Source of the DNA: Dehalococcoidia bacterium
Lineage (GTDB): Bacteria > Chloroflexota > Dehalococcoidia > UBA2979
DNA length: 64,000 nucleotides
Direction: 5' to 3'
Assembly (NCBI GenBank): GCA_965219085.1
Contig: OZ244720.1
Span: forward strand, 1,152,001-1,216,000
The position numbers and the translations under genes were made by a program. Below are positions 1 through 64,000 of this stretch, piece after piece; within the stretch, counting starts at the first letter, position 1, and each line of letters begins with the position of its first letter. The notes below the pieces were generated by a model that ran no database searches, had not been told where the DNA came from, and saw nothing but the letters and a program-made list of their open reading frames with translations.

Positions 1-531
1 CTCGGACGAGGCGAGCAGGAGCGTGTAGGCAGCCTGTGCCTCAAGCGCCGTCAGCGGGCTCGGCTCGCTCTCAGTCGCGGTCGCGGTCTTGGCGCTGGCA
101 GTCGCGGTCTTGGCGCCCAGCACGCCGGCCAGGGGCAGGACGGCTGCGGCGCGCGCAGCCTTGAATAGGAAGCGGCGGCGCGACGCGTCGAACTTGGTGT
201 CCGACATCGCGTTACGTGCCAGTACGGCGATGCGGTAGGCACGCCGCATTCCGACGAGCTTTACGAGGTCGATGCCGACCCTGTACCCGGTGGTCGTGCG
301 AGCGGAGTCACCATCGAGGTGGAGCAGCGTCGACTCAAACTTCCCGACGTACCCCTTGTAACGCTCGTCGTGCAGGCTGCCGATTTCGAGGATGGAGCCC
401 TTGGTCAGTCCCTCGTCCTCGATTCGCTTGCCGAACTCCGAGCATGGAGCGCATAAGGCGTCCAGTAGCGGGATTGCTTGCTTCTCAATCCCTCCCTTTC
501 GCTGCGGGAAGCAGGCGATCACATACGACAT
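1..531 (-). CDS. Partial ORF (runs off left edge): N-terminal CxxC thioredoxin/DCC1-like segment followed by an internal twin-arginine motif; possible secreted peptide/bacteriocin precursor
   Basis: Manual translation, absent from the ORF track because there is no stop in the window: MSYVIACF...LLDALCAPCSEFG...LEIGSLHD...STLLHLDG...TTGYRVG...VGMRRAYR...FDASRRRFLFKAARAAAVLPLAGVLG; open for 177 codons. Start uncertain. Confidence 0.6.
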   Translation of the reverse strand, partial: MSYVIACFPQRKGGIEKQAIPLLDALCAPCSEFGKRIEDEGLTKGSILEIGSLHDERYKGYVGKFESTLLHLDGDSARTTTGYRVGIDLVKLVGMRRAYRIAVLARNAMSDTKFDASRRRFLFKAARAAAVLPLAGVLGAKTATASAKTATATESEPSPLTALEAQAAYTLLLASSE

Positions 532-555
532 ACATGGTTGCTGGCCATTTGTAAG

Positions 556-592
556 CAGGCTAATGAGAGGGGTGTTGTTGTTCAGCAGCCTG
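556..592. mobile_element. 37-bp mini-element/footprint with CAGGCTGCTGA-type ends
   Basis: caggctaatga (556-566) ... tcagcagcctg (582-592), flanked by TAAG and TTAG; same end motif as the elements at 50028 and 59235. Confidence 0.5.
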
Positions 593-596
593 TTAG

Positions 597-1772
597 GGAA
601 GGTCTGAACAGGTGGCGTATCGGGCGCGGTGCGGGCCGATCGGCGTCCCGAGCCGCGCTGCGGGGGCCGATGCCGCGGTTCAGGGGGCGATCCCGCCCCG
701 ATTCCGCTTCGGGATCGCCTGCGGGAGCGATTCCGGACGCAGCGCTCCCGCGATCAGGCGAGTTGAGGCTCGGCTCGCAACAGGTTCGTGAAGCCGAGCA
801 GCAGCATGAGACGCTGGCGGTTCTTCTCAAGACCCCGGTAGCGGACCTGCGCGTACCCGAAGTGCCGCTTCACGTAGAGAAACGGATGCTCAGCCTTGGC
901 GCGCACCGAGGCCTTGCGCCGCTCCGCCTGCGCCTCCTCGCCCCCCGGCGCCAGCTGCCGCCTGAGACCCGGACGCAGCGCCACCTGCCAGCTCACCTCC
1001 GACCCCGCGTGCTCCGGGCGCTTCTCCACTCCCTGGTAGCCGGCGTCGCCCCACGCCTCCGTCTCGCCCCCGTGCAAGAGGCGATGCGCCTCGGTCACGT
1101 CGGAGACGTTCGCCGCCGTCGTGCTCACGCTGTGGACCAGCCCCGTCCGCGCATCCGTGCCGGTGTGCAGCTTCATCCCGAAGTACCACTGCCGGCCCTT
1201 GCTGGTCTGGTGCATCTCGGGGTCGCGCGCACGCTCGCGGTTCTTCGTCGATGACGGCGCGCTGATGATCGTGGAGTCCACGATCGTGCCCTCGCGCACC
1301 TGCAGACCCTGCCGTGCCAGGTGCGCGTTGATCGTCGCGAACAGCGCCGTTCCCAGCTGATGGCGCTCCAGCAGGTGGCGGAAGTTGAGGATCGTCGTCT
1401 CATCGGGAATCGGCTCGGAGAGGCTGAGACCGGCGAACTCGAGCATCGAGCGGGAGTCGTAGAGTTCCTGCTCCATGCCGGGGTCGCTGAGGTTGAACCA
1501 GAGCTGCAGGCAGTGGATGCGCAGCATCACGCGCAGCGCGTAGGGGCGGCGTCCGCGGCCGCGCTTCGGGTAGACGGGCGCGATGCGCTGCTCCAGCTCA
1601 GCCCAGGGGACGAGCCCGTCCATGCGCTCGAGGAACGCCTGCCGCCTCGTCTTGACCTTCTTGTGCTCGTACTCGACGCTGCCGAACGAACGCTGCTGCA
1701 TGGGCCGCCCCTCTCCGGGTCGCCCCATGATCGCATCTGCTCACCCGCTCAGGCGAGTTGTTCAGACCATCC
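597..1772 (-). mobile_element. IS5-family (IS5 subgroup) insertion sequence
   Basis: Terminal IRs GGAAGGTCTGAACA (597-610) / TGTTCAGACCATCC (1759-1772), 13/14 match; TTAG target duplication at 593-596 and 1773-1776. Confidence 0.93.
754..1701 (-). CDS. IS5-family DDE transposase
   Basis: MQQRSF...TRRQAFLERMDGLVPW...MLRIHCLQLWFNLSD...PDETTILNFRHLLE...WYFGMKLH...DAGYQG...RAKAEHPF are typical IS5 motifs. Confidence 0.95.
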   Translation of the reverse strand: MQQRSFGSVEYEHKKVKTRRQAFLERMDGLVPWAELEQRIAPVYPKRGRGRRPYALRVMLRIHCLQLWFNLSDPGMEQELYDSRSMLEFAGLSLSEPIPDETTILNFRHLLERHQLGTALFATINAHLARQGLQVREGTIVDSTIISAPSSTKNRERARDPEMHQTSKGRQWYFGMKLHTGTDARTGLVHSVSTTAANVSDVTEAHRLLHGGETEAWGDAGYQGVEKRPEHAGSEVSWQVALRPGLRRQLAPGGEEAQAERRKASVRAKAEHPFLYVKRHFGYAQVRYRGLEKNRQRLMLLLGFTNLLRAEPQLA

Positions 1773-1789
1773 TTAGAGCGATGACTGGA

Positions 1790-2230
1790 TCACTTCATGA
1801 GCCGACGTTGACAGTAGGCGTAACGGCTGTGGTCGGCGACGGCGACGTGCACGTAGTCGAGGCTGCGCGTGCGCGGAGTGGTCCGGTCACGGCCATGCAC
1901 GCGGTGCCCGCCGCCCTTGGGGATACGGCCGAGCTTGTTGACGTCGAGATGCGGCAGCTAGCCGCGTGCTCGTATCGCATCTGGCACCTGCTCACGCAGT
2001 GCGGGCGGTGGAGCGGGCGAGGCCCGAGCGTGTTGGCGATGCGGTAGCGGCCAGAGTCTCCGCGACGTCGCACCGCCCAGCGCGCTGTTCGACCTCGAGT
2101 GGCGTGCGCCCGAGGCGGAGTGTGGGGCGGAGGTGCGGTCATCGGCGCCCGGCACGCTCTCCCCGCGGTAGCGTCGTACCCGCATGCTCCATCATCGCCT
2201 ACCGGTGACGCTGTTGAGCCCCGCCCGCAG
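1790..2230 (-). pseudogene. Degenerate IS481-family transposase remnant
   Basis: Frameshifted minus-strand fragments VRRYRGE..DDRTSAPH, RYEH, HLDVNKLGRIPKGGGHRVHGR and LDYVHVAVADHSRYAY resemble IS481 motifs; boundaries approximate. Confidence 0.75.
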
Positions 2231-2393
2231 CTTGGCTTCGGTACGGCGATTCTGAGTTCTGGGCGCTATCTGGGGTCCGATAACTTCTGAGGAACAACGA
2301 CCCCTCGCGCGGCGCCGGAGCCTGCGCTACGCTGGATCGGCGGATGCGCCAAGTCGCCGACCGGCGGCGCGCGAGGGACGGACGAGCCACGAC

Positions 2394-2600
2394 ATGAAGC
2401 TGCTCGATCGCCTGCGAGGTTCCGGACCCGCGGGCAACGTGCCCCCCGCGCAGACCTGTGCACATGAGAACCTCGTCCCACGCTGGCGCGGCCCCGAGGT
2501 CATGGACGACGACGCGCAGGCGATGGGGTTTGTCTGCCACCGCTGCCACAGCGAGTTCCTGCCCTCGGCGGTGGTGAACAGACGGCTGCGCCGCCGCTAG
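2394..2600 (+). CDS. Small hypothetical protein, possible zinc-binding (C-x-H ... CxxC)
   Basis: 68 aa with TCAH and VCHRCH; ATG start, directly upstream of the redoxin operon. Confidence 0.55.
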   Translation: MKLLDRLRGSGPAGNVPPAQTCAHENLVPRWRGPEVMDDDAQAMGFVCHRCHSEFLPSAVVNRRLRRR

Positions 2601-2640
2601 GCGGACGCGCGCCGGCCCACCCGGACGCGCCGGATCCAGG

Positions 2641-3822
2641 GTGAGTACCGTGACCAGCGCCACACTCCGCCTCGCTCGCGGCGCGCTCGCCGACCCCCTG
2701 CACGCTCGCGGTACGCTCGCAGGCCTCGCGCTCGTGGCCGCCGTCCTCGTGGCCTCATGCGGCGCCGGCGACGACGTGGGCGTCGCGCCCGACGGCTCCG
2801 TCACCCCGCAACGCGAACTGACGGGGCTGACCGCCTGGCTCAACTCGGAGCCCCTCACGATCGCCGCGGAGCTCGAGCAGGGCCGCGTCGTGCTCGTCGA
2901 CTTCTGGACCTACACCTGCATCAACTGCATCCGCACGCTGCCTTACCTGCGCGAGTGGCACGAGAAGTACGCCGGCAGCGGCCTCGTCATCGTCGGCGTG
3001 CACGCCCCGGAGTTCGACTTCGAGCACGAGGCAGACAACGTGCTGGCGGCGATGGACCGCCTCGGCGTCGCATGGCCGGTGGCGCAGGACAACGACTTCC
3101 GCACGTGGCGCGCGTTCGAGAACCGCTTCTGGCCCGCCAAGTACCTGTTCGGCGTCGACGGCCGCATCCGCTACTCGCACTTCGGGGAGGGCGACTACCT
3201 CGAGACCGAGGAGGAGATCCGCGCCGCGCTCACCGAGGCCGGTCACGACGTGAGCGCGATCCAGCTCGGCAGCGCCGCACCCGCCCGGGACCCCGACGCC
3301 GGCGCGCAGACCCGCGAACTCTACGGCGGCTACGAGCGCAACTACAGCCCTCGCGGCCTCTACGCCGCGCAGGACGAGTATTACGCCGCCCCGGACCTCG
3401 AGCTTGAGTACGAGGACATCGACACCACCAGGGGCGAACGCGACCACAATCGCTGGTACCTGCAGGGGCTGTGGCGCAACGAGCGCGAGGCGATCGTCCA
3501 CGCGCGCACGACGTCGAACTTCGACGACTACTTCGCGCTCCGCTTCGTCTCGCGCAGCGTGAACGTCGTGCTCAACCCGCCGCCGGGTGAGCCGTTCACC
3601 GTGGTGATCGAGCTCGATGGCCGCGCACTCAACCGCGAGGAGGCGGGCGCGGACATCACGTACGACGAGGCGGGCCGCAGCATCATCGTTGTGACCGAGC
3701 CGCGCGCGTATGCGATCGTGGAACTGCCCGAGTGGGGCGACCACGAGCTCAAGCTGCGCTCCAACTCAGACCACTTCGCGATCTTCGCTCTCACCTTCGG
3801 CAACTACCTGGAGGGCGCATGA
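2641..3822 (+). CDS. DipZ-like redoxin lipoprotein (TlpA-like thioredoxin plus C-terminal beta domain)
   Basis: VLVDFWTYTCINCIRTLP, GVHAPEF, NRFWPAKYL; lipobox-like LVASC; start uncertain. Confidence 0.88.
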   Translation: MSTVTSATLRLARGALADPLHARGTLAGLALVAAVLVASCGAGDDVGVAPDGSVTPQRELTGLTAWLNSEPLTIAAELEQGRVVLVDFWTYTCINCIRTLPYLREWHEKYAGSGLVIVGVHAPEFDFEHEADNVLAAMDRLGVAWPVAQDNDFRTWRAFENRFWPAKYLFGVDGRIRYSHFGEGDYLETEEEIRAALTEAGHDVSAIQLGSAAPARDPDAGAQTRELYGGYERNYSPRGLYAAQDEYYAAPDLELEYEDIDTTRGERDHNRWYLQGLWRNEREAIVHARTTSNFDDYFALRFVSRSVNVVLNPPPGEPFTVVIELDGRALNREEAGADITYDEAGRSIIVVTEPRAYAIVELPEWGDHELKLRSNSDHFAIFALTFGNYLEGA

Positions 3823-5315
3823 CCACCCCGACCCACGACACCGCGCGGCGTCGCGGACGCCTCACCTCGTGGGGCGGCGCGCTGACGCTGCTGGCGCTGC
3901 TCGCAGGCCTCGTCGCCTTCGCCTGCACGAGTGACGATGAGCCGGCGCCGGAGGCTACGAGCACGCCGCGCGCCAGCACCCCGGCGAGGGCGACGCCTCG
4001 CCCCGCGACGCCAACCGCGACCCCAACCCCGACTCCTACCCCGACGGAGGCGGCGCGGCGCGACATGACCTCCTCGACGCAGCGGACAACCCCCACCGCT
4101 ACGCCGACGCCGCCCCCGGCGGCAACGGCCACGCCGCCGCTCGCGGCGACACCCCGGCCGGCCACCGCTACCCCGACGCCAAGGCCCCGACCCGCGACTG
4201 CCACACCGACCCCTGTGACGGCGCGACCCACCGCCACGCCCACCCCGCGACCTACGCCGACCCCCACTCCGACGCCCACGCCCGAGCCGCCGCGCGTGAC
4301 GCCCGAGGTCGAGGTCACGGGGCTTGGCCGGTGGTTCAACTCGGAGCCGTTCACCATCGGCGAACAGCTGTCGGCCGGGAACGCCGTGCTGATCGACTTC
4401 TGGACGTACACCTGCATCAACTGCGTGCGCACCCTGCCCTACCTGCGCGACTGGCACGACAAGTACGCCGAGCACGGCCTCGTGATCCTCGGCGTGCACC
4501 GCCCCGAGTTCGCCTTCGAGCACAACGCCGACAACGTCGAGGCCGCGATCGAGCGGTTGGACGTGGCCTGGGCGGTCGCGCAGGACAACAACTCCCGCAC
4601 CTGGCGCGCGTTCAACAACCGTTACTGGCCGGCCAAGTACCTCTTCGACACGACCGGGAAGATCGTCTACAACCACTTCGGCGAGGGCCGGTACATCGAG
4701 ACCGAACGCCAGATCCGCGCGGCCCTCACCCGTGCCGGCCGCGACGTAAGCAGCGTACCATTCGGCCGCGGCGACCAGGCGCGCGATCCGGAGCGCCGGA
4801 ACCAGACCCGCGAGCTCTACGGCGGCTATGGCCGCAACTACGGCAGCGTCCAGTACGCCGCCCAGCATGAGTACTACCTCGGCGGGGACCGCGTCGTGGA
4901 GTACGAGGACATCGACACCTCGACGACGTCACGCCAGAACCACAAGTGGTACCTGCAGGGACTGTGGCGCAACGAGCGCGAACAGATCGTGCATGCGCGG
5001 GAGACCACGAACCTGGAGGACTACTTCGCGTTCCTCTTCCGCGCGCGCAGCGTGAACGTGGTCCTCGATCCGCCCACCGGGACGTCTTACGACGTGTACA
5101 TCAAGATCGACGGCAGGCCGCTCACCGAGAGCGAAGCCGGAGCCGACGTAGAGTTCGACGCGGCGGGGAACAGCCTCATCCGCGTCAGCGAGCCACGCCA
5201 CTACGCCATCATCGAGTTGCCCGAGTTCGGCGAGCACGACCTGCAGCTCGCCTCGAACTCCGGCAAGTTCGGGATCTTCGCTCTCACCTTCGGGAGCTAT
5301 CTGGAGGGGCCATGA
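3819..5315 (+). CDS. DipZ-like redoxin lipoprotein paralog with Pro/Thr-rich linker
   Basis: ATGA overlap with the upstream gene; AFAC lipobox; PT repeats; IDFWTYTCINCVRTLP; C-terminus LTFGSYLEGP mirrors the paralog. Confidence 0.88.
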   Translation: MTTPTHDTARRRGRLTSWGGALTLLALLAGLVAFACTSDDEPAPEATSTPRASTPARATPRPATPTATPTPTPTPTEAARRDMTSSTQRTTPTATPTPPPAATATPPLAATPRPATATPTPRPRPATATPTPVTARPTATPTPRPTPTPTPTPTPEPPRVTPEVEVTGLGRWFNSEPFTIGEQLSAGNAVLIDFWTYTCINCVRTLPYLRDWHDKYAEHGLVILGVHRPEFAFEHNADNVEAAIERLDVAWAVAQDNNSRTWRAFNNRYWPAKYLFDTTGKIVYNHFGEGRYIETERQIRAALTRAGRDVSSVPFGRGDQARDPERRNQTRELYGGYGRNYGSVQYAAQHEYYLGGDRVVEYEDIDTSTTSRQNHKWYLQGLWRNEREQIVHARETTNLEDYFAFLFRARSVNVVLDPPTGTSYDVYIKIDGRPLTESEAGADVEFDAAGNSLIRVSEPRHYAIIELPEFGEHDLQLASNSGKFGIFALTFGSYLEGP

Positions 5316-6412
5316 TCCAGCTACTCGCAGGCCGCGCGCCCGCGCGACGCTTCGCGCTCGGCGTGCTGCTCGCAGCCGCGCTCGCCTTCGCCCTCGCATG
5401 CGGGGGCGACGATGGCAGCCAACCCGGCGAGACCACCGACGCGGACGGCGGGGCAGCGACGACCACGCGCGCCACGCGCACGGCCACACCGGCAACAGCG
5501 ACCGGGGCCGCGACCGCCGAGGCAACCCAGGCAGCGGCGACAGGCCACAGCGAGGCGTCCGCGCCTCGGGCCGTGGGGGTGGGCGACGCCGGCTTCGACA
5601 GCGGCTACCCGCGCTTCGTCGACGAAGCAGCGGGCCTCACGGTCGTCTTCGGGACCCCGGACCTCGGCCTCGGTTCGCAGCGCGTCGCGTTCGTGGTCAG
5701 CGACAACCTCGGGCTCGTGAAGCTGCCGATCGTGAGCGTCACCGCCACGTTCAAGGGGGACGCCGAGGTCGGCGCACCCACGCTCGCGAAGTTCTACGAC
5801 TTCCCCGAGGGCATCCGCGGCATCTACGTCACGCAACTGGAGTTCGACCGCACCGGCGAGTGGACGCTCGGCGTCTCGTTCCCGCGGCCCGACGGGTCGA
5901 CGGGTGGGACGAGCTTCCCCGTGCAGGTCGCCGAGCGGACGCACGCCCCGGACGTCGGCGACGCGGTCCCGGCAAGCCGCAACCGCACGCTCGCTGACGT
6001 CGCCTCGATACACGAGCTCTCCACGGGCGCCGAGCCCGACCCCCTGCTGTACGCGCAGACGATCGCCGAGGCGCTTGAGGACGCCCGCCCGCTCGTCGTC
6101 GTGTTCGCCAGCCCGGGCTTCTGCACGAACGCACTCTGCGGGCCGCAGGCCGAGGTGGTGAGCATCCTGCGCGAGCGCTACGCAGGCGACGCGAACTTCA
6201 TCCACGTCGACCTCTACGAGAACCCCGAGGAGATCCGCACCGGCGGCCTCGACCTCGCGATCGAGACGCCGCTGCTCGAGGAGTGGGGCCTCGAGACCGC
6301 CGAGTGGACGTTCATCATCGACGCCGACGGCATCGTCGTGCATCGCTTCGAGGCGTTCGCCGCCGAGTCGGAGATCGAGCAGGCGCTGCGCGAGGTGATC
6401 GAGCGCTCCTGA
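5312..6412 (+). CDS. Lipoprotein with C-terminal thioredoxin-like domain
   Basis: ATGA-coupled; LALAC-type lipobox (FALAC); VVFASPGFCTNALCGP...FIHVDLY...WTFIIDADG. Confidence 0.75.
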   Translation: MIQLLAGRAPARRFALGVLLAAALAFALACGGDDGSQPGETTDADGGAATTTRATRTATPATATGAATAEATQAAATGHSEASAPRAVGVGDAGFDSGYPRFVDEAAGLTVVFGTPDLGLGSQRVAFVVSDNLGLVKLPIVSVTATFKGDAEVGAPTLAKFYDFPEGIRGIYVTQLEFDRTGEWTLGVSFPRPDGSTGGTSFPVQVAERTHAPDVGDAVPASRNRTLADVASIHELSTGAEPDPLLYAQTIAEALEDARPLVVVFASPGFCTNALCGPQAEVVSILRERYAGDANFIHVDLYENPEEIRTGGLDLAIETPLLEEWGLETAEWTFIIDADGIVVHRFEAFAAESEIEQALREVIERS

Positions 6413-6507
6413 GCCCGCCGCCGATTGCCCGGCAGCGCGCGCCGTCGCTGTAGCCTTCGCTGCGCACGCCGCGCCCCGGCCGGGGCGCGGCGAACGGCGA
6501 GGGCTCG

Positions 6508-7737
6508 ATGACCACCACGCGCCAGGACGACACCGCCACCGCCGGGATGTTCGACTCGTTCCGGGCGCCCGGGTTCCTCCGCGCGTGGATCGGCGCGGTG
6601 CTGTTCGCCCTCGGCATCTGGATCGAGCGGCTCGCGATCGGCTGGTTCGTCCTCGACGTGACGGGCTCGGTGTTCCTCGCCGCGCTCTCGCTCGGCATCC
6701 GCTCGATCCCCAACCTCATCCTCGGCCCCGTCGGCGGGGCGGTCTCCGACCGGCTGCCGCGCGGCCGCGTGCTCATGGTCACTTCGCTCGTGCGCGCGGT
6801 GGCGGCGGCGCTCATGGCCGTCGTCGTGGTCATCGACGTGGCGACGGTGCCGCTGCTGCTCGCGCTGGTGTTCGTGACGGCCTCGACGCTCGCGTTCCAC
6901 AACACCTCGTTGCAGCCGCTGCAGGTGGAGCTGGCCGGGCCCGAACGCCTGGGCAGCGCGATCAGCCTCACGTCCTTCGGGCAGCGCTCCGTCGGCGCGG
7001 CCGGGGCGCTCGGCGGTGGCGTGCTCATCGGCACACTCGGCCCCGCGCCCACGTTGATCGTCGCCGCGCTCCCGCTCGCGTTGGCCACGGCGGTCTTCGC
7101 CCGCCTCCCCTCGCCCGCGAAGTCGCCTGTGACGCGCCCGCACCTGGCACGCGACGTGCTCGATGGCCTCCGCCTGCTCGCGCGCACGCCGACGATTCGC
7201 CTGCTGCTCGGGATGATGATCGTCATCGAGATCCTCGGCTTCTCGTTTGCGAGCCTGCTCCCGGCGGTCGCGGAACGGGTGCTCGAGGTGGGACCGGAGC
7301 GCCTCGGCGTGCTCACGGCGGGGATGGCCGTGGGCGCGATGTTCGGTACGGCGCTGCTGGTGGTGACGGCAGACCGGCTGCCACGCGGACCGATGCTGGT
7401 GACCGTGTTCGTGACGTTCGGGGTGCTCGTGGTGGTGCTGGGCAACTCGGATGTGTTCTGGCTCTCCGTCGCCGCCACCGCCGGCATCGGCGCGTCGGCC
7501 GCGATGGTCGACTCGCTCGAGTGGATCATGCTGCAGGCGAGCGTGCACGCCGATGTGCGCGGGCGCGCCCTCGGCGGGTGGAACTTCGCGATCGGCTGGG
7601 GCTGGCTGGGCCCGCTCAGCCTCGGCGCCATCGCCGACGCGACGAGCGTGCCGGCGGCGCTGACGTTGAGCGGGGCGTTGCTCGTGGTGTTCGCATTCGC
7701 GGCGCTCGCCGCCTCGGCGACGCTGCGCGAGCGGTGA
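6508..7737 (+). CDS. MFS transporter
   Basis: About 12 hydrophobic segments; motif A GGAVSDRLPRG; RGRALG in the C-terminal half. Confidence 0.9.
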   Translation: MTTTRQDDTATAGMFDSFRAPGFLRAWIGAVLFALGIWIERLAIGWFVLDVTGSVFLAALSLGIRSIPNLILGPVGGAVSDRLPRGRVLMVTSLVRAVAAALMAVVVVIDVATVPLLLALVFVTASTLAFHNTSLQPLQVELAGPERLGSAISLTSFGQRSVGAAGALGGGVLIGTLGPAPTLIVAALPLALATAVFARLPSPAKSPVTRPHLARDVLDGLRLLARTPTIRLLLGMMIVIEILGFSFASLLPAVAERVLEVGPERLGVLTAGMAVGAMFGTALLVVTADRLPRGPMLVTVFVTFGVLVVVLGNSDVFWLSVAATAGIGASAAMVDSLEWIMLQASVHADVRGRALGGWNFAIGWGWLGPLSLGAIADATSVPAALTLSGALLVVFAFAALAASATLRER

Positions 7738-7774
7738 AGCAACCCATGATACGCTCCCAATCGCAAGGAGTTGA

Positions 7775-10543
7775 ATGCAGCACTACCTTCTTGCTCGATC
7801 CTGGCGCCGGGCGGCGCTCGCGGCCCTGCTAGCTATGAGCGTCATCTCAATTCAGAGTGGCCAGCTCAACGCGCAGGAGCCGCCCACCAACAATGCGGCT
7901 ACAGGCACCCCCACCCTCATCGGCCCGCTCCGGGTCGGTGCAGTCCTGCGCGTGGACACCTCCTCGATCGTGGACACCGACGGTCTCACGAACCCGAGCT
8001 TCAGCTACACCTGGCTCGCAGATGACGATCTCCTCGAGCCGGGTGCCTTTCTTCGGGCCTTGTCGTCTGTCAACGAGTACCCGGTCGCGCCGTACGACGC
8101 CGGGCTGACAATCAAAGTGCAGGTGCATTTCGAGGACGACAACGGCAACAGGGAATCCCTCGATGTAGAAGCGACAAGCACCGTCGCCGCTGTGGCGCCG
8201 GACGCGCCACCGAACCTCAGCGCCTCGCTGGGTGACCCCGGCGAGCTTGACCTGAGCTGGTCGACCCCTGCGGTCTGTGACTTCACCCTTGTCTTCGACT
8301 GCTGGCTCGACCTCGACCGAACGTTCAGCGTTGGAGACGGCGGTTCAGACATCACCGGCTACACGGTGCAATGGAAGCTGGCGTCTGGAAGCTGGGGCGT
8401 CGCGTCCAATGTCTCCGAAGCGGAGGTGACGACGACGTCCCATACCGTCACCGGGCTGAGCGCGAGCAGTACGTACACCGCGCGCGTGCTCGCACGAAAT
8501 GCAGTCGGCGCGGGCACTCCTTCGACCGAGGTGACAGTCAGCGACACCAACCTCAACGTGGGGCCGGTCGTCTCAGGAAGGGCGGCGCCAAGCTTCTTTG
8601 AGACCAACCCAAGGGACGTAGAGACGTATACCGCGACCGATCCCGAGAGCGACACCATCACCTGGTCGCTCTCGGGTCCCGATGCAAGCTTCTTCAGCAT
8701 CGCCGACGGTGTGCTCAATTTCGATTCCGCCGGGGACTATGAGGACCCGAGGGACGCTGACCGGAACAACGCGTATGAGGTGACCATCCATGCGTTCGAC
8801 GGGGCGAACAGCGCGGTTTTCCCCGTCACCGTCGTCATCAACGAGGTTGATGAGCGTCCTGTCATCGCTGGGCCCGCCAGTGTGAATGTCAGGGGAGGCA
8901 CGACGGCCTACGTGGGCCGCTACGGCGCAACCGACCCGGAAGGATTCGTGACAAGCTGGGAGCCGCTTTCGGGCGTGGACGCACAACACTTCGAGTTCTC
9001 CGATGCCGGAGACCTGAGCTTCACCGCCGTGCCCGACTTCGATAGTCCGGCCGACACCAACGGCGACAACAGGTATGAGGTCACAGTCAGCGCTTCGTCC
9101 GACGGCGATCGGGGAACGCGGACTGGAACGTTGGACGTGGTAATCACTGTCACGGATCCGAACCAGCCGATCAGGCCACCGATCATCATCCCAGGAGGAG
9201 GTGGCGGCGGCGGGGGCGGCTCGCGCGGCCCGACCCCGAGCGAGGCCGACTACGAGTGGACCGTGAAGCACGACATCGATGAGCTCGACGGCGGCAATGA
9301 CGAGCCCACCGGTACCTGGTCCAACGGCACGACGCTCTGGGTGGCCGACAATCCGAACGGCGCCGGGGACGCCGTTTACGCCTACGACCTCGCCAGCGGC
9401 AAACGGGTCGAGGAGCTGGAGTTCGAGCTTGACGAGACGAACCGCGCCCCGCGCGGAGCCTGGTCAGACAAGGAGACCATCTGGATCCCCGACAGCGGCC
9501 AGGAGCGGCTCTTCGCCTACGACCTCGCCACGGGAGAGCGGCTCAAGGACCGCGACATCGAGCTTGCCGAGCGCAATGACGATCCTCGCGGCATCTGGTC
9601 CGACGGCGTCACGATGTGGGTGCTCGACAATCGCCGTGACGCACTGTTCGCGTACGACCTCGGGACGGGTGAGTTGCTTGCCGAGTACGCCCTCGACTCC
9701 GCGAACAGTCAGCCGCACGGCATCTGGTCCGATCGCTTCACCGTCTGGGTCTCCAACCACGACCCCAAGCGCCTCTTCGCCTACCGGCTGCCAACTCCCG
9801 ACGCCGAGGACGCTGATGAGCTCGTCGAGCTTGAGCGTGTCACGGACGAGGAGTTCACGAAGCTGAGCCGCGCCAGCAACAACAGCCCGCGCGGCATCTG
9901 GTCCGACGGCGAGGTGATGTACGTCGCCGACCGGAGCGACGACAAGGTCTACAGCTACAACATGCCGGATGCGATCGACGCCCGCCTCGCCTCGCTCGAG
10001 CTCGCGGGCGTCGACTTCGGCGAGTTCTCGCCGCTGCTCTACGACTACGCCAGCGACACCGTCCCGCACGGCAACATCGCCACCCTCACGGTCACTCCGG
10101 CCCAACCCGGCGCCTCCCTGGAGATACGCCCGCCAGACCACGACGGCGACGAAGCGAACGGGCACCACGTGCGGTTGATCCCGGGGCTCGAGATCACCGT
10201 CACCGTCACCTCGCCGGACGGGAGCCGCATGCGCGTCTACCGGCTGCTCCTCGGCGACGAGGAGGCGACCGGCCCACCTCTCGACTGCCTGCGCGACATC
10301 GTCGGCGCGCGCTTCAGCCCCGTCACGTACGAGGGCGGCGCCGTCACCGATCTTGAGGCGTGCGCGAGCGGTCTCGACGTCATCTCGCTGTACGCCCTCG
10401 ACGCCGACGGGAAGTACGTGTCGTACATCCTCGGCGCGCCGGAGTTCGTGAACCGCGCGTTCGTGGCGCTGTTCCCGGACGGCGTCCCGGCCGACACGCC
10501 GATGATCGCCCAGCGCGCCAGCCCCGACGACGAAGGCTCCTGA
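7775..10543 (+). CDS. Secreted multidomain protein: FN3, two cadherin-like domains, beta-propeller repeats, cadherin-like beta-sandwich
   Basis: Signal peptide; FN3 (PDAPPNL..LSW..YTVQW..TGL..Y..RVLARNAVG); cadherin-like ATDPE / DYEDP.D.D.NN.YEV twice; poly-Gly linker; repeated P.G.WSDG.T.WV.D blades. Confidence 0.85.
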   Translation: MQHYLLARSWRRAALAALLAMSVISIQSGQLNAQEPPTNNAATGTPTLIGPLRVGAVLRVDTSSIVDTDGLTNPSFSYTWLADDDLLEPGAFLRALSSVNEYPVAPYDAGLTIKVQVHFEDDNGNRESLDVEATSTVAAVAPDAPPNLSASLGDPGELDLSWSTPAVCDFTLVFDCWLDLDRTFSVGDGGSDITGYTVQWKLASGSWGVASNVSEAEVTTTSHTVTGLSASSTYTARVLARNAVGAGTPSTEVTVSDTNLNVGPVVSGRAAPSFFETNPRDVETYTATDPESDTITWSLSGPDASFFSIADGVLNFDSAGDYEDPRDADRNNAYEVTIHAFDGANSAVFPVTVVINEVDERPVIAGPASVNVRGGTTAYVGRYGATDPEGFVTSWEPLSGVDAQHFEFSDAGDLSFTAVPDFDSPADTNGDNRYEVTVSASSDGDRGTRTGTLDVVITVTDPNQPIRPPIIIPGGGGGGGGGSRGPTPSEADYEWTVKHDIDELDGGNDEPTGTWSNGTTLWVADNPNGAGDAVYAYDLASGKRVEELEFELDETNRAPRGAWSDKETIWIPDSGQERLFAYDLATGERLKDRDIELAERNDDPRGIWSDGVTMWVLDNRRDALFAYDLGTGELLAEYALDSANSQPHGIWSDRFTVWVSNHDPKRLFAYRLPTPDAEDADELVELERVTDEEFTKLSRASNNSPRGIWSDGEVMYVADRSDDKVYSYNMPDAIDARLASLELAGVDFGEFSPLLYDYASDTVPHGNIATLTVTPAQPGASLEIRPPDHDGDEANGHHVRLIPGLEITVTVTSPDGSRMRVYRLLLGDEEATGPPLDCLRDIVGARFSPVTYEGGAVTDLEACASGLDVISLYALDADGKYVSYILGAPEFVNRAFVALFPDGVPADTPMIAQRASPDDEGS

Positions 10544-10544
10544 G

Positions 10545-10583
10545 CCTTACGCCTCGATGCGCGACGGCCACCAGTTCCAGCGC
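10545..10583 (-). repeat. Orphan duplicate of the MMPL gene 3' end (partner 11415-11453)
   Basis: 36/39 identity; encodes RWNWWPSRIEA* versus RWNWWPSRIGA* in the gene. Confidence 0.9.
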
Positions 10584-10660
10584 GGGATCCGAGGACACCA
10601 GTGCCCTCGACTGCCGGACCGACTCAGGCCTTCCGGTGTGTCCACTCTCAAGGCCGGAAC

Positions 10661-10996
10661 CTAGCCTGTCTCGGGGTGCTCCTCATCCAGTGCTGCGATA
10701 CCCGTCAGTGCGATCGGCGGCCGGTCGGGGAATTCGGCCACCAGGCTGAGCTTCCCGCCCATCGCGCCGACGTAGCTGCTCAGCGTGGAGAGCAGCAGAT
10801 CGCTGCGCTGCTCGATACGCGAGACGTTTTCCTGATTGATTCCCAGCTTCGCGGCAACGCTCGCCTGCGTCTGCTCCCGTGCCTTGCGCAGGTCGCGAAG
10901 CGACATCTCTTCGGCGATGAGGTCCCGGGCGCGTTCCTCGATCCGCTGCCGACGCGACGGCGAGAGTCCGTCCAATCGCTCATCGAGGGTCGACAT
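10661..10996 (-). CDS. XRE/HTH antitoxin (HigA-like)
   Basis: LRDLRKAREQTQASVAAKLGINQENVSRIEQRSDLLLSTL HTH; downstream of a RelE-like toxin. Confidence 0.9.
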   Translation of the reverse strand: MSTLDERLDGLSPSRRQRIEERARDLIAEEMSLRDLRKAREQTQASVAAKLGINQENVSRIEQRSDLLLSTLSSYVGAMGGKLSLVAEFPDRPPIALTGIAALDEEHPETG

Positions 10997-10998
10997 GC

Positions 10999-11361
10999 CT
11001 ACCTCCTCACGCCGGGTAACTGGTCGAGATGCTCATCGAATCGTGCATCCGCCCTGCTGACCAGCCGGCTGTAGAAGCGACGCTCGTTCATGCCGCTCTT
11101 GTCGCCAGCCGCCAGCAGGATGGCACGCTGGCGAGGGTCGAACGCGAAGGCGACGCGCCAGACGCCTTGCGCTGCGCGAAAGCGAAGCTCCTTCATGTTG
11201 GCGTGGCGGGATCCGTTCAGCGTATCGACACGCGGGCGACCCAATGTCGGCCCGAACGTCTCAAGGAGCCTCGCCTGTGCAAGCAACTCATCCTGCACCG
11301 CGGTCGGCAGATCGTCGAATTCAGGGTCGAAGGCCCCGTGGAACTCGACTCCCCAAGCCAA
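10999..11361 (-). CDS. RelE/HigB-family toxin
   Basis: GPTLGRPRVDTLNGSRHANMKELR...WRVAFAFDPRQRAILLAAGDKSG. TTG start at 11361 chosen because the ATG at 11373 overlaps the predicted -10. Confidence 0.88.
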   Translation of the reverse strand: MAWGVEFHGAFDPEFDDLPTAVQDELLAQARLLETFGPTLGRPRVDTLNGSRHANMKELRFRAAQGVWRVAFAFDPRQRAILLAAGDKSGMNERRFYSRLVSRADARFDEHLDQLPGVRR

Positions 11362-11368
11362 CGGAGAC

Positions 11369-11405
11369 ATCATGACTTGTCAGTCATATGCTGTCAAGAG
11401 CATAT
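11369..11405 (-). promoter_or_regulatory. Sigma70-type promoter and palindromic operator of the higBA-like module
   Basis: Minus strand TTGACA (11397-11392)-N17-CATGAT (11374-11369); inverted repeat atatgct-N6-agcatat (11386-11405) overlaps the -35. Confidence 0.7.
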
Positions 11406-11416
11406 CTGCCTCGCCC

Positions 11417-13624
11417 TCACGCCCCGATCCGCGACGGCCACCAGTTCCAGCGCCCGAACATCGCCACGAGCGACGGCACGATCAACGTGCGCGTGATGAA
11501 GGTGTCCATCAGCACGCCGGCCGCCACCGCGAAGCCGAGCTGTAGCAGGTCCTGCAGCGGCAGCGTCATCAGCGCCGAAAACGTCCCGGCGAGGATGAGG
11601 CCGGCCGAGGTGATCACGGGGCCGGTGCGCGCGAGTGCGTACCGGGTCGCCTCGGCCAGCGGCGCCTCGCGCGCCTCCTCGCGGATGCGCGACATCAGGT
11701 AGATGTTGTAGTCGACGCTCAGCGCGTTGAGGAACACGAAGAGGAAGAATGGGACGCCCTGTCCCACTCCCGATTGACCCAGCACGACGACGAAGACCAC
11801 GACGGCGAGGCCGAGCGTCGCGAAGTACGTGAACGCGATCGTCGCCATCAGGTACAGCGGCACGATCAGCGAGCGCAGCAGCAGCGCCAGCACCACCCCG
11901 ATCGCGAGCAGGATCAGCGGCAGCACGACCCGCGAGTCGCGGTTGCCGGCCACCTTCGTGTCAAACGCCTCCGCGGTCTCGCCGCCGATGAGCACGCCGG
12001 CCGGGTCCAGCCCGGCCGCGGCCACGCTCGCGCGCGCAAGCTCGCGCAGCTCGGGGACGGCGTCGAGCGCCTCCGGCGCGTACGGGCTCACCCCGAGCAC
12101 GACGTCGATGCGCGCCTCGTCCCCGTCCTCGGAGACAAAGCCCGCCCGGGCTGCCTCGGCGGCAGGCCCGCTCGCGGACCCCGCCTCGATGCCGAAGGGA
12201 CGGCTGGGACCGGCGGCGCCGGCGACGAGGGGGTGTTCGGTCAGCGCGAGCGTGACCGCGTCGAGCTTCCCGAGCGCACCCTCGTCGAGGGCCTGTTCGC
12301 CGGGCGCGAGCGAGACGAAGACCCGCGTGCGCGCGAGTTCGCCGCCCGGGAAGCCCGTGCGCAGCAGCTCGAAGCTGCGCACCGACTCGGTGTTGTCGGG
12401 CAGGCTCTCGAGCCGGTCGTAGGTCGGCTGGTAGGCGAAGAGGCCGGCGATGAGCAGGGCAAGCACCGCGCTCGTCGCGGCGAGCACGGCGCGCGGCCGG
12501 CGCAGCACCACGCCGCCGATGCGGCCGTAGATGCTCTGGCGCCAGTCGGCGGGGGCGTCGGGCCCCTCGGCGAGGCGCGGCTGCACCGGCCAGAAGACGC
12601 GCCGCCCGATGATCGTCAGCACCGCCGGGATGAGCGTGAGCGCGGCGAGCATCATCAGCGCCACCGCCAGCGCGATGACCGGCCCGAGCGTCTGGTAGGA
12701 GCGCAGCACCGCGAACCACAATGCCGCGGACGCGACGAGGATCGTCGCGCCGGCCGAGGCGACGGCGCCGCCGACGCCGCGCATGGTGCGTCGCATCGCC
12801 TCGTGGCGGTCGGCGTTGCGGGTGAGCTCCTCGCGGAAGCGCGCCGAGACGAAGAGCACGTAGTCCGTCCCGGTGCCGAACAGCACGACGGTCATGATGC
12901 CCGTCGCCTGGCCGGAGATGGGCAGGTCGAACTGCTGCGCGATCCAGGCGGCGATGCCGCCGGCGAGCTGGAAGACGAGCCCCACCCCGAGCAGCGGGAT
13001 CGTGGCCATGATCGGCGATCGGTAGATGGCGATCAGCAGCGCGAGCACCAGCGCCACGGTGACGAGCAGCAGGAACGTGTCGATCTGCCGGAACACCCCG
13101 ACGATATCGACCACGAGCCCGCCCGGCCCGCCCACGGCGACCTCGACGCCGGGCAGGTCGAGCGCCGCCGTGCGTTCGCGGATCGCGTTCACCGTGTCCG
13201 CGAACGGGTCCTCGGCGGGCTCGCCCGAGAGCTCGACGAAGATGTAGAGGGTGGTGCGGTCGGGCGAGATGAGGCCGGGAATGGCGCCCGGCGCGCGCAC
13301 ATCGGTGATGTTGTGCGGCGCGTCGGGGCCCGTCATCCAGGCGACGAGGTCGTCGACCGCCGCGAGCGTGGGTGCGCCGAGTCCGGCGAGCTCGCGGAAG
13401 ACGATCAGCGTGGGCGTGCCCCGTGCCGGGAACTCGTCGCGGGCGAGCTCGTAGGCGAGGGTCGACTCGGCGTCACCGGGGAGGAACAGTGCCTCCTCGT
13501 TCTCGCGCACCTCGTCGAGGCGCGGGAGCTGCGAGAGCAGCACGCCGGCGGCAAGCACCCAGACGAGCAGCGTGACCCACTTGCCGCGTGGGCTGCTGAC
13601 GAAGTCGGTGACGACGCCCAGCAC
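11417..13624 (-). CDS. MMPL family (RND) transporter
   Basis: Two TM halves with GTGTDYVLFVSARFREE and SVDYNIYLMSRIREE; ends GRWNWWP. Confidence 0.93.
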   Translation of the reverse strand: MLGVVTDFVSSPRGKWVTLLVWVLAAGVLLSQLPRLDEVRENEEALFLPGDAESTLAYELARDEFPARGTPTLIVFRELAGLGAPTLAAVDDLVAWMTGPDAPHNITDVRAPGAIPGLISPDRTTLYIFVELSGEPAEDPFADTVNAIRERTAALDLPGVEVAVGGPGGLVVDIVGVFRQIDTFLLLVTVALVLALLIAIYRSPIMATIPLLGVGLVFQLAGGIAAWIAQQFDLPISGQATGIMTVVLFGTGTDYVLFVSARFREELTRNADRHEAMRRTMRGVGGAVASAGATILVASAALWFAVLRSYQTLGPVIALAVALMMLAALTLIPAVLTIIGRRVFWPVQPRLAEGPDAPADWRQSIYGRIGGVVLRRPRAVLAATSAVLALLIAGLFAYQPTYDRLESLPDNTESVRSFELLRTGFPGGELARTRVFVSLAPGEQALDEGALGKLDAVTLALTEHPLVAGAAGPSRPFGIEAGSASGPAAEAARAGFVSEDGDEARIDVVLGVSPYAPEALDAVPELRELARASVAAAGLDPAGVLIGGETAEAFDTKVAGNRDSRVVLPLILLAIGVVLALLLRSLIVPLYLMATIAFTYFATLGLAVVVFVVVLGQSGVGQGVPFFLFVFLNALSVDYNIYLMSRIREEAREAPLAEATRYALARTGPVITSAGLILAGTFSALMTLPLQDLLQLGFAVAAGVLMDTFITRTLIVPSLVAMFGRWNWWPSRIGA

Positions 13625-13873
13625 GGCTATCCGCGCCCGCGCGCGGCGTGCGCGTCGCGCACGGGAGCTGCTGCCGACGTCGTGCGCAAGGTTGGGCTCC
13701 TCGAATGTTCGGGGGCTGCCGGATCGAGGCTACAGGCGGCCCGGCGCGGGGGAAACAGCGCGATCCGGATTGCATGCGGGCAGGCCGCGCGGCCCCGGAC
13801 GATGGGGCGAAGTGGCATAGTGCAACGGACGGGCCCGCGTGCGCGGGCCCTCGGCTCACCCGTGGAGGCGAGA

Positions 13874-14407
13874 ATGCAATACGACGACGCGGCAGCCACC
13901 CCGTTTGTGGGCCGCATGATTGGCGCGGCTCGGCTCAAGGGCGACGTGTACGAGGAGATCGAGCACGACCAGAGCGCGACCAGCCAGGCCGCGATTGTCG
14001 TCGTCGGGACGAGCCTCGCCGCGGGCATCGGCGGCATCTCCACCGGCGGCATTGTCGCGCTCGTCCTGTTCACGATCGTCGGGCTAGTCGGCTGGGCGGT
14101 GTACGCCTGGATCGCCTACTTCATCGGCACACGGCTCTTCGCCACTGCGGAGACCAGCGCCGATTGGGGCGAACTCGCACGCACACTGGGCTTCGCGAGC
14201 TCGCCGAGGATCCTGCTGTTGCTCGGCCTGGTGCCGGGCATCTTCGGGCTCGTCAGCTTCGTCGTCGGGGTCTGGGTCATTCTCACCACGATCACTGCAC
14301 TCAAGGCCGCGCTCGAGATGGGCACGTGGCGCGCGGTCGGGACGGCGCTCGTGGCGCTGATCGCGCAGGGCATCATCTTCAGCATCGTCTTCGCGATCAT
14401 CGGTTGA
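13874..14407 (+). CDS. Yip1-like membrane protein
   Basis: GGAGG RBS; RMIGAARL...YEEIEHD...LARTLGFASSP; several TM helices. Confidence 0.75.
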   Translation: MQYDDAAATPFVGRMIGAARLKGDVYEEIEHDQSATSQAAIVVVGTSLAAGIGGISTGGIVALVLFTIVGLVGWAVYAWIAYFIGTRLFATAETSADWGELARTLGFASSPRILLLLGLVPGIFGLVSFVVGVWVILTTITALKAALEMGTWRAVGTALVALIAQGIIFSIVFAIIG

Positions 14408-14418
14408 GCGAGGCCCGG

Positions 14419-15042
14419 GTGGAGCCGCAGGAACGATTCCCGATCAGCCTCGGGGAGGCGATCTTCTCGCTGCGCGCCATCCGCCGCGTCAAGCCCGACC
14501 CCATCCCCGAGGAGGACCTGCGCGACATCCTCACCGCGGCCATCCAGGCGCCCAACGGAGGCAACGCCCAGCCCTGGCACTTCCTCGTCGTGCGCGACCC
14601 GGAGCTGCGCGCGCGCCTCGGCGCCCTCTACCACGAGGCGTGGTGGGCGAAGCGCGCCGACGAGGGCATCGGCGGCCCCGAGGACCTCCACCCCGCCAAC
14701 CAGGTGTCCGCCTCGGCGATGCGCCTCGCCGACGAGTTCGGCGAGGCGCCGGCCATCGTGCTGGTGTGCGCGATGGCGCAGGGGGCCGGGGCAATGGGCT
14801 CGGTCATCCCGTCGGTCGAAAACCTGCTCCTCGCCGCGCGAGGGCTCGGCGTAGGCGGCACGATCACGACGCTGCACGCCTCGGTCGACGAGCGCGTGAA
14901 GGCGCTGCTCGACATCCCGGCGGAGGTGCAGATCGTCTACGCGGTGCGGCTCGGCTACCCGCGGGGCCGCTTCGGGCCGGTCACCCGCAAGCCGCTGAAC
15001 GAGGTGACCTCGGGGGACCGCTGGGGCGATCCGCTCGCGTAG
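14419..15042 (+). CDS. Nitroreductase family protein
   Basis: AIFSLRAIRR..PDPIP...APNGGNAQPWHFLVV...NLLLAARGLGVG...LGYP. Confidence 0.92.
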   Translation: MEPQERFPISLGEAIFSLRAIRRVKPDPIPEEDLRDILTAAIQAPNGGNAQPWHFLVVRDPELRARLGALYHEAWWAKRADEGIGGPEDLHPANQVSASAMRLADEFGEAPAIVLVCAMAQGAGAMGSVIPSVENLLLAARGLGVGGTITTLHASVDERVKALLDIPAEVQIVYAVRLGYPRGRFGPVTRKPLNEVTSGDRWGDPLA

Positions 15043-15274
15043 CGAGCGAAACCGGCATGTCGACCCTTTGAGGCGCGGCGAGCCCGCGAGGGGCGCGCGA
15101 TCTCCGAACCCGGACCGCGCCGCATTCGCAGGGGCGCGGGTGCAAGGGCTAGTTAGTCGAGGCGTACCATCGGTGAGCGTTGCTGCTCAATCGCAGAACG
15201 GACAAGCCACCCTTGACGGATACGAGCTATCGTGGCACATGAGAAAGACAGAGCATCGCGAGAAGGGAACGGCC

Positions 15275-17280
15275 GTGCCGACGTACACGATTGATGACTT
15301 CTGGCGGCGGCGCCTCAAGAGTCGTGTTGAATACCCATCTGACAGATCGCCGGTAGCTGGGTGGTCCACCCAGACCGACGGGTTACCAACCTTCCAGGAG
15401 GCCCCCTTTCGCCGAGCGAAGAATTCGCTGATGACGCCGACCCGGAAAACAGCTCTATACTACTCGTCTCCGCCCCTGGTGCCGTTGGGAAGTCCACTCT
15501 CGCCCGCGAGATCGCGCATGCTACGGGCTCGATCTATATTGACCTTGCCGAGGCGGCACCGGTTGGCGCTCAAACCTTGACTGGTGGCCTCGCTAGATCA
15601 GGCCTTTTCGAAGCTTGGGAATCGGAGTCAGTCGCCGCACTGATTGATGGCTTAGATGAGGCCCGCCTGAAGGTAACCCACGAGGCCTTTCGGTCATTCC
15701 TCTCGGATATTGCGGAGCTCTCAGTTAGTCGGACGATACCAACGGTACTCTTCGGCAGAACGCGTGCGATCCAAGATGCGTGGCTTGAGCTAGCAGAAAG
15801 CGACATTGATGTGAGCATCTCGGTGCTGGAGATCGGCTATTTCGATCCGCAGTCATCTCTTGCTCTTGCCGTAAACAAACTGAATCCTAGCAGCCAGCAC
15901 ACGAGCGTGCAGACTGAGGTCATGGAGGTCATACTACAAACCCTAAGAAGGGAGACCAGTAGTGACGGCGATCGCTTTGCTGGATATGCGCCAGTAATCG
16001 AAGCCGTCGCTGCGCACGTCAACGATGAGGATAACCCTGGAGCGCTGCTTGCTAGAGTACGGCAGGGGGATCAACCCGTGTCGATGCAAGCCATTGTGTC
16101 AGCAATTCTGGACAGAGATCACCGTAAGTTACGCGCCATTGAGTTCAAGGATAAAACGTTATCCGAGAGGCTGTACACTCCAGATGAGCAACTCGACCGC
16201 CTCGTCTCGGAGGCATACGGGGCTCCGCCTCCGGAAATGCCGGACATGGATCCGGAGGATGCTCAGAGGTATGAGGGCCTATTGGAGGAGTGGGTAAATG
16301 ATCACCCATTCCGCGATGCCTCAGCAACAGTATTTGACGCTGTAATTTCCACCAGAGGGTTGCAAAGCACTGCGGCGAGTGGTGCAGCGCTGAATAGGGA
16401 ACTAGGCAGGTCAGTAGCAAACCCGTTTCTGTCGGAGTTCTACGCGCTGGGATCCGACCTAATTCAGCCTGAGCATGTAGGTGTCTTCTATGCGTCGGTG
16501 AGAGCTAGGCTCGCGCTCGGAGACTCTGCCAGTCTATACCTAGGAACGGACGAGGAGTCGCGCTCGCTCACGGAGATGGAGATAACCATCACACGGCGAG
16601 ATACCAGTGAGCCTCGAATATTGAGACTGCAGACTGAGGAATCTGGCACGATCATTTTGGGCAGTCAAGTCGAAGATATTCACCTAGCTGTGCCTTGGGC
16701 GAGGGTTACGATCGGCGCAGAGCCAGAGGCCACCTTAGTTGCGCCAGTTATTATTCAGTGCAATGAGCTCTTCATGCCAGCGCCTAAACTAATCATAGAG
16801 GCCCCCGATGGTCGCCATGATAACGCGGTTCTTCTAGAGGCACAAGAATACCTTGGTCGGACGTCGCAAGTGCCCGTTATTCGAGGAGATGTCAGCTTAT
16901 CCGCCTCTTGGCCAGGAGTCGCTACGTATCCTTGGACTGCGTTCGCCATCAACCCGACGAGCGCGGGCGATGAAGATCCGGAACTCGATGAAGCCCTGAG
17001 GCGATTCCGTAATTTCGTGATTCAATTCCGGTCTAACAGGTACGGGGGACTGGCTCGGTACCAAGGGACGATCGACAATACTAGGATGACTAAGGGGCCT
17101 GGGCGAGCCGTTCTGCGCCACATGGAGGAAACGGGGATACTGACTCGCCAGCAGCCAATGTATTTCTTAGACCCCCAACGCTTGTCTGAATTGACTGGTA
17201 CATCCTACGCTGATTGTATGGCTCGTAGATTCGGCGAGAAGGCTGTTTCATTCGTCAGGGAGGCAATGTCGAGCGGCTAG
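15275..17280 (+). CDS. P-loop NTPase (STAND/NACHT-like), probable 1-nt frameshift near 15405; candidate defence gene
   Basis: Walker A SAPGAVGKST, Walker B ALIDGLDE; visibly more AT-rich than the flanks. An upstream-frame N-terminus from GTG 15275 (AAGGGA RBS) joins the 15361-17280 frame if one C is added to the C5 run. Confidence 0.75.
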
Positions 17281-17290
17281 GATTCGAGCC

Positions 17291-17408
17291 GGTGCAAATC
17301 GTCTACGCGGTGCGGCTCGGCTACCCGCGGGGCCGCTTCGGGCCGGTCACCCGCAAGCCGCTGAACGAGGTGACCTCGGGGGACCGCTGGGGCAGCCCGC
17401 TCGCGTAG
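17291..17408 (+). repeat. Orphan duplicate of the nitroreductase 3' end (partner 14925-15042)
   Basis: 118 bp with 4 mismatches, includes the stop codon (…DRWGSPLA* versus DRWGDPLA*). Confidence 0.95.
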
Positions 17409-17525
17409 GCGAGTGCGGTCCCGGGTCAACAACGTGACCGATGAGGGAACCAATCGGGGCTGTGGCGCGTATTCATTACCGGACGAGAACGGCGGGCGCT
17501 CTCATGGCCGCGGAGCGATAGCACG

Positions 17526-20500
17526 ATGCTGAAGCACGTCCTCGCAGGCGCGTTGCTGCTGATGGCCGCCGTCATGGCGGCCGGCGGCGGCGAGTTCGCG
17601 CGCGGGCCACTGGCCGCCGGGGACGCCGAGGGCAACGTCGCGCTCGCCCAGGGCGGCGCAGGCGCGGACGGCGACGCGGTCACCGTCGAGCTCCGCGTCT
17701 GGCAGCTCGTGACCAACGCCGACGTGCTCTACGTCAGCGCCCGCCCCCAGGGCGGCAGCTGGCGCACGCTCGGCACGATCGAGTTCCCGCTCGACGATGG
17801 CCACAGCGCCGACGGCAGCCGCCGCTACGGCCAGCTCACCGTCGGCGACATCGAGCTCCGCGTCTGGCAGGGCGTTGGCGACCCGCTGTCGATCTCGATC
17901 ACGGCGCGCCACGTGGACGGCGAGTGGTTCTCGCTCGGCGCGCTGGCGCTCGACGACGGCGTGAGCAGCGGCGGGCACTATCGCTACGGCGACCTCACGA
18001 TCGTGTCGTCCGCGGATCCGGGCGTCGCGTTCACGCCCAGCGGCGCGGACATCCCGCGCCTCGCGACCGCGACGATCACGTTCCTCAACCCGCCCCTGGT
18101 CACCGACGCGGCGCGCCTCGTCGCCATCGACCCGCCGATCGAGGGCTCCTTCGCCTGGGACGGCGACCGCACGCTGCTGTTCCAGCCGGCGTTCCCCGGC
18201 TGGCAGCGCGGCCAGCGGTACCTCGTGCGGGTCGACGGGCCGGCCGCCGGCCTCGCGCGCGACTACACGCACGCCTTCACCGTCGAGGGCGGACTCGAGG
18301 TGGCCTACGTCATCCCCGGTGACGGGGACGTCGAGGTGCCCGTCGAGGCGCAGATCCTCGTGCAGTTCAACCGCTCCGTCGCGGCGCTGACCGTGCTGCA
18401 GGAGGGCGCGGCGCCGCCCGTGCTCGAGTTCGACCCGCCGCTCGCCGGGAAGGGCGAGTGGCTCAACACCTCGCTCTACCGTTTCATCCCAAGCGACCTA
18501 CAGCCCGCCACCGCGTACCGCGTGCGTATCCCGGCCGGGCTGACCTCGGCCGCCGACGGCGTGCTCGAGTCCGACATCACGTGGAGCTTCGAGACGATCC
18601 AGCCGGTGGTCGCGAGCTTCGAGCCGGCCAACGACACGAAGTGGGTAGAGCCTGACGCGCCAGTGGTGGTCACGTTCAACCAGCCGATGGACCGCGCCTC
18701 GGCGGAGGCGCGGGTGGCGCTGCGCGCCGCGGACGGCACGCCCGTCGCGGCGACGTTCGAGTGGAGCGAGGGCGACACGGTCGCGACGCTCGCGCCGGAA
18801 GCACTGCTGACGCTCGGCGGGTTGTACGAGCTCGTCGTGCCGGCCGGCGTGGAGGGCGCCGCCGGCGGCGCGACCAGAACCGTGCGGCTCACGCGCTTCA
18901 CAGTCGCTGAGACGCCGGGACTGGTGTCGTGGTCGAGATCATTCAGCGCGCGTCACATGTGGATGAGCCTCACCTACAACAACCCGATGGATCCCGATTC
19001 GTTCGAGGGTCGCGTCACCGTCAGTGGTGTCGACCCGGACGACATCAGGATCGACTGGAGCGACCGGCGACCAGAGCGCGTCCGCCTGGACTTCCCGGCG
19101 GAACACGAGACGACGTACACGGTGCGTATCGCGCCAGGCGTGCAGGACCGCGGGGGGCGAGCGACAACCGCGGTACAGACATCGACCTTCACCACTGAGA
19201 AGGAGTGGCTCTTCCCGGAGCTGACCCTCGCCGCTCCCGCGAGCTTCGTGACCTACGCGGCAAACAACGAACAGGTCCTCTACTTCGATGCCCAGAAGAT
19301 CGAGGAGGCACAGTTCTCGCTCCACCGCCTCTCCGACGCGGAAGCTGAGTTGCTCCTGCGCCGGGGCGCCATCGATAGAGGGACGGGTTTCTGGCCGGAT
19401 AGCGATCCGATACGCACTTGGACCGAGCCGATCGCGGAGGAGCTGCGCGACACGTCCAGGGTCTACTCGACGACGCTGGGTGACGGCGAGCCGCTGGCGA
19501 AGGGCCACTACTTCCTCTTCGCGACGTTCGACGAGGCATCGGAGTGGAAGCAGACCAAGCTGGTGGTAAGCGTCGTCGACACGGCGATCGTCACCAAGCT
19601 GGCCTCCGACGAGCTCGTGGTGTGGGCGCTCGACTACGAGTCGGGAACCCCGCTCGTTGAGGCTCCGGTCACCACGGCTCCTCTGGAGTCGCCACCCACA
19701 ACCCCCTACCAGGCCGGGAACACGGACGCGCAGGGCGTTGCCCGGTTCGCGGTCACCCCGCCGGAGACCGTCTCCTACTGGACCCGCTACGGGGACCATG
19801 TGGTGCGGATGGAGGAGGGTGGACGCTTCGGTGTCGCATCTACGTGGTGGGACATGGGCGCTGACCCGTGGGACCTCGGCGCGTCCTCGTACATCCCGGA
19901 GCCAGTCGGCCACCTGTACACCGACCGCCCGATCTATCGCCCCGGTGAGACCGTCTCCTTCAAGGGGGTGCTCCGCGACGAGGACGACGCGTCCTACTCC
20001 GTACCCGGGCCCGGCACAGAGGTCACGATCTCGATCCGGGACTCTCGTTACAACTGGATCCACGAGACCACGACCGAGCTGGACGAGCTGGGCACGGTTT
20101 CCGGTGAGGTGGCGCTGGCCGCCAACGCGCCGACAGGCCGGTACCGGGTGTGGCTCGTCGGGTCTGCGGGCGGCCGCGTGACCACGTCCTTCACCGTCGC
20201 GGAGTTCCGCGTGCCGGAGTTCCTGGTGGAAGTCGAGGCGGGCGCTGCGGAGTACGTGTCCAGAGACAACATCGACACGGAGGCGCGCGCCGACTTCTAC
20301 TTCGGTGGAGCCGTCAGGGATGCCGCCGTCACCTGGGCGGCGCGCTCCTCGCCGACGACGATTCGCGTCGAAGGCTACGAGGACTACTCGTTCTCCGAGT
20401 ACGACTACTACGCCCGCACTCGCACCTCCGGCGATCCGATACGCTCCGAGGGCGAGGCGCGCACGGACGACTCAGGCATCGCGCGCTTCGAAGTGCCGGC

Positions 20501-23500
20501 CACGCTCGAGGAAGGCGCCGGCACGCGCGAGGTCACGATCAGCGCCACCGTGACCGACACGAGCGGTCGAGCCGTCGCCGGCAGCACCGAGGCCGTCGTG
20601 CACCCCGCGACCTGGTACGCCGGCATCAAGCCCGAGTCCTACCTCGGCAAGGCCGAGGAGCCGCTCACGATCCACCTCGTGACCGTCGACTACGAGGGCG
20701 CCATCGCCCCGGGCCGCCCGGTCACCGTGCGCGTGTACGAGCGGGAATGGGTGCGGACGAAGGAGCGGACGAGCTCCGGCTGGTACTACTACCGCAGCGA
20801 GCCGGTCGACACCGAGATCCAGGTACGCAGCGCCACAACGGATGGCAAGGGTGAGGGCTCGTTCGCGTTCGCGCCGCCGAAGTCGGGTGGGTACCGGCTC
20901 GTCGCCGAATCGACGGACGACGAGGGCCGCATCGCGCGCTCGTCGCGCTTCGTGTGGGCGACCGGCAGGGACTACGTGCCGTGGCCGGTGCGCTTCGACG
21001 ACATCATCGAACTTATCGCCGACCGCGAGGAGTACGAGGTCGGCGACGTGGCCGAGGTCCTCGTCCCGGCCCCGTTCGCGGGCTCCACCGCGCTCGTGAC
21101 CATCGAGCGCGGGCGCGTGCTCAGCACCGAGGTGCGCAAGCTGGAGACCAACAGCGAGGTGCTGCGCATCCCGATCGAGGACGCGCACATCCCCAACATC
21201 TTCGTAGGCGTCGTGCTCTACCGCCCGCCCACCGAGGACGACCCCTACCCGCGCTACAGCCTCGGCAACGTCGAACTCCCCGTCTCGACGGCGCCGCGTC
21301 GCCTGGACGTGCGCGTCGAGCCGGACCGTGACGAAGCCGTGCCCGGTGACATCGTGCCGTACGAGGTCACCGTGACCGACGCCGAGGGGCGAGGCGTCGC
21401 AGCCGACGTCTCCGTTGCCGTTGTCGACCAGGCCGTGCTCGCGCTCGCGGCCGACCAGAGCCCGGACGGGATCGAGGCGTTCTGGTACCCCCGCCGGCTG
21501 GGCGTGCACACCACCTCGTCCCTCGCCGTGCTCGTCAATCGTTGGAACGAGACGTATCGCGAGACCGAACCAGCCGAGGAGGGCGGGGTGCGCGGCGGAG
21601 CGTGGAACGAGGCGTCGAGAGGAGGTGGAACCGTCAACGCGATGGCGGCGCCGGCGTCGGCGCGCGAGGCCGGGTTCGCCACATTCACATCCGCGCCTGC
21701 GGATTCCGGCACGCGCGTGCGCTCGGACTTCCGGCACACCGCGCTCTGGGTCGGGCAGCTCACGACCGGAGCTGACGGCACGGCGACCTTCGATTTGCCC
21801 CTCCCGGACAACACGACCACCTGGCGCGCGTTCGCGCGTGCCAGGACTACGGCCACGCAGGTCGGCGAGGGCGAGAGCGAGCTCCGTGCCACGCAGCCGC
21901 TCCTCGTGCGCCCGTCGCTGCCGCGCTTCCTGCGGGTCGGCGACGACGTCAGGCTCCGCACGCTCGTGACGAATCGCACCGCGCAGGCGCTCGCCCTGAC
22001 CGTGACCATCGAGGCCACAGGTGTCACCCTCGACGACAACCGCGCGCGCTCCCTCACGGTCGAGCCGGGCGAGACGGGGATCTTCGAATGGCCCGCGCGC
22101 GCACTCGAGGAAGGCACGGCAGTCGTGCGCTTCGACGCGGTCAGCACAGCCGGCTACGCCGACGCCGTGGAGATCGGCCTGCCGGTGCACCTGGACGTGA
22201 CGCCGGAGGCGACTGCGACGGGCGGCATCGTCGAAGACAGCCCAGCCGTTGAAGCGGTGTACCTGCCCGAGTACCTCATTGCGGGCCAGGGCTCGCTTGA
22301 GCTTTCGCTACAGGGCTCGCTCGTCGGCGCGCTCGACGAGGAGCTCGAGCACTTCAAGCCGTACAAGTACGAGTCGACCATCCGCATCGCGAGCCGCGTC
22401 GTGGCGATCGTCGCCGCGCAGCGCGCGACCGCGGGCGGCCTGGACGCGGCGTGGGAGCACCAGCTCCGCGACGACGTGCAGCAACTCATCAACCGTCGGA
22501 CCTACGTCTACGACTGGGGATACGGTCAGGCCTGGGGCTGGTGCTTGCGGTGCAGCCCGGATCCGCTCGTCACCGGCTGGGTGCTCCTCGCGCTCGGCGA
22601 GGCGCGCGACGCCGGCCACAACGTCCCCGACGACGTGCTCGATGGAGCCGCGAGCGCGATCTCCAGCTACCTCGAGCGCCAGACCGACGTGGAACGGCCC
22701 GCTGATCCGAACCAGCACGCCTTCCTGCTTTACGCCCTCACCGACGCCTCGAACCCCGGGCGAGAAGTGAGCGAGACCGCCCGCGAGCAGGCGCCGAGGA
22801 TGCTCGCCCTCGTCGAGGAGCACCGCGCCAACCTCACGAACTGGGGGCGGGCCTACGTGGTGCTCGGCCTGCTCGCCACCGGTCACGACGCCGACCACGG
22901 CGCCGTACGCGCCATGCTCAACGACCTCACCGCCGACACCATCGCCAGCGCCAACGGCAACCACTGGGAGGAAGACCGCATCCCAGGCTCGATGCACAAC
23001 GGCAGCGTGCGCATCACGGCGATCGTGCTGCGCGCCCTCACCGAGGTCGATCCCCGGCACCCGCTCATCGAGGAGACCGCGCGCTGGCTCGCCCTCGCAC
23101 GCTCCGCCGACCGCTGGAAGACGACCGTCGAGCGCGCGCAGGGCATGGCGTCGCTCGGCGCCTACGCGGAGCTCACCGGCGAGACGCGCGGCGTCTACGA
23201 CTACTCGGTGCGCGTGAACACCACCGAGGTGCTCGACGGCCACTTCGACGTGCCCGCCGGGGACTACCTCGACTCGACATCGGTCGCCCTCGCCGACCTG
23301 CCGCTCGGCGAGGTCAGCCGCGTGCAGTTCGAGCGCGAGGCTGGCGAGCCGGGCCGTCTCTACTACGGCCTCAACCTCCGCTACGTGACCCCGGCAGCCG
23401 GCATCGAGGCGCTGAACCGCGGCTTCGCCGTCTCGCACCGCTACTCGCTGCTCGACGACCCCGAGACGCCCATCACCAGCGCCGCCCCCGGCGACGTGGT

Positions 23501-23912
23501 GCGCGTGACCGTGACGGTCATCGCGCCCGCCGACCGGCTGTTCGTGCAGGTGCAGGACTTCCTGCCGGCGGGCCTCGAACCGATCGACCCGCAGCTACGG
23601 ATCGTCTCGCCGCGGCTGCGCGAGCAGCTCCGGGAGGATCGCGTGGAGGCGCTGCAGGCGAGCACGCCCGCGTACTACGCGCCCTGGTACCGCTGGTACT
23701 ACAGCCCGTGGGACCAGGTCGACCTGCGCGATGACCGCGTGGTGCTGCAGGCCAGCCGCCTGCCACAGGGGGTGCACGAGTACGTCTACTACGCCCGCGC
23801 CACCACCCCCGGTGACTTCTTCGTCGCGCCCGTGCACGCCGAGGAGACCTACTTGCCGGAGGTCTTCGGCCGCAGCGACAGCAGCCGCTTCACGGTCACC
23901 AGCGGCGAGTAG
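17526..23912 (+). CDS. Bacterial alpha-2-macroglobulin-like protein with Big_5-type Ig domains
   Basis: YTDRPIYRPGETV (MG2), VRSDFRHTALW, LPDNTTTW, RPSLPRFLRVGD, DFLPAGLEP, YLPEVFGRS; 2128 aa with signal peptide. Confidence 0.92.
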   Translation: MLKHVLAGALLLMAAVMAAGGGEFARGPLAAGDAEGNVALAQGGAGADGDAVTVELRVWQLVTNADVLYVSARPQGGSWRTLGTIEFPLDDGHSADGSRRYGQLTVGDIELRVWQGVGDPLSISITARHVDGEWFSLGALALDDGVSSGGHYRYGDLTIVSSADPGVAFTPSGADIPRLATATITFLNPPLVTDAARLVAIDPPIEGSFAWDGDRTLLFQPAFPGWQRGQRYLVRVDGPAAGLARDYTHAFTVEGGLEVAYVIPGDGDVEVPVEAQILVQFNRSVAALTVLQEGAAPPVLEFDPPLAGKGEWLNTSLYRFIPSDLQPATAYRVRIPAGLTSAADGVLESDITWSFETIQPVVASFEPANDTKWVEPDAPVVVTFNQPMDRASAEARVALRAADGTPVAATFEWSEGDTVATLAPEALLTLGGLYELVVPAGVEGAAGGATRTVRLTRFTVAETPGLVSWSRSFSARHMWMSLTYNNPMDPDSFEGRVTVSGVDPDDIRIDWSDRRPERVRLDFPAEHETTYTVRIAPGVQDRGGRATTAVQTSTFTTEKEWLFPELTLAAPASFVTYAANNEQVLYFDAQKIEEAQFSLHRLSDAEAELLLRRGAIDRGTGFWPDSDPIRTWTEPIAEELRDTSRVYSTTLGDGEPLAKGHYFLFATFDEASEWKQTKLVVSVVDTAIVTKLASDELVVWALDYESGTPLVEAPVTTAPLESPPTTPYQAGNTDAQGVARFAVTPPETVSYWTRYGDHVVRMEEGGRFGVASTWWDMGADPWDLGASSYIPEPVGHLYTDRPIYRPGETVSFKGVLRDEDDASYSVPGPGTEVTISIRDSRYNWIHETTTELDELGTVSGEVALAANAPTGRYRVWLVGSAGGRVTTSFTVAEFRVPEFLVEVEAGAAEYVSRDNIDTEARADFYFGGAVRDAAVTWAARSSPTTIRVEGYEDYSFSEYDYYARTRTSGDPIRSEGEARTDDSGIARFEVPATLEEGAGTREVTISATVTDTSGRAVAGSTEAVVHPATWYAGIKPESYLGKAEEPLTIHLVTVDYEGAIAPGRPVTVRVYEREWVRTKERTSSGWYYYRSEPVDTEIQVRSATTDGKGEGSFAFAPPKSGGYRLVAESTDDEGRIARSSRFVWATGRDYVPWPVRFDDIIELIADREEYEVGDVAEVLVPAPFAGSTALVTIERGRVLSTEVRKLETNSEVLRIPIEDAHIPNIFVGVVLYRPPTEDDPYPRYSLGNVELPVSTAPRRLDVRVEPDRDEAVPGDIVPYEVTVTDAEGRGVAADVSVAVVDQAVLALAADQSPDGIEAFWYPRRLGVHTTSSLAVLVNRWNETYRETEPAEEGGVRGGAWNEASRGGGTVNAMAAPASAREAGFATFTSAPADSGTRVRSDFRHTALWVGQLTTGADGTATFDLPLPDNTTTWRAFARARTTATQVGEGESELRATQPLLVRPSLPRFLRVGDDVRLRTLVTNRTAQALALTVTIEATGVTLDDNRARSLTVEPGETGIFEWPARALEEGTAVVRFDAVSTAGYADAVEIGLPVHLDVTPEATATGGIVEDSPAVEAVYLPEYLIAGQGSLELSLQGSLVGALDEELEHFKPYKYESTIRIASRVVAIVAAQRATAGGLDAAWEHQLRDDVQQLINRRTYVYDWGYGQAWGWCLRCSPDPLVTGWVLLALGEARDAGHNVPDDVLDGAASAISSYLERQTDVERPADPNQHAFLLYALTDASNPGREVSETAREQAPRMLALVEEHRANLTNWGRAYVVLGLLATGHDADHGAVRAMLNDLTADTIASANGNHWEEDRIPGSMHNGSVRITAIVLRALTEVDPRHPLIEETARWLALARSADRWKTTVERAQGMASLGAYAELTGETRGVYDYSVRVNTTEVLDGHFDVPAGDYLDSTSVALADLPLGEVSRVQFEREAGEPGRLYYGLNLRYVTPAAGIEALNRGFAVSHRYSLLDDPETPITSAAPGDVVRVTVTVIAPADRLFVQVQDFLPAGLEPIDPQLRIVSPRLREQLREDRVEALQASTPAYYAPWYRWYYSPWDQVDLRDDRVVLQASRLPQGVHEYVYYARATTPGDFFVAPVHAEETYLPEVFGRSDSSRFTVTSGE

Positions 23913-24133
23913 CACCGAACGACGCTTGGACCCACTCGTGGAGGCGCCCTCGCACAGACCGTCGACCGGGCGCCGGTGGCGGTCTGCCTCCTCGTCGCGT
24001 GGACGCCGCAACGAAATCGGGCGCGATCGGGAACGATCCGGGGCGCCGGTGCGTATCCATTACCAGGATGGAAGTCGTAACCGTGCGGCCAACGGGAGCA
24101 GCGTCCCGGCGACCCGCTCCAGGCGAGGTGCCC

Positions 24134-24682
24134 ATGACCGATGACGAGGCCATCCGCCGCTGCCAGGAGGGCGACCGCGAGGCGTTCCGCCACCTGGTGG
24201 AGACCTACAAGAACTCGATGTACGGCACCGCCCTCCTGATGACCGGCAACCCCGCGCTCGCCGAGGAGCACGTCCAGGACGCACTGCTCAACGCCTGGCG
24301 CGGCATCCGCCGCTTCCAGCGCGGCCGGCCGGTGAAGCCGTGGCTGATGCGCATCCTCGTCAACGCGGTCGTCAGCCAGCAGCGCAGACGCTCGCTCAGC
24401 ACCGTCTCCCTCGACGAGTCGCTCCCGATCGGGGCGCCGGGAGACGAGGCCGAGGCGGTCGAGAACCGCGAGCTGCTGCGCCAGGCCCTCGACCAACTCA
24501 CGCCGGAGCACCGCCAGGTGGTGGTGCTGCGCTACTTCGCCGACCTGACGGTCGCGGAGGTCGCGCGCTCGGCGGGCATCCGCGAAGGCACGGCGAAGTC
24601 ACGACTCCATCGCGCACTCCGCCAGATGCGCGAGCTGCTGGACCAGTCCGGCGTCATGGAGGTTGCCGGCAATGATGCGTAA
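24134..24682 (+). CDS. ECF RNA polymerase sigma factor
   Basis: GDREAFRHLV...AEEHVQDALLNAW...WLMRILVN...EVARSAGIREGTAKSRLHRA; GAGGTG RBS. Confidence 0.93.
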   Translation: MTDDEAIRRCQEGDREAFRHLVETYKNSMYGTALLMTGNPALAEEHVQDALLNAWRGIRRFQRGRPVKPWLMRILVNAVVSQQRRRSLSTVSLDESLPIGAPGDEAEAVENRELLRQALDQLTPEHRQVVVLRYFADLTVAEVARSAGIREGTAKSRLHRALRQMRELLDQSGVMEVAGNDA

Positions 24683-27140
24683 CAACTCACCAGACCCTGA
24701 GATGGAGCGTCGCCTCCGCGATCACTTCGCCGCCGAGGAACCAGACCTGCGCGCCCCGGACGACCTGTGGGACCGCCTCGAAAGCCAACTGGGGGAACAA
24801 CAACCGCCGCGCCTCAGCCTGCTGCGCGGCGGATTGAACTGGACGGCGGAACGGCCGTGGCTGGCGACGGCTGCGGCGGCGGTGCTGGTCCTTGCGATCG
24901 GTGTGACGACGTGGAGCCTTATTGGTGGTGGTGATGGCGTCGACGGCGATGACGCCGAGATGGCAGCGAGCGTCGCGACCACAGGCGAGACGTCATCGAC
25001 CGCGGCCACAACCTCCTCGAGCTCCGCAACCACGACCACCGCCGGTTCGACCGGCACGACGACCTCGTCGGTAACGACCCCGGACAGCGCGTCCGACGAG
25101 GCGAGCGACGGTGACGCGGGGGAGACCTCGACGTTGTCGGACTCGGCGAGCTCCGATCGCGCGGAGTCCGCGGCCACCGCGGAGCCCGAGCCGACGCAGA
25201 CTGCCGCGCGCGTGCTACAGACGCCTCCACCTGCCACGAGCACACCGCCAGCCGCGACCGTGACACAGCCGCCCGCCACCGCGACGCCACCTCCCGCCAG
25301 CGCCTCGCCCGTCGCCACCGCGGAGCCGACTCCCGCTCCCGCGGTCGTCGTGGCTCCGAGCCCGACCCCGGCCCCTGTGGTCGCCGTGCCGCCACGCCCG
25401 ACGCCACCATCGGACGGGGCCGACGAGGGTGACGCCATTACTCCTACTCCTCCGGCCGACGGTACGCCCGCCGAGGCGGATGACGCCGCGCCAACTGAGC
25501 CCCAGGCGGAGGCCGACGGCACGGCCGATGACGGCTATGGCGGCATGGACGACGCCGACGCCATGGGCGAAGGCGACATGGACGACTCCGGCGGCGTCGG
25601 CGACGACGCGATAGATGCGCAGGCCGAGCCACAGGCCGAGCCACAGGCCGAGCCGCAGCCCGCACCCACCCCCGAACCCAGCCCGCCCGTCCCGCAGCGG
25701 CAGCAGCCCACGGACACCACGTTCGAGGACTACGAGCGCATGTCCTTCGTCGACACGTCCGTCGACGCCGTCTCGACCTTCAGCCTCGACACGGACCGCA
25801 CCTCGTACTTCCTCGCGCTCAACTGGGCCCGCAACGGCTACACCGTCGAGCCCGACTCCGTGCGCGCCGAGGAGTGGATCAACGCCTTCAACTACGGCTA
25901 CAGCGAGCCTGGCGACGACCGCTCATTCGCCATCACCAGCGACGTGGTGGGGCACCCCCTCGACGCCGACCGGCACCTCGCGCGCGTCACCTTCCAGGCG
26001 CCGGAGTTTCGCGACGACACTCCGCTCAACGTGACCCTCGTGCTCGACGCGTCGGGCTCGATGTCGCGTGGCAACCGTGTCGCCATCGCGCGCGAGGCGG
26101 CGGAGACCATCCGCGAAAGCCTCGGCCCCGACGACCGCATCGCCGTGGTGCACTTCTCGACCCGTGTCCTGGACCAGTACACCGTCGAGCACAGCGCGCC
26201 CGACGACGCGGATGTCGTGCGGTCGATCACCCGGCTCGCCGCGCACGACACCACCAACGTGCAGGCCGGCCTCGACCTCGGCGTCGAGCTGGCCGACGCC
26301 GCCCGCCGCGAGCGGCCCGACGCCTTCAACTACATCATCCTGATGTCCGACGGCGTCGCGAACGTCGACGCCACCGACCCGTTCGCCATCCTCGAGTCGG
26401 CGAGCGACTCCGACAGCAGCAACCCGCTGCGGCTCATCACCGTCGGCGTCGGCATCGAGAACTACAACGACGTCCTGCTGGAGCAGCTCGCCCAGCACGG
26501 CAACGGCTGGTACCGCTACCTGGACGACACCACGCAGGCGCGCGAGACCTTCAGCCGCGAGCGCTGGCTCGCACTCTCCACGCCCTTCGCCGACCAGACG
26601 CGCGCCCAGGTGACGTGGGACCCAACGGTCGTGCGTAGCTGGCGCATCGTGGGCTACGAGAACCGCGTGACGCCGGACCACACGTTCGAGCAGAACCGCA
26701 AGGAGTTCGCCGAACTCCCCGCCGGCGCCGCCACCACCGTGTTCTACGAGCTCGAACTATGGAGCAACGCCGGTCTCCCGCAGGCTCTGGGCAGCGTCGA
26801 GGTGCGCTGGGTGGAGCCCGCCAGCGGCGAGTCGCGGTCACAGACCGCCGAGGTGTCCGACCGTACCGACGTGTCGTTCGGCAGTGGCGACCACCTGCTC
26901 CGCCTCGGCGCCATCGTCGGCCTCGCGGCCGACCGCTACAGCCGCCTCTCGACGCAAGTCGAGGGCCAGACCGTCGACGCGGCCGGCGTGCACGCCGACC
27001 TCGCGGCACTGCAGCGCGAGCTCGACGCCATCGCAAGCCGCCTCGGCTCGACCGAGGCGTACCGCGACTTCGACTTCCTCCTCGACGCGATCACGGACGC
27101 CGCCGAGGCGCTCGCGCCGTCCTCGGGGTACAGCCGATAG
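24672..27140 (+). CDS. Membrane-anchored anti-sigma-like protein with low-complexity linker and YfbK-type vWA domain
   Basis: Overlaps the sigma gene; short cytoplasmic N-terminus, one TM, S/T/P/D-rich linker; STFSLDTD..SY, VRAEEWINAF, MIDAS VLDASGSM, MSDG, IVGYENR. Confidence 0.85.
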   Translation: MMRNNSPDPEMERRLRDHFAAEEPDLRAPDDLWDRLESQLGEQQPPRLSLLRGGLNWTAERPWLATAAAAVLVLAIGVTTWSLIGGGDGVDGDDAEMAASVATTGETSSTAATTSSSSATTTTAGSTGTTTSSVTTPDSASDEASDGDAGETSTLSDSASSDRAESAATAEPEPTQTAARVLQTPPPATSTPPAATVTQPPATATPPPASASPVATAEPTPAPAVVVAPSPTPAPVVAVPPRPTPPSDGADEGDAITPTPPADGTPAEADDAAPTEPQAEADGTADDGYGGMDDADAMGEGDMDDSGGVGDDAIDAQAEPQAEPQAEPQPAPTPEPSPPVPQRQQPTDTTFEDYERMSFVDTSVDAVSTFSLDTDRTSYFLALNWARNGYTVEPDSVRAEEWINAFNYGYSEPGDDRSFAITSDVVGHPLDADRHLARVTFQAPEFRDDTPLNVTLVLDASGSMSRGNRVAIAREAAETIRESLGPDDRIAVVHFSTRVLDQYTVEHSAPDDADVVRSITRLAAHDTTNVQAGLDLGVELADAARRERPDAFNYIILMSDGVANVDATDPFAILESASDSDSSNPLRLITVGVGIENYNDVLLEQLAQHGNGWYRYLDDTTQARETFSRERWLALSTPFADQTRAQVTWDPTVVRSWRIVGYENRVTPDHTFEQNRKEFAELPAGAATTVFYELELWSNAGLPQALGSVEVRWVEPASGESRSQTAEVSDRTDVSFGSGDHLLRLGAIVGLAADRYSRLSTQVEGQTVDAAGVHADLAALQRELDAIASRLGSTEAYRDFDFLLDAITDAAEALAPSSGYSR

Positions 27141-27248
27141 CCCGCCCTCCCGGCGATCGGCCCGGCAGCCGCGTGGCGGCTCGCCGGGCCGGTAGCCGGG
27201 GCGAGGGCCCTCATCTTCGTCGCGGCCACCGACCGGTGTGACCTGTAT

Positions 27249-27275
27249 GGTAGAAGCGGTGAGTGTCGTTCTACC
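27249..27275 (+). promoter_or_regulatory. Inverted-repeat operator upstream of vapB (second copy 27579-27605)
   Basis: ggtagaa-N13-ttctacc is conserved in both duplicated units although the spacer differs. Confidence 0.6.
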
Positions 27276-27288
27276 TGAAGGAACCTCA

Positions 27289-27546
27289 GTGGCGCTGAAC
27301 ATCAAGAACGAAGAGACCTGCAAGCTCGCCCGCGAGTTGGCCGAGCTGACCGGCGAGACGATGACCGGCGCCATCACGGTCGCACTCCGCGAGCGACTCG
27401 AGCGCGAGCGGCGTGAGCGTAGCGTCGAGGCCCGCAAACAGGAGCTGCTGGCCATCGGCCGGCGGGCTGCGCGCCTGCTTGGGGATGGGCCGTCCGCAGT
27501 CGACCACGGAGACCTGCTATACGACGAGCACGGCCTCCCGAAGTGA
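27289..27546 (+). CDS. VapB-like antitoxin, copy 1
   Basis: LNIKNEETCKLARELAELTGETMTGAITVALRERL...LYDEHGLPK; followed by a vapC 5' stub only. Confidence 0.88.
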   Translation: MALNIKNEETCKLARELAELTGETMTGAITVALRERLERERRERSVEARKQELLAIGRRAARLLGDGPSAVDHGDLLYDEHGLPK

Positions 27547-27619
27547 TCGTAGACGCGCCGGCGGTGCGGGCGCTGTATGGTAGACACTGCGATCCCGATT
27601 CTACCTCGAAGGATGTCCG

Positions 27620-27877
27620 GTGAGCCTGAACATCAAGAACGAAGAGACCTGCAACCTCGCCCGCGAGTTGGCGGAGCTGACCGGCGAGACGATGACGGGC
27701 GCGATCACCATCGCACTCCGCGAGCGACTCGAGCGCGAGCAGCGTCAGCGTAGCGTCGAGGCCCGCAAACAGGAGCTGATGGCCATCGGCCGGCGGGTTG
27801 CGCGCAACCTGCGCCCGGGCCCGTCGGCCGTCGAGCACGGCGACTGGTTATACGATGAGCACGGGCTGCCGAAGTGA
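27620..27877 (+). CDS. VapB-like antitoxin, copy 2
   Basis: Near-identical paralog; GTGA overlap with vapC. Confidence 0.9.
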   Translation: MSLNIKNEETCNLARELAELTGETMTGAITIALRERLEREQRQRSVEARKQELMAIGRRVARNLRPGPSAVEHGDWLYDEHGLPK

Positions 27878-28078
27878 TCGTCGACACATCGGCGCTCGTC
27901 GCTGTGCTGTTCGCCGAGCCTGATGCCGAGCGCTATGCGCAGGCGATAAGCGATGCCGAGCACTGCCGGATGTCCGCCGCGAACTTTCTAGAGGCCGCGA
28001 TGGTCGTCGAAGGGCGAGGTGACTCCGGCTCCGCTGACGATCTCGACCGCTTCGTGGAGAGGGCTCCCATCGAGTTAG

Positions 28079-29371
28079 CAGGGTGCTGAAAAAGGCGCGG
28101 CCATCTGGCAGGATAGCGAAGGCGGCGGGGGCGTAGCCTGGGAGGCAGCCCCGTGCGAGGCGACGCCGAGCGCCAGACCAACATGTTGCTGGCGGTGACG
28201 CCGGACTCCTTCATCCCGGACGACCACCCGATCCGACGCATCAAGCCGATCGTCGATGCAGCGCTGCAGCGGCTCTCGCCGCTCTTCGGCACGATGTACG
28301 CAACGAGCGGGCGGCCCTCGATCCCGCCCGAGCACCTGCTCAAGGCGAGCCTGCTGATCGCGCTCTACTCGATCCGCAGCGAGCGCCAGTTCTGCGAGCG
28401 GCTGCGCTACGACCTGCTCTTCAAGTGGTTCTTGGACCTCAACATCTCAGACGCGCCGTTCGACGCCTCGAGCTTCTCGAAGAACCGCGAGCGCCTGCTC
28501 GCAGCCGATGTCGCGCGCGCCTTCTTCGCCGAGGTGGTGGCCGAGGCAAAGCGCCGCCGGCTGCTCTCCGCCGAGCACTTCACCGTGGACGGGACGCTGC
28601 TGGAGGCCTGGGCCTCGCTCAAGAGCTACCGCCCGCGCGACGGGCAGGAGCCACCCCCGGGCGGACGCAACCCGGACGTGGACTTCCGCGGGCGGCGGCG
28701 CAGCCGCGATACGCATAGCTCCGGCACCGACCCGCAGGCGCAGCTGTACACAAAGGGAGCGGGGCAGACGGCGAAACTGAGCTACATGGGCCATCTGCTC
28801 ACCGAGAACCGTCACGGCCTGGTGCTGGACGTGGAGTTGACCGAGGCGAACGGGTACGCCGAGCGCGAGGCCGCGGTCACGATGCTGGAGCGCAGCGTGA
28901 GCGGCTGCGGGACGCTGGGCGCCGACCGCGGCTACGACACGCGCGACTTCGTGGCGGAACTGCGCGCGCGCGGCGTGACGCCGCACGTGGCGCAAAACGA
29001 CCGCGGCCGCCGCAGCGCCGTGGACGGGCGCACCACGCGGCATCGCGGCTACAGGCAGAGTCAGCAGCGGCGCAAGATCGTGGAGCAGGTCTTCGGCTGG
29101 ATGAAGACCGTGGGCGGCGGGCGCAAGCTGCGTTTCGTGGGCCGCGAGCGCAACCGCGGCTGGCTGGAGCTCACCGCCGCCGCCTACAACCTCGTGCGCA
29201 TGGCCAGGCTCGAACTCGCCCCTGCGTAGGCGCAGTGCGCCCTCCGGCCGGTCCGGGAGCCCTCAGAGGCCCCCGGGGGCAGGTCAGGAGGCCACCATCA
29301 CGAAGCCGGAGGCGGCTTCAAGCCGCCTCTCGCCACTCCGAGACCCCGGAAGGCGCTTCTTCAGCACCCTG
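28079..29371 (+). mobile_element. Intact IS5-family element (CAGGGTGCTGAA ends)
   Basis: IRs cagggtgctgaa / ttcagcaccctg; TTAG duplication at 28075-28078 and 29372-29375. Confidence 0.95.
28153..29229 (+). CDS. IS5-family DDE transposase (DUF772-type N-terminus)
   Basis: DHPIRRI, GRPSIPPEHLL, YSIRSERQ, VDGTLLEAWASLKSY, GADRGYD, RKIVEQVFGWMK. Confidence 0.93.
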   Translation: MRGDAERQTNMLLAVTPDSFIPDDHPIRRIKPIVDAALQRLSPLFGTMYATSGRPSIPPEHLLKASLLIALYSIRSERQFCERLRYDLLFKWFLDLNISDAPFDASSFSKNRERLLAADVARAFFAEVVAEAKRRRLLSAEHFTVDGTLLEAWASLKSYRPRDGQEPPPGGRNPDVDFRGRRRSRDTHSSGTDPQAQLYTKGAGQTAKLSYMGHLLTENRHGLVLDVELTEANGYAEREAAVTMLERSVSGCGTLGADRGYDTRDFVAELRARGVTPHVAQNDRGRRSAVDGRTTRHRGYRQSQQRRKIVEQVFGWMKTVGGGRKLRFVGRERNRGWLELTAAAYNLVRMARLELAPA

Positions 29372-29592
29372 TTAGAGCCCGTCACGGCGGACCATGCGCA
29401 GCGCGCACGCCGCGCGTGGCGGCGGTTCGGGAAGGGCAACCACCCGGCGGGGCTGAACTTCGGTGACTGCTTCGCCTACGCGCTCGCCGAGGCCGCGCGT
29501 GAGCCGCTGCTGTTCAAGGGCGAGGACTTCGCGCTCACCGACATCGACGCGGCCTGAAACCTCATCCCGCCACGCCGCGAGGAGCGCACCAG

Positions 29593-30471
29593 ATGCCCGA
29601 CGCCCGCGCTCGCCACGTCGTGCTGACCGGGGCGACCTCGGGCATCGGCCTCGCGGCGGCGCGAGGTCTCGCCGCCGCGGGCGCGCGCCTCACGCTCGTC
29701 GGGCGCGACGAGGCGCGGCTGGCCGCGCTCGCCTTGGAGCTCGGGGGCGGCCCGGAGTCGGGTGGCGCGGACTGGGTCGCCGCCGACCTCGCGAGCCTCG
29801 CGCAGACGCGGGCCGCGGCGGCCGAGATCCGCGAGCGTCACGACCGCGTCGACGTGCTCATCAACAACGCCGGCGGCATGTTCCGCCACCGTGAGGAGAC
29901 CGCCGAGGGCATCGAGTTGACGCTCGCGCTCAACCACCTCTCGCCGTTCGTGCTCACCTCGGAGCTGCTGCCGCTGCTCCGCGCCGCGGCGGACGCCGAC
30001 CGCGGCTTCGGGGCGCGCATCGTCAACGTCGCGTCGAGCGCGCACCGCTCCGGCGTGCGCTGGGACGATATCCAGTGCGAGCGCGACTACTCGCTGATAC
30101 GCGCGTACGGGCAGAGCAAGGCGCTGATGGTGATGACCACCATCGAGCTGGCCCGACGCCTCGAGGGGTCAGGCGTCGCCGCGAACAGCATGCACCCGGG
30201 CGTCGTGCGCACCGGCATCGTGCAAAAGTCGGGCCACGGGATCGTCGGCACGCTGATCGTGCTCGGCGGGTACATCGTGCTCGCCACGCCGAGACGCGGC
30301 GCGTCGCACCTCGTGCGGCTCGCGCTCTCGGACGAGGTGGCGGGCGTGACCGGTACCTACTGGAACAAACGCCGCGTCGAGGAGCCGTCCGAGGAGGCTC
30401 GCGATCGCGGGAACCAGGAGCGGGCGTGGCGGCTGTCGGAGCAACTCGCCGGGATGACGGCGACCGCCTGA
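29593..30471 (+). CDS. SDR oxidoreductase (retinol-dehydrogenase-like)
   Basis: TGATSGIG, NNAG, YGQSK, HPGVVRT. Confidence 0.93.
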   Translation: MPDARARHVVLTGATSGIGLAAARGLAAAGARLTLVGRDEARLAALALELGGGPESGGADWVAADLASLAQTRAAAAEIRERHDRVDVLINNAGGMFRHREETAEGIELTLALNHLSPFVLTSELLPLLRAAADADRGFGARIVNVASSAHRSGVRWDDIQCERDYSLIRAYGQSKALMVMTTIELARRLEGSGVAANSMHPGVVRTGIVQKSGHGIVGTLIVLGGYIVLATPRRGASHLVRLALSDEVAGVTGTYWNKRRVEEPSEEARDRGNQERAWRLSEQLAGMTATA

Positions 30472-30485
30472 GCCCTCGGCGCTAC
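30464..30485 (+). repeat. 22-bp direct repeat flanking the DUF433/DUF5615 module (partner 31133-31154)
   Basis: ccgcctgagCcctcggcgctac versus ccgcctgagGcctcggcgctac; left copy contains the SDR stop, right copy contains the MFS stop. Confidence 0.8.
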
Positions 30486-30840
30486 ACCTCTTCGCTGCCT
30501 CCCGGCCGAACTCGTACTCGCCTCCGCGTCACGACGGCTGTCTTCGCGCATCGCCTCGGAGTACTCGTCAATGAGATGACGCATGGCAGTGACCTTCTCG
30601 GCGACTGACATCTCGGTGAAGCGAATGATGCACGGGTGCGGCAGCCGGCGTACGAAGACAAGCTCGCCAAGTCCTTGTCTTCGGTGATCAGTATCCGATG
30701 CTCTCCGAAAGCCATCCCAGGCAACTCGTCGTAGTAGCCCGAGGCGCCCCGTCCAACGCTGACAGCACATCATGGCCCAGGCCCGCGAGGGTGCCGTGCA
30801 TGCGGCGAGACGCAGCACACGCGTCGAGGAGAAACCTCAA
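30482..30840 (-). pseudogene. DUF5615 PIN-like toxin, multiply frameshifted
   Basis: LRFLLDAC...LGHDV... / RILITEDKD / GELVFVRRLPHPCIIRF / VVTRRRVRVR lie in different frames. Confidence 0.75.
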
Positions 30841-31090
30841 GACTCGCGGACGGGCACGAGCTCTGCACTCGCTCACCGGCGATGGAGCGGTGAGCGAAGA
30901 TCAGGCACGCCTGGATGTCTTCCGGCTCCAGCGCCGGGTACTCGCGGAGGATGGTCTCGGCGGAGTCTCCAGCCGCCAGCATCCCCAACACATGCTCCGC
31001 GGCGATGCGCATGTCGCGGATGATCGGCTTCCCGCCGAGCACGCCCGCGCGAACCGTGATGCGATCCAGAAGCTCGGGTTGAGATGTCAC
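30770..31090 (-). CDS. DUF433 antitoxin-like protein (3' end possibly frameshifted)
   Basis: DRITVRAGVLGGKPIIRDMRI...LAAGDSAETILREYPALEPEDIQACL. Confidence 0.85.
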   Translation of the reverse strand: MTSQPELLDRITVRAGVLGGKPIIRDMRIAAEHVLGMLAAGDSAETILREYPALEPEDIQACLIFAHRSIAGERVQSSCPSASLEVSPRRVCCVSPHARHPRGPGP

Positions 31091-31150
31091 TGGCGTCCCC
31101 CTGTTCCGGACTCCCCCTCGTTCTCGCGGAGCCCGCCTGAGGCCTCGGCG

Positions 31151-32452
31151 CTACGCCGCCACGTCCTCCGCCGCGCGCGCCGGCATCGGCGCGAACGCCG
31201 CGATGACCGTCGCGATCGCGGCGATGCAGCCCGAGTAGACCACGACGCCGTGGAAGTCCCACTGCGTGTTGATGGCCCCGGCGACCACGGGCGAGATCGC
31301 GCCGACGATCGCACCGCCCGTGAACAGCATCGCCACCGCCGAGCCCTCGCTGCCCCCGGCCACCGACTCCATCGCCGCCGCCATCATGATCGAGTTGACC
31401 GAGAAGAGCACGATGCCGAGCAGCGCGAGCGCGACCGTCAGCCCCACCCCGCGATCGACCCACAGGAACGCGAAGAGCAGCAGCGTCATCGTGATCAGCC
31501 CGAACATGATCACCGGCCGCCGCCCGATGCGGTCTGAGACCGCCCCCATCACCGGCCCGGCGAGGATGCCGAGCAGCGTCAGCAGCCCGAGGTGGAACCC
31601 CACGGCCACGTCGGAGTAGCCGAGGTCCTCGTTCATGTAGAGCACGAGGAACGTCGCGAAGGAGAGGTGCGCCATCCCGCGCAGCGCCGTCACCGCGACC
31701 AGCGCGAGCACCGTCGTGTTGCGGAACAGCGGGCGCGCCGTGGCGAGGTACTCGCGCAGCTGCAGGCTCATCTGCCCCGCGCTCTCCGCGGACTTGAAAC
31801 GCATGAGGATGACGACCCCGGTCAGGATCGCCGGGCCGACGTGCAAAAGCGCGACCGTGCGCCAGTCGAAGCCGCCCCACTGCAAGCCGGCGAAGCTCAC
31901 GCCGCCGAGCAGCACGCCGATCACGAATGGCGCCGAGGAGTCGCCGATCGACCCGCCGGAGCGGTGCGCGGCGATCGCGAACGCGCGGCGCTCCGGGTAG
32001 CGCACGGCGAGCTCGGTGAACGCGGGCGCGTGCCACATCGACGTGCCCGCTCCGGCGACTGCGACGGCCACGAGGACGAACCAGTAGTTCGAGGCGAGCC
32101 CGACGGCGGCGTAGCCGAAGGCGAGGCAGGCCATGCTGCCGGCGAGCATGAACGCGATGCGGCTGCGGAACATGTCGGTGAACATGCCGGCCGGGATGTT
32201 CATCGCGCCCATCGCCGCCGCGCGCACGCCGATGATGCCGCCGGCGGCGACGTCGCTCAGCAGCAGCGCCTCCTTGATGTGGGGGAGGAGCAGCAGCAGC
32301 GTCTGCTGGTAGAAGTGCTTGACGCCGTGCCCGGCCGACAGCCCGACCATGAGCCGCATGCTCCGCGGCGGGCGCGACGCGGGCGTCGGCGCCTGCGGGC
32401 GCTCCTCGCCAGGTGCGGGGACCGGCGTGGGGGTGCGTTCGGCGGTGGCCAT
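31151..32452 (-). CDS. MFS transporter
   Basis: About 12 TM segments; GAVSDRIGRRP motif. Confidence 0.9.
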   Translation of the reverse strand: MATAERTPTPVPAPGEERPQAPTPASRPPRSMRLMVGLSAGHGVKHFYQQTLLLLLPHIKEALLLSDVAAGGIIGVRAAAMGAMNIPAGMFTDMFRSRIAFMLAGSMACLAFGYAAVGLASNYWFVLVAVAVAGAGTSMWHAPAFTELAVRYPERRAFAIAAHRSGGSIGDSSAPFVIGVLLGGVSFAGLQWGGFDWRTVALLHVGPAILTGVVILMRFKSAESAGQMSLQLREYLATARPLFRNTTVLALVAVTALRGMAHLSFATFLVLYMNEDLGYSDVAVGFHLGLLTLLGILAGPVMGAVSDRIGRRPVIMFGLITMTLLLFAFLWVDRGVGLTVALALLGIVLFSVNSIMMAAAMESVAGGSEGSAVAMLFTGGAIVGAISPVVAGAINTQWDFHGVVVYSGCIAAIATVIAAFAPMPARAAEDVAA

Positions 32453-32686
32453 GGCGGCTAGGGTACCGCCCGCGTCGAGCGGCCGGGTCGCATCATTGGA
32501 ATGGTTACCGGAATCGCGCCGCGTGCATCACAGCTCGAGTTACCGAACGGCACGACGACACACCCTGCACAGGCAACCGGATCAACGCTGCCATTGAGCA
32601 GTTCATCCGCTGGTGGCAACGAGGGTGCGGGTGGGGCGGGGTGGGCTCACACTCGCAGGCCGACCACGGGTCGGCTCACGCCCGGC

Positions 32687-33097
32687 CTATCGGAGCAGGG
32701 CGGTGAAGCCCGCCTGCTCGAAGTCCCGGTCGTAGGCGAGCGCCTCGGTGATGCTCCGCTCTTCCATGACGAGGAAGCTTGCGCAGTCCGTGAGGCTCCA
32801 CGTCTGGTCGGGCCGGGCGGCGTAGTGCTCGACGGCGGCACTGAACTGGGCGTCCGTCTGCGGGACGATCTCCACGTCGGGTCTGGCTTGCAGGTTTCGG
32901 ACCATCTCCACGGCAAGGCTCCGAAGGTAATCACCTCCACGTGACGCGTAGTTGAGGACCTCGGCTATGACCATCTGGGTCGTCACAGTGCCGAACAACC
33001 CCAGACCCGCGGCCACCGTCCTCGCCCGCTCGTGCAACGGGTCCCTGCTGTCCAGGTTCGCTATGAAGTACCCCGCGTCAGCGAACACCACGTTCAT
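32687..33097 (-). CDS. PIN-domain (VapC-like) toxin
   Basis: VFADAGYFIA...D.LH...SLTDCASFLVMEERSITEALAYDRDFEQAGF. Confidence 0.9.
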   Translation of the reverse strand: MNVVFADAGYFIANLDSRDPLHERARTVAAGLGLFGTVTTQMVIAEVLNYASRGGDYLRSLAVEMVRNLQARPDVEIVPQTDAQFSAAVEHYAARPDQTWSLTDCASFLVMEERSITEALAYDRDFEQAGFTALLR

Positions 33098-33351
33098 CAG
33101 TCTTCGACCTTCGGGTGTCCGTACAGGTAGTGCTTGTAGTTCCTGGCCCCATCGGTCGGCATGTCGTCCCACGCCTCCGGCGGGACGGAATTCCTGAGCC
33201 TGTCGAACATCTCCACGAGAGATTCATGCGCCCCGCCGGGCAGCTGCGCGGCCTCAATGGACACCGTCACCTCCTCGCCCTCATCGAGGTCAAGAGGCTC
33301 CACGGGCGTGAGCACGCCATTGGCGTACGTGGCTCTGACGGTTGTAGTCAT
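33097..33351 (-). CDS. AF2212/DUF104-like antitoxin
   Basis: VRATYANGVLTPVEPLDLDEGEEVTV...PTDGARNYKHYLYG; stop/start overlap with the PIN gene. Confidence 0.85.
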   Translation of the reverse strand: MTTTVRATYANGVLTPVEPLDLDEGEEVTVSIEAAQLPGGAHESLVEMFDRLRNSVPPEAWDDMPTDGARNYKHYLYGHPKVED

Positions 33352-33447
33352 GGCTGATCTTCCCGGAGCGCGTATCTGCCCCTATCCTACCGCGCCGACC
33401 TCGGTAACACTCACTGATGGCGCACTGCGGCTGCTTGGTGGCGCGCC

Positions 33448-33516
33448 CCCTCGCTGTAGCCTCACGACGCGCTCCATTACGATCGCGGTCACGCGAGGAG
33501 CGACCGCGACCGCGAC
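33448..33516 (+). repeat. Orphan duplicate of the upstream region and start of the R-M gene (partner 34335-34403)
   Basis: 69 bp with 5 mismatches; GTG start changed to GCG in the orphan; weaker similarity continues (ASAFAARK versus AAAFAAKW). Confidence 0.88.
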
Positions 33517-33557
33517 CGCGGGCGTCGCCGCCTCGGCGTTCGCCGCGAGGAAGGGCT

Positions 33558-34346
33558 ATGTCGCTGCACCTGGTTACATGGAACGTCCAGTGGGCTACCC
33601 CTCGCTCACCGCGGCGCACTGAAATCCTGACCCGCATCGACCGGGCACGCCCCGAGGTCATCCGTCTCACTGAGACGGATGTCGGGCTGCTGTCTCAACG
33701 CGGGCACACGATCTGCTCGCAACCCGACTATGGGTACCCGATCCGGGAAGGGTGGCGGAAGGTCATGCTCTGGTCCCGGGAATCCTGGGAGCAGGTGGAT
33801 GACGCGGGACACCATTCGATGCCGCCGGGGCGGTTCGTGTCCGGCGTCACGCATACATCGCTCGGCCCGGTCACCGTCGTCGGGGTCTGCATTCCCTGGT
33901 TCCGATCACGTGCCGAGGCCAGGCGCGGGCCGGAACGCAGGAAGCCGTGGGAGGACCACGAACGCTATCTGGCCGGTCTCACTGCAGTCCTGCGACGCGC
34001 GCCTACGGAGCGCCTGATCGTCATGGGCGACTTCAATCAGATCGTTGGGCCGGGCAGCCGCGCACCTCTTGAGTTGCGATCGGCACTGCAGCAGGCCTTC
34101 CCACCAGGCATGCGCATTGCTACGTCGGATCTGACCTTCGAGGGCCGGAAGAGCATCGACCACCTTGCACTGAGCGACGACCTGGCAGTCGAGTGCCTCG
34201 ACGTCATCAGCAACAAGCACGACGGGCCGAGGCTGTCAGACCACTTCGGGGTCGTCGCTGCACTGTCCGCCCGGAACGCGCTCGACCGCCCCTGCCGAGC
34301 CGACGACCGCCGAGCCGACGACCGGGGAGCCGCGCCCTCGCTGTAG
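33558..34346 (+). CDS. Endonuclease/exonuclease/phosphatase (EEP) family protein
   Basis: LVTWNV, LTE, MGDFN, SIDH, LSDH motifs; RBS gaggaaggg. Confidence 0.88.
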   Translation: MSLHLVTWNVQWATPRSPRRTEILTRIDRARPEVIRLTETDVGLLSQRGHTICSQPDYGYPIREGWRKVMLWSRESWEQVDDAGHHSMPPGRFVSGVTHTSLGPVTVVGVCIPWFRSRAEARRGPERRKPWEDHERYLAGLTAVLRRAPTERLIVMGDFNQIVGPGSRAPLELRSALQQAFPPGMRIATSDLTFEGRKSIDHLALSDDLAVECLDVISNKHDGPRLSDHFGVVAALSARNALDRPCRADDRRADDRGAAPSL

Positions 34347-34392
34347 CCTCGCGACGCGCTCCATTACGATCGCGTTCAAGCGAGGAGCGCCC

Positions 34393-37347
34393 GTGACCGC
34401 GACGCCCGACACCTCCGCAGCCGCCTTCGCCGCCAAGTGGCGCGAGAACGCGCGCCGCGAGCGACCGGCGTCGCAGGAGCACTTCATCGACCTCTGCCGC
34501 CTGCTCGGCGTGCAGACTCCCAACGAGGCCGACCCCGTGGGCGAGTGGTACGCGTTCGAGGCGGGCGCGGAACGGACCAGCACCGGCCGGCAGGGCCGCG
34601 CCGACGTCTGGAAGCGCGAGCACTTCGGCTGGGAGTACAAGGGCGCCCACGCCGACCTCGCCGCGGCGTACCGCCAGCTCCTCGACTACCGCGAGGACCT
34701 CGAGAACCCGCCCGCGCTCGTCGTCAGCGACATGGACCTGATCGAGGTCCACACCAACTTCACCGGCACCCGCCCCGACATCCACCGCGTCACCCTCGAC
34801 GACCTCGATGCCGGCGGCGACCGCACGGCCGATGCGCTGCGCGTGCTGCGCGCCGTCATGCTCGAGCCGGAGGCGCTGCGGCCCGAGCAGACGCCCGACG
34901 AGATCACCGAGCTCGCCGCGGCGCGCTTCGCCGAGATCGCTCGGTCCATGCACGAGCGCGGGCACGAGCCGGAGGCGGTCGCGCACCACCTCAACCGCGT
35001 CGTCTTCTGCCTGTTCGCCGAGGACGCCCGGCTGCTGCCGGAGCGCGTGCTCACCGGCATGATCGAGTCGCGGCGCGGCGACCCCGGCGAGTTCGACCGA
35101 GGGCTCGCCGAGCTCTTCCGCCTCATGTCGGACCGCGCGGCCGGGCGCTTCTTCGGCAACGAGCGCGTCGAGTGGTTCAACGGCGGGCTCTTCGACGGCG
35201 CCGAGGTGATCCCGTGCACCGCCGAGGAGCTGCGCGCGATGCACGACGCGGCGCTGCTCGACTGGTCGCGCGTGGAGCCGGCGATCCTCGGCACGCTGTT
35301 CGAGCGCGGGCTGGACCCCGACAAGCGCGGGCAGCTCGGCGCGCACTACACGGACCACGAGAAGATCCTGATGGTCGTCGAGCCGGTCGTGCTCGACCCG
35401 CTGCGCCGCGAGTTCGCGGCGATGCAGGCGCGCGTCGAAGAGCTGGCGGGCGGCCAGGAGCCGAGCCCGCCCTTGCGCGACGGCCGCCGCCGCCCGCGCA
35501 GCGGCCGATTCCGCCTGGAACCGTGGGAGCAAGACAGTGAGGACGCGTGGCGCGCGTTCCTCGATCGGCTGCGCGCGGTGCGCGTGCTGGACCCGGCGTG
35601 CGGGTCGGGCAACTTCCTGTACGTGACGCTGCGGCTGCTCAAGGATCTGGAGCAGGAGGTGATCGGCTGGGGGACGGACCGGCTGCGCATCCCGCGCGAG
35701 TTCCCGCAGGTGGGGCCGCACAACGTGCTGGGCATCGAGCTGAACGCGTACGCGAGGGAGCTGGCGGGCGTCTCGATCTGGATCGGGCACATCCAGTGGA
35801 TGCTGGACCACGGCTACGGCTTCCCGCGCAACCCGGTGCTGCAGCCCCTCCACAACATCGAGCAGCGCGACGCGATCCTCGCCCGCGACGCCGAGGGCGC
35901 GCCGGTCCCGGCCACGTGGCCGACGGCTGAGTTCGTCGTCGGCAACCCGCCGTTCCTGGGCGGCGGCGGAGGTCGGCTTCGTTCGGCGCTCGGTGACGAC
36001 TACCTCACCTTCCTATGGGAAGCATGGGAGGGCGCAGTCGCCCGGGAGTCTGACCTCGTGTGCTACTGGCACGAGTTGGCGAGGGAGCAAATCGTAGCTG
36101 GCCTCACTTCTCGCGCTGGGTTGCTAGCCACGAACTCCGTCCGCGGAGGTCCGAATCGCCGCACGCTCGAACGGATCCGGGACTCCGGTCAGATCTTCAT
36201 GGCCTGGTCGGATGAGCCCTGGATAGTCGAGGGAGCAGCCGTCCGAGTCGCGATCGTCGCGCAAGACGACGGCTCGGAGTCACAGCGGGCGCTCGATGGT
36301 CACGCGGTCCCCGCGATCAACAGCGATCTCACGGGTGAACTCGATCTCACGCTGGCACGCGCTCTGCCAGAGAATTCGGGGACTTCCTTCAGAGGTGACA
36401 CAAAGGGGGGCGGGTTCGACATCGACGGCGACCTTGCCCGTGAAATGCTGAGGCAGCCGACAAACATCAACGGCCGCCCGAACGCCGACGTGATCGTGCC
36501 ATGGGTGAACGGGCGCGACGTCACGGCTCGGTCGCGCGGGATGTTCATCATTGACTTCGGGACAGAACTCTCAGAGGTCGAGGCCGCCGCCTATGAGTCA
36601 CCGTTTGCGCATGTCGAGGCGAACGTTCAGCCGGCGCGCGCCACGAATAGGCGTACCGCGTACCGAGAGCGCTGGTGGCGACACATCGAACCGCGGCCGG
36701 GGATGAGAAGCGCTCTGGCCCCGCTCTCGCGTTTCATTGTGACTACGATGGTGGCGAAGCACCGCACGTTCGTCTGGCTCTCTGCGCCGACACTCCCGGA
36801 TCAACAAGTCATCGTCATCGCGCGGGAGGACGACTACGCGTTTGGGGTGCTGCACTCGCGGGCGCACGAACTGTGGTCGCTGCGCATGGGGACGTGGCTC
36901 GGCGTCGGCAACGACCCGCGCTACACGCCCACCTCGACGTTCGAGACGTTCCCCTTCCCGTGGCCCCTCGACACCCCCGACGAGGCGCTGAGCGACGCGC
37001 AGCGCGCGCACCGCGACGCCATCGCCGAGGCGGCGCGGGCGCTCGACGAGGCGCGGCGGCGCTGGCTCAACCCGCCCGAGTGGGTGCGCGAGGAGCCCGA
37101 CGTGGTCCCCTCGCTGCCCCCGCGCCTGCTCCCTGTCGACGAGGACGCCGAGCGCGAGCTGCGCAAGCGCACGCTGACCAACCTCTACAACGCCCGCCCG
37201 GCGTGGCTCGCCCACCTCCACACCACCCTCGACGCCACCGTGTTCGCGGCGTACGGCTGGCCGGAGGCGGGGGCGCCCGCCGAGTTGGGGGAGGAGGAGC
37301 TGCTGGGGCGGCTGCTGGCGCTGAATTTCGAGCGGGCGGAGCCGTAA
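34393..37347 (+). CDS. Type IIG/IIL (MmeI-like) fused restriction endonuclease-adenine methyltransferase
   Basis: N-terminal PD-(D/E)xK-like ADVWKREHFGWEYK; GAHYT; motif I VLDPACGSGNFL; motif IV VGNPPF; C-terminal RYTPTSTFETFPFP and RTLTNLYN. Confidence 0.9.
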   Translation: MTATPDTSAAAFAAKWRENARRERPASQEHFIDLCRLLGVQTPNEADPVGEWYAFEAGAERTSTGRQGRADVWKREHFGWEYKGAHADLAAAYRQLLDYREDLENPPALVVSDMDLIEVHTNFTGTRPDIHRVTLDDLDAGGDRTADALRVLRAVMLEPEALRPEQTPDEITELAAARFAEIARSMHERGHEPEAVAHHLNRVVFCLFAEDARLLPERVLTGMIESRRGDPGEFDRGLAELFRLMSDRAAGRFFGNERVEWFNGGLFDGAEVIPCTAEELRAMHDAALLDWSRVEPAILGTLFERGLDPDKRGQLGAHYTDHEKILMVVEPVVLDPLRREFAAMQARVEELAGGQEPSPPLRDGRRRPRSGRFRLEPWEQDSEDAWRAFLDRLRAVRVLDPACGSGNFLYVTLRLLKDLEQEVIGWGTDRLRIPREFPQVGPHNVLGIELNAYARELAGVSIWIGHIQWMLDHGYGFPRNPVLQPLHNIEQRDAILARDAEGAPVPATWPTAEFVVGNPPFLGGGGGRLRSALGDDYLTFLWEAWEGAVARESDLVCYWHELAREQIVAGLTSRAGLLATNSVRGGPNRRTLERIRDSGQIFMAWSDEPWIVEGAAVRVAIVAQDDGSESQRALDGHAVPAINSDLTGELDLTLARALPENSGTSFRGDTKGGGFDIDGDLAREMLRQPTNINGRPNADVIVPWVNGRDVTARSRGMFIIDFGTELSEVEAAAYESPFAHVEANVQPARATNRRTAYRERWWRHIEPRPGMRSALAPLSRFIVTTMVAKHRTFVWLSAPTLPDQQVIVIAREDDYAFGVLHSRAHELWSLRMGTWLGVGNDPRYTPTSTFETFPFPWPLDTPDEALSDAQRAHRDAIAEAARALDEARRRWLNPPEWVREEPDVVPSLPPRLLPVDEDAERELRKRTLTNLYNARPAWLAHLHTTLDATVFAAYGWPEAGAPAELGEEELLGRLLALNFERAEP

Positions 37348-37416
37348 GCGACACCCCCGACCTGGCAGGGGCGTGGTGCTACACTCGATCCGGTCGCGAA
37401 TCGAGCGGAGCTCCGG

Positions 37417-37698
37417 ATGGACGTCAAGGAAGCGGTTGCGGTGGCAAAGGGCTACGTCACGCAGCTCTACGTCGGCGAAGAGATCACCGATGTAGGCCTC
37501 GAGGAGGTCGAATTCGACCAGTTGTCCAATCAGTGGAGCGTGACGATAGGCTTCTTCCGGCCGTGGAACCGCACGTTGCCGGAAGCTTTAGCCCTGGCTC
37601 GCCGCGCGTCCGCACGCTCCTACAAGGTGCTTCGGATCGATGACAACAGCGGCGAAGTGAAGTCGCTCAAGGACCGCATCCTGACCGCCGCGCAGTGA
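37417..37698 (+). CDS. Hypothetical protein, probable partner of the downstream PIN protein
   Basis: MDVKEAVAVAK...VGLEEVEFD...WSVTIGF...RSYKVLRIDD; 4 bp from the PIN gene. Confidence 0.75.
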   Translation: MDVKEAVAVAKGYVTQLYVGEEITDVGLEEVEFDQLSNQWSVTIGFFRPWNRTLPEALALARRASARSYKVLRIDDNSGEVKSLKDRILTAAQ

Positions 37699-37702
37699 GC
37701 CC

Positions 37703-38164
37703 ATGCCCCCAACCGGGTACTTCATCGACGCGCACCTGCTCGTCCTTCTGGTGGTAGGGAACGAGGACCGCGTCCTGATCAACAGGCACCGGCGGCTCAG
37801 ACAGTACACCGCCGAGGACTACGACCTGCTCCTCGAGATCGTCGCCGGCGTCACGGATATCTACGTAACGCCGAACACCCTCACCGAGGCCTCGAACCTG
37901 CTGAGGCAGCACGAGGAGCCCGAGCGCTCCCGCCTCTCCGAGCAACTGAGGTGGCTGATAGAAGGCAGCGAGGAGATCACGGTCCGGAGCGCAGTCGCGT
38001 CGTCCAACAGCGAGTACGTTCGGCTCGGTTTGACCGACGCAGCGTTGCTTGAGGTCGCTACCGCCGACACTCCATTGATCACGAGAGACGTCATTCTGTA
38101 CATCGCGGCGTGCGAGAAAGACCCGCATGCGGCTCTGAACTTCGACCACTACCGCGGCCTCTGA
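37703..38164 (+). CDS. PIN-domain protein
   Basis: FIDAHLLVLLVVG...VTPNTLTEASNLL...LGLTDAALL...LITRD. Confidence 0.85.
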   Translation: MPPTGYFIDAHLLVLLVVGNEDRVLINRHRRLRQYTAEDYDLLLEIVAGVTDIYVTPNTLTEASNLLRQHEEPERSRLSEQLRWLIEGSEEITVRSAVASSNSEYVRLGLTDAALLEVATADTPLITRDVILYIAACEKDPHAALNFDHYRGL

Positions 38165-38228
38165 ACCGGCCACCGCCTCCACCCAGACCGCGCCGTCGCC
38201 AAGCAAGAGAAGTCGTCACCGACGCGGA

Positions 38229-39038
38229 TTAGCGGACGGCGAGCACCCCCATCTGCGCGAACGTGTAGAACGGCGACTCTGACTCGGCCCACGTCGCCCA
38301 GGCGACCGACAGTCGGTCCAGGTCGGCCTGGGTGGCGTATCCGTACTCGACGGCCTGCTCCGCGACGCTCGAGTAGAGGATGCGCTGCGACCACGTGCGA
38401 CCCCAGATCCTCGCCTCCTCACCGTCGAGGGCGACGACGTTGGGGTGCAACTCGATCTCCGGGAACCCGGCGGCACGGACCCACCCAGGCAGGGCGCGGC
38501 CCGCGTCGGGTTCGGCGTCATTGTGGTACGCGGTCTGGTGGTAGAGCCGGTTCCAGTCCTCGAACTCCGGGAACCTGGGCGAGGGGCTCATCGTCGCGTA
38601 GTCGGCGTCGCGCACGGCGAGCAGGCCGCCCGGCCTGAGCACGCGCCGCATCTCGCGGATCGCGCGCACCGGGTCGGTCAGGTGCTGCAGCAGCTGGTTG
38701 GCGTAGACGACGTCGAACGCCGCGTCCGGGTCGTCGAGGGCGTAGACATCGCCGACGACGAACGTGACGTTGTCGACGCCCTCCCCGGCGGCGTGGGCGC
38801 GCGCGTGTTCGAGGACGCCCGGCGCCACGTCGAGCCCTGTCACGTCGCCGGGCGAGACGGCGCGCGCGAGGCCGGCGGTGACCGTGCCCGGCCCGCAGCC
38901 GGCGTCGAGCAGGCGCATGCCGGGCGCCAGGCGCGGCAGCAGGAACCACGCCTCGACCTCGGCGCGACGCCGCGCGTGCGACCGTACGACGGACTCGTGG
39001 TGGCCGTGCGTGTAGCGGTCGCGCGGGGTGTCACTCAT
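38229..39038 (-). CDS. Class I SAM-dependent methyltransferase
   Basis: YTHGHHESV, LLDAGCGPG, FDVVYANQLLQH, LRPGG. Confidence 0.92.
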   Translation of the reverse strand: MSDTPRDRYTHGHHESVVRSHARRRAEVEAWFLLPRLAPGMRLLDAGCGPGTVTAGLARAVSPGDVTGLDVAPGVLEHARAHAAGEGVDNVTFVVGDVYALDDPDAAFDVVYANQLLQHLTDPVRAIREMRRVLRPGGLLAVRDADYATMSPSPRFPEFEDWNRLYHQTAYHNDAEPDAGRALPGWVRAAGFPEIELHPNVVALDGEEARIWGRTWSQRILYSSVAEQAVEYGYATQADLDRLSVAWATWAESESPFYTFAQMGVLAVR

Positions 39039-39304
39039 CCGCGAATCCGTCCCCGTCTCGTCTCGCCTGTGCGGTCGCCGGGGCATCTTACGGCGGGCGT
39101 GCGGGGGGAGGAGGCGTCGCTGGCCGAGTGGTCGCTGGGGCTGGTTGCTGGCACTGGATTGGGAGCAGGCACGTGACACGATGGTGGCTCTGTTGGTGGT
39201 AGGCTGAGGGAAGCGCTGACGCGGGCATGCGGATTCAGTTTGGGCGACGACCGTGCGTTGGCATGGCGAGTGAACGTTCCGCACCAGGAGACCTGGGACA
39301 GAAG

Positions 39305-39601
39305 ATGCCTGATCCTGTCGAAGTCCGCGTCAACGACGTCGGCGACATCCTCTACCTGAGGTTCCTGCGCGCGAAGATCGCTGTCAGCCGCGAGGTCGAT
39401 GACCTGCGCTGCGCCGACTACGACAGCGAGGGGCGCCTGATCGGCGTCGAGCTCATCGGGCTCCCGGGCGGCGTGAGCCTCGTCGGGCTGCCGGAGGCGG
39501 AGCGCATCCGCGACGCGCTGATCGAGCACGGCCCGCCGAAGCTGCGCGTCGAAGGCGACGAGGTGTTCCACCCGCTCAACAAGTCGGCAGCGACCTCCTG
39601 A
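39305..39601 (+). CDS. DUF2283-like small protein
   Basis: DILYLRF...SREV...ADYDSEGRLIGVEL; start uncertain. Confidence 0.7.
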   Translation: MPDPVEVRVNDVGDILYLRFLRAKIAVSREVDDLRCADYDSEGRLIGVELIGLPGGVSLVGLPEAERIRDALIEHGPPKLRVEGDEVFHPLNKSAATS

Positions 39602-39671
39602 ACCGCGCTCCGGCGTTCACGGCGAGCGTCGGGGAGGAACGTGACATGAGCTTCCGGAGGACGGGCACAGC

Positions 39672-39887
39672 TTGAAGGTCAGCCACGACCCCGAGACCGA
39701 CATGATGTACATCGAGTTCGAGGAGCGACCCAGCCTCGAATCGTTCGAGTTGTTCGACGGCATCGTCGTCGACCTCGACGCGGACGAGCACGTCGTGGGT
39801 ATCGAGATCGAGTGGGCGTCGAAGAAGTTCGATGTCGAGCAGTTGCGCACCGCCCTCGAATCGAAGCGCGTCCCTCGCCCCGCCTGA
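39672..39887 (+). CDS. DUF2283-like small protein
   Basis: VSHDPETDMMYIEF...GIVVDLDADEHVVGIEIEWASK; GGAGG RBS. Confidence 0.8.
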   Translation: MKVSHDPETDMMYIEFEERPSLESFELFDGIVVDLDADEHVVGIEIEWASKKFDVEQLRTALESKRVPRPA

Positions 39888-39927
39888 CGGACGACTTCCG
39901 GCAGCCTGAGCCCCGTATACTCGCGAC

Positions 39928-40734
39928 GTGATCGAGCAGCCGCCGGACGGCGTTGAGCGCCGCCCCGTCACCACCGCCGCACGCATCCTCATGAGCGGCC
40001 CCGTCGCCCTCGTCTCCACGCGCGACAAGGGCGAGAGCAATGTGCTGCCCGTGGCCTGGCACATGCCGCTCTCGCTCGAGCCGCCCCTCGTCGGCATCGC
40101 ACTCGAGCAGTCCCGGTACAGCCTCGACATGATCCGCGGCTCCGAGCAGTTCGCGATCAACATTCCCACCCGCGCCCTGCTCCACCACGTCCAGTACCTC
40201 GGGGGCTACACCGGCGAGGACATCGACAAGTTCGAGGCGACCCAGCTCGAGATCTTCACCCCCACCCACGTCGACGCGCCGCTGCTGCAGTACTGCGCCG
40301 CGTGGATCGAGTGCGAGCTGCAGGACACGATCGTGCTCGGCGACCACGAGCTGTGCATCGGCCTCGTCGTCGCCGTCCACGTCGACGTCGAGGCGTTCGA
40401 CGAGCGCTGGCTGCTGCGCGCCGACGAGCACAGCCCCCTGCACTTCCTCGGCGGCAACGAGTACGCGCAGCTCGGCCAGGTGCTGGAGGCGCGTGTGCCT
40501 CGGTCGTTCGAGGCGCCCGAGCAGATCCTCGCCGAGCGCATCGCCGAGGAGCTGGATCTGACCGAGGAGGCGCGCGAGCGCCGCGCGGAACAGCTCGACG
40601 AGGTGCAGCGGGAGGTCGACGCGGGCAACGTCGTGGACCTTGCGAGCCTCGCCGATCCGGATCTGCCGGACTTCGACCTCTCGGCGGGCATCATCATCGG
40701 CGAGCCGCCGCCCGGCGGGCCGCCCGAGGAGTAG
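39928..40734 (+). CDS. Flavin reductase-like protein
   Basis: PVALVST...NVLPVAWH..LSLEPP...FAINIP...IECEL...GDH. Confidence 0.88.
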   Translation: MIEQPPDGVERRPVTTAARILMSGPVALVSTRDKGESNVLPVAWHMPLSLEPPLVGIALEQSRYSLDMIRGSEQFAINIPTRALLHHVQYLGGYTGEDIDKFEATQLEIFTPTHVDAPLLQYCAAWIECELQDTIVLGDHELCIGLVVAVHVDVEAFDERWLLRADEHSPLHFLGGNEYAQLGQVLEARVPRSFEAPEQILAERIAEELDLTEEARERRAEQLDEVQREVDAGNVVDLASLADPDLPDFDLSAGIIIGEPPPGGPPEE

Positions 40735-40749
40735 CCGGGGCGTCCCGGA

Positions 40750-42102
40750 CTACTCGACGGGGCCTTGCGGTGGCTCCGGCCGGCGACCGATCCACGCAGC
40801 CAGCAGCCCGAAGGTCACGAGCACCCCCGCCAGCGCCGCGACGCCCGCGGCCGCCTGCGGCGACGGCTCCCAGGTGTCCGCGCTGGTGCGCGGCGCGAGC
40901 GAGGCGCCGCCGGTGGTCTCCGTCGGCTGGGCGACCCGCGCGGTCGCCGCACCGTTGGCCGGCGCCGCGGGCGTGGCGGCGGGTGCGGCAGCCGCGGTCG
41001 AGGCCCCGCCACCTGTGGACGACGAGACGGCAGCCGGCGCTGGAGTGCGCGTCGGCGCTGGAGTGCGCGTCGACGTTGGAGTCGGAGTCGGCGTCGGCGT
41101 CGGCGTGGGCGTTGGTGTCGGGGTGGGCGTCGGCGTTGCTACCGGTGTGGGCGTTGGCGTCGGGGTGGGCGTCGGCGTTGGTATCGGCGTGGCCATCGGG
41201 GTGGCGAGAGCCGGAGTCGGCGTCGCGGCGGCTGTCGCGGTCACAACCGGCGTGGCCGGCCCGTCGTCGAATCCCTCGTATGCGATGCGGGCGAGGTTGC
41301 GGATCGCCTCGTACCCCGGGCCGAGGCCGTCGTCGCTCTCGGTGAGCAGCACGAGCACGAACGGCCCGGCGGGCGCGTAGACGATGCCCGCGTCGTTCGC
41401 GTAGGCGTAGAGGCGGCCCGTCTTGTGCGCGATCTCCACGTCCCCGGGCAGGAACCACGGGATGCGGTCGCGCACGAGCTGCCCGCGCAGCACCTCGAGC
41501 ATCGCCGCATCCTCGTCCGCGCCGACGAGCGTCCCGGCGTGGAGCTCGGCGAAGAAGTACGCGATGTCGTCCGCGGTGGTCGTGTACGCGCCGCCGACGA
41601 TCGTGTTGGGCATGCCGAGGCGAGCCGGCGCGGCGCCGATGGCGCTCCACTGCAGGCGGGCGGCAAGCGCCGCCGCGGTGTCGTTGTCGGAGAGCTGGAT
41701 CATGCGCCGTGCGGCCTCGCGCGCGCTCAGCTGGAAGACGTCGACGCCCTCGGCCCTGTCCGCCGTCGCCGGCCGGTACCGCCGGACGGTGATCGACTCG
41801 TCGAACGAGAACGTGCCCTGCCGCACCTGCTCGTGAGCCTCGGCCAGCACGATGAGCTTGTAGAGCGAAGCCGTGCGGAACACCTCGCCGGCGCGGTTGG
41901 AGCAGCGGCTCCCGTCGGTGAGGTCGAGGACGACGAAGCCCACACGGGCGCTGGACGCCTCGGCGTACTGCTGCATGGGCGCGCATACGTCGTCGACGGG
42001 GCCCGCGTGCGCGGTGCGGGGCACGGCGAGCGTGGCGAACGCAAGGGCCAGGACGAGCGCCGCGAGCGTGGGGCGCAGGGCGGCGCGGAGCGAGGGCGTC
42101 AT
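40750..42102 (-). CDS. Class A beta-lactamase-like serine hydrolase with PT-rich stalk and C-terminal anchor
   Basis: SxxK (ASLYK), SDN, HKTG; signal peptide; PT repeats; C-terminal TM. Confidence 0.88.
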   Translation of the reverse strand: MTPSLRAALRPTLAALVLALAFATLAVPRTAHAGPVDDVCAPMQQYAEASSARVGFVVLDLTDGSRCSNRAGEVFRTASLYKLIVLAEAHEQVRQGTFSFDESITVRRYRPATADRAEGVDVFQLSAREAARRMIQLSDNDTAAALAARLQWSAIGAAPARLGMPNTIVGGAYTTTADDIAYFFAELHAGTLVGADEDAAMLEVLRGQLVRDRIPWFLPGDVEIAHKTGRLYAYANDAGIVYAPAGPFVLVLLTESDDGLGPGYEAIRNLARIAYEGFDDGPATPVVTATAAATPTPALATPMATPIPTPTPTPTPTPTPVATPTPTPTPTPTPTPTPTPTPTSTRTPAPTRTPAPAAVSSSTGGGASTAAAAPAATPAAPANGAATARVAQPTETTGGASLAPRTSADTWEPSPQAAAGVAALAGVLVTFGLLAAWIGRRPEPPQGPVE

Positions 42103-42336
42103 CCAGACGTACTCTCCCGATCCCCGGTCGCGAAGGATAGCAACGAGCCGCCTTAGCCCGAAGCCACGCCGAACCGTCCGGCGGCGCGCGAGCACTAGTG
42201 GGAGCGGCGGTTGCCGAGACGACGGAGCAAGCGTCACGGAGTGGCTCGCGGGGCCGATTTGGTGACGTTCCGCCGCTCCAGCGCGTCGACTTTGAGCCCT
42301 CGACGCCACCGGGAGCGGGTGAGCGGGGATTCGAGG

Positions 42337-42366
42337 TTGACCACCCATCGGCCACTCTCCCATAAT
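42337..42366 (+). promoter_or_regulatory. Sigma70-type promoter
   Basis: TTGACC-N18-CATAAT, about 310 bp upstream of the next start codon. Confidence 0.6.
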
Positions 42367-42679
42367 CGCGCCGTTGAGTAATCACAGCTCGGCGATCGGC
42401 GGGAGACTCGCAGACCGGGTTCCCACGCGCGACGAGGCTGTGTCAGTCGGTGCTCGGCGAGCCGTGTCCGCCCTGCGGATGCGGGCGAGTCAGTCCGCCC
42501 GGATCGGTCCACCGTTCGTGTGTGAGCGGCGGGAGCCGAAGCCGGGCGCAGCGCATCGCAACCCGCGGGAAGGGCCGGCCGCGGGGGAGTGGGTGGGAGA
42601 CCCGCTCTCGTGTCAAGGCCGCAGCAGGCGAACGACATCGGCGTGACTGCGAAGCGCGCCAGAGTATAAGGAGAGGTAG

Positions 42680-43789
42680 ATGGACCTCGGATTCACCGAG
42701 ATGCAGGACTTGCTCAAGAACTCGGCGCGCGAGTTCCTGGAGGCCGAGTGCCCCGAGCAGCTGGTGCGCGACATGGAAGAAGATGACATGGGCTACTCGC
42801 CCGAGCTCTGGTCGATGATGGCCGAGCAGGGCTGGCAGGGCCTCCTCATCCCCGAGGAGCACGGCGGCGCCGGCCTGGACTTCCTGGACTTCTGCGTCCT
42901 GATCGAAGAGTTCGGCCGCGCGCTCGTGCCCGGCCCGTTCATGTCGAGCGTCCTCGGCGGCGCGGTCCCGATCATGGAGGCCGGCTCCGACGACCAGAAG
43001 GCGCAGTACCTGCCCGGTATCGCCTCCGGCGACCTCATCTTCACGCTCGCCCAGACCGAGCCTTCCGCCCGCTTCGACGAGGAGGGCATCCAGGCCTCCG
43101 CGACCGTCGACGGCAGCTCGGTCACCATCAGCGGCACGAAGCTGTTCGTCGCCGACGCCAACGTCGCCGACTACATGGTCGTCGCGGCCCGCTCCGGCGC
43201 GGGCGTGACGCTGGCCATCGTCCCGACGGCGCAGGACGGCGTGACGGTCAACCAGCTGCTCACGATCGCCCGCGACAAGCAGTGCGAGGTCGTCCTTGAT
43301 GGCGCGACCGGCGAGCTGCTGGGCGCCGACGGCGGCGGTTGGGACATCCTCGGCCCGGTCATGCAGAGGTACGCGGTCGCCGAGTGCGCCTACATGGTGG
43401 GCCTGGCGCAGATGGACTTCGAGATCTCGGTCGACTACGCCAAGGAGCGCGTGCAGTTCGGTCGCCCGATCGGCTCGTTCCAGGCCATCCAGCACAAGTG
43501 CGCGGACATGGTCACGGACGTCGACGGCTCGCGGTTCATCATGTACAAGGCCGCGTGGTCGCTGAACACCGACCAGGACGACGCACAGCTCGCCGTGAAC
43601 ATGGCGAAGGCGTGGACCTCCGAGGCCACCCGGCGTGTGGTCGCGCACGGGCAGCAGATCCACGGCGGCATCGGGTTCACGAAGGACTACAAGATCCAGC
43701 TGTACTACCGCCGCCAGAAGCGTGCGGAGCTCGCCTACGGCGACTCCGACCACCACCGCGAGCTCGTCGCCGACCAGCTCGGCATCTAG
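42680..43789 (+). CDS. Acyl-CoA dehydrogenase family protein
   Basis: TEP, SGTKLFV, YAKERVQFGRPIGSFQAIQH, QIHGGIGF; RBS aggagagg. Confidence 0.95.
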   Translation: MDLGFTEMQDLLKNSAREFLEAECPEQLVRDMEEDDMGYSPELWSMMAEQGWQGLLIPEEHGGAGLDFLDFCVLIEEFGRALVPGPFMSSVLGGAVPIMEAGSDDQKAQYLPGIASGDLIFTLAQTEPSARFDEEGIQASATVDGSSVTISGTKLFVADANVADYMVVAARSGAGVTLAIVPTAQDGVTVNQLLTIARDKQCEVVLDGATGELLGADGGGWDILGPVMQRYAVAECAYMVGLAQMDFEISVDYAKERVQFGRPIGSFQAIQHKCADMVTDVDGSRFIMYKAAWSLNTDQDDAQLAVNMAKAWTSEATRRVVAHGQQIHGGIGFTKDYKIQLYYRRQKRAELAYGDSDHHRELVADQLGI

Positions 43790-43812
43790 TACTCGCGGCA
43801 CGGTTCGCAATC

Positions 43813-43842
43813 AATGGGGCCGCCCTTCGGGGCGGCCCCATT
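43813..43842. terminator. Hairpin terminator between convergent genes
   Basis: aatggggccgccc-TTCG-gggcggccccatt, perfect 13-bp stem. Confidence 0.85.
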
Positions 43843-43892
43843 CGTTGTCCGGGGCAGGATGCCGGCTCTTAGATGTGGCCGCCAGGATCGGG

Positions 43893-44159
43893 CTATGCGA
43901 ACGCCGCGCCGGCGAGCTGACCGATCTGGTCGAGGAAAGCGTCCGTCGGGACCGCGCCCTCGCTCATGTCCGTCGTCAACTGCTCCAACTCGCCGAGCAG
44001 CCGCACGACATCTTCGTCCGCGGCGTCCAGCCCTGACCAGTCGACACCTGCCACGAAGTCGCAAACGGAACGCACCGGCGTGGCGCTGTCCAGCGCCTCG
44101 CGAAGCGCAGCTCGGACCTTGCGTTCGGACAGTGCCTGAATAGCGATCGTGTCGCCCAT
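43893..44159 (-). CDS. Hypothetical acidic helical protein (88 aa)
   Basis: MGDTIAIQALSERKVRAALREALD...; protein-like composition; ends before the terminator. Confidence 0.55.
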   Translation of the reverse strand: MGDTIAIQALSERKVRAALREALDSATPVRSVCDFVAGVDWSGLDAADEDVVRLLGELEQLTTDMSEGAVPTDAFLDQIGQLAGAAFA

Positions 44160-44457
44160 GATCCGTCTCTCGCGGAGCCAACTGGAACGCGAGTGGGCCG
44201 ACAACGGCCTGCCAGCCAAGCGTGCCGACGGCATCCTTCACGCCGTTATCGTACACGAGCGAGCGGCGACGAATCCCGCCTATCCCGGAGGGGCCTCGCG
44301 GATCGTGAAGCTCCTCACGGCGAACAACCAGCACATCGGGACGATCCACGAGATCGTCCTGCCGGACGGCACGGTGCCGCACTCGCACCCGAAGGACTAC
44401 ACGCGCCGCGACTGCGAACGAGTCGCGGAACCGCTCGCAGACGATGAGTCCGCCTGA
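44158..44457 (+). CDS. Hypothetical protein (99 aa)
   Basis: MIRLSRSQLEREW...IGTIHEIVLPDGTVPHSHPKDY; high GC at third codon positions. Confidence 0.6.
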   Translation: MIRLSRSQLEREWADNGLPAKRADGILHAVIVHERAATNPAYPGGASRIVKLLTANNQHIGTIHEIVLPDGTVPHSHPKDYTRRDCERVAEPLADDESA

Positions 44458-44610
44458 TTGCTGCTCGCGGGCGACCACGAACCTGCCTCGAGGGTAAGTC
44501 CGACCCGTCCGCCTCACCCCCGCTCTGCTAACATCGATGCACGGGCGCGACACGCCCGGCGCCGCGCCGCCCCAACTGCACACGTACCGATCGAGGATCG
44601 CCACGACACC

Positions 44611-45435
44611 ATGCAGAACTTCAAGACCGTGGTCCTGCTCGCCGCCATCAGCGGCCTGCTCATCGCCATCGGCGCCATGCTCGGCGGGCCCGAAGGCGTC
44701 ATCATCGCCTTCGTCATCGCCCTCGCACTCAACGTCGGCTCCTACTGGTTCTCCGCCGACATCGTGCTCAAGACCTCGCACGCCCACGAGATCGAGCACG
44801 ACGACGACCCCGACCTCTTCCGCATGATCGAGACCGTCGCCAACGCCGCGAACATGCCCATGCCGCGCGTCTACATCATCGACTCCCCACAGCCCAACGC
44901 CTTCGCCACCGGCCGCAGCCCGAAGCACGCCGCCGTTGCCGTCACGACCGGCATCCGCCGCATCCTCACCGACCGCGAGCTGCGAGGCGTCCTCGGACAC
45001 GAGATGGCGCACGTCTCCAACCGCGACATCCTCACCTCCTCGATCGTCGCGACAGTGGCCTCGGCGATCTCGCTGATCTCGTTCTTCGCGTTCTTCTTCG
45101 GGGACCGGCGCAACGGGCTCGCGCTGCTCGTCGTCGCCATCGTCGCGCCGCTCGCGGCAAGCGTGATCCAGCTCGCCATCAGCCGCGCGCGCGAGTACCA
45201 GGCCGACACGGACGGCGCCAACTATGTGAGCGACCCCCAGGCGCTCGCCTCGGCGCTGTCGAAGCTGGAGCGCGGCGCGCAGGTGATCCCGATGGAGGTG
45301 CCGAACGCGACCGCGCACCTGTTCATCGTGAACCCGCTGGCCGGGCACAGCTTCTCGGGCCTGTTCTCGACGCACCCGCCCATGGAGCGGCGCATCGAGC
45401 GCCTGCGCCAGATGTCGGGCTACGGCGGCCGGTAG
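44611..45435 (+). CDS. htpX: HtpX-family M48 zinc metalloprotease
   Basis: QPNAFATGR, GVLGHEMAH (HExxH), SRAREYQAD, LFSTHPP. Confidence 0.93.
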   Translation: MQNFKTVVLLAAISGLLIAIGAMLGGPEGVIIAFVIALALNVGSYWFSADIVLKTSHAHEIEHDDDPDLFRMIETVANAANMPMPRVYIIDSPQPNAFATGRSPKHAAVAVTTGIRRILTDRELRGVLGHEMAHVSNRDILTSSIVATVASAISLISFFAFFFGDRRNGLALLVVAIVAPLAASVIQLAISRAREYQADTDGANYVSDPQALASALSKLERGAQVIPMEVPNATAHLFIVNPLAGHSFSGLFSTHPPMERRIERLRQMSGYGGR

Positions 45436-45450
45436 GCCTGGACCTGCCCC

Positions 45451-46551
45451 TCAGTCCCCGACCGACGCGAGCACGTCGAGGTCCACCGCGGCCTGGCCGG
45501 CGTTGCGCACGAACCTCGAGAGCACCGCGGGCGGACGCTCCTGCCCCTTATCGGCATGCCCGCGCATGAGCAGGAAGAACATGCGCGTGAACGGCTCGCA
45601 GAACGACAGCCGGTAGACGTCGAAGCACTCCTCGAACGTGACGCCCTCGCCGCCGCCGGCTGCGAGGGCGTCGACGTAGCGACGCAGCAGCGCCTGCTCG
45701 TGCTCGCGCCGCTGCTCGGGCTCGAAGGCCATGCACATGAAGTAGGCGAGGTCGTACGGGCCCGGGCCGCGCGAGGCGTTCGACCAGTCGACGGCGGCGA
45801 CGGGCTCGGCGGCATCGGCGGGGAAGAACAGGTTGTCGAGCCGCAGGTCGCCGTGCAGCAGCGTCGGCGGCGACTCCGCCAGCCGTGTCACGGCCTCGCC
45901 GAGGTGGTGCGTTATCGCCTCGCCGAACGGCACAAGCTCTCCCGGCACGAGCTCCTCGATCCACTCGCGCTGCTCGCGCCAGGCGGTCGCGAACATGCGC
46001 TGCCAGACGAAGGCGCGCTCATCGATCGCGGGCATCCAGTCGAGCGCGTCCAGGTCGGGCGAGCGCCACCAGGCAGCGTGCATCGCCGCGACGGCGTCGA
46101 CGACGCGCTCGGCGTCCTCAAGCGTCGTGCCCACGAGGTCGTCGCCGGAGGCTATCGCGCCGAGGTCTTCGAGCAACAGCACGAAGGCGTCGCCGTCGTC
46201 ATCGATGGCCGCGTAGTAGCAGGCGGGGACGCGCACCGGCACGCGGCCGGCGAGTTCGCGGTAGAAGCGCACCTCGCGCTCGGGGAGGCGCAGGAAGCGG
46301 CCGCCGCCGCGCGTGAGCTCGATGGCGCTCGGCAGCTTGGCGATGATCGAGGCGGGCGCACCAGGCGCGTCGCCCTCGTAGGCGAGGCGGATCCGCGCCA
46401 CCGTGCCGCCGATGCCGCGGTCAGCTGCAACGAGCTCCGCGTGAGCCTCGGCGATGCGGGCGCCGCCGAGCACGCCCGAGTCGCGCAACGCGTCGTTGAG
46501 CCACGCGGGCGTGAACTGCGCAAGGTCGCCGGGTGTCGCGGGTACGGGCAT
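45451..46551 (-). CDS. APH/choline-kinase-like phosphotransferase
   Basis: REVRFY, LLLEDL, TLLHGDLRLDN, VDW, DLAYF. Confidence 0.88.
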   Translation of the reverse strand: MPVPATPGDLAQFTPAWLNDALRDSGVLGGARIAEAHAELVAADRGIGGTVARIRLAYEGDAPGAPASIIAKLPSAIELTRGGGRFLRLPEREVRFYRELAGRVPVRVPACYYAAIDDDGDAFVLLLEDLGAIASGDDLVGTTLEDAERVVDAVAAMHAAWWRSPDLDALDWMPAIDERAFVWQRMFATAWREQREWIEELVPGELVPFGEAITHHLGEAVTRLAESPPTLLHGDLRLDNLFFPADAAEPVAAVDWSNASRGPGPYDLAYFMCMAFEPEQRREHEQALLRRYVDALAAGGGEGVTFEECFDVYRLSFCEPFTRMFFLLMRGHADKGQERPPAVLSRFVRNAGQAAVDLDVLASVGD

Positions 46552-46638
46552 GGATGCGATAGTATCGCGACAGCACTGACACTTCGTCTCACACTAGTAC
46601 GCGGAAGCACAATCGGCACGGCACGAAGGGACCGCGAC

Positions 46639-48501
46639 ATGTCTGTCCGCCACGCATGGCTACACACGTTCCTCGCAGCGCTCGTCACGTTCGCCCTCGC
46701 CGCCTGCGCGGGCGACTCCGACGGCACGGACGGCGCGTCCGAGGCGACCGAGTCCACTCCCCCGCCCTCCACCGCCACCCCGGCCGCCGACGAGTCGATC
46801 ATCGAGCAGCTCCGAGCGAACGCCGACGCCTTCTCGTACGACATCGGCACCCCGGGTGGGACGGTGACGACGGCCACCATCGGCAAGCCGCTCACCTTCA
46901 ACCTCGCGCTCTCGAACGACGCCTACTCCTCGGGGCTCCTCGGCAACCTGTTCGAGGGACTCACCGAGGTGTCGTGGCTGACCGACGAGGTCGAGCCGGG
47001 GCTGGCCGAGTCGTGGGAGCACTCGGACGACGGACTGACGTGGACGTTCCACCTCCGCACCAACGTGCGCTGGCACGACGGCCAGCCGTTCACCGCCCGC
47101 GACGTGGACTTCACGTTCAACCGCATCATCTACGACGACGACATCCCCACCAGCGACCGCGCCGCCTTCCAGTTCCGGTACCTCGACGCCGCCGGCGAGT
47201 GGCAGGAGGCGCCGATGACCGTGACCGCCGTCGACGACTACACGGTGCAGTTCGTGTTGCCGACGCCGTTCGCGCCGTTCCTGCGCTCGATGGGGGCGGC
47301 GATTTACCCCCGGCACATCCTCGAGCCGCACGTCGAGGCGGGGACGTTCAACCAGGTGTGGAGCGTGGACACGGATCCGTCGGAGGTCGTTGGCACCGGC
47401 CCGTTCACCATCGAGAGCTACGTGCAGGACGAGCGAGTGGTGCTGCGGCGCAACCCCGACTATTGGCTGCGCGATGACCAGGGCAACGCCCTCCCGTACA
47501 TCGAGACCATCGTGCACCTGCTCGTCCCGACCATCGAGGACGAGCTGGCGAAGTTCCAGGCGGGCGAGGTGGATGCGTATGGGTTGCGCGGCGAGGACTA
47601 CGCCACCCTCGAGCCGCTGCAGGAGGCGGGCAACTTCACCATCCACCGCCGCGGCCCCGCGTTCGGCACCGTGTTCCTCGGCTTCAACCTCAACACGGGC
47701 TCGGACCCCGAGACCGGCGACCCCTACGTCGCGCCCGAGCAGCTGGCGTGGTTCTCCAACGTCGAGTTCCGCCGCGCCGTGGCGCACAGCATCGACAAGG
47801 CGCGCATCATCGCCGACGTCCAGCACGGGCTCGGCTACCCGCAGTGGGCGTCGATCAGCCCCGCCGCCGGCGACTTCCACAACCCCGACGTGCGCCGCTA
47901 CGAGTACGACGTCGAGGGCGCCAACGCGATCCTCGACGGCCTCGGCTGGCGCGACGGCGATGGAGACGGGGTGCGCGAGGACGGCGCCGGCAACCCGATC
48001 TCGTTCAAGCTCGTGACGAACGTCGACAACGACGTGCGCGCCCGCGTCGCGACGATCATCGACGAGGGGCTCGACCTCATCGGCATCGACGCGCGGTTCG
48101 AGCCGATCGACTTCGGGGACCTCGTGGGACAGCTGACCACGACGTACGACTGGGAGGCGATGATCGTCGGGCTGACCGGCGGCACGGAGCCGCACGGCGG
48201 CATCGCCGTGTGGCACAGCAGCGAGTCGCTGCACCTGTGGCGCCCGAACCAGGAGCAGCCGGCCACCGAGTGGGAAGCCGACATCGACGTGGCGTACGTC
48301 AGGGGCAGCCAGGAGCTCAACCACGAAGCGCGCGTCGCGCACTATCATCGCGCGCAGGCGATCGCGGCCGAGCAGCTGCCGCTCATCTACACGACGCTCT
48401 CCGAGCGCCTGAGCGCGGTACGCAACGTCTTTGGCAACACGACGCCGACCCTGTACGGGCTATGGGACGTCCGCTATGTATACCGGACGGACCTGAACTA
48501 G
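46639..48501 (+). CDS. ABC transporter substrate-binding lipoprotein (family 5)
   Basis: LAAC lipobox; LAESWE, WHDGQPFTARDV, GTGPF, NPDYW, FRRAVAH. Confidence 0.93.
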   Translation: MSVRHAWLHTFLAALVTFALAACAGDSDGTDGASEATESTPPPSTATPAADESIIEQLRANADAFSYDIGTPGGTVTTATIGKPLTFNLALSNDAYSSGLLGNLFEGLTEVSWLTDEVEPGLAESWEHSDDGLTWTFHLRTNVRWHDGQPFTARDVDFTFNRIIYDDDIPTSDRAAFQFRYLDAAGEWQEAPMTVTAVDDYTVQFVLPTPFAPFLRSMGAAIYPRHILEPHVEAGTFNQVWSVDTDPSEVVGTGPFTIESYVQDERVVLRRNPDYWLRDDQGNALPYIETIVHLLVPTIEDELAKFQAGEVDAYGLRGEDYATLEPLQEAGNFTIHRRGPAFGTVFLGFNLNTGSDPETGDPYVAPEQLAWFSNVEFRRAVAHSIDKARIIADVQHGLGYPQWASISPAAGDFHNPDVRRYEYDVEGANAILDGLGWRDGDGDGVREDGAGNPISFKLVTNVDNDVRARVATIIDEGLDLIGIDARFEPIDFGDLVGQLTTTYDWEAMIVGLTGGTEPHGGIAVWHSSESLHLWRPNQEQPATEWEADIDVAYVRGSQELNHEARVAHYHRAQAIAAEQLPLIYTTLSERLSAVRNVFGNTTPTLYGLWDVRYVYRTDLN

Positions 48502-48516
48502 CGGGACGAGGCAGTC

Positions 48517-49156
48517 GCGCACGGAGCGACTCGCCTGGTTCCGTACACTCGAGTTCCGGCGCGCCGTAGCGCACAGCATGGACCGGGACCGGATCATCGC
48601 CGAGGCGATGGGGGGATCGGCTTCCCGCTGTGGGCGGCGCTCTCGCCGGCCTGTGGCGACTTCCACAACCCGAACGTTCGCCGCTACGAATACGACATCG
48701 ACAAGGCCAACGCGATCCTCGACGGCCTCGGTTGGCGCGACGGCGACGACGGCGTGCGCGAGGATCGGGCGGGCAATCCGATCACGGCTCACCTCCATGT
48801 ACGACTGGGAGACGGTGATCATCGGCCTCACCGGTAGTCCGGAACCGCACAGCGCGATCAGCCTCTTGAACAGCAGCGGCACACTGCACCTCTGGCACCC
48901 GCACCAGCCCTCGCCGGCCACGGATTGGGAGGCCAGCATCGACGCCCTTACATCGCAGGGAGCCAGGAACTGGATCACGAGCAACGCGTCGAGTTGTACC
49001 ATCGCGCGCAGGTCATCATGGGCCGAGCAACTCCCGCTGATCTTCATGCCGCTGTCGGAGCGGTTGACCGCGACGCGGAACGTGTTCGGCAATATGGCGC
49101 CTACCGAGCACGCGCTATGGGACATCCGTTACCTGTACCGTACTGGCACGAAATAG
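48517..49156 (+). pseudogene. Degenerate duplicate of the 3' part of the upstream SBP gene
   Basis: Homologous to 47731-48501 (LAWF..LEFRRAVAHS ... RNVFGN..PT...LWDIRYLYRT*) with frameshifts and an internal deletion. Confidence 0.85.
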
Positions 49157-49187
49157 CGGCACGAGGCAGCAGCGAAGGAGCAACCAC

Positions 49188-50027
49188 ATGGCCACCGCGA
49201 CGATCAACGGCGTCGAGATCTACTACGAGGAGCACGGCTCGGGCCCGCCGATCCTGTTCCACCACGGCTTCACCGGGTCGCACGACGGCTTCGTGCCGAT
49301 CGCCGAGCGCCTGCAGGATCGCTTCCGCTGCATCCTCATGGACTCTCGCGGCGCCGGCGACAGCGAGCGTCCCGACGGCGGCTACACGATCGAGCAGTAC
49401 TCGCAAGACATCGTCGGTCTGCTCGACCACCTCGGGCTCGACCAGGTCGCGTACGTCGGCCACAGCATGGGCGGCGGCATCGGCTTCCAGCTCGGCCTCG
49501 AGCACGCCGAGCGCTTCACGCACATCATGCTCGTCACGCCCATCTCCGCCGACGGCTACGCGACCGACCCGGTGCAGGCGGCGCGAGGCCGCCAGCTGCG
49601 CATGGACGGGGCGCGCGACGTGCTGATCCGCGAACGCAAGACCGGGATCGCGCGCGAGGAGCTCATCGACGAAGCCGAGATCGCACGGGACGTCGACCGC
49701 TCGCTCTCGGCCTCCGACGGCCACTACGACGACGGCATGGTGGCGATGGCCACCCTGCGCGTCGGTGACCGCCTGGACGAGATGACGACGCCGACGCTGA
49801 TGATCACCTCCGCCGCCGACGCCCTGCTCGCGGCCAACCTCGCCGACTTCCAGCGCCTGCCGAACGCCTCGCTGCACGTCTTCAACCGCGTCGCGCACGG
49901 CGTGCAGGACGAGGTCCCGGACGAGTTCGCCGAGTTGGTCGCGGACTTCGTGACGCACGGCGTGGTTAACGCGCAGACGCTGGCTGACCGCCTCGTCGCC
50001 GTGCAGGCGGAGGCCGCAGCGGTCTAG
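49188..50027 (+). CDS. Alpha/beta hydrolase
   Basis: HHGF oxyanion motif, DSRGAG, GHSMGG; the stop codon lies in the CTAG target duplication of the IS. Confidence 0.92.
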   Translation: MATATINGVEIYYEEHGSGPPILFHHGFTGSHDGFVPIAERLQDRFRCILMDSRGAGDSERPDGGYTIEQYSQDIVGLLDHLGLDQVAYVGHSMGGGIGFQLGLEHAERFTHIMLVTPISADGYATDPVQAARGRQLRMDGARDVLIRERKTGIAREELIDEAEIARDVDRSLSASDGHYDDGMVAMATLRVGDRLDEMTTPTLMITSAADALLAANLADFQRLPNASLHVFNRVAHGVQDEVPDEFAELVADFVTHGVVNAQTLADRLVAVQAEAAAV

Positions 50028-50649
50028 CAGGCTGCTGAAGAAGCGCCCTTCCGGGGTCTCGGAGTGGCGAGAGGCGGCTTCAAGCCGCCTCCGGGTTCGT
50101 GATCGTGGCCTCCTGACCGGCCCCCGGGGGCCTCTGAGGGCTCCCTGGCGGGGCGGAGGGCGCACTGCGCCTACGCCGCGGCGGTCTCGAGCGTGGCCAT
50201 GCGCACGAGGTTGTAGGCGGCGGCGGTGAGCTCCAGCCAACAGCGGTTGCGCTCGCGGCCCACGAAGCGCAGCTTGCGCCCGCCGCCCACGGTCTTCATC
50301 CAGCCGAAGACCTGCTCCACGATCTTGCGCCGCTTCTGACTCTGCCTGTAGCCGCGATGCCGCGTGGTGCGCCCATCCACGGCGCTGCGGCGGCCGCGGT
50401 CGTGCTGCGCCACGTGCGGCGTCACGCCGCGAGCGCGCAGCGCCGCCACGAAGCCGCGCGTGTCGTAGCCGCGGTCGGCGCCCAGCGTCCCGCAGCCGCT
50501 CACGCTGCGCTCCAGCATCGTGACCGCCGCCTCGCGCTCGGCGTACCCGTTCGCCTCGGTCAACTCCACGTCCAGCACCAGACCGTGACGGTTCTCGGTG
50601 AGCAGATGGCCCATGTAGCTGAGCTTCGCCGTCTGCCCCGACCCCTAAT

Positions 50650-50852
50650 GGGGCCCGACCAGCGGCCAGAGGTTCTCTGGCAGACTGGTTCTGGACCCTG
50701 CCAGCCGGTGAGCTCTCAGCTGATCCCTGCGGCTTCTGGACCGCTTCACGAAGACCGAGCCCCTGCTGGTATTCCGGGTTGTTCTGCAGCACTCATGGGG
50801 TGTCGTGCCATCGAGCACTGATCCATTAGGCCGTCGCAGGAACCAACCCGCC
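50650..50852 (+). ncRNA. Predicted bridge RNA (5' stem-loop, target-binding loop, donor-binding loop)
   Basis: Target guides tgatccct (50721-50728) and cacgaag (50747-50753); donor guides ggggtgtc (50797-50804) and ccattag (50823-50829); each pair flanks an internal hairpin inside an outer stem. RNA ends approximate. Confidence 0.82.
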
Positions 50853-50896
50853 GGGTCGCACCGAGCAGCGCGAAGCGGGAGAGGAACTGAAACACG

Positions 50897-52120
50897 ATGG
50901 CCTTGTACCTGGGCGATGACTGGTCCGAAGACCACCACGACGTCCATCTCATGAACGACGCGGGCGAGCGGCTCGCCGCCCGGCGTCTGCCCGAAGGGGT
51001 GGAGGGCATCACTGCCCTGCACGGACTGGTCGCCGGGTACGCCTCAGGGCCGGGTGAGGTGATCGTCGGCATCGAGACGGACCGCGGCCCCTGGGTCGCG
51101 GCACTGCTCGCGGCCGGCTACCACGTCTACGCCATCAACCCGCGCTCGGCGTCGCGTTACCGCGACCGCCACCACGTCGGCGGCGCCAAGTCCGACGCCG
51201 GCGACGCGAAGCTGCTCGCCGACCTCGTCCGCACCGACCGGCACAACCACCGGGAGGTCGCCGGCGACAGCGACGAAGCCGCCGCGGTGCGCATCCTCGC
51301 CCGCGCCCACCAGCAGTTGATCTGGGACCGCGTCCGCCAGACCAACCGGCTGCGCAACGCGCTCAGGGAGTACTTTCCGGGTGCGCTGGAGGCCTTCCCC
51401 GACCTCGCGCACGACGACGCGGTGGGCGTGCTGGCGACAGCGCCTGGCCCGCGCGAGGCGGCGCGGCTGAGCATCACCCAGATCCGCTCCGCGCTGCGCC
51501 GCGGCGGCCGCCGGCGCAACATCGAGCGGCGCGCCGCCGAGGTCCGCGACGCGCTGCGCTCACCGCAGCTCGAGGCTCCGCCCGCGGTGAGCAAGGCATT
51601 CGCCGCGAGCACCAGTGCGGCAATGAGGGTGATCGGCGAGATCAACCGTCAGATCAAGGAGCTCGAGGCCGAGCTCGCGAGCCATTTTGAGCAGCACCCG
51701 GACGCCGGTATCTACCGTTCCCTGCCCGGTCTCGGCGTGGTCCTCGGCGCCCGGGTGCTTGGCGAGTTCGGGGATGACCCCGAACGCTACGAGTCGGCGA
51801 AGTCCCGCAGGAACTACGCCGGCACGTCGCCGCTGACGGTAGCATCCGGCCGCAAGCACACCGTGAAAGCCCGCTTCGTCCGCAACCGGCGCCTCTACGA
51901 CGCAGTCGACCAGTGGGCGCTGTGCTCCCTGCAGGCCAGCCCCGGCTGCCGCGAGTTCTACGATCGGCGGCGCGCCGCGGGCGACCTCCACCACCAGGCG
52001 CTCCGCGCCCTCGGCAACCGTCTCGTCGGCTACCTACATGGCTGCCTGAAGCGCCGCTTGCCCTACGACGAGACGACCGCCTGGGGACACCGTTACACCC
52101 ACGAGGACCTCGCTGCTTGA
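50897..52120 (+). CDS. IS110-family recombinase/transposase
   Basis: DEDD residues in LGDDWSE, GIET, KSDAGDA; SLPGLG; YAGTSPLTVASGR. Confidence 0.95.
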   Translation: MALYLGDDWSEDHHDVHLMNDAGERLAARRLPEGVEGITALHGLVAGYASGPGEVIVGIETDRGPWVAALLAAGYHVYAINPRSASRYRDRHHVGGAKSDAGDAKLLADLVRTDRHNHREVAGDSDEAAAVRILARAHQQLIWDRVRQTNRLRNALREYFPGALEAFPDLAHDDAVGVLATAPGPREAARLSITQIRSALRRGGRRRNIERRAAEVRDALRSPQLEAPPAVSKAFAASTSAAMRVIGEINRQIKELEAELASHFEQHPDAGIYRSLPGLGVVLGARVLGEFGDDPERYESAKSRRNYAGTSPLTVASGRKHTVKARFVRNRRLYDAVDQWALCSLQASPGCREFYDRRRAAGDLHHQALRALGNRLVGYLHGCLKRRLPYDETTAWGHRYTHEDLAA

Positions 52121-52299
52121 CCCCTTAGCGTCCTGGGGGTGTCTTCGTGTACAGCCGCGCCTCCGGGTCCGTGCCGGAACTATGCGTATCGCGGCTGCGC
52201 CGCCGCCCGCGGAAGTCGACATCCGGGTTGCGTCCGCCCAGGGGTGGCTCCTGCTCGTCGCGCGGGCGGTAGCTTCTATGAGGGACGGTCTTTCTGCAA

Positions 52300-52600
52300 G
52301 GCCGACGTGGCGGCCTCCTCCTCGGGGCGTGGCGCTCCTCGACATCGGGGCCGATCCGCTCGTGATGTCCCCTGACGGAGCCTGTGCCGAGCTTCTATCC
52401 GCACTCTTTGATGGGCCACGTATCGGGCCCGGTGCATGAAGGCACATCCTGCTTCCAGGGGGCGCTGCCAACTCTTGAACGTCCTTGTTGGACCGCTACC
52501 GCCTCGCAGTCGCCCGTTGCCCGGCATCACGTGCAGTGGTTGGTTTGCTGGGCCTCCTCCCAGGTCCGTCTCAGTCTCGCTCTCCTGGTCGGTTGCTTCG
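52300..52600 (-). ncRNA. Predicted bridge/seek RNA of the IS1111-group element
   Basis: RNA-sense ggcgguagc (52503-52495) + hairpin gucc-aacaa-ggac + ucaagag (52478-52472) match the two halves of the insertion site; auagaag (52398-52392) is complementary to the donor junction. RNA ends approximate. Confidence 0.8.
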
Positions 52601-52613
52601 GCGCCGCGCCTTG

Positions 52614-53702
52614 CTACGCGGCCTCCTGCGCCGCGGCGTCGCGCAACGGCTCGTAGACCTCGCCGGTCTTCCACAGCGCGAGCAGCAGCACCGCCAGCCG
52701 CCTCGCGACGCCCACGACGGCGCGCTTCTTCGCGTTACCGGCCCCCGTAGCGGTGTAGCGCTCACCCCAGCGGCGCAGGTCGGTGTCGGGCCCGAAGGGG
52801 CCGAGGATGTAGTGCGCGGCCTGCACCAGCAGCCGCCGCAGGTGCGGATCGCCGCTCTTGCCGATGCCGAGTTGCGGCGTGCGCTCGCCCGAGTCGCGCT
52901 GCCTCGGCACGAGCCCGAGGTAGGCGCCGACCTCGCGGTTCTTCGGGAAGCGCCCAGGATCCTCGATCGTCAGCACGAACGTGAGCGCGGTGATCGGCCC
53001 GACGCCCGTGACCTGGCGCAGCGCCGCGGTCTCGGAGTGAGCCTCGCACAACGCCTCGATCTCGCGGCCGGCCGCCGCGATGCGCGCGGTCAGCTCGCCG
53101 ATCGCCTCCACCAGCGGCAGCAGCGCCGGGCGCAGCCCGTCGGGGATGTGGTCCGCCGTCTTGCGGTGGAACGCCTCGGCCGTGCACGACGGCAACGCGG
53201 CTCCGCAGGCCTTGACGGCCCCGCGCACGTGGTTGATGAGCAGCGTCCGCGAGCGCACCAGCGCGTCGCGGGCGCGCACCACGGCGAGGTCGTGCTGGCT
53301 CGCCTCGCTGCGGTGGCGGATCGGGGCGAGCAACTGGGGGTCGAAGCGCCCCAGCCGCGCCAGCCACTCGGCGTCGAGCCGGTCGGTCTTGCGCTGGCTG
53401 CGGGCGATCAGCGCGACCTGGCGCGGGTTGGCGACGACCACCTCGTGGCCGAGGTCCGCCATGAGGCGGCTCAGCCACGGCGAGCGCGGCCCCGCCTCGA
53501 TCACGACCCGCGATGGGGGGAGGCCGGTCAGCACCATGCCCAGCGCTGCCGTCGTGGTGCGGACGCGCCTCTCACGTACCACCTCCCCGCCGGCGCCGAG
53601 GGCGTGGACGTGGGTGTAGCGGTCGCCCACGTCGAGGCCGATGGTGACCCCTGACCCTTCCTTGCCCTCAATGCTCCACGTCGTTGCGGTATCCTGCTGC
53701 AC
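52614..53702 (-). CDS. IS110/IS1111-family recombinase/transposase
   Basis: IGLDVG, VIEAG, VANPRQV, KTDRLDA, GVGPITA, YLGLVPRQRDSG, ARRLAVLL. Confidence 0.95.
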   Translation of the reverse strand: MQQDTATTWSIEGKEGSGVTIGLDVGDRYTHVHALGAGGEVVRERRVRTTTAALGMVLTGLPPSRVVIEAGPRSPWLSRLMADLGHEVVVANPRQVALIARSQRKTDRLDAEWLARLGRFDPQLLAPIRHRSEASQHDLAVVRARDALVRSRTLLINHVRGAVKACGAALPSCTAEAFHRKTADHIPDGLRPALLPLVEAIGELTARIAAAGREIEALCEAHSETAALRQVTGVGPITALTFVLTIEDPGRFPKNREVGAYLGLVPRQRDSGERTPQLGIGKSGDPHLRRLLVQAAHYILGPFGPDTDLRRWGERYTATGAGNAKKRAVVGVARRLAVLLLALWKTGEVYEPLRDAAAQEAA

Positions 53703-54516
53703 GGCCGGTCTCCTACCTCGTCAAAGCTCCGCAAAGAGCCGTTCTGGCCCATCGAGGCCGCTGTTTCGGGGGCGAGTATCCCCCTTGAGGAAGAGACCGG
53801 CCCTCATGCCATCTCTTGAGCGACGCCCACGCCTCGAGCAGCGTCCCGTCCACCGTGAAGTGCTCGGCCGAGAGCAGCCGGCGGCGCTTTGCCTCGGCCA
53901 CCACCTCGGCGAAGAAGGCGCGCGCGACATCGGCTGCGAGCAGGCGCTCGCGGTTCTTGGAGAAGCTCGAGGCGTCGAACGGCGCGTCTGAGATGTTGAG
54001 GTCCAAGAACCACTTGAAGAGCAGGTCGTAGCGCAGCCGCTCGCTGAACTGGCGCTCGCTGCGGATCGAGTAGAGCGCGATCAGCAGGCTCGCCTTGAGC
54101 AGGTGCTCGGGCGGGATCGAGGGCCGCCCGCTCGTTGCGTACATCGTGCCGAAGAGCGGCGAGAGCCGCTGCAGCGCTGCATCGACGATCGGCTTGATGC
54201 GTCGGATCGGGTGGTCGTCCGGGATGAAGGAGTCCGGCGTCACCGCCAGCAACATGTTGGTCTGACGCTCAGCGTCGCCTCGCACGGGGCTGCCTCCCAG
54301 GCTACGCCCCCGCCGCCTTCGCTATCCTGCCAGATGGCCGCGCCTTTTTCAGCACCCTGCTAGGCTCCCCACCTGGGGCCGAACGCAAGAATCGGGGAGC
54401 CGCCGCGGCGGCTCCCCGGCGTCACCTCCGTGGCGCGGCCGAGGGCGATCCGGGTGGCGACGCAGCCCCACCCGAGCGCAAAGACGACTACCAGCCGTAA
54501 TCGGAGAGTGATTCTT

Positions 54517-54672
54517 ACAGGCTGTAGCACGTGCTTATAGGGTATACATACAGGCCATAGCACGTGCTTCCGAGCGTCGACCGACTGGTTGTCCCCCTCG
54601 GTCTGAGCCCCTATAGCGGACGCGACAGGCTGTAGCACGTGCTTATAGCGTGATATACACGTTGTAGCCTGT
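54517..54672. repeat. Three copies of acaggc(tg/ca)tagcacgtgctt plus an inverted partial copy; probable operators
   Basis: 54517-54540 and 54625-54648 identical (24 bp), 54550-54569 variant; each contains the palindrome agcacgtgct. Confidence 0.8.
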
Positions 54673-54683
54673 ACTATCGACCT

Positions 54684-55154
54684 ATGCCTTCCTCGAACGC
54701 GCACGCACGATCACGGCTCGATGCCCGTTTGAGCCTGCTTCGGCCGCTCAGCCGGGAGCCGCTTCCGCACGCCGGGTGGATCCGGGCGATCCGCCAGGCA
54801 CTCGGCATGTCCGGCAGGGAGTTGGGAGACCGGTTGGGAGTCAGTCAGCAGACCATCCCCAACATCGAGCGCAGCGAACAACGCGGCGCCATCAAGCTGG
54901 AGACGTTGCGACGCGCCGCTGACGCTCTCGACTGCGATCTCGTGTACGCGCTCGTGCCCCGCCGCAGTCTGGATGAGCTCGTCATGGCGCAGGCCCGCCG
55001 CAAGGCGACCGATCACCTCCGGCCGATAGCGCACCACAGCCGACTCGATGATCAGGCGGTCACCGGCACGGATGCCGCGGCCCAGATCGACGAACTCGCG
55101 GCTCACTTCGTCGATCGCAGGGGCCTCTGGACCGAGTCGACAGCGCCGCGATAG
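54684..55154 (+). CDS. Mobile mystery protein A-like HTH protein
   Basis: GWIRAIRQALGMSGRELGDRLGVSQQ...IERSE...LETLRRAADALDCDLVYALVPR. Confidence 0.88.
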   Translation: MPSSNAHARSRLDARLSLLRPLSREPLPHAGWIRAIRQALGMSGRELGDRLGVSQQTIPNIERSEQRGAIKLETLRRAADALDCDLVYALVPRRSLDELVMAQARRKATDHLRPIAHHSRLDDQAVTGTDAAAQIDELAAHFVDRRGLWTESTAPR

Positions 55155-55586
55155 CCCGCGCGGCTCCTCGACGACAAGTACCTGCGCGATCTGCACGCTG
55201 CCATGTTCGGCGACGTCTGGAACTGGGCGGGCCGCTATCGGACTCTCGAAACCAACATCGGCGTCGCTCCGCACCGGATCGCAGCGGACATCCGGCTCAT
55301 GGTCGGAGACACCCGAGCGTGGGTGGAACACGACACGTACGGTTCCGACGAGCTGGCGGTGAGGTTCCACCACCGTCTCGTCGAGATTCATCCGTTCGCG
55401 AACGGCAACGGACGCCTCGGTCGAGTCGCCGCCAACTACCTGATCCGGGGTCTCGGAGCCGAAGCCTTCAGCTGGGGAGCCCGCGCCGACCTCGAGACCG
55501 ACGCGCTCCGGGGCGCCTATCGCCGCGCGCTTCAGCGCGCGGATGCCGGCGAGATCGCCGAGCTGCTGGCGTTCGCGCGCACCTGA
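55155..55586 (+). pseudogene. Mobile mystery protein B-like Fic protein, apparently 5'-truncated
   Basis: LRDLHAAMFGDVWNWAGRYR..ETNIGV...HHRLVEIHPFANGNGRLGR; no start for the usual N-terminal part; in frame with the upstream TAG. Confidence 0.75.
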
Positions 55587-55601
55587 TCCCGCCCCTCGGC
55601 C

Positions 55602-55640
55602 GCCCGCTCAGGGCGCCGAGGGGTCATACGCGTCGGCGAT
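55602..55640 (-). repeat. Orphan duplicate of the CoA-transferase 3' end (partner 55844-55882)
   Basis: 33/39 identity; encodes IADAYDPSAP* versus IGDTYEPSVP*. Confidence 0.85.
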
Positions 55641-55676
55641 CGTCGGAGGGCTACACTGGATGGGTGGAGGCGACCC

Positions 55677-55844
55677 TTGCCACCGTGCCAAGAGACCGAG
55701 CAACGCCCACCACAGCCGTTCACCCTCGAATCGGTGTACGGGTCCGTGCAGCCCTCTGCGGCTCCGGAGGACTCCGACCAGTTGGTGCGTGACGCCAAGG
55801 ACGCGAAGGCCGAGCGAACCGTGCGGGAGCTGCGCGAGTCGTAG
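55677..55844 (+). CDS. 55-aa small protein resembling the C-terminal half of AbrB/MazE-type antitoxins
   Basis: GGAGG RBS, TTG start; PFTLESVYGSVQP...EDSDQLVRDAKDAKAERTV; below the ORF-track length cutoff. Confidence 0.45.
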   Translation: MPPCQETEQRPPQPFTLESVYGSVQPSAAPEDSDQLVRDAKDAKAERTVRELRES

Positions 55845-55849
55845 CCCGC

Positions 55850-58366
55850 TCAGGGCACCGAAGGCTCGTACGTGTCGCCGATGTGCCCGAGTTCCTCGAA
55901 CCGCCGGTACTCCGCGTCGCTGAAGCCCAGCAACTCCCTGTAGACGTACTCGTTGTCCTCACCCAGCAGCGGCGCGTGGCGCGGCGCGAACTCCGGGATG
56001 GCGCTGCCGCTCCATGAGCGGCCGACGTGGCGGTACGTGTCCGTCTCCGGGTGCGGGACCTCGTGGAGGAAGCCGCGCGCCTGGTGGTGCGGATCCTCGT
56101 ACACGTCCGCCTCGGTCATCACCGGCGCGGCCGGCACGCCGACGCGCTGCAGGCGGTGCGCGATCCAGTAGCGGTCACGCGGCGAGGTCCACTCGCTGAC
56201 GATCGCATCGAGCTCCGCGCGGTTCGCGAGCCGCGCGGCCATGTCGGCAAAGCGCGGGTCCTCGATGAGGTCCTCGCGGCGCATCGACTCGCACAGCCGC
56301 CGCCACTCCTCCTCGCTGCGCACGGCGATGGCGACCCAGCGGTCGAGGCCCTGGCACGGGTAGGCGTTGTGCGGCGCCATCCACACGTCGTTGTTGCCCA
56401 TCTGCTCCCAGGTGCGGCCATTCATCGAATAGTCGAGCACGAACTCGCCGATCAGCGGGACGAAGTTCTCCGTCGTCGCCTGCTCGATCAGCAGGCCGTG
56501 GCCGGTGCGGTCCCGGTAGCGCAGCCCCATCGTGAACGAGAAGGCCGCGCCGGCCCCGCCCGCCGCGTCGGAGGGCACCCCGAGCGGGACGTACTCGAGG
56601 CTGAGCCCGGGGTAGGAGCGGATGGCGGGGTGGCCGGAGAACGCCTCCATGTGCATGCCCATGCTGCGCAGGTTGCGGTACGGCCCCTGCAGGCCGTAGC
56701 CGGGCATGCGCAGCATGACGAAGCGGGGGTTGATCGCCGACAGCCGCTCCCAGTTGACGTCCAGACGCTCGATGTTCTGCGGCAGGTTGTTCTCAATCAG
56801 CCCGTCCGAGACCGCGACGAGGCGCTCGAACACCTCCTGCCCCTCGGGCCGGGAGAGGTCGATCGTCATCGAGAGCTTGTTGCGGGAGTGGTGGTTGAAG
56901 GCGGACGAGCGATTCCACGGCCGCTCGCCGGCGTCGGCGTCGGGGTAGCCGAGGCCGGCCGTGCTCAGCATCTGGGCAGTCACGATCTCCGGCGAGGGGC
57001 GCGCCATCAGCCCGCGCGTCGCGTTGGCGAAGTGCTGCAGCGACTCGACGCGGATCACCTCGGCGCCCCACTCCGCGAGGTGCATCGTCGAGTAGGGCCC
57101 GGCGAGCACCACGGTGAAGTCGAGGATGCGCACGCCCTCGAGCGGGAGCCGCCCCGTGGCGCCTGCGGGCGGCACGGTCGGCGCCTCGCGAGGCGCCGGA
57201 GCGGGCTCGCCGAGCACCTCGGCGGTGTGCTCGCCGAGCAGGGGGGCGCGGCGTCGCGGCGGCATCGGCTCGTCGGGCCGGTACAGCGTCGCCGAGTAGC
57301 CGGGGTAGGCGAGGGGTCCCGTCTCCGGGTGGTCGATCTCCTGGAAGAAGCCACGATGGCGGAAGTTGGCGTCCTCGAGCATGTCGGCGACGGTGTTGAT
57401 CGGCCCGCCGAGCACGCCGTGCTCGATGCACGCCTCGGTGATCTCGGCCTTGGTGTGCGAGATCATCCACGGGATCAGGTACTGGTTGAACTGGTCGATG
57501 CGCTCCGGCTGCGCACGTGACTCGATGGTCGCCCACTCCGGCTGCTCCAGCAGCTCGGGCTGCTCGATCATGCGGATGACGCCTTCGAGGCGCACCGGCC
57601 CGCCGCTCAGCATGTAGAAGCCGTCGCCGCACGGGAACGTGCCGCTTCCCACCGCCGATGCCAGCGGCGGGCGCGTGCCGTAGCTGCCCGTGTACTGGTA
57701 CATCATCAGCCGCGCCAGCCGCAGGTCGATCGAGTGCGTGGCCGTCTCGAGGAGCGAGAGGTCGACGTGCTGGCCCTCGTCGCCGGCCTCGGCGGCGCGC
57801 AGCGCGAGCGACGTGGCGAGCGCGCCGACGATGCCGCCGTGGAAGAGCGTCATGTGGCCGGCGTTCTTGAGGGGCTCGTGGTCGACATCGCCCGAGGCGA
57901 TCATCGGGCCGCCCATCGCGTAGAGCGTGAGGTCGGTGACCTGGTAGTCGCGGTACGGCCCGTCCTGTCCGAAGTTCGTCATCGACGTCAGCACGACGCG
58001 CGGGTTCACTTCGCGCAGCGCCTCGTAGCCGAGGCCGAGCCGCTCCATCGTGCCCGGCGGGAAGCTCTCGACCACGGCGTCTGCGCCGGCGACGAGGCCG
58101 AGCAGCCGCTCGCGGTCCTCGGAGCGCTCGAGGTCGAGCACGACGCTGCGCTTGTTGGTGTTGAGGAACAGGAACACGGCCGAGCGCTCGGGGCCGGGCA
58201 CGTCCTGGTGGAACGGGGGCTGCATCCGCGCCGGGTCGCCTCCGGGCGGCTCGATCTTGATCACGTCGGCGCCGTAGTCGCCGAGCAGGCGGGTGGCGAA
58301 CGGGCCGGCCTCACCCTGCGTCAGGTCGATAATGGTCACGTCGTCGAGCGGCATCACGTCGGGCAT
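55850..58366 (-). CDS. Family III CoA-transferase, two fused CaiB/BaiF domains
   Basis: PLDDVTIIDL..AGP..GADVIKIE..NTNKRS and PLEGVRILDF..AGP..GAEVIRVE..RNKLS; APLLGE twice; GGAGG RBS. Confidence 0.93.
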   Translation of the reverse strand: MPDVMPLDDVTIIDLTQGEAGPFATRLLGDYGADVIKIEPPGGDPARMQPPFHQDVPGPERSAVFLFLNTNKRSVVLDLERSEDRERLLGLVAGADAVVESFPPGTMERLGLGYEALREVNPRVVLTSMTNFGQDGPYRDYQVTDLTLYAMGGPMIASGDVDHEPLKNAGHMTLFHGGIVGALATSLALRAAEAGDEGQHVDLSLLETATHSIDLRLARLMMYQYTGSYGTRPPLASAVGSGTFPCGDGFYMLSGGPVRLEGVIRMIEQPELLEQPEWATIESRAQPERIDQFNQYLIPWMISHTKAEITEACIEHGVLGGPINTVADMLEDANFRHRGFFQEIDHPETGPLAYPGYSATLYRPDEPMPPRRRAPLLGEHTAEVLGEPAPAPREAPTVPPAGATGRLPLEGVRILDFTVVLAGPYSTMHLAEWGAEVIRVESLQHFANATRGLMARPSPEIVTAQMLSTAGLGYPDADAGERPWNRSSAFNHHSRNKLSMTIDLSRPEGQEVFERLVAVSDGLIENNLPQNIERLDVNWERLSAINPRFVMLRMPGYGLQGPYRNLRSMGMHMEAFSGHPAIRSYPGLSLEYVPLGVPSDAAGGAGAAFSFTMGLRYRDRTGHGLLIEQATTENFVPLIGEFVLDYSMNGRTWEQMGNNDVWMAPHNAYPCQGLDRWVAIAVRSEEEWRRLCESMRREDLIEDPRFADMAARLANRAELDAIVSEWTSPRDRYWIAHRLQRVGVPAAPVMTEADVYEDPHHQARGFLHEVPHPETDTYRHVGRSWSGSAIPEFAPRHAPLLGEDNEYVYRELLGFSDAEYRRFEELGHIGDTYEPSVP

Positions 58367-58473
58367 TGCGAGGACCTCCGCGCGGAGTGTACGAGACGGG
58401 CGCGAGGGTACTCCGCCGCGACCCCCGTTTGCAGCGGTTGCCACGTTGCCACATCACGGCTATCGAGGGGCCC

Positions 58474-60227
58474 TCACTCTGGGAAGTCCTCAAGCAGTTC
58501 AAATGCCGGTCGAGCTGCATCAGTTCCGAGAAGGGCCAAGTTCAGCTCCGCTCGGGCAGTCAGTTCGAGTGGGCTCGTACCTTCGACAAACCAGGCATGG
58601 GCCAGTCGATCTAGGCCAGCTCCCACGAGGGGCGGTGCGGTTCGCAGTGCAGCTGCCCGCCCTTCACCAGAGACGCGGCCGCCGTGCAGAATGAGGTTGC
58701 GTTGTCGATACAGACGATTCAACGCCCCCGCGAGATAGGACCGTATTCGGCTGAGGGTTCCTCTGGGATCGTGCAGTACCTGGGTCATGCGATAGTACGC
58801 CGCGTCGTCAACTGGCCCGCGGCCATGTAGAGACGCCCCTCCCAGTATTGCCTCGGCAACAAGCCGGGCACGCCCCAGATTGTCCGCCTCTTCAGAAAGC
58901 CTGCGGGCAAGGTTATCTGACGCGCCGTTCTGGTGTTGGTAGGCAAGCGTTGTCAGTTCCGCTCGCGAGAAGGAACACGTGACGACGGAAGCGAGTCGGG
59001 CAGCAACAATACCTCTCGCCTCCCGAGGCGCCGTGAGGAGGGACTCGACTGCGGCCCAACCTCCGCTGATAGCAGCGGCGCGGGGGCCACTTGCGAGCGG
59101 CTGCGCGAGTTGAAGTGCGTCATCAAGCCTGAGTGCGGTCTCGTTGTCGTCGAGGGGAGCGTACAGCCGCGTCTCCCGTTCTAGAGCGCCGATTTCGATC
59201 TGACGACGCTCGTCGGCGAATGGGATTCCTCTAGCAGGCTGCTGAAAAAGTCTTCCCGGGCGGTCTCGGCCCTGAATCGGCTGATTGCGGCTCACGCGAA
59301 ACCCTTTGTTTTCAAGGGGTTCTTGTAGCTCCGCAGTGCTCCAAGCGCTCCGTTTCCGCGCCTTCACGGGTTTTTCAGCAGCCTGCTAGACACACCGTCC
59401 ACCCATGCAGTTCCGCTCGGGGCCAGCCTCTGCGGCGTTGCCAGTTCGACTCGCGCCGCCCAACGGTCGAAAGCCTCCCGCGCTTGCTCGACCGCAGCAT
59501 AGGGATCACGGGCCGTGACGTTGATAGCGAAGCCACCGTTATGGCGCACGCCGCTCGTATTTCCCACGATACGGGTCAACGACTTCGACATATCGATCGC
59601 AGAGAGCCATCCGGCAGGAGGGTCCTCCGCCGATATGCGTGGGACGGAGAGACATGGAACGAAGACCTCGAAGCTGCGAGGCGGTCGCCGAGCGAGGTCC
59701 GCAGCGGCCTCTTCAAGGATTTCGGAAAGAGTCACCGGACTGGATCGGGGGCTCATCCTGTATTGGAGCCACCGATGGAGATACGTCGCAGCAAATCCGG
59801 CCTCCAACAGGTGGCTCGCGACGTAGCGCGCCGCTCGCTCTTGGGTCTGTTGTTCGCTCCCTCTAGCAAAGGCAGCCCAGCGCTGAAGGTAAGCGTCCTC
59901 GATTCGCTCAGCGATCTCAAGGAGTTCATGCCACTCAACACGGCCCGCAGTGAGATCACCGCGCAGAAGGCGCTGTAGTACGCGACGCGTCTCCGAATCG
60001 CCAACCCCTGGATCAGGGCCGACGAGCTGCGCGACCTCGGACTGCAAGCGCTTCAGCGATTCCTCGGACAAGACGGACTCGGACACCGCCGTCGAGGCCT
60101 CTGCGACTTCTCTGAGAGCCGACACGGTCCCAACATTCCAGAGGTGTCGTTGCCAAGGGGTGTATTCTCCCCTGAACTCCTGAAGGCGAGCCGCAACCGC
60201 GATCGTGGCCTGCGTGTCTTGAAGCAC
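58474..60227 (-). pseudogene. HEPN-motif protein (ApeA-like by architecture), 532 aa when restored, split by a MITE
   Basis: WAAVESLL and RLYRQRNLILHGG (RxxxxH); removing the MITE plus one CTAG gives WVDGVSRGIPFAD in frame; more AT-rich than flanks. Confidence 0.8.
59235..59385. mobile_element. 151-bp MITE with IS5-family CAGGCTGCTGAA ends
   Basis: Perfect 15-bp IRs caggctgctgaaaaa / tttttcagcagcctg; CTAG duplication at 59231-59234 and 59386-59389. Confidence 0.95.
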
Positions 60228-60228
60228 C

Positions 60229-60257
60229 TTGCTTTTGCTACACGGTCCCGAGATAAT
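60229..60257 (+). promoter_or_regulatory. Candidate sigma70 promoter divergent from the HEPN gene
   Basis: TTGCTT (60229-60234)-N17-GATAAT (60252-60257). Confidence 0.6.
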
Positions 60258-60262
60258 GAACT

Positions 60263-60316
60263 TGCAGATTCGCGAAACAGAGGGAGTCGCCCTTCGGGGC
60301 CGCTCCCTCTTTCTTT
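60263..60316 (+). ncRNA. Candidate ~54-nt small RNA ending in an intrinsic terminator
   Basis: Hairpin agagggag-tc-gccc-TTCG-gggc-cg-ctccctct (60279-60310) followed by ttcttt, about 20 nt after the predicted -10; no ORF in between. Confidence 0.5.
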
Positions 60317-60561
60317 GCGTTTGTCACCGGCGCACGCGCCCATATTGTTCGTTTCCGGGCTGATGTCGCCTCGCACGGCCCGTTCGCGACGTCGCGGAGC
60401 GGACGATACCCAACCACCATGAGTAGCCACCCAGCCAGTGGTCAAGGTCGCGGCTGGCGCCCGGCGTTGCCCCGCCGGCCGCAGTCTGTCTCCATTGCCG
60501 CGCCCGCCGCGCGGGCGCTACGGTCGCCACGCGAACGAACACGCACGGCAGGAGGGCTGCG

Positions 60562-61284
60562 ATGGCTGGACGGTTCGAGGGCAAGGTGGCGATCGTGACC
60601 GGCGGGGCGTCGGGCATCGGCCGCGCCACCGCGTCGCGGCTCGCCTCGGAGGGGGCGAGCGTGCTCGTGGCCGACCGTGACGAGTCGATGGGCGCCGAAA
60701 CCGTCGGGCTCATCGAGGCCGCGGGCGGGGTGGCGAGCTTCGAGCGGGTGGACGTGCGCAGCGAGGACTCGGTGGCCGCGATGGTCGCGACCGCGGTCGA
60801 GCGCTACGGCGGGCTCGACGTGGCGCACAACAACGCCGGCGTCGTCGACAGCCTCATGCGCATCACGGAGATGGGCGCGGACCGCTGGGACCGCATGATC
60901 GCGACGAACCTGAGCAGCGTCTTCTACTGCCTCAAGCACGAGATCCCGGCGATGCTTGAGCGGGGCGGCGGCGCGATCGTGAACACCTCGTCGGGCGCGG
61001 GGCTGCACGGCGGGGCGGGACTGGCGCACTACAGCGCGGCGAAGCACGGCGTCATCGGCCTCACGCGCTCGGCCTCTGACGAGTACGCGCGCGAGGGCAT
61101 CCGCGTGAACGCGGTATGCCCGGGCCTGGTCGACACGCCGCTGGTGCAAGGCAGCGTCTTCGACGTGGACTTCAAGGCCGACCCCCCGCAGATCGCGGAG
61201 GTGGTCGCGTGGCTGCTGTCGGAAGACTCCTCGTGGGTCTCGGGTCAGCCGATCGAGGTCAACGGGGGCGGCCGCGGCGGCTGA
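60562..61284 (+). CDS. SDR oxidoreductase
   Basis: TGGASGIG, NNAG, YSAAK, IRVNAVCPG. Confidence 0.95.
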   Translation: MAGRFEGKVAIVTGGASGIGRATASRLASEGASVLVADRDESMGAETVGLIEAAGGVASFERVDVRSEDSVAAMVATAVERYGGLDVAHNNAGVVDSLMRITEMGADRWDRMIATNLSSVFYCLKHEIPAMLERGGGAIVNTSSGAGLHGGAGLAHYSAAKHGVIGLTRSASDEYAREGIRVNAVCPGLVDTPLVQGSVFDVDFKADPPQIAEVVAWLLSEDSSWVSGQPIEVNGGGRGG

Positions 61285-61443
61285 GGCGACGCGGCGGTTC
61301 CTCCCGGCAAGGCCTTGCGGAGCCGTGTATGCTCCGCGACAACCGCCGTTGTACCTGGTTCCGGCGGCAACCATCCCGCCTGGCGCTGACTCCGGGCGAC
61401 GCGACAGCGGGCCCGCACGCAGTGGCCCGGGAGGGACTTCCCT

Positions 61444-63321
61444 ATGAGCGAGCACGACCCGGAGCGCTGGTGGGCGCCTGCAGTCAGCAGACGAACACTA
61501 TTGCGAGGCGGCCTGCTCGGCGGAGTGGGCCTTGCCGCGGCCGCCCTCATCGGCTGCGGCGGCGATGACGACGACGATGACGACGACGGCGCGACCACTG
61601 CTACCACGAGCAGTGGCGGCTCCACGACCACGACCACCACGACGCAGACCACGACCAGCAGCGACTCGGACGACGGCGACGATGCCGCGACGGACGACGA
61701 CGGCGGCGATGAGCCTGCCGGCGAGGGCATGTACGTCAAGGACCCGGATCTGCCTTACCCGTACCAGTTCCCGGAGCCGGCCGGCCTGACGCCCAAGCCC
61801 GGCGGCATCATGCGCATAGCCGCGACGTGGAACGTCGCCACGATGGACCCGACGGCATCCGCCGCCGGCGGCACCATCACCGCGCCGAACATGGTCTACA
61901 ACCGCCTGCTCGGCATGGTCGGCGGGCCGCGCAAGAACCCGTTCACCATCGAGCTCGAGCCCGAGCTGGCCTCGTCCTGGGAGCGCACGCCAGACGGTGG
62001 GACGTTCTCGTTCGTGATCCGCGACGACATCAAGTGGCAGAACGTGGCCCCGCTCAGCGGCCGCCAGTTCACCTCCGCGGACGCGAAGTACGCCTTCGAC
62101 CGCTACGCCACGGAGGGCGTGCACAAGTCGTACTGGGCGAACGTCAGCGCCATCGAGACGCCCGACGACACCTCGATGACGTTCCAGATGTCGAAGATCA
62201 CGGCGGACTTCATCCTGCCGCTGGCCAGCCGCTACCAGACGATCTTCCCGCGTGAGCTGGTCGAGAACGGCACGATCAGCGAGCAAGTCGTCGGTACCGG
62301 CCCGATGATCCTCGAGGAAGCCGAGGCGGGCAGCCACGCGATCTTCAAGAAGAACCCCGACTACTTCGAGCGCGAGGTGCTGCTGGACGGCGTCGAGTTC
62401 CGGCTCCGCCAGGACTACACGGCCCGGCTCGCCGGCTTCCGCGTCGGCCAGTTCGACTATGTCTACGGGCTGGCGCCGAACATCGTGCAGCTGGGGAAGA
62501 TCCTCGAGACCAACCCCGACATCCAGATCAACTTCACGCCGGTGGTGAACGGCACCACGCCCTTCGGGATGAACCTCTCCAACCCGAAGTTCGCGGACGA
62601 ACGCGTGCGGCAGGCAATCACGCTCGGGATCGACACGGCGTTGATCGCCGAACTGCTCTACGACAACGTCTCGAAGACGCTGCCGCTGCAGCCGTGGACG
62701 CTCGTCCTCGACGAGGAGCCGACGGTCGAGAACGGCAACCTCGGCCCCTTCGCGGGGCGCTACGACCCCGACGAGGCGCTGAAGCTGCTCAAGGCCGCGG
62801 GCGCCGAGGGGTTGGAGTTTGAGAACTTCTACCACAACTACTCGAACCCCGGTTCGGACCAGCGCGCCGAGATCATCGCCGAGAACCTGCAGAAGATCGG
62901 CGTGAAGATGGACCAGCACCACGTCGACTACACCGAGTTCAACTCGACCTGGGTGCCCGGCAAGCTGGAGGAGGGCTGCACGAGCTGCTGGCTCACCGTC
63001 GGCTTCGACGCGGACAACTTCTTCTACAACTCGGTGCACTCCGAATCGCCTGGCAACCGCTGGCGGCTCAACGACCCGCAGGTCGACGCCTGGGCGGAGC
63101 AGCAGCAGGTCGAGCTGGACCCGGACGCCCGGAAGGAGATCCACAGCACGATGTGGGACTACTTCCTGGAGAAGATGTACTGGCCGCCGCAGCCCGCCGC
63201 GATTTCGCTTGAGGTTTACCAGCCGTGGGTGCGGGGCATCCGCTTCGGCGGGGTGTTCCTCACGAACATCTCGTACTACGACTGGGGCGACCAGATCGCG
63301 GGGGCCTGGCTCAACAAGTAG
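61444..63321 (+). CDS. Tat-exported ABC substrate-binding lipoprotein (family 5)
   Basis: SRRTLLRGG..LIGC; acidic/Thr linker; LASSWE, GTGP, KNPDYF, RVRQAI. Confidence 0.92.
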   Translation: MSEHDPERWWAPAVSRRTLLRGGLLGGVGLAAAALIGCGGDDDDDDDDGATTATTSSGGSTTTTTTTQTTTSSDSDDGDDAATDDDGGDEPAGEGMYVKDPDLPYPYQFPEPAGLTPKPGGIMRIAATWNVATMDPTASAAGGTITAPNMVYNRLLGMVGGPRKNPFTIELEPELASSWERTPDGGTFSFVIRDDIKWQNVAPLSGRQFTSADAKYAFDRYATEGVHKSYWANVSAIETPDDTSMTFQMSKITADFILPLASRYQTIFPRELVENGTISEQVVGTGPMILEEAEAGSHAIFKKNPDYFEREVLLDGVEFRLRQDYTARLAGFRVGQFDYVYGLAPNIVQLGKILETNPDIQINFTPVVNGTTPFGMNLSNPKFADERVRQAITLGIDTALIAELLYDNVSKTLPLQPWTLVLDEEPTVENGNLGPFAGRYDPDEALKLLKAAGAEGLEFENFYHNYSNPGSDQRAEIIAENLQKIGVKMDQHHVDYTEFNSTWVPGKLEEGCTSCWLTVGFDADNFFYNSVHSESPGNRWRLNDPQVDAWAEQQQVELDPDARKEIHSTMWDYFLEKMYWPPQPAAISLEVYQPWVRGIRFGGVFLTNISYYDWGDQIAGAWLNK

Positions 63322-63508
63322 CAGGCACACCTCGGCACGCGAGCGGGCGGGCGGCTTCCGGGCCGCCCGCTCCGCGTCCACCGGAGGCCGCGCGAGAGAT
63401 CCATTCGGGTGTCGGGTGCGTATCCCCATTGCGGGGCATGTATGATGCGCCGCACGGCGTGCGCGATTCATCCCGTGCCGCGCACGCGCGAAAGATGGAG
63501 AGGGACCC

Positions 63509-64000
63509 ATGACCGATACCGAGCGTTTCGATCGCTGGTTCTCGCCTGCGGTGAGCAGGAGGACCTTACTGCGAGGCGGCCTGCTTGGCGGAGTGGGCCT
63601 CGCCGCGGCGGCACTCATCGGCTGCGGCGGCGACGACGATGATGACGACGACACCACCACCGCCACCACCAGCGGCAGCTCCACCACCACCACCACGAGC
63701 AGCAGCAGCTCCTCCAGTAGCAGTGACTCATCCGACAGCTCGTCGGCGAGCGATGACAGCGCCGATGACTCCTCGGACGACTCGGCATCCGACGACAGCG
63801 CGGCGGAGCCGGTCGGTGAGGGGATGCTGGTCCAGGATCCGGACCTGCCGTTCCCGTACCAGTTCCCGGAGCCCGCGGGCCTGACGCCCAAGGCGGGCGG
63901 CGTCATGCGCGTCGCGGCGACGTGGGACGTCGGGTCGATGGACCCGATCGTCTCGGCCGCCGGCGGCAGCATCACCGTGCCGAACATGGTCTACAACAAG
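63509..64000 (+). CDS. Tandem paralogous Tat-exported SBP (partial, runs off right edge)
   Basis: MTDTERFDRWFSPAVSRRTLLRGG...DPDLPFPYQFPEPAGLTPK...PNMVYN, highly similar to the preceding gene. Confidence 0.9.
   Translation, partial: MTDTERFDRWFSPAVSRRTLLRGGLLGGVGLAAAALIGCGGDDDDDDDTTTATTSGSSTTTTTSSSSSSSSSDSSDSSSASDDSADDSSDDSASDDSAAEPVGEGMLVQDPDLPFPYQFPEPAGLTPKAGGVMRVAATWDVGSMDPIVSAAGGSITVPNMVYNK

Follow-up and report, generated by a model that had tools for sequence, protein, structure and literature searches.

Small accessory cassettes between duplicated gene ends in a Chloroflexota genome

Within a 64-kb stretch of Chloroflexota DNA (the window), small accessory cassettes lie at gene boundaries, each enclosed by two direct copies of the adjoining gene's end. 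All five repeat pairs of the original prediction (5/5) were found where it had placed them, by self-blastn, a repeat search and printed alignments. The pairs measure 39, 118, 22, 73-103 and 39 bp with a copy identity of 85-97%, and enclose, in this order (cases 1 to 5), HigBA, a STAND-like NTPase, a DUF433 gene with a broken partner, an EEP nuclease and an antitoxin-like mini-ORF. In all five modules the GC content of the cassette is below that of its surroundings, and in 5/5 cases the host gene beside the module is intact, as had been predicted. That the cassettes were added at conserved-gene boundaries by host-driven recombination on the gene's own terminal homology, without an element-encoded integrase or transposase, is a proposition that we hold with about even confidence.

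Results

Gene identities were obtained from Pfam, NCBIfam and PADLOC. The number of repeat pairs expected by chance was estimated from direct pairs in the window scoring at least 37 bits, by comparing a near class (100-3000 bp spacing) with direct pairs farther apart. There were 15 near pairs versus 3 in the farther class, for which the pair space is about 10 times larger, and about 0.3 near pairs are expected by chance, far fewer than were seen. Of the 15 near pairs, five are the gene-end modules and ten belong to other classes (tandem paralogues, operator-like repeats, intragenic repeats and a 3' pseudogene copy).

Each repeat is present in the window in two copies only and the longest stretch common to any two repeats is 8 nt or less, in agreement with the claim that the repeats share no sequence. 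The repeats consist of local sequence, are unrelated and only paired, and do not represent a shared att site. Among 66 ORFs of the window scanned with Pfam there was no integrase or resolvase and no recombinase inside any of the five modules, and the six transposase ORFs found were all outside them, which agrees with the predicted absence of integrases and transposases from the modules. No 8-mer was common to the cargo ends of at least three of the five cases, no terminal inverted repeats were found at the five cargos and no tRNA was found in the 64-kb window. The suggestion of a trans-acting system gained no support, given the lack of a common motif, of terminal inverted repeats and of a clean att-type junction at these modules. 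The IS5-type elements of the window carry target duplications of 4 bp (TTAG and CTAG) and serve as an internal control for the long-repeat modules. Behind an SBP_bac_5 gene lies a decayed duplicate of the final ~650-780 nt of that gene with no cassette, indicating that gene-end duplication occurs here without cargo.

In case 2 (repeat pair 14925-15042 / 17291-17408, 118 bp, 114/118 identical) the true nitroreductase gene (14419-15042, plus strand; Pfam/NCBIfam) ends in copy A (14925..15042, plus strand), which comprises its last 118 nt including the stop codon, and copy B (17291..17408, plus strand) is an orphan nitroreductase end with a stop. The cargo (15079..17290, plus strand) is of low GC content, 0.54-0.60 from about position 15200, and encodes an AAA_16 / STAND-like NTPase of 639 aa (15361-17280, plus strand; Pfam). 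Copy B is followed by native intergenic DNA and then by an A2M gene (17526-23912). Empty alleles, which the original prediction proposed to seek, were found in two related MAGs, L001 and L002, where the cassette is absent and the nitroreductase end runs directly into the DNA found 3' of copy B. Judged from these alignments the case 2 cassette is inserted DNA, the empty site in both relatives marking it as a real insertion, and insertion is demonstrated where testable.

Copies A and B differ at 4/118 positions and each differs from L001 and L002 at 12-15 positions, so that both copies belong to this lineage. A and B differ by a synonymous change at a third position and by an entire codon, GAT in A versus AGC in B; at this codon L002 has AGC and L001 has GAG. 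Under a model of independent substitutions, the probability that 3/4 changes fall within one codon is p = 5.7e-4, and that they also yield one named codon, p = 2e-5. Directly after copy A, about 36 nt (15043..15078, plus strand) correspond, at an unchanged offset, to the DNA natively present 3' of the gene in L002 (18/24 match; same-offset p = 0.00025), with a composite score of 32.5 at 36 nt versus 14.5 at 0 nt, and this native DNA is missing 3' of copy B. The whole-codon difference together with the 36-nt offset argues for two alleles, and against a clean target duplication or att crossover; a donor allele with the 36-nt stretch and a recipient allele without it would give the observed junction. 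The two copies look like alleles of one gene end from closely related genomes, and for case 2 this is consistent with the predicted gene-end-anchored recombination with relatives. The allele-type evidence comes from case 2 (1/5 cases), from one codon and the 18/24 match, and one multi-nucleotide mutation plus a later deletion of 31-36 nt could mimic it; for case 4 the evidence from other genomes is indirect.

The predicted recurrence was seen in related MAGs as well, with two further such sites in 178 kb of relatives' DNA, one of them with an empty allele. In L004 a 34-bp ThiS gene end (34/34 identical) is present on both sides of a glyoxalase insert of 1253 bp, whose final 327 nt repeat, at 95% identity, a segment lying 1.25 kb farther downstream, and in L005 the ThiS site is empty and has no glyoxalase insert. 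The L004 insert shows a two-allele architecture directly, the flanks from both sides of one slot being joined head to tail. No integrase was found among the ORFs scanned at the two sites, and none of the 8 loci compared showed a cassette in a larger version. An Uma2 insert is common to three MAGs.

Case 1 (repeat pair 10545-10583 / 11415-11453, 39 bp, 36/39 identical) is located at the 3' end of an MMPL gene (11417-13624, minus strand; Pfam). The resident copy (11415..11453, minus strand; self-blastn, Pfam, alignment) is the true MMPL 3' end and the orphan (10545..10583, minus strand; self-blastn, alignment) holds the last 12 MMPL codons and the stop, with TGA changed to TAA, one synonymous change and one Gly to Glu change. 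A convergent fn3/cadherin-like gene (7775-10543) ends just short of the orphan, which begins at 10545, leaving a gap of a single base. The cargo (10584..11414, minus strand, 831 bp, GC 0.64) encodes a HigB-like toxin (10999-11373, minus strand; Pfam Gp49 E = 2.9e-20) and an HTH antitoxin (10661-10996, minus strand; Pfam HTH families). A palindrome is present directly 5' of higB in this cargo.

In case 3 (repeat pair 30464-30485 / 31133-31154, 22 bp, 21/22 identical) copy A (30464..30485) lies over the stop of an SDR gene (29593-30471, plus strand; Pfam) and copy B (31133..31154) over that of an MFS gene (31151-32452, minus strand; Pfam). The 22-bp pair alone has a chance-level score, a pair of equal length and score being present inside the A2M gene, and its copies sit exactly on both stop codons that bound the cassette. 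The cargo (30486..31132, minus strand, 647 bp, GC 0.65) includes a DUF433 gene (30770-31090, minus strand; Pfam E = 1.1e-21), downstream of which a broken partner (30468-30801) extends over three frames and reads through copy A. A DUF433/DUF5615 cargo had been predicted, but the DUF5615 partner is not an intact ORF; its sequence is divided among three frames, and a single 35-aa piece touches the Pfam model, at E = 0.25.

Case 4 (repeat pair 33444-33516 / 34331-34403, 67/73 identical) differs in that the repeat is a gene 5' end; the pair was as predicted, with a length of 73 bp instead of 69 bp, extending to 103 nt at 83% identity. Copy B (34331..34433, plus strand) is the upstream region and 5' end of an intact gene for an MmeI-like type IIG enzyme (34393-37347, plus strand; PADLOC REase_MTase_IIG, E = 1.6e-281), and the orphan copy A (33444..33546, plus strand) holds 62 nt of upstream sequence, the ribosome-binding site and the first ~14 codons of this gene, with the start codon altered from GTG to GCG. 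By hand count on the alignment the upstream part is 94% and the coding part 68% identical. The EEP-family nuclease/phosphatase between them (33558..34346, plus strand, 262 aa, true start ATG at 33558; Pfam, NCBIfam) has its stop codon (34344-34346) inside copy B and a tail ~20 aa longer than most homologues. The EEP-MmeI junction is common to at least three other genomes or assemblies. This distribution, and that of the Uma2 insert, indicate that not all insertion events are recent, contrary to the view of these modules as recent acquisitions.

In case 5 (repeat pair 55602-55640 / 55844-55882, 39 bp, 33/39 identical) the resident copy (55844..55882, minus strand) is the true 3' end of a CoA-transferase gene (55850-58444, minus strand; 838 aa in the database version). 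The orphan (55602..55640, minus strand), with the last 10 codons and stop, lies 16 nt beyond the stop of a Fic/'mobile mystery protein B' gene. Two of its residues are absent from 58/58 in-frame homologous tails (among the first 60 homologues), which drift would fit as well as a foreign allele. The cargo (55641..55843, plus strand, 203 bp) holds a 55-aa ORF (55677-55844, plus strand; homologue search) belonging to a small-protein family that shares a C-terminal motif with MazE/PrlF-type antitoxins (at E <= 1e-3, 52 representatives; P0362, also of 55 aa, is 89% identical).

The 3' orphans, read by hand, keep frame and stop as predicted, with differences (3, 4 and 6) too few to show selection. 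The description as toxin/defence cassettes applies to the toxin-antitoxin-type cargo but not to the NTPase and the EEP protein, neither of which has a defence-library match, or to the relative's glyoxalase.

Discussion

These modules are best read as host-driven, formed by insertion-duplication or by homology-facilitated recombination of alleles at a single locus, and we consider the chances of this reading about evenly poised. A DNA fragment would arrive from a close relative, carrying the end of the same gene and whatever adjoined it there, and would join the resident locus through a single homologous exchange within the gene end and a single illegitimate joint made by end joining. The fragment might be circularised and integrate in Campbell style (insertion-duplication), or the route might be homology-facilitated illegitimate recombination. 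Either would give the order gene - copy 1 - cassette - copy 2, one copy completing the gene and the other being an orphan; the module would then be inherited, spread by ordinary flank homology and decay, and could in principle be excised by recombination between its own repeats. The pathway of recombination, the donors and the form of the intermediate, circular or linear, are inferred. The 22- and 39-bp homologies are short for RecA-type exchange, and every version of the allele-recombination model leaves one illegitimate joint to be explained. Because some modules are old and inherited, the density in the window may reflect accumulation and not a high rate.

A true long target duplication, in which foreign DNA enters a widely staggered break by ligation, or by copying as the break is repaired, and the single strands are filled in on both sides, would make both copies resident-derived with later drift. 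Copies of local sequence do bracket the cassettes, A and B of case 2 agree with each other against L001 and L002 in at least 8 states, drift would account for the residues of the case 5 orphan that homologues lack, and several cargos are nucleases (EEP, Uma2, PIN-like), double-strand breakage being the trigger proposed in the paper that gives the phenomenon this name (PMC2853133). We nevertheless consider it unlikely, as the whole-codon difference in case 2 matches a relative's codon, the 36 nt of native DNA follow copy A only, two different flanks are duplicated in the L004 insert, and the separation of a 118-bp duplex of 70% GC would be physically improbable. The topology is also that of attL and attR at a gene end, with the gene restored and the orphan on the far side, and the small, lower-GC and partly decayed cassettes (the frameshifted partner in case 3, the antitoxin fragment in case 5) might be remnants of site-specific elements that integrated at gene ends with their own att copy and later lost the integrase, or of CIME-like non-autonomous elements moved in trans. 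This is quite improbable, since the five window modules and the ORFs scanned at the two relatives' sites contain no integrase, five unrelated repeats would require five different recombinases, the repeats range from 22 to 118 bp with scattered mismatches, the case 2 junction is displaced by 36 nt and L004 has a 327-bp second flank duplicated.

A slightly slimmer chance is given to island erosion or gene repair, by which a larger or gene-disrupting insertion came first and cargo-free DNA of a relative then replaced part of it with one illegitimate end, the gene being restored or retained and a second gene-end copy left. The two-allele evidence of case 2 suits it equally, and trimming would give the very tight cargo boundaries: 10 nt separate the NTPase stop from copy B, the stop codons of the EEP gene and the small ORF fall within or at copy B, and the case 3 partner continues through copy A. 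It requires two events per site, however, and the 8 loci contain no larger cassette version. Chance matches or strain-mixture assembly artefacts are suggested by the score of the 22-bp pair and by the metagenome-type source, but are scarcely credible given the excess of near pairs (15 versus ~0.3), the position of copies exactly on gene termini, the record of the window's own proteins on a 3,305,961-bp contig, and the presence of the EEP-MmeI junction in three other assemblies and of the Uma2 module in three MAGs.

Several known systems are close to these modules. Homology-facilitated illegitimate recombination and Campbell-type insertion-duplication leave one homologous and one illegitimate junction, with foreign DNA on a relative's homologous anchor, as in the mechanism proposed here. 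Experimental products mostly carry deletions of recipient DNA, whereas recipient sequence is duplicated here; a possible junction microhomology (5-6 nt, read from the alignment) was seen in case 2 only. Site-specific elements at gene 3' ends and integrase-less CIMEs carry a copy that restores the gene end, giving direct repeats on both sides; the modules share this arrangement but have no integrase, shared core or clean att junction. In orphan effector-immunity arrays (T6SS, CDI, Rhs), new modules arrive through recombination within a conserved segment of the gene and displaced orphan pieces are found downstream, which resembles the added modules and orphan gene pieces here, but those arrays involve one specialised gene family with toxic tips and the host genes here are unrelated housekeeping and transport genes. 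Insertion with long target duplication was reportedly described by Nobusato et al. 2000, Gene 259:99.

The H47 genomic island of Escherichia coli lacks an integrase, is bounded by imperfect repeats and shows RecA-independent excision and integration (PMC3191183, Azpiroz et al. 2011; PMC5426353, Azpiroz & Lavina 2017). It is similar in lacking a recombinase gene and in its extensive imperfect direct repeats at the flanks, and its mobility is ascribed in those papers to host functions; it differs in being 13 kb, with experimental evidence for RecA-independence (PMC3191183, PMC5426353), whereas the present modules are 0.2-2.2 kb and have gene-end repeats. The original prediction is partly supported, and its pattern is already in print as 'insertion with long target duplication' (PMC2853133). 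In the cases described there, RM units without mobility genes were inserted with 46-423-bp duplications, some over gene 3' ends (PMC2853133; Furuta, Abe & Kobayashi 2010). As here, small units without mobility genes lie between long, variable, imperfect local direct repeats, related genomes are single-copy and insert-free, the GC content of the cargo is often lower and the mechanism is conjectural (PMC2853133). That screen covered RM units in Proteobacteria, Thermus, cyanobacteria and one actinobacterium with a 30-bp threshold, which the 22-bp repeat is below; unlike the cases reported in it, the cargo here consists of TA pairs, an NTPase and single nucleases, and one repeat comprises the 5' end of a gene together with the region upstream of it (PMC2853133). 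The allelic-looking copies and offset junction of case 2 argue against a literal target duplication, the name used there (PMC2853133). The phylum, Chloroflexota, and the cargo are new for this known phenomenon, and its density in the window is unusual.

Direct repeats of gene ends flank five small cassettes

All five direct repeat pairs described in the original prediction, each consisting of two copies of the end of a neighbouring gene on either side of a small cassette, were present in the window. The repeats measured 39 bp in case 1 (MMPL gene, 36/39 identical), 118 bp in case 2 (nitroreductase gene, 114/118 identical), 22 bp in case 3 (stops of an SDR and an MFS gene, 21/22 identical), 73 bp in case 4 (5' end of an MmeI-like type IIG gene, 67/73 identical, or 103 nt at 83%) and 39 bp in case 5 (CoA-transferase gene, 33/39 identical). 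Each repeat occurred in two copies in the window and, as had been claimed, the five were unrelated, with local matches of at most 8 nt from one repeat to another.

The number of pairs expected by chance was estimated using the score of the weakest pair, 37 bits, as threshold and a spacing of 100-3000 bp as the definition of a near pair. At or above this score 15 near pairs and 3 pairs at larger spacing were found and, given that the far pairs were drawn from a roughly 10 times larger pair space, about 0.3 near pairs would be expected by chance. Five of the 15 near pairs were cases 1-5 and the remaining ten were tandem paralogues, repeats internal to two genes, one decayed copy of a gene end and repeats resembling operators. 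The score of the 22-bp pair of case 3 was not significant by itself; its copies coincide exactly with the stop codons of the two convergent genes, SDR and MFS, on either side of the cassette.

The enclosed segments were 831 bp (G+C 0.64) in case 1, 2248 bp (0.565) in case 2, 647 bp (0.649) in case 3, 814 bp (0.672) in case 4 and 203 bp (0.675) in case 5, all below the G+C content of the window (69%, i.e. 0.69).

Cargo, host genes and mobility genes

The cargo of case 1 is a HigB-like (Gp49) toxin gene with an HTH antitoxin gene. Case 2 carries a 639-aa P-loop NTPase with a weak match to AAA_16 and otherwise only STAND/NACHT-type look-alikes, and case 4 carries a nuclease/phosphatase of the EEP family. 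For these two proteins PADLOC gave no match, NCBIfam nothing useful and an atlas search only unnamed or NACHT/STAND-type leads, while a plasmid tblastn search made as a defence-annotation check returned three records at 24-27% identity, all annotated as hypothetical or unannotated; a defence label was therefore dropped for both. The cargo of case 3 is a DUF433 gene and a downstream partner spread over three reading frames and running through copy A. A DUF5615 identity had been proposed for this partner, and this part of the original prediction did not hold up: the 153-aa ORF and two of the three frame fragments had no match, one 35-aa fragment matched DUF5615 at E = 0.25 and the atlas search returned nothing at or above 0.9. 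Since the label relies on that one fragment, the partner is treated as a broken gene, tentatively of DUF5615 identity. The 55-aa ORF of case 5 belongs to a small-protein family with 52 representatives at E ≤ 1e-3, one of them also 55 aa long and 89% identical, and the longer members have a MazE/PrlF antitoxin domain ahead of the shared motif, indicating that the cargo is antitoxin-derived. None of the five cassettes carries restriction-modification genes, the MmeI-like enzyme being the host gene of case 4.

None of the host genes was interrupted by its own cassette, which agrees with the claim that they stay intact. The MMPL protein could be aligned from residue 1 to that of the best relative (locus L001, see below), the CoA-transferase has the same length as its homologues and the N-terminus of the MmeI-like protein is matched by more than 100 homologues. 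The orphan C-terminus of case 5 (the copy detached from its host gene) was compared with the 58 in-frame tails of the first 60 homologues, P0045 and P0058 being out of frame. It has Asp in common with the majority, but Ala in place of an invariant Gly and Ala in place of Val/Ile, and these residues would fit drift or a foreign allele alike.

Integrases and resolvases were absent from the 66 scanned ORFs of the window, no integrase or transposase domain was found within the five inserts, and the six transposase ORFs of the window are all located outside the cassettes, so the modules are free of integrase and transposase as had been stated. No tRNA or tmRNA was found as target in the window. An 8- or 9-mer common to the cargo ends of at least three of the five cases was not found and, as the repeats are also unrelated, a shared recombination signal was rejected. 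Terminal inverted repeats were likewise absent from the cassettes, the best matches of left end against reversed right end being 5.5-12.

The case 2 site in related genomes

Related loci were retrieved using the large alpha-2-macroglobulin (A2M) gene downstream of case 2 as query, which yielded eight loci (L001-L008; 178,225 nt) from Chloroflexi/Dehalococcoidia MAGs, the window's own proteins being recorded on a contig of 3,305,961 bp. The best relative, L001, with 72% amino-acid identity in the A2M gene, is syntenic with the window over the stretch between and including the MMPL and SDR genes, at a nucleotide identity of 80-85%. It ends at window positions 11680 and ~29856, short of the MMPL 3' end and of case 3; the comparison with empty alleles by DNA was accordingly made for the case 2 site, cases 1, 3 and 5 being beyond the reach of the fetched loci.

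In L001 and L002 the nitroreductase stop runs directly into the DNA found after copy B in the window, which identifies the 2.2-kb NTPase segment as an insertion and supplies, for this site, the empty alleles that the original prediction had proposed to look for in related MAGs. Both window copies align to the single copy in L001 and L002. They differ from each other at 4 of 118 positions and from each of the two relatives at 12-15, which indicates that both copies come from the lineage of the window. The four differences consist of one synonymous change and one complete codon, which reads GAT in copy A, AGC in copy B, AGC in L002 and GAG in L001. If the copies had drifted from identity, the probability that three of four substitutions fall in one codon is 5.7×10−4, and 2×10−5 if that particular codon is also required, both values assuming independent substitutions.

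The first ~36 nt past the stop of copy A match the native downstream DNA of L002 at the same offset (18/24, p = 0.00025), and this native stretch is missing after copy B. A composite of the 36 nt of the A side and the DNA downstream of copy B scored 32.5 against L002, compared with 14.5 without the 36 nt, and the optimum was sharp. In case 2 the gene end is thus followed by 36 nt of native DNA, then by the foreign segment, and this in turn by the second gene end and the remainder of the native spacer. Given the offset of ~36 nt, this is not a clean target duplication, nor does it correspond to an attL/attR pair. The L002-type codon and the downstream indel, which are what a two-parent origin (donor and recipient alleles) predicts and which come from case 2, the site compared with relatives, suggest that the two copies derive from two alleles.

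Case 4 and its homologues

The EEP gene starts at an ATG at position 33558, preceded by a ribosome-binding site, and the repeat upstream of it is an orphan of the upstream region, ribosome-binding site and first ~14 codons of the MmeI-like gene, in which the start codon is altered. Identity between the two copies is 94% over the upstream 62 nt and only 68% over the coding part, which fits the reading that both copies act as expression signals; judged by the position of the 62 nt and the ribosome-binding site, the duplicated part would include a promoter. A scan of the repeats for sigma-70-type promoters gave 0 sites and, with no consensus promoter, we infer both functions from position.

Most EEP homologues are 240-242 aa long, which marks the tail of the window EEP as a junction product. 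Two EEP homologues (86-87% identical), apparently located on contigs of close MmeI homologues, have the same tail as that encoded by copy B in the window, and P0123, a homologous protein whose MmeI N-terminal region is 93% identical, is predicted to be a fusion that begins with the same EEP and continues through copy-B-like sequence into the MmeI-like protein. The same EEP-repeat-MmeI junction is thus found in at least three other assemblies, indicating that it is old. In P0123 the EEP ORF is in frame with the MmeI-like gene, giving a predicted fusion of 907 aa whose end looks out of frame; the fusion may be real or may be a sequencing or assembly difference. For six of the nine closest MmeI homologues no close EEP was apparently located on the same contig, among the 120 EEP matches listed, which suggests that these six may be empty case 4 alleles.

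Another EEP homologue (85% identical) has an N-terminal extension weakly similar to the first 34 positions of a short-chain dehydrogenase model (E = 0.015), a lead that the EEP cassette may sit behind the 5' fragment of another gene elsewhere. When the orphan N-terminus of case 4 was compared with allele classes of the MmeI homologues, 7-8 of 13 residues agreed and no class was favoured, and this comparison was dropped as evidence. The tail of the window EEP ORF also contains a 15-nt tandem duplication (~34285-34330), corresponding to five residues absent from the two closest EEP homologues.

The same pattern in related genomes

The eight loci were scanned for gene-end repeats in the same way as the window. 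Both L004 and L005 have a single Uma2-family nuclease gene enclosed by a duplicated 40-bp piece (90% and 87.5% identical) of the 6-pyruvoyl-tetrahydropterin-synthase (PTPS) gene's 3' end, and L008 has the same module behind PTPS with a weaker repeat. The middle of the Uma2 gene is only 52-66% identical between L004 and L005/L008 whereas the ends and flanks are 94-100% identical, so that the content of the slot has been partly exchanged. The mosaic gene is located at 19285-19881 in L004, at 19384-19971 in L005 and at the same locus in L008; the three MAGs are near-identical over ~85 nt at its start and ~60 nt at its end, on either side of a divergent centre of ~480 nt.

At a second site in L004 a 34-bp duplicate of the end of a ThiS-family gene (34/34 identical) flanks 1253 bp with a glyoxalase gene, and the site is empty in L005. 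The last 327 nt of this insert recur, at 95% identity, 1.25 kb further along. The gene end, a cargo and the downstream flank thus follow one another twice, with cargo 1 in the first round and cargo 2 in the second. Such an order would be expected if two alleles of one slot had been joined head to tail. Among 14 scanned ORFs near the two sites there was no tyrosine or serine recombinase.

Other features of the window

Accessory DNA is abundant in the window, including IS5-type copies and fragments, several toxin-antitoxin pairs and tandem paralogues. The IS5-type element is present as three copies or fragments. Those at 28076-29375 and 50023-54363 are 93-98% identical and in opposite orientation, and two different elements of the IS110 family, with transposases at 50897-52120 and 52614-53702, interrupt the second. 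The copy at 28076-29375 is absent from L001, and L008 contains a 93% identical copy of the element. The only Rfam match in the window, to the actinobacterial sRNA family Ms_AS-4 (51721-51802, minus strand, 63.9 bits), falls within the first of the IS110-family transposase genes, in the opposite orientation.

An AF2212-like antitoxin and PIN toxin pair at 32484-33403 is 92% identical at the DNA level to positions 2033-2948 of L003, where it has a different gene context, while the A2M proteins of window and L003 are only 68% identical; no flanking repeat was seen at the sharp homology borders of this module. Rv0623-like (VapB-type) antitoxin genes, duplicated in tandem and with a 71-aa PIN fragment behind them, are located at 27238-28089, and since the same arrangement is found in L001 (13035-13905) it predates the split of the two genomes. 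An HTH/Fic pair (54684-55586) matching 'mobile mystery protein A/B' (TIGR02612, TIGR02613) is preceded by a perfect 24-bp direct repeat with a third, partial copy (54517-54540, 54549-54569 and 54625-54648). The Fic protein covers only positions 61-186 of the 186-position model and may be truncated or frameshifted.

A stretch of lower G+C content (0.61-0.64) at 58445-60560, between the CoA-transferase and an SDR gene, contains two minus-strand ORFs (58474-59367 and 59364-60227) for which no Pfam, NCBIfam or PADLOC match was obtained; it may be another inserted block, with no flanking repeat detected. Periodic repeats of 6, 12 and 18 nt occur at 41024-41257 in a minus-strand ORF of the beta-lactamase domain family (40750-42363), and similar ones are present in L003, L006 and L007. 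Two adjacent small DUF2283 genes (39227-39887) are located between a methyltransferase and a flavin reductase gene.

Proposed mechanism and alternatives

The reading we prefer, with roughly even confidence, is a host-driven insertion-duplication between alleles of one locus, in which one homologous exchange within the gene end would be combined with one illegitimate joint; the incoming DNA may have been a circularised or a linear fragment, both of which would give the same outcome here. In case 2 the donor would have been a fragment from a close relative that started 118 nt before the stop, carried the 36-nt stretch and the cargo and ended 10 nt past the NTPase stop; the 118-bp homology would have served for its recombination with a resident allele lacking the 36-nt stretch. 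A simple Campbell integration into a recipient having this stretch was rejected, as it predicts the stretch after copy B and the opposite was seen; the Campbell model is workable only if the recipient allele lacked the stretch. Insertion-duplication between alleles would account for the whole host gene, the absent recombinase, repeats of variable length that are always of local sequence, the allele-like differences between the copies, the native flank travelling with one copy and the second duplicated flank. Its weak points are that homologies of 22 and 39 bp are short, that the allele-type evidence comes from a single site and that the illegitimate joint still has to be accounted for. Gene-end duplication also occurs in this lineage without any cassette. 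The SBP_bac_5 gene ends at 48501 and, after a gap of 22 nt, its last ~650-780 nt are repeated at 75-84% identity (gene and decayed copy at 47737-49174, no cargo). The copy has several frameshifts and a 131-nt deletion, has kept its stop and ends 14 nt before an alpha/beta-hydrolase gene.

Literal long target duplication at a staggered break is unlikely in our view, given that in case 2 native DNA of 36 nt separates copy A from the foreign DNA and is lacking after copy B. That the cassettes are decayed or non-autonomous site-specific elements is decidedly unlikely: no tyrosine or serine recombinase was present among the ORFs scanned in the window and the relatives, the repeats have no core in common, the junction of case 2 is offset by ~36 nt and an att-site mechanism is unable to give the order seen in L004 with its second duplicated flank of 327 bp. 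A DNA transposon was rejected on the basis of the repeat length (22-118 bp), the lack of inverted termini and the lack of a transposase inside the cassettes, and the window provides an internal control, in that its transposase-driven insertions have inverted termini and 4-bp duplications (TTAG, CTAG). Larger insertions that were eroded, or repaired by DNA from cargo-free relatives, are very unlikely to be the source of the modules, and chance or misassembly is hardly credible.

A broader idea, which we consider a long shot, is that gene ends are routinely made into reusable slots by a sequence-unspecific host pathway or by gene-boundary cutting by nuclease cargo. End-joining could, for example, circularise incoming fragments that then exchange on 20-120 bp of homology, or the nucleases (EEP, Uma2) could cut gene boundaries in the fashion of homing enzymes. 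If true, this would amount to an integron-like system of cassettes that needs neither an integrase nor a shared attachment site, and it would explain the unsolved 'long target duplication' insertions across bacteria.

Relation to known systems

How selfish or defence cassettes without mobility genes reach chromosomes has been a question since the first descriptions in Helicobacter. In the E. coli H47 island, extensive imperfect repeats are reported to be present without a recombinase, and excision and integration to take place without RecA or any of 16 site-specific recombinases (PMC3191183, PMC5426353). The imperfect repeats and the missing recombinase are structural features that the cassettes described here have in common with H47.

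Insertion with long target duplication was described by Furuta, Abe and Kobayashi (PMC2853133), following Nobusato et al. The repeats reported there were 46-423 bp long, some of them over gene 3' ends, with examples from several phyla, and the mechanism was given as unknown (PMC2853133). The pattern in the original prediction is real and had already been published as long target duplication (PMC2853133). The likeness includes absence of the insert from a related genome (L001 and L002 for case 2, L005 for the glyoxalase insert of L004) and inserts of 203-2248 bp, i.e. below 20 kb, without mobility genes; the criterion of repeats above 30 bp (Furuta et al. 2010) is reached by four of the five, at 39, 118, 73-103 and 39 bp, with the 22 bp of case 3 below it. 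In contrast to their screen, the cargo here is not restriction-modification genes but genes of toxin-antitoxin type, an NTPase, an EEP protein and a mini-ORF.

No Chloroflexi case and no toxin-antitoxin cargo was found among titles and abstract openings on long target duplication and on toxin-antitoxin cassettes with direct repeats, from which we do not claim absence. The density is unusual: the window has five modules within 45 kb, and the 178 kb from relatives contributed two further sites. Should the modules merely be rare illegitimate events that have accumulated in a plastic region, they would be an ordinary, if tidy, example. Close relatives are numerous among public assemblies, with more than 100 clusters of MmeI-like N-terminal regions at 73-93% identity and a CoA-transferase cluster of 47 members. 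Reconstruction of the donor and recipient alleles of each site is therefore probably feasible, and it would open a long-standing descriptive category to tests of mechanism. The allele evidence at one site favours recombination between relatives over literal target duplication. Compared with the earlier descriptions, what appears to be new here is the phylum, the cargo, the 5'-end case and the density, together with the hint that a 'target duplication' may consist of two alleles.

Follow-up and report, generated by a model that had tools for sequence, protein, structure and literature searches.

The window, a 64,000-nucleotide stretch from a Dehalococcoidia bacterium, contains on its forward strand an IS110-group insertion sequence, hereafter element A, which extends from 50647 to 52144 and measures 1498 bp including the right-hand copy of a CT core. 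Element A carries, on the same strand, a recombinase gene encoding 407 aa (50897..52120), preceded by a non-coding left end of 250 nt (50647-50896) and followed by a right end of 24 nt (52121-52144). A left non-coding end far longer than the right one is a criterion of the IS110 group, as presented in the IS621 study (PMC11208160). Element A interrupts an IS5-family element lying on the reverse strand. The left part of this host (50024..50646) holds the C-terminal DDE part of the transposase gene (PF01609, 2.7e-16) and was delineated through its copies and inverted repeats, while the middle part (52145..52274) separates element A from a neighboring element, element B (52275-53814), which fits the IS1111 pattern. 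The host element is 1301 bp long and an intact copy encodes 358 aa.

Six copies of element A are present in the genome, with at most three differences between them, together with uninterrupted host copies in which the two flanks abut with a 2-bp overlap corresponding to the CT core. Because occupied and empty sites coexist in one genome, the boundaries of element A and its CT core are fixed exactly. The left junction reads CGACCC-CT|AATGG and consists of the left target CGACCC (50639-44), the core CT (50645-46) and the right donor AATGG (50647-51); the left target and core (50639..50646) are identical at 5/5 host-embedded copies. The right junction, GGGGTGT-CT|TCGTG (52136-52149), joins the left donor GGGGTGT (52136-42) and the second core CT (52143-44), together 52136..52144, to the right target TCGTG (52145..52149), which is the same at 6/6 insertions. 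CT is found at both junctions in all six copies and as a single CT at the empty sites, without further target duplication. An earlier note on this DNA had placed the element at 50647-52144, with the target CGACCC-CT-TCGTG and the junction halves GGGGTGT-CT and AATGG. These boundaries are confirmed here independently by the occupied and empty sites, and all the strings were found at their positions.

The recombinase matches PF01548 (2.7e-37) and PF02371 (4.1e-11) and scores 191.6 bits against NF033542, 'IS110 family RNA-guided transposase', for a cut-off of 140. Its sole match in the PDB is the IS621 transposase (E 5.6e-08). A DEDD RuvC-like domain forms its N-terminal part, and a Tnp domain with a catalytic serine its C-terminal part. 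Residues D8, E60, D100, D103, S317 and G318 are invariant in the 74 homologues with an intact sequence, five further homologues having broken frames. Based on alignment and motifs, D8, E60, D100, D103 and S317 would be equivalent to D11, E60, D102, D105 and S241 of IS621. Across the family, recombinases share 67-86% identity with the recombinase of the window.

The left end of element A contains four segments which can be read, on the forward strand, as the guides of a bridge RNA. The first, UGAUCCCU (50721-28), matches the left target and core at 6/8 positions, both differences being a U where the top strand has a C. As the second natural target is mismatched at the first U too, this letter probably lies outside the guide. 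The left target guide then becomes GAUCCCU (50722..50728), which has the sense of the left target plus core, and hence pairs with the bottom strand, and which fits both natural targets at 6/7 positions and neither perfectly. The right target guide CACGAAG (50747-53) matches the core and right target at 7/7 positions and, extended by the handshake guide AC (50754-55), forms a segment (50747..50755) reverse-complementary to the right junction (52141-52149) over 9/9 letters. The left donor guide GGGGUGUC (50797..50804) matches the left donor and core C (52136-43) at 8/8 positions, and CCAUUAG (50823-29), the right donor guide, is complementary to CT plus AATGG over 7/7 letters. Directly after this guide comes a G (50830), the first handshake nucleotide, whose complement is the target letter immediately preceding the core; guide and G together span 50823..50830. 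Sense and order of the guides are as expected, with the left target or donor plus core on the 5' side and the complement of the core plus right target or donor on the 3' side. According to the handshake rule (PMC11208158), these additional guides are complementary to the non-cognate DNA beside the core, and both are present in element A. The AC dinucleotide is invariant in 77/77 loci of the family, and the nucleotide following the right donor guide forms a Watson-Crick pair with the last target letter in 74/77 loci, three being compensatory C:G instead of G:C. The earlier note had recognized all four guides, and its match counts (6/8 with U for C, 7/7, 8/8 and 7/7) were reproduced; the 7-nt right guides that it described are composed of 5 nt plus 2 core nt, with which the family data agree. 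A perfect 12-nt target site occurs nowhere in the whole genome. Among unoccupied genomic sites, one agrees with the host target in all 12 letters and another resembles the target of the sixth copy.

The frequency of such matches was estimated with 200000 left ends generated by a first-order Markov model. The left donor 8-mer was found in 1056 of them, the right donor 7-mer in 435 and the right target 7-mer in 4072, and at least two of these three exact matches occurred together in just 35. This result bears on the possibility that the guide matches are coincidental and that the protein alone chooses its target, a reading which could draw on the fold of the free RNA, described below, where an open loop is unsupported for three of the four guides. 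We consider it hardly credible, given the rarity of joint matches, the covariation of the stems surrounding the target loop and the fact that guides change together with their targets across the family.

This last point was established on a set of related loci from Dehalococcoidia MAGs, 77/81 of which could be parsed. Their target guides fall into 16 target-loop classes which track their flanks. When targets were shuffled among classes in 20000 permutations, the observed matches of the left target guide (69/96, permuted mean 40.6, sd 4.3) and of the right target guide (65/70, permuted mean 35.0, sd 5.8) were never reached (0/20000 each). With a single class per distinct right target guide, the matches were 39/54 on the left (0/20000) and 31/35 on the right (2/20000). 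The covariation across homologues anticipated in the earlier note, with targets tracking the guides, is thus borne out. In the left target guide, positions -2 to -4 match in 71-74/77 loci and positions -5 to -7 often through U:G pairing only, and the letter opposite the core T is matched in 37/77 loci and unmatched in 40/77. In the right target guide, positions 3-7 match in 58-70/70 loci. In nearly all loci, the same element ends and the same donor guides recur: they match and nothing varies. Some natural insertions match one arm, as exemplified by locus L042 (left 1/6, right 5/5). As the right target guide and handshake are near-perfect, the left arm is loosely read and some insertions are single-arm, it is conceivable, if rather unlikely, that the right arm dominates natural targeting in the Dehalococcoidia clade and that element A with its IS1111-type partner forms a subtype-specific hyperparasite knocking out one allele class of IS5-family transposase. 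A relative with 83% identity in the same genome (893433-894622) was rejected as a covariation partner, since another element has taken the place of its left end and a host copy adjoins its right end.

The family also informs on the structure of the predicted bridge RNA, which comprises, on the forward strand, a 5' stem-loop (50657..50690) followed by a target-binding domain (50691..50777) and a donor-binding domain (50778..50847). The 5' stem-loop corresponds to helix 1 (alignment columns 12-17 with 42-47), for which 96.7% of cells are paired. In the target-binding domain, basal (50691-95 with 50773-77) and upper (50700-15 with 50757-70) stems enclose an internal loop and an inner hairpin (50729-44). 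RNAalifold places the left and right target guides on opposite sides of one internal loop and, together with pair counts, reveals compensatory changes in the target-loop stems (columns 63-130, 74-121, 90-105 and 92-103). In the donor-binding domain, an internal loop lies between an outer stem (50778-87 with 50836-47) and an inner hairpin (GUGC 50805-08 with GCAC 50815-18), and the proportion of paired cells is 92.7% in helix 5 and 100% in helix 6. Since the donor inner hairpin and donor guides never vary across the family, they carry no covariation evidence; the position of the donor loop is suggested by helices that are conserved yet invariant, and the donor guides by identity. Overall, in the two-loop structure, which was drawn by hand for the pair statistics, 96.9% of cells pair versus 30-46% when partners are slid. 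Its covariation score is 0.195 versus 0.144, the observed score being reached in 0/500 shuffles, and six pairs change on both sides.

Thermodynamics of the free RNA gives another picture. Single-sequence folding of the whole left end is uninformative (z-score -0.27), and the conserved-helix structure is calculated at -41.5 kcal/mol versus -91.9 for the minimum free energy fold. The left target guide has a predicted unpaired probability of 0.92, compared with 0.42, 0.25 and 0.23 for the right target, left donor and right donor guides, respectively, so that this model does not favor open guides and predicts pairing for these last three. The left donor guide may be buried in an alternative GCACU/GGUGU pairing. 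The expectation that guides lie in loops and not in stems therefore stands in part: the comparative structure puts the target guides in an internal loop, whereas free-RNA thermodynamics pairs the right target guide and both donor guides. A scan with Rfam 15 returned no bridge-RNA family match in 50000-54500. The only significant match in this interval was Ms_AS-4, in antisense orientation inside the recombinase gene.

A further feature of the family is a promoter split between the two ends of the element. The -35 half, TTGACC (52117..52122, forward strand), overlaps the stop codon of the recombinase gene. Only in the circle would the promoter become complete, the last three letters of 52136-52144 (TCT) meeting the first three of the element (AAT, 50647-49) at the junction to form the -10 half TCT|AAT. 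No sigma-70-like site was found within the integrated element. TTGAC is present in all 69 loci with both ends parsed, and the spacer to TCT|AAT measures 18 nt in 54 loci, 17 nt in 14 and 19 nt in a single one, the window, which thus has the least favorable spacing. The 19 nt are due to one extra G in the G run of the left donor region, which counts five G in two genomic copies (19-nt spacer) and four in the other four (18-nt spacer). The 19-nt spacing of TTGACC and TCTAAT reported in the earlier note accordingly holds for 2/6 genomic copies, the window copy included, and not for the four with one G fewer.

It is possible, albeit doubtful, that the family is active and the window copy weakened, the extra G and resulting 19-nt junction spacer allowing little bridge RNA to be made from its circle. 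Such a spacer is indeed unique among the 69 loci, the others having 17 or 18 nt, and the fifth G is limited to two of the six genomic copies. However, a twin copy at 3278149 is identical including its 5-G run, so that at least one duplication of this variant has occurred, whether it transposed itself or was carried along. In addition, the extra G falls beyond the eight nucleotides that the left donor guide reads, and sister copies could supply bridge RNA and recombinase in trans.

The copies themselves document recent mobility. Host flanks differ at 15-34/390 nt between three host groups, while element A differs at 0-3/1498 nt, and the sixth copy is inserted outside the host element, at a site whose right target is unchanged and whose left target is related. 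Three host groups and one non-host copy amount to at least four insertion events; judging from these comparisons, the six copies derive from at least four independent insertions, three of which hit diverged versions of a single IS5-family transposase gene. Both the number of insertions and the near-identity of the six copies support the proposal of the earlier note that the element is possibly active, and its attribution to a high-GC lineage was right, the relatives being Dehalococcoidia MAGs. Three of the five host-embedded copies lie within a nested unit of ~4.3 kb, 99.8-99.9% identical, and these three may have been copied as one unit.

This raises the question of whether all host-embedded copies represent one ancestral insertion carried along by copying of the host or nested unit, instead of guide-directed hits. 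The window copy and those at 3278771 and 1803541 do share a host, A and B unit of 4.15-4.34 kb (99.8-99.9% identity) at different flanking loci, with 0/390 differences between their host flanks, and the matching host subtype carries element A in every copy, none being empty. However, the two other host-embedded copies have host flanks 15-34/390 nt away from this group and from each other, for only 0-2/1498 differences in element A. As the host flanks have diverged far more, element A must be much younger than the split of its hosts, and this unequal divergence argues against carriage as the sole cause. Similarly, the host is found alone, with A, with B or with both, and the sixth copy lies outside any host element. 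We therefore judge carriage alone improbable and retain independent, guide-directed insertions. The preferred target in this genome is a site inside the transposase gene of one subtype of the 1.3-kb IS5-family element. Host copies lacking element A show three differences within the 13-nt site, and as every host copy of the matching subtype carries element A, the genome contains no empty copy of this subtype.

The bridge-RNA mechanism was described in 2024. The interval 50647-52144 is an intact IS110-group insertion sequence and, from the anatomy, boundaries, copy history, guide-target tracking, stem covariation and conserved split promoter observed here, we consider it very probable that it moves by the bridge-RNA mechanism of IS621. 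Element A is a canonical, recently mobile bridge-RNA element and an example of a known mechanism, not a new kind of system. The IS621-type two-loop architecture with a CT core proposed in the earlier note is likewise supported, every defining sequence feature amenable to testing having been found. What is said of a circle, of an RNA product bound by the recombinase and of the chemical steps is taken over from the IS621 literature. By analogy, element A would leave as a circle in which its right end is joined to its left end at the CT core, assembling a promoter (TTGACC, 18-19 nt, TCT|AAT). This promoter would drive a non-coding RNA of ~195 nt (roughly 50656-50850), with a 5' hairpin and two stem-enclosed internal loops. 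The first loop would read the target and the second the joined ends of the element, GGGGUGUC pairing with the left donor and CCAUUAG with the core and right donor. The 407-aa DEDD/Ser recombinase, held on both loops, would then exchange strands at the CT core. After top-strand exchange, the handshake segments (AC after the right target guide, G after the right donor guide) would pair with the partner DNA, and the insertion product would have CT on both sides of the element and no other duplication.

According to the reports on IS621, an IS110-group element of Escherichia coli (PMC11208160, PMC11208158, PMC13626964), both elements share the DEDD RuvC-like and Tnp domains with a catalytic serine and a left-end-encoded RNA, predicted in element A, with a 5' hairpin followed by target- and donor-binding loops. 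Also common to both are a 5' guide to the bottom strand and a 3' guide to the top strand with the CT core within the pairings, handshake nucleotides (target loop, A opposite donor T7; donor loop, G), and a promoter split across the RE-LE junction, which in element A is predicted. In contrast, the recombinase of element A has 407 aa versus 328 residues for the solved IS621 chain (326 by the paper's domain numbering), with distant similarity (E 5.6e-08), and the right target guide of 5+2 nt compares with a 4-bp RTG-RT pairing in wild-type IS621. Moreover, the natural target of element A is the coding sequence of another insertion sequence instead of a REP element, its host belongs to a high-GC Dehalococcoidia lineage, and it is known here from sequence alone. 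Pairing to both core strands is strongly preferred by IS621 (PMC11208160), whereas in the family of element A the guide letter opposite the core T is unmatched in the 40/77 loci mentioned above.

Other members of the IS110 family offer instructive comparisons. IS1111-group elements resemble element A in their recombinase family, RNA target selection and landing inside other mobile elements, but differ by their 7-17 bp subterminal inverted repeats and by encoding the RNA in a long right end, versus 250 nt on the left and 24 nt on the right in element A (PMC11187229, PMC11208160). Assignment of element A to the IS1111 group was ruled out by this short right end and by the location of its guides in the left end. 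ISPpu9 and ISPpu10 of Pseudomonas putida are also IS110-family elements present in several copies, all at one repeated genomic sequence; their targets are reportedly intergenic REP-type repeats, in contrast to the coding site in an IS5-family transposase gene targeted by element A (PMC12288879, 10.64898/2026.03.19.712850). When the literature was searched for IS110 or bridge RNA in Chloroflexota or Dehalococcoidia, the papers listed were all general ones on Chloroflexota, which does not establish that the family is undescribed.

Although the known mechanism is unchanged by element A and its family, element A would offer a natural bridge-RNA system, clean and annotated throughout, from an uncultured lineage of high GC content. 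Its family represents a natural reprogramming series, with 16 target-loop variants and an invariant donor loop, and could help to choose orthologues and to learn which guide positions nature leaves free. It would also illustrate how RNA-guided insertion sequences disable another insertion sequence in a subtype-specific manner.

Evidence from sequencing runs consisted of assembled contigs, all 22 listed runs being contig-only, and four were compared. The circle joint (52144->50647) was absent among the joints listed for these four runs, which has no bearing either way, rare forms being beyond the reach of assembled contigs. In one study, RNA-library contigs of two runs extend over ~50644/50670-50837 and a large part of the recombinase gene with 90-95% likeness. 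They were rejected as expression of element A, since they carry a target guide of another class, like that of locus L101, and therefore come from a relative, and since they may represent DNA carry-over. Finally, one DNA contig joins 50644 to 52143, which corresponds to the precise empty site of the occupied subtype and, with a shorter side of 20 letters, represents a hint only.

The ends of element A, an IS110-group element of 1498 bp (window 50647-52144), are fixed to the base, since in uninterrupted copies of its host the two flanks abut with an overlap of 2 bp, the CT core. The host belongs to the IS5 family; it is 1301 bp long, is bounded by 24-bp terminal inverted repeats, encodes a 358-aa transposase and is represented in the window by 50024-50646, 52145-52274 and 53815-54363. 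The insertion of A breaks this transposase gene inside the codons specifying ..YTKG(A/S)GQT... At the left junction, CGACCC-CT/AATGG, the core occupies 50645-46 and A begins at 50647, while the right junction reads GGGGTGT-CT/TCGTG with the core at 52143-44. In the upstream non-coding end of A, the left target guide (LTG) UGAUCCCU (50721-28) and the right target guide (RTG) CACGAAG (50747-53) are separated by a GCGG/CCGC hairpin (50729-44), and the left donor guide (LDG) GGGGUGUC (50797-804) and the right donor guide (RDG) CCAUUAG (50823-29) by a GUGC/GCAC hairpin (50805-18). These junction and guide strings, proposed in an earlier note, were all recovered on reading 50400-52400. Among 200000 random left ends with the dinucleotide statistics of A, the 8-nt donor match arose in 1056, the 7-nt complement of the right donor in 435, that of the right target in 4072 and any two guide matches together in 35.

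The only long ORF of A (50897-52120) encodes a 407-aa recombinase matching Pfam DEDD_Tnp_IS110 (2.7e-37) and Transposase_20 (4.1e-11) as well as NCBIfam NF033542, 'IS110 family RNA-guided transposase' (191.6 bits; cut-off 140). Among solved structures, only the IS621 transposase is related to it (8wt6 and five more entries; E 5.6e-08). Residues D8, E60, D100, D103 and S317-G318 are invariant in all 74 intact homologues, five others with broken frames being left aside, and the structure-search alignment and motifs suggest that they correspond to D11, E60, D102, D105 and S241-G242 of IS621. It has been reported that recombination by IS621 requires all five catalytic residues (PMC11208158). Within the same gene, in the conserved Tnp-domain region, the Actinobacteria sRNA family Ms_AS-4 of Rfam matches the antisense (minus) strand at 51721-51802 (63.9 bits, gathering score 50; E 1.3e-08), a match that is probably due more to coding sequence conserved in mycobacterial IS110 elements than to an RNA gene at this position.

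In RNAs of the IS110 group, the 3' side of the loop has been described as pairing with 4-7 nt of the top strand, with the core lying within all four guide pairings and a promoter arising on excision (PMC11208160). Judged from its sequence, the anatomy of A fits this published definition of a bridge RNA point by point. Every testable sequence-level feature of the IS110 group is found in A; in contrast, A does not fit the IS1111 group, marked by a long right end and subterminal repeats, as its neighbor, element B, does. No Rfam family matched the left end of A. Element B, a second IS110-family element (52275-53814), is nested in the same host 130 bp from A. Its gene (52614-53702, minus strand, 362 aa) matches PF01548, PF02371 and NF033542 (240 bits), and it has a CT core at both junctions and subterminal inverted repeats ATGAGGG/CCCTCAT. 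The non-coding sequence of B spans ~324-339 nt downstream of the gene versus ~110 nt upstream, the IS1111-group pattern.

The relationship between guides and targets was examined across related loci. When one genome per species was scanned, 254 stretches were found to encode relatives, of which the best 80 were retained, giving 79 loci, all titled 'MAG: Dehalococcoidia bacterium' and with 67-86% amino-acid identity. Adding the window copy of A and the sixth copy in its genome brings the total to 81 loci. Parsing by a structure-anchored pattern together with the conserved left end succeeded for 77 of them, and 70 of the 77 have a recognized right end. The left end was not found in L043, L057, L083 and L092, which were dropped. 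Upstream of the gene, L043, L057 and L092 lack the conserved left end, the donor-loop region of L057 being replaced by unrelated sequence, and these three may be truncated or rearranged copies.

Nearly all the parsed loci, drawn from the best 80 of 254 stretches, share identical element ends, donor guides and donor hairpin; their target loops form 16 classes that follow the flanks. The LTG is thus GGCTCCCT for target GGCTCC-CT in the L026 class and AACAACCT for AACAAC-CT in the L084 class; the RTG of the L060 class is the exact complement of CT-ACAAC, and the L086 class combines LTG CGGTTCCT with an RTG complementary to CT-TTCTT. When targets were permuted among target-loop classes (20000 permutations), the observed matches of the LTG (69/96; permuted mean 40.6, sd 4.3) and of the RTG (65/70; permuted mean 35.0, sd 5.8) were never reached. 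With one class per distinct RTG, 39/54 LTG matches were reached in 0/20000 permutations and 31/35 RTG matches in 2/20000. By position, and for the same best 80 of 254, RTG positions 3-7 match in 68, 67, 70, 69 and 58 of 70 loci and LTG positions -2 to -4 in 74, 72 and 71 of 77; agreement at positions -5 to -7 is 51, 57 and 38 of 77, rising to 69, 71 and 70 with U:G and G:T pairs included, and the LTG letter opposite the core T matches in just 37 of 77. Some insertions match on one side mainly: L042 has 1/6 matches in the left arm and 5/5 in the right; the corresponding counts for L026 and L041 are 5-6/6 and 3/5. Substrates matching half of the RNA have been reported to recombine for IS621 (10.64898/2026.08.31.748434), and these three loci may be natural examples of such half-match insertion. 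In L060 and L061, the LTG fits its target only after a one-base shift (GCCGC followed by U in the RNA versus CT in the DNA), pointing either to a left arm offset by one base in register or to an artefact of the alignment.

For IS621, the two nucleotides following the RTG and the two following the RDG, the handshake guides, have been described as pairing with the partner DNA once strands have been exchanged (PMC11208158). In A, the RTG plus AC (50747-55) is a 9/9 complement of the right junction GT-CT-TCGTG. This AC is invariant in 77/77 loci, as is the donor end that it reads (best 80 of 254). The nucleotide following the RDG of A, G at 50830, complements the target letter immediately preceding the core; across the 77 loci, this pair is of the Watson-Crick type in 74 and G:T in the other three. 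In L097-L099 the target carries G and the RNA C, a change which counts as one event since these loci form a single lineage.

Twenty distinct left ends were aligned for structure. The structure predicted by RNAalifold has a 5' hairpin and a long stem around an internal loop; this loop is closed by a 4-bp inner hairpin and carries the LTG on its 5' side and the RTG on its 3' side. In the hand-drawn two-loop structure, 96.9% of 839 cells pair versus 30-46% with partners slid by 1-3 columns, and the covariation score of 0.195 (0.144 in shuffles) was reached in 0/500. Changes on both sides occur at six pairs, among them AU/UA in seven sequences (columns 74-121) and AU/CG and AU/GC in the inner hairpin. 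The donor-loop helices are conserved and hardly vary among the 20 left ends, so that covariation neither supports nor contradicts them; a GCACU/GGUGU pairing covering part of the LDG is predicted by RNAalifold as an alternative. Free-RNA thermodynamics is less favorable to an open-guide structure than covariation: the conserved helices alone reach -41.5 kcal/mol versus -91.9 for the MFE, and the ensemble unpaired probability is 0.92 for the LTG and 0.42, 0.25 and 0.23 for the RTG, LDG and RDG, which are mostly paired. In the known bridge-RNA system, the recombinase holds the loops.

A junction promoter is predicted from two parts: TTGAC, which overlaps the stop codon in all 69 loci with both ends (best 80 of 254), and the hexamer TCT/AAT, which is assembled only across a joint between right end and left end. 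The spacer between them is 18 nt in 54 loci and 17 nt in 14; the 19-nt spacing noted earlier for the window copy holds and is the sole such case, owing to a fifth G in the right-end run carried by two of the six genomic copies. The interval 50500-52300 yielded neither a sigma-70-like promoter nor an intrinsic terminator. Public sequencing runs, examined as assembled contigs, contain A as well as host copies without it, one short-sided contig on which a site of the occupied subtype is precisely empty, and RNA-library contigs from a relative over the left end and the gene.

As its anatomy matches the published definition, A is taken to work as IS621 does, with the circle, RNA, protein-RNA binding and chemistry all presumed by analogy. 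Excision has been reported to be weaker than insertion and to use the same RNA (PMC13626964). Compared with IS621, the protein of A is larger and only distantly similar, its RTG is 5+2 nt, the LTG position facing the core T is relaxed, its bearer is a high-GC Dehalococcoidia lineage and its target lies inside another IS. These differences are a matter of degree, and A is a well-documented and probably active element.

The window's own 3.3-Mb genome carries six copies of A, varying at three positions in all: an extra C within the left end of a single copy, one gene substitution and a right-end run of four or five G. Five occupy the identical position of the host, where A-free copies read CGCTCC-CT-TTGTG, with three differences from the occupied CGACCC-CT-TCGTG. 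Among 12 host copies compared, five are plain, two carry A only (one with a further insertion), two B only and three both, so that two different RNA-guided elements disable one transposase gene; a 13th copy, which is diverged, is located close to genome position 342000. In the A-bearing host copies at C1:1803541-1805177 and 3090782-3092146, the left part of the host holds extra insertions, ~1.6 and ~1.4 kb in size. Three of the five host-embedded copies lie within a 4.15-4.34-kb nested unit, 99.8-99.9% identical, and may have been copied together. The host flanks of the other two differ at 15-34 of 390 nt from this group and mutually, versus 0-2 of 1498 nt for A, which is therefore much younger than the host divergence. 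A thus entered at least three host lineages at one base, plus the sixth site, implying at least four recent insertions.

The sixth copy sits away from the host, between ..GGATCT-CT and TCGTGG.., with a right target identical to that of the host site and a left target differing at two of the five core-proximal letters, one of which now fits the guide. Unoccupied sites occur at +2987407, with the five left-target letters, core and right target of the sixth-copy site, and at +1837023, with the host-type 12-mer. Around the sixth copy (C1:166200-167900), an 8-bp inverted repeat, GGCTCGTC ... GACGAGCC, lies 21 nt to the left and 32 nt to the right and may be able to form a hairpin. What remains of an A-like recombinase gene, 83% identical, is found at C1:893433-894622 (L007); a B-like element end, duplicated at this locus, has taken the place of its bridge-RNA end, and a copy of the host IS adjoins it on the right.

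Follow-up and report, generated by a model that had tools for sequence, protein, structure and literature searches.

An IS1111-type insertion sequence whose putative RNA guides match its insertion site in an IS5 transposase gene

A complete IS1111-type insertion sequence interrupts an IS5-family transposase gene in a Dehalococcoidia genome, and the non-coding region downstream of its own gene holds two short segments that match both halves of the occupied site and that, in sister elements, change together with the flanking DNA. The element lies in a 64,000-nt stretch of contig OZ244720.1 (the window, to which all positions refer). That IS110/IS1111 elements recombine under RNA guidance has been known since 2024; the mechanism is thus not new, and this locus adds another such element. 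As a whole, the proposal of an IS1111 element with RNA-guided insertion into the IS5 transposase gene appears to us very likely.

The element and the site it occupies

The element spans positions 52275-53814 on the minus strand (1540 bp with one copy of the CT/AG core, 53813-53814, counted). Its transposase gene (52614-53702, minus strand) encodes 362 aa with an N-terminal DEDD (RuvC-like) domain and a C-terminal Tnp20 domain (Pfam PF01548, 69.9 bits; PF02371, 72.2 bits), and the product matches the NCBIfam model NF033542 'IS110 family RNA-guided transposase' at 240 bits against a cut-off of 140. The C-terminal part weakly matches the IS621 and ISCro4 structures, and the translation contains GLVPRQRDSG, the IS1111 C-terminal motif GL-P----S(t)G. 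The length of 362 aa is counted from the first GTG and the alignment of relatives starts at residue 1; IS1111 transposases are given as 330-350 aa in the text of PMC11187229. Non-coding DNA is distributed unequally, with 339 nt downstream of the gene (52275-52613, minus strand), where no ORF has a family match, and 112 nt upstream (53703-53814). The subterminal inverted repeats are 13 bp long: on the plus strand, ATGAGGGACGGTC at the transposase-distal end (52278-52290) is preceded by the 3-nt extension TCT, and GACCGGCCCTCAT at the transposase-proximal end (53795-53807) is followed by the extension GCCAT and the core CT. Compared as ATGAGGGCCGGTC (53795-53807) and ATGAGGGACGGTC (52278-52290), the two repeats agree at 12 of 13 positions. 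In transposase orientation, AGATGGC (7 nt) lies left of the left repeat and AGA (3 nt) follows the right repeat, one AG being counted to the element. The text of PMC11187229 describes for the IS1111 group subterminal inverted repeats of about 11-13 bp, a 7-bp left and a 3-bp right extension, and a longer non-coding region downstream of the transposase gene. These sequence features place the element, a single-gene insertion sequence, in the IS1111 group of the IS110 family.

The host of the insertion can be compared with an intact IS5-family element in the same window (28076-29376, plus strand), whose 358-aa transposase (28153-29229) matches Pfam DUF772 and DDE_Tnp_1 and NCBIfam NF033581 (254 bits). 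The interrupted copy lies on the minus strand in three parts: its 5' part (IS5 positions 1-550) at 53815-54362 is 98.4% identical to 28076-28625, a middle fragment between two IS110-family insertions at 52143-52274 is 91.6% identical to 28615-28755, and its 3' part at 50023-50646 is 94.7% identical to 28754-29376. Read on the minus strand, the interrupted copy runs ...GCTCAAGAG|ATGGCATGAGGG...CCCTCATAGAAG|CTACCGCCCG and the intact copy ...GCTCAAGAGCTACCGCCCG, and the empty site was rebuilt exactly from the element junctions against the intact copy. The IS5 transposase gene is split exactly at TCAAG-AG-CTACCGCC in transposase orientation; on the plus strand the site reads GGCGGTAG-CT-CTTGA, and one CT stands at either junction (52273-52274 and 53813-53814). 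Occupied and empty sites differ by the element alone, without target duplication.

An exact unoccupied target, GGCGGTAG-CT-CTTGA, is present at 28619-28633 (minus strand) in the intact copy. The 15-mer GGCGGTAGCTCTTGA at these positions is the sole match in the window, even when up to two mismatches are allowed; genome-wide it occurs six times, each time inside an IS5 copy, and all six perfect sites stand empty, which may point to low present activity. LKSYR, encoded by the site, lies 11 residues past a VDGT motif whose Asp we take to be the catalytic one from the IS5/IS1182 motif, and the 358-codon ORF is broken after codon 158. A sequence-only reading of the window had proposed an IS1111-type element at 52275-53814, the reconstructed pre-insertion site, its identical empty counterpart at 28619-28633, the position of LKSYR just after VDGT and the disabling of the IS5 transposase; the domains, repeats, extensions and downstream non-coding region, and the comparison with the intact IS5 copy, bear out each of these points.

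Putative guide segments and their covariation with flanks

The non-coding region consists of a conserved scaffold with two hypervariable segments. The combination GGCGGTAGC-N16-TCAAGAG (52503-52472, minus strand) is found a single time in the window and in none of 100 dinucleotide shuffles. Guide 1, GGCGGUAGC (52495-52503, minus strand), matches at nine of nine positions and has GCTACCGCC as its pairing partner, that is, the core G and the right target half in transposase orientation. Guide 2, UCAAGAG (52472-52478, minus strand), matches at seven of seven positions; it equals the left target half plus the AG core and would thus pair with the bottom strand. In the predicted fold the two guides are opposite strands of one internal loop, between a conserved closing stem (GGGCG.CUGC / GCAG.CG.CC) and a capping GUCC/GGAC hairpin, in keeping with the short hairpin and outer stem that the sequence-only reading had described around these matches. 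Guide 1 lies 5' of guide 2 and the two overlap at the core G/C, as in the IS1111 seekRNA layout, for which the text of PMC11187229 gives a complement of the top strand first (5') and a match to the bottom strand after it, with overlap in the target. The position of the module downstream of the gene departs from the upstream left-end RNA of IS621-type elements and fits the IS1111 arrangement.

The conserved part of this putative seekRNA- or bridge-RNA-like module covers about 185 nt (52355-52539, minus strand), for which a consensus fold was derived and a covariance model (R1) built. R1 gave 13 matches in the genome, each within copies of this element family, and none in the 150 further genomes of the same class that were searched, which therefore contributed no guide classes. 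In Rfam 15, no family matches 52275-52613 at E <= 1, and a scan of 49500-55000 at the same threshold gave no bridge or seek RNA family; the assignment to an RNA class rests on our own alignment because no Rfam family matches the region. The only significant Rfam match in 49500-55000 is Ms_AS-4, inside the neighbouring IS110 gene. Two-sided changes occur in 4 of 53 predicted pairs and the stems are nearly invariant, so the fold itself is weakly tested by them. Fold stability was discarded as a line of evidence, the single-sequence fold of the non-coding region being no better than shuffles (z = 0.15). For the neighbouring 407-aa IS110 element, a search for guides in its 250-nt upstream end gave nothing beyond one reverse-complement match of 7 nt, some 10 nt away from the junction.

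Besides five near-identical copies of the element (A copies), the genome contains six copies of about 86% identity, and these six together with 26 loci in seven other assemblies were used for comparison. The relatives keep the scaffold and change the two loop strands, forming about 11 guide classes; columns of the two guide segments average 0.45 and 0.53 identity, those of the scaffold 0.84-0.86. At least 7 contiguous bases were shared between guide 1 and its flank in 8 of 14 cognate and 0 of 140 non-cognate pairs, and between guide 2 and its flank in 10 of 15 cognate and 3 of 141 non-cognate pairs, all drawn from related elements and thus statistically non-independent. The three non-cognate matches of guide 2 are guide variants for one IS1380-type site. 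A one-base guide difference in another genome (CACCCACU versus CACCCGCU) is mirrored by the flanks TGGGTG and CGGGTG, and two unrelated loci, L038 and L040, share one guide class and the same 16-nt site. Even in a relative from another phylum with 52% transposase identity, guide 2 matches 7 contiguous bases and guide 1 matches 7 of 8. The guides also had predictive value: targets deduced from the guide strands of three sister elements led to the true outer junctions behind tandem partial repeats, and a guide-predicted 13-mer empty site occurs 10 times in the genome, each time in IS3-family copies. Tandem partial copies of the RNA-coding end are found in B2, B3 and B5 and in the relative L042, and each unit ends with a true element end.

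The four guide classes in the genome match IS5, IS1380, IS3 and IS110-type transposase sequences, and the class of the relative L026 matches istA of IS21. L040 has no IS signature on either flank, and no IS could be shown at the target for the classes of L021, L024 and L042. The covariation has exceptions. In B1, L043 and the L020/L021 class, only one side is matched well, and for L033 a flank matching its guides was not found. B4 carries IS1380-type guides at an IS5 site; it is mosaic, with about 1200 bp at 100% identity to another copy and its first 300 bp at 86-89%. L032 combines the guides of one class with the site of another, and a mosaic was rejected for it because its ends are L026-type on both sides. 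In B4 and L032, guides from co-resident variants could have acted in trans on shared ends. The covariation of both loop strands with the flanks supports RNA programming as judged from sequence. That the element is RNA-programmed had been proposed from its sequence, and the collected copies and tabulated flanks, in which guides covary with their own flanks over about 11 classes, together with the seekRNA layout in the text of PMC11187229, speak for it.

A putative donor-side guide, AUAGAAG (52392-52398, minus strand), equals the transposase-distal end plus the core (...CAUAGA-AG). All 12 aligned non-coding regions have an invariant ATAG, the 9 without an interruption at this place have the complete ATAGAAG, and AUAGAAG is also retained in relatives of 69% and 52% identity; a segment so constant offers no covariation test. 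The second donor guide, which the sequence-only reading had called less clear, stays so: the candidate 5' donor strand CCUUCAUGC (52442-52434) pairs at nine of nine positions (one G.U) with positions 4-12 of the transposase-proximal end, yet does not covary with that end in the divergent relatives L042 and L044. Two registers of CCUUCAUGC / CAUGC against the transposase-proximal end were tried, and neither holds in both L042 and L044.

We propose that a DEDD/Tnp20 recombinase would be directed by an RNA transcribed from the downstream non-coding region. The 5' loop strand GGCGGUAGC would pair with the top strand right of the AG core, and the 3' loop strand UCAAGAG with the bottom strand left of and across the core; both strands would specify TCAAG-AG-CTACCGCC, which in this genome is found only inside IS5-family transposase genes. 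The invariant part of the RNA (AUAGAAG and a partner yet to be assigned) may hold together the two element ends that abut in a circular intermediate. Insertion in one orientation and without duplication, splitting the IS5 transposase ORF, would then follow from recombination at the core dinucleotide. By swapping only the two loop strands, close relatives would have come to land in other IS families. Here the dependence on RNA, the circular intermediate and the chemistry of recombination are modelled on the published family, whose traits include a promoter at the junction of the abutted ends and an RNA that co-purifies with the transposase and that the transposase requires.

Spread of copies and alternative explanations

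All five A copies occupy the same IS5 position in the same orientation and retain intact transposase ORFs. The A elements differ from each other at 0-4 of 1510 bases and their IS5 hosts at 16-41 of 548; near-identical elements in divergent hosts point to three or more independent insertions into IS5. A4 and A5 differ at none of 1510 bases, are near-identical to A1, and carry an identical 913-bp intron within the element. A1, A2 and A3 are one 4.34-kb IS5::element::IS110 composite at three loci (99.8% identical), whose homology stops at the IS5 termini, the surroundings being unrelated. Both IS5 ends survive the insertion, so the inactivated IS5 and the element inside it would still be movable by the transposase of intact copies, and the earlier suggestion that the element rides on IS5 fits these three composites bounded by IS5 ends. 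In four of 22 listed public runs (X1, X4, X7 and the RNA run X21), all 22 being available as contigs, no junction of abutted ends was seen; the contigs are short metagenome sequences and blind to rare forms. The four runs gave short fragments, one tandem partial-end form and no usable expression signal. Skips over an empty IS5 site in these runs are uninformative because intact IS5 copies give the same result.

Matches of 7-9 nt are possible by chance in a G+C-rich region of 339 nt, and a fold no better than shuffles would suit an explanation of the guides by chance matching or by capture of flank DNA, with site recognition left to the protein alone. We consider this explanation scarcely credible, since the module was absent from all 100 shuffles, both segments change with the flanks in about 11 classes on a fixed scaffold, and they are set some 200-230 nt into the element, flanked by conserved stems, in a constant order (the reverse complement of the right half, then a sense copy of the left half) that imprecise excision would not yield. 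It is also improbable, though less so, that the guide is a relic in an inert passenger whose copies multiplied only through IS5-moved composites, homologous recombination or gene conversion. A1, A2 and A3 are indeed a single composite copied three times, B4 shows conversion between copies, the perfect sites are unoccupied, and the short public contigs gave no circle junction. Against this, A4 and A5 (nearly identical to A1) sit in IS5 hosts that differ at 33-41 of 548 bases, their common 913-bp intron fits movement of the element better than movement of the host, and the transposase ORFs of the A copies are all intact.

If insertion is RNA-guided, its evolutionary meaning can be read in two ways. 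The clade may be a specialised RNA-guided hyperparasite of IS elements, jumping between the transposase genes of IS5, IS1380, IS3, IS110 and, in a relative, IS21 through a swap of just two loop strands, a reading that we hold tentatively. If so, each insertion would knock out a host IS copy with its ends still usable, host IS machinery acting in trans would carry the element to new loci and potentially to new genomes, and the element might act as a brake on IS expansion in IS-rich genomes. The other reading, conceivable without being probable, sees an RNA-guided element that is not a specialised IS antagonist: guides drift or recombine, and insertions survive only in a neutral safe harbour of repeated dispensable DNA, which in an IS-rich genome means mostly IS copies. 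Six perfect targets of the IS5 class and ten of the IS3 class are left empty, the L040 class has a site without an IS signature and L021, L024 and L042 have no IS shown, and known members use REP elements, attC sites and Tn21 ends according to the texts of PMC11187229 and PMC11208160. On the other side, all four guide classes of the genome and the L026 class fall in transposase genes and not in intergenic repeats, and composite spread is a concrete benefit of residing in an IS. The sequence-only reading had called the element a parasite specific to one IS family. All five A copies do sit in IS5, whereas sister elements target other IS families, so specialisation is a property of the guide and not of the lineage; the facts of an element within IS5 stand, and parasitism is an evolutionary reading that neutral residence in a safe harbour fits equally well.

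Comparison with known systems

These loci form a clear case of one IS lineage residing in the coding sequences of several IS families, with sequence evidence that insertion makes the host IS a non-autonomous carrier that still spreads. They also provide a natural panel of near-identical recombinases and scaffolds with four guide pairs and known occupied and empty targets, spanning a one-base register shift, tolerated mismatches and apparent mis-pairings; such a panel is material for the guide rules and cross-talk of IS1111-type elements, which are less understood than those of IS621. In the main texts covered by our literature search, we found no description of one IS lineage inside the coding sequences of several IS families, and to our knowledge the closest cases are Tn21-family terminal repeats, attC sites and REP elements. 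Partridge and Hall reportedly described in 2003 IS1111 members in the terminal repeats of Tn21-family elements. In both situations an IS1111 member sits in another mobile element at one fixed site and in one orientation. The Tn21-family residents affect end recognition because they are seated in the terminal repeat, whereas the element here lies within the ORF of the transposase, away from the still intact IS5 ends, so that the host would be mobilisable in trans. Targets located in IS elements, or a model of the donor loop, may already be contained in the ISfinder target logos and source data of PMC11187229 (Fig. 8) and in the drawings of IS1111 bridge RNAs in PMC11208160 (Extended Data Fig. 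10 and Supplementary Table 5), and would bear on this comparison and on the donor guides.

Tandem non-coding repeat units in expanded IS110 loci are described in the text of a preprint (Hu et al. 2026, 10.64898/2026.08.14.744561), and B2, B3, B5 and L042 are alike in this respect; here the tandem units belong to an IS1111-type element, a group with 0 occurrences in the preprint text. With the IS621 bridge RNA (Durrant et al. 2024, PMC11208160; Hiraizumi et al. 2024), as described in the text, the module shares the CT core (AG on the transposase strand here), internal loop strands that would read the two target strands, and a putative separate donor-binding part. Unlike in IS621, the RNA module lies downstream of the gene, the order of the guide strands is reversed relative to the transposase strand, and the donor part looks multi-branched and not like a simple loop. 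The closest likeness in layout is to ISEc11 and ISXne4 (seekRNA; Siddiquee et al. 2024, PMC11187229), for which the text gives the same downstream non-coding region, guide order and overlap, 7-nt and 3-nt extensions, subterminal repeats and lack of target duplication. Their relatives differ only in the target-matching segments, termed 'natural reprogramming' in that text, as do the relatives here. What sets the present element apart from ISEc11 and ISXne4 is a target within the transposase coding sequence of another IS, at least four reprogrammed variants in one genome, an ORF of 362 aa and a host in the Dehalococcoidia.

Insertion site and anatomy of the element

The window, G000:C1:1152001-1216000, holds two copies of an IS5-family element. 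One is intact (28076-29376, 1301 bp) and encodes a 358-aa transposase matching Pfam DUF772 and DDE_Tnp_1 and NCBIfam NF033581, and the second, older copy runs on the minus strand from 54362 to 50023 in three pieces, cut by two insertions. In IS5 orientation the interrupted copy reads ...GCTCAAGAG|ATGGCATGAGGG...CCCTCATAGAAG|CTACCGCCCG, and the intact copy reads ...GCTCAAGAGCTACCGCCCG across the same site. Comparison of the two therefore leaves one AG (CT on the plus strand) on each side of the IS1111-type element without duplication, and it reconstructs exactly the pre-insertion site given in an earlier sequence-only reading. The empty target claimed by that reading is the unoccupied 15-mer at 28619-28633, and its claim that the element disables its host holds as well, since the IS5 transposase gene is entered after codon 158. 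Near-matches to the 15-mer with at most two mismatches were collected across the genome: all six exact matches and two of the three one-mismatch sites lie in IS5, and the four near-matches located elsewhere, one of which has a broken core, are all unoccupied.

The element (52275-53814, minus strand) encodes a 362-aa transposase (53702-52614, minus strand; PF01548 and PF02371; NF033542 'IS110 family RNA-guided transposase', 240 bits) that contains GLVPRQRDSG and is preceded by 112 nt and followed by a 339-nt non-coding region. The subterminal inverted repeat is 13 bp long with 12/13 positions matching, and the terminal extensions are AGATGGC (7 nt) at the transposase-proximal and AGA (3 nt) at the distal end. 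This anatomy agrees with the features that distinguish the IS1111 family from the IS110 type in the accessible text of Siddiquee et al. (PMC11187229). All sequence-level family features tested were present except transposase length, which is 362 aa against the stated 330-350 aa.

The other insertion in the same IS5 copy is an unrelated IS110-group element (50647-52142, plus strand; 407-aa transposase, PF01548 and PF02371) at a second fixed site. Five of its six genomic copies occupy that IS5 position (...CCGACCC-CT / CT-TCGTGTACAG), and the sixth lies elsewhere, at a site having only CT-TCGTG in common; no guide was identified in its 250-nt upstream end. Antisense within its transposase gene is a match to the Rfam family Ms_AS-4 'Actinobacteria sRNA' (51721-51802, minus strand; 63.9 bits, gathering score 50), a family that may amount to no more than conserved coding sequence of IS110. 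In the IS5 copy c10 this second element is present alone and the IS1111 site is empty, the arrangement expected of the pre-insertion state. Beyond the interrupted IS5, a small ORF (54684-55154) has ACAGGCTGTAGCACGTGCTTATAG-like direct repeats (54517-54659, 91% over 32-35 nt) immediately upstream, and the next ORF (55203-55586) contains HPFANGNGRLGR, which we take to be a Fic-type motif; together they may form an operator plus regulator/Fic pair.

Predicted guide RNA and its covariation with the flanks

The arrangement GGCGGTAGC-N16-TCAAGAG (52503-52472, minus strand) is unique in the window and occurred in 0 of 100 shuffles. Its two segments, guide 1 (52495-52503) and guide 2 (UCAAGAG, 52472-52478), form the two sides of one internal loop in both a single-sequence fold and a nine-sequence consensus fold, with a predicted closing stem GGGCG.CUGC/GCAG.CG.CC and a GUCC/GGAC hairpin as cap. 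The stems are nearly invariant, so support for the fold comes chiefly from conservation. Read in the direction of the transposase gene, the 5' segment is the complement of the top strand to the right of the core, and the 3' segment has the sequence of the top strand to the left of the core together with the core itself, with a one-base overlap between segments. As far as the accessible text of PMC11187229 describes it, this is the order of IS1111 seekRNAs and opposite to the IS110 type. A covariance model of the RNA module gave 13 matches in this genome, all within known copies of the element family, and no match in a search of 150 further genomes from the class; within these genomes the family is rare.

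Eleven near-full copies were found in the genome, five of the window type (A1-A5) and six sister copies (B1-B6) at 85-88% identity. In their alignment the scaffold is almost constant and changes are confined to the two loop strands, with column identities of 0.45 and 0.53 in the guides compared with 0.84-0.86 elsewhere. The guides covary with their targets, in four guide pairs here and in related loci. Expected targets were also derived from the RNA only and then looked for across the genome. For B2, B3 and B5, whose immediate flank is unmatched on one side, the predicted junctions lie 59-735 bp farther out, masked by partial tandem repeats of the RNA-coding end. The empty site predicted for B5, GGCTG-CT-ATGCGG, occurs 10 times, each within copies of one repeated element.

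The tandem partial copies lie at G000:C1:2850004-2850745 (locus L010), 1261334-1261400 and 893320-893403, adjoining B5, B2 and B3, and at 3870-4000 of the related locus L042. Each unit starts after an internal AG and finishes at the true element end; B5 has four extra units (322, 119, 175 and 119 bp), one with a second complete RNA module, and the L042 unit begins directly behind guide-2-coding DNA, which equals the left target half by design.

Related loci numbered 26, from seven metagenome-assembled genomes (six Dehalococcoidia/Tepidiformaceae and one 'Candidatus Acidiferrum'). Copies with automatically readable guide and flank were pooled into 14 distinct guide-1/flank and 15 guide-2/flank pairs, leaving out B6, L024, L039, L042 and L044 (one side without flank), L025, L027-L031 and L033 (atypical left junction) and L045 (without RNA module). 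For guide 1, a longest common run of at least 7 was found in 8/14 cognate and 0/140 non-cognate pairs, and of at least 6 in 10/14 and 4/140; for guide 2, a run of at least 7 was found in 10/15 and 3/141, all these pairs being drawn from related, non-independent elements. In the three non-cognate guide-2 matches, the guides are variants directed at the same IS1380-type site. Stronger arguments than these counts come from the prediction test and from the cases in other genomes: a single-base guide change (CACCCACU versus CACCCGCU) is accompanied by a corresponding change in the flank, one guide class uses the same 16-nt site at the otherwise unrelated loci L038 and L040, and a relative of 52% identity, read by hand, follows the same guide-flank rule with two target loops in tandem.

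The sequence-only reading also proposed donor guides. AUAGAAG (52398-52392) has the sequence of the distal end with the core and is retained in distant relatives; its ATAG is invariant in 12/12 aligned non-coding regions, 3 of which are interrupted directly behind it. It is a plausible candidate donor guide, but it offers no covariation. The second candidate, CCUUCAUGC, can pair with proximal-end positions 4-12, but did not covary in L042 and L044. At L024, L033 and L043, about 1.25 kb of foreign DNA sits in the non-coding region just after GGATAG, at roughly nucleotide 125 of the RNA module, and at the left junctions of L025, L027-L031, L033 and L045 the proximal end reads ...CAGTTAGCCGGGCGCT|CTGGCATG in place of the usual extension. 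The ends or the donor-guide region of this IS may themselves be a target of another element.

Targets, exceptions and spread

The specificity for IS5 that the earlier reading proposed holds for the class A guides, but the sister classes target other IS families. Guides of B1, B2 and B6 target the gene of a 454-aa IS1380-family transposase (PF13701; NF033539, 332 bits), those of B5 an IS3-family OrfB in its 3' part, around the rve_3 Pfam match (NF033516, 234 bits), and those of B3 a piece of about 65 bp with homology to an interior stretch of the gene for the 407-aa IS110-type transposase. The L026 class, in a relative, targets IS21 istA, which is split so that HTH and rve fall on opposite sides, IstB adjoining. 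No IS could be demonstrated at the L021, L024 and L042 sites or recognised at L040. B3 itself lies in a dense IS nest (L048, G000:C1:889000-897000), sharing 8 kb with an IS256-type (Transposase_mut) element, an intact IS5 and an IS110-type gene that has diverged.

Several copies depart from the guide-flank rule. B4 (G000:C1:340394-341911, L009) has IS1380-type guides, yet it occupies the usual position within an IS5 copy that has diverged strongly. About 1200 bp of it are 100% identical to B1/B2 and the first 300 bp or so only 86-89% identical to other copies, which marks B4 as a recombinant that had its guide region overwritten once it was inserted; this mosaic is evidence of recombination or conversion among co-resident variants. 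L032 likewise carries one class's guides in another class's site. A mosaic was considered here too, but the ends show none, and it is possible that a guide from a co-resident variant acted in trans, because the ends are common to all variants. No flank matching its guides was found for L033, and for B1, L043 and the L020/L021 class a good match is limited to one side.

The question of INDEPENDENCE and hitch-hiking was addressed by comparing the A1-A5 copies and their IS5 hosts. A1, A2 and A3 are not independent: a 4.34-kb unit of IS5, the element and the second IS110 element is 99.8% identical at three loci, with homology stopping at the IS5 termini and unrelated surroundings, so the composite was copied whole. 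The element thus rides on IS5, as had been proposed, and the composite was presumably moved by the transposase of one of the six intact full-length IS5 copies in the genome. When the lineages {A1-A3}, {A4} and {A5} are compared, the element sequences differ at 0-4 of 1510 bases and the adjoining IS5 sequence at 16-41 of 548, which speaks for a minimum of three separate insertion events in IS5 copies that had diverged; the ancestor of B4 would be a fourth. An ORF-less group II intron of 913 bp (Rfam RF02003, 95 bits; RF00029, 44.8 bits) lies in antisense orientation in A4 and A5, 15 bp away from their distal ends, in two identical copies that are the only ones in the genome (G000:C1:1972909-1973821 and 1859038-1859950, the latter L004:3026-3938), and the element seems to have taken it along into a second IS5 copy.

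Relation to known systems

Published precedents exist for natural reprogramming between close relatives (ISEc11/ISXne4; PMC11187229) and for family members that reside in other mobile elements (attC-targeting members, and IS4321/IS5075 in the ends of Tn21-family transposons), and tandem non-coding repeat units beside IS110 transposases are described in a 2026 preprint (10.64898/2026.08.14.744561). Literature searches of running text found no paper on IS110/IS1111 elements whose guides point to transposase genes belonging to other IS families. Given the published reprogramming and residence on one side and this search result on the other, the element is of a known IS1111 kind, and its ecology is unusual and instructive.
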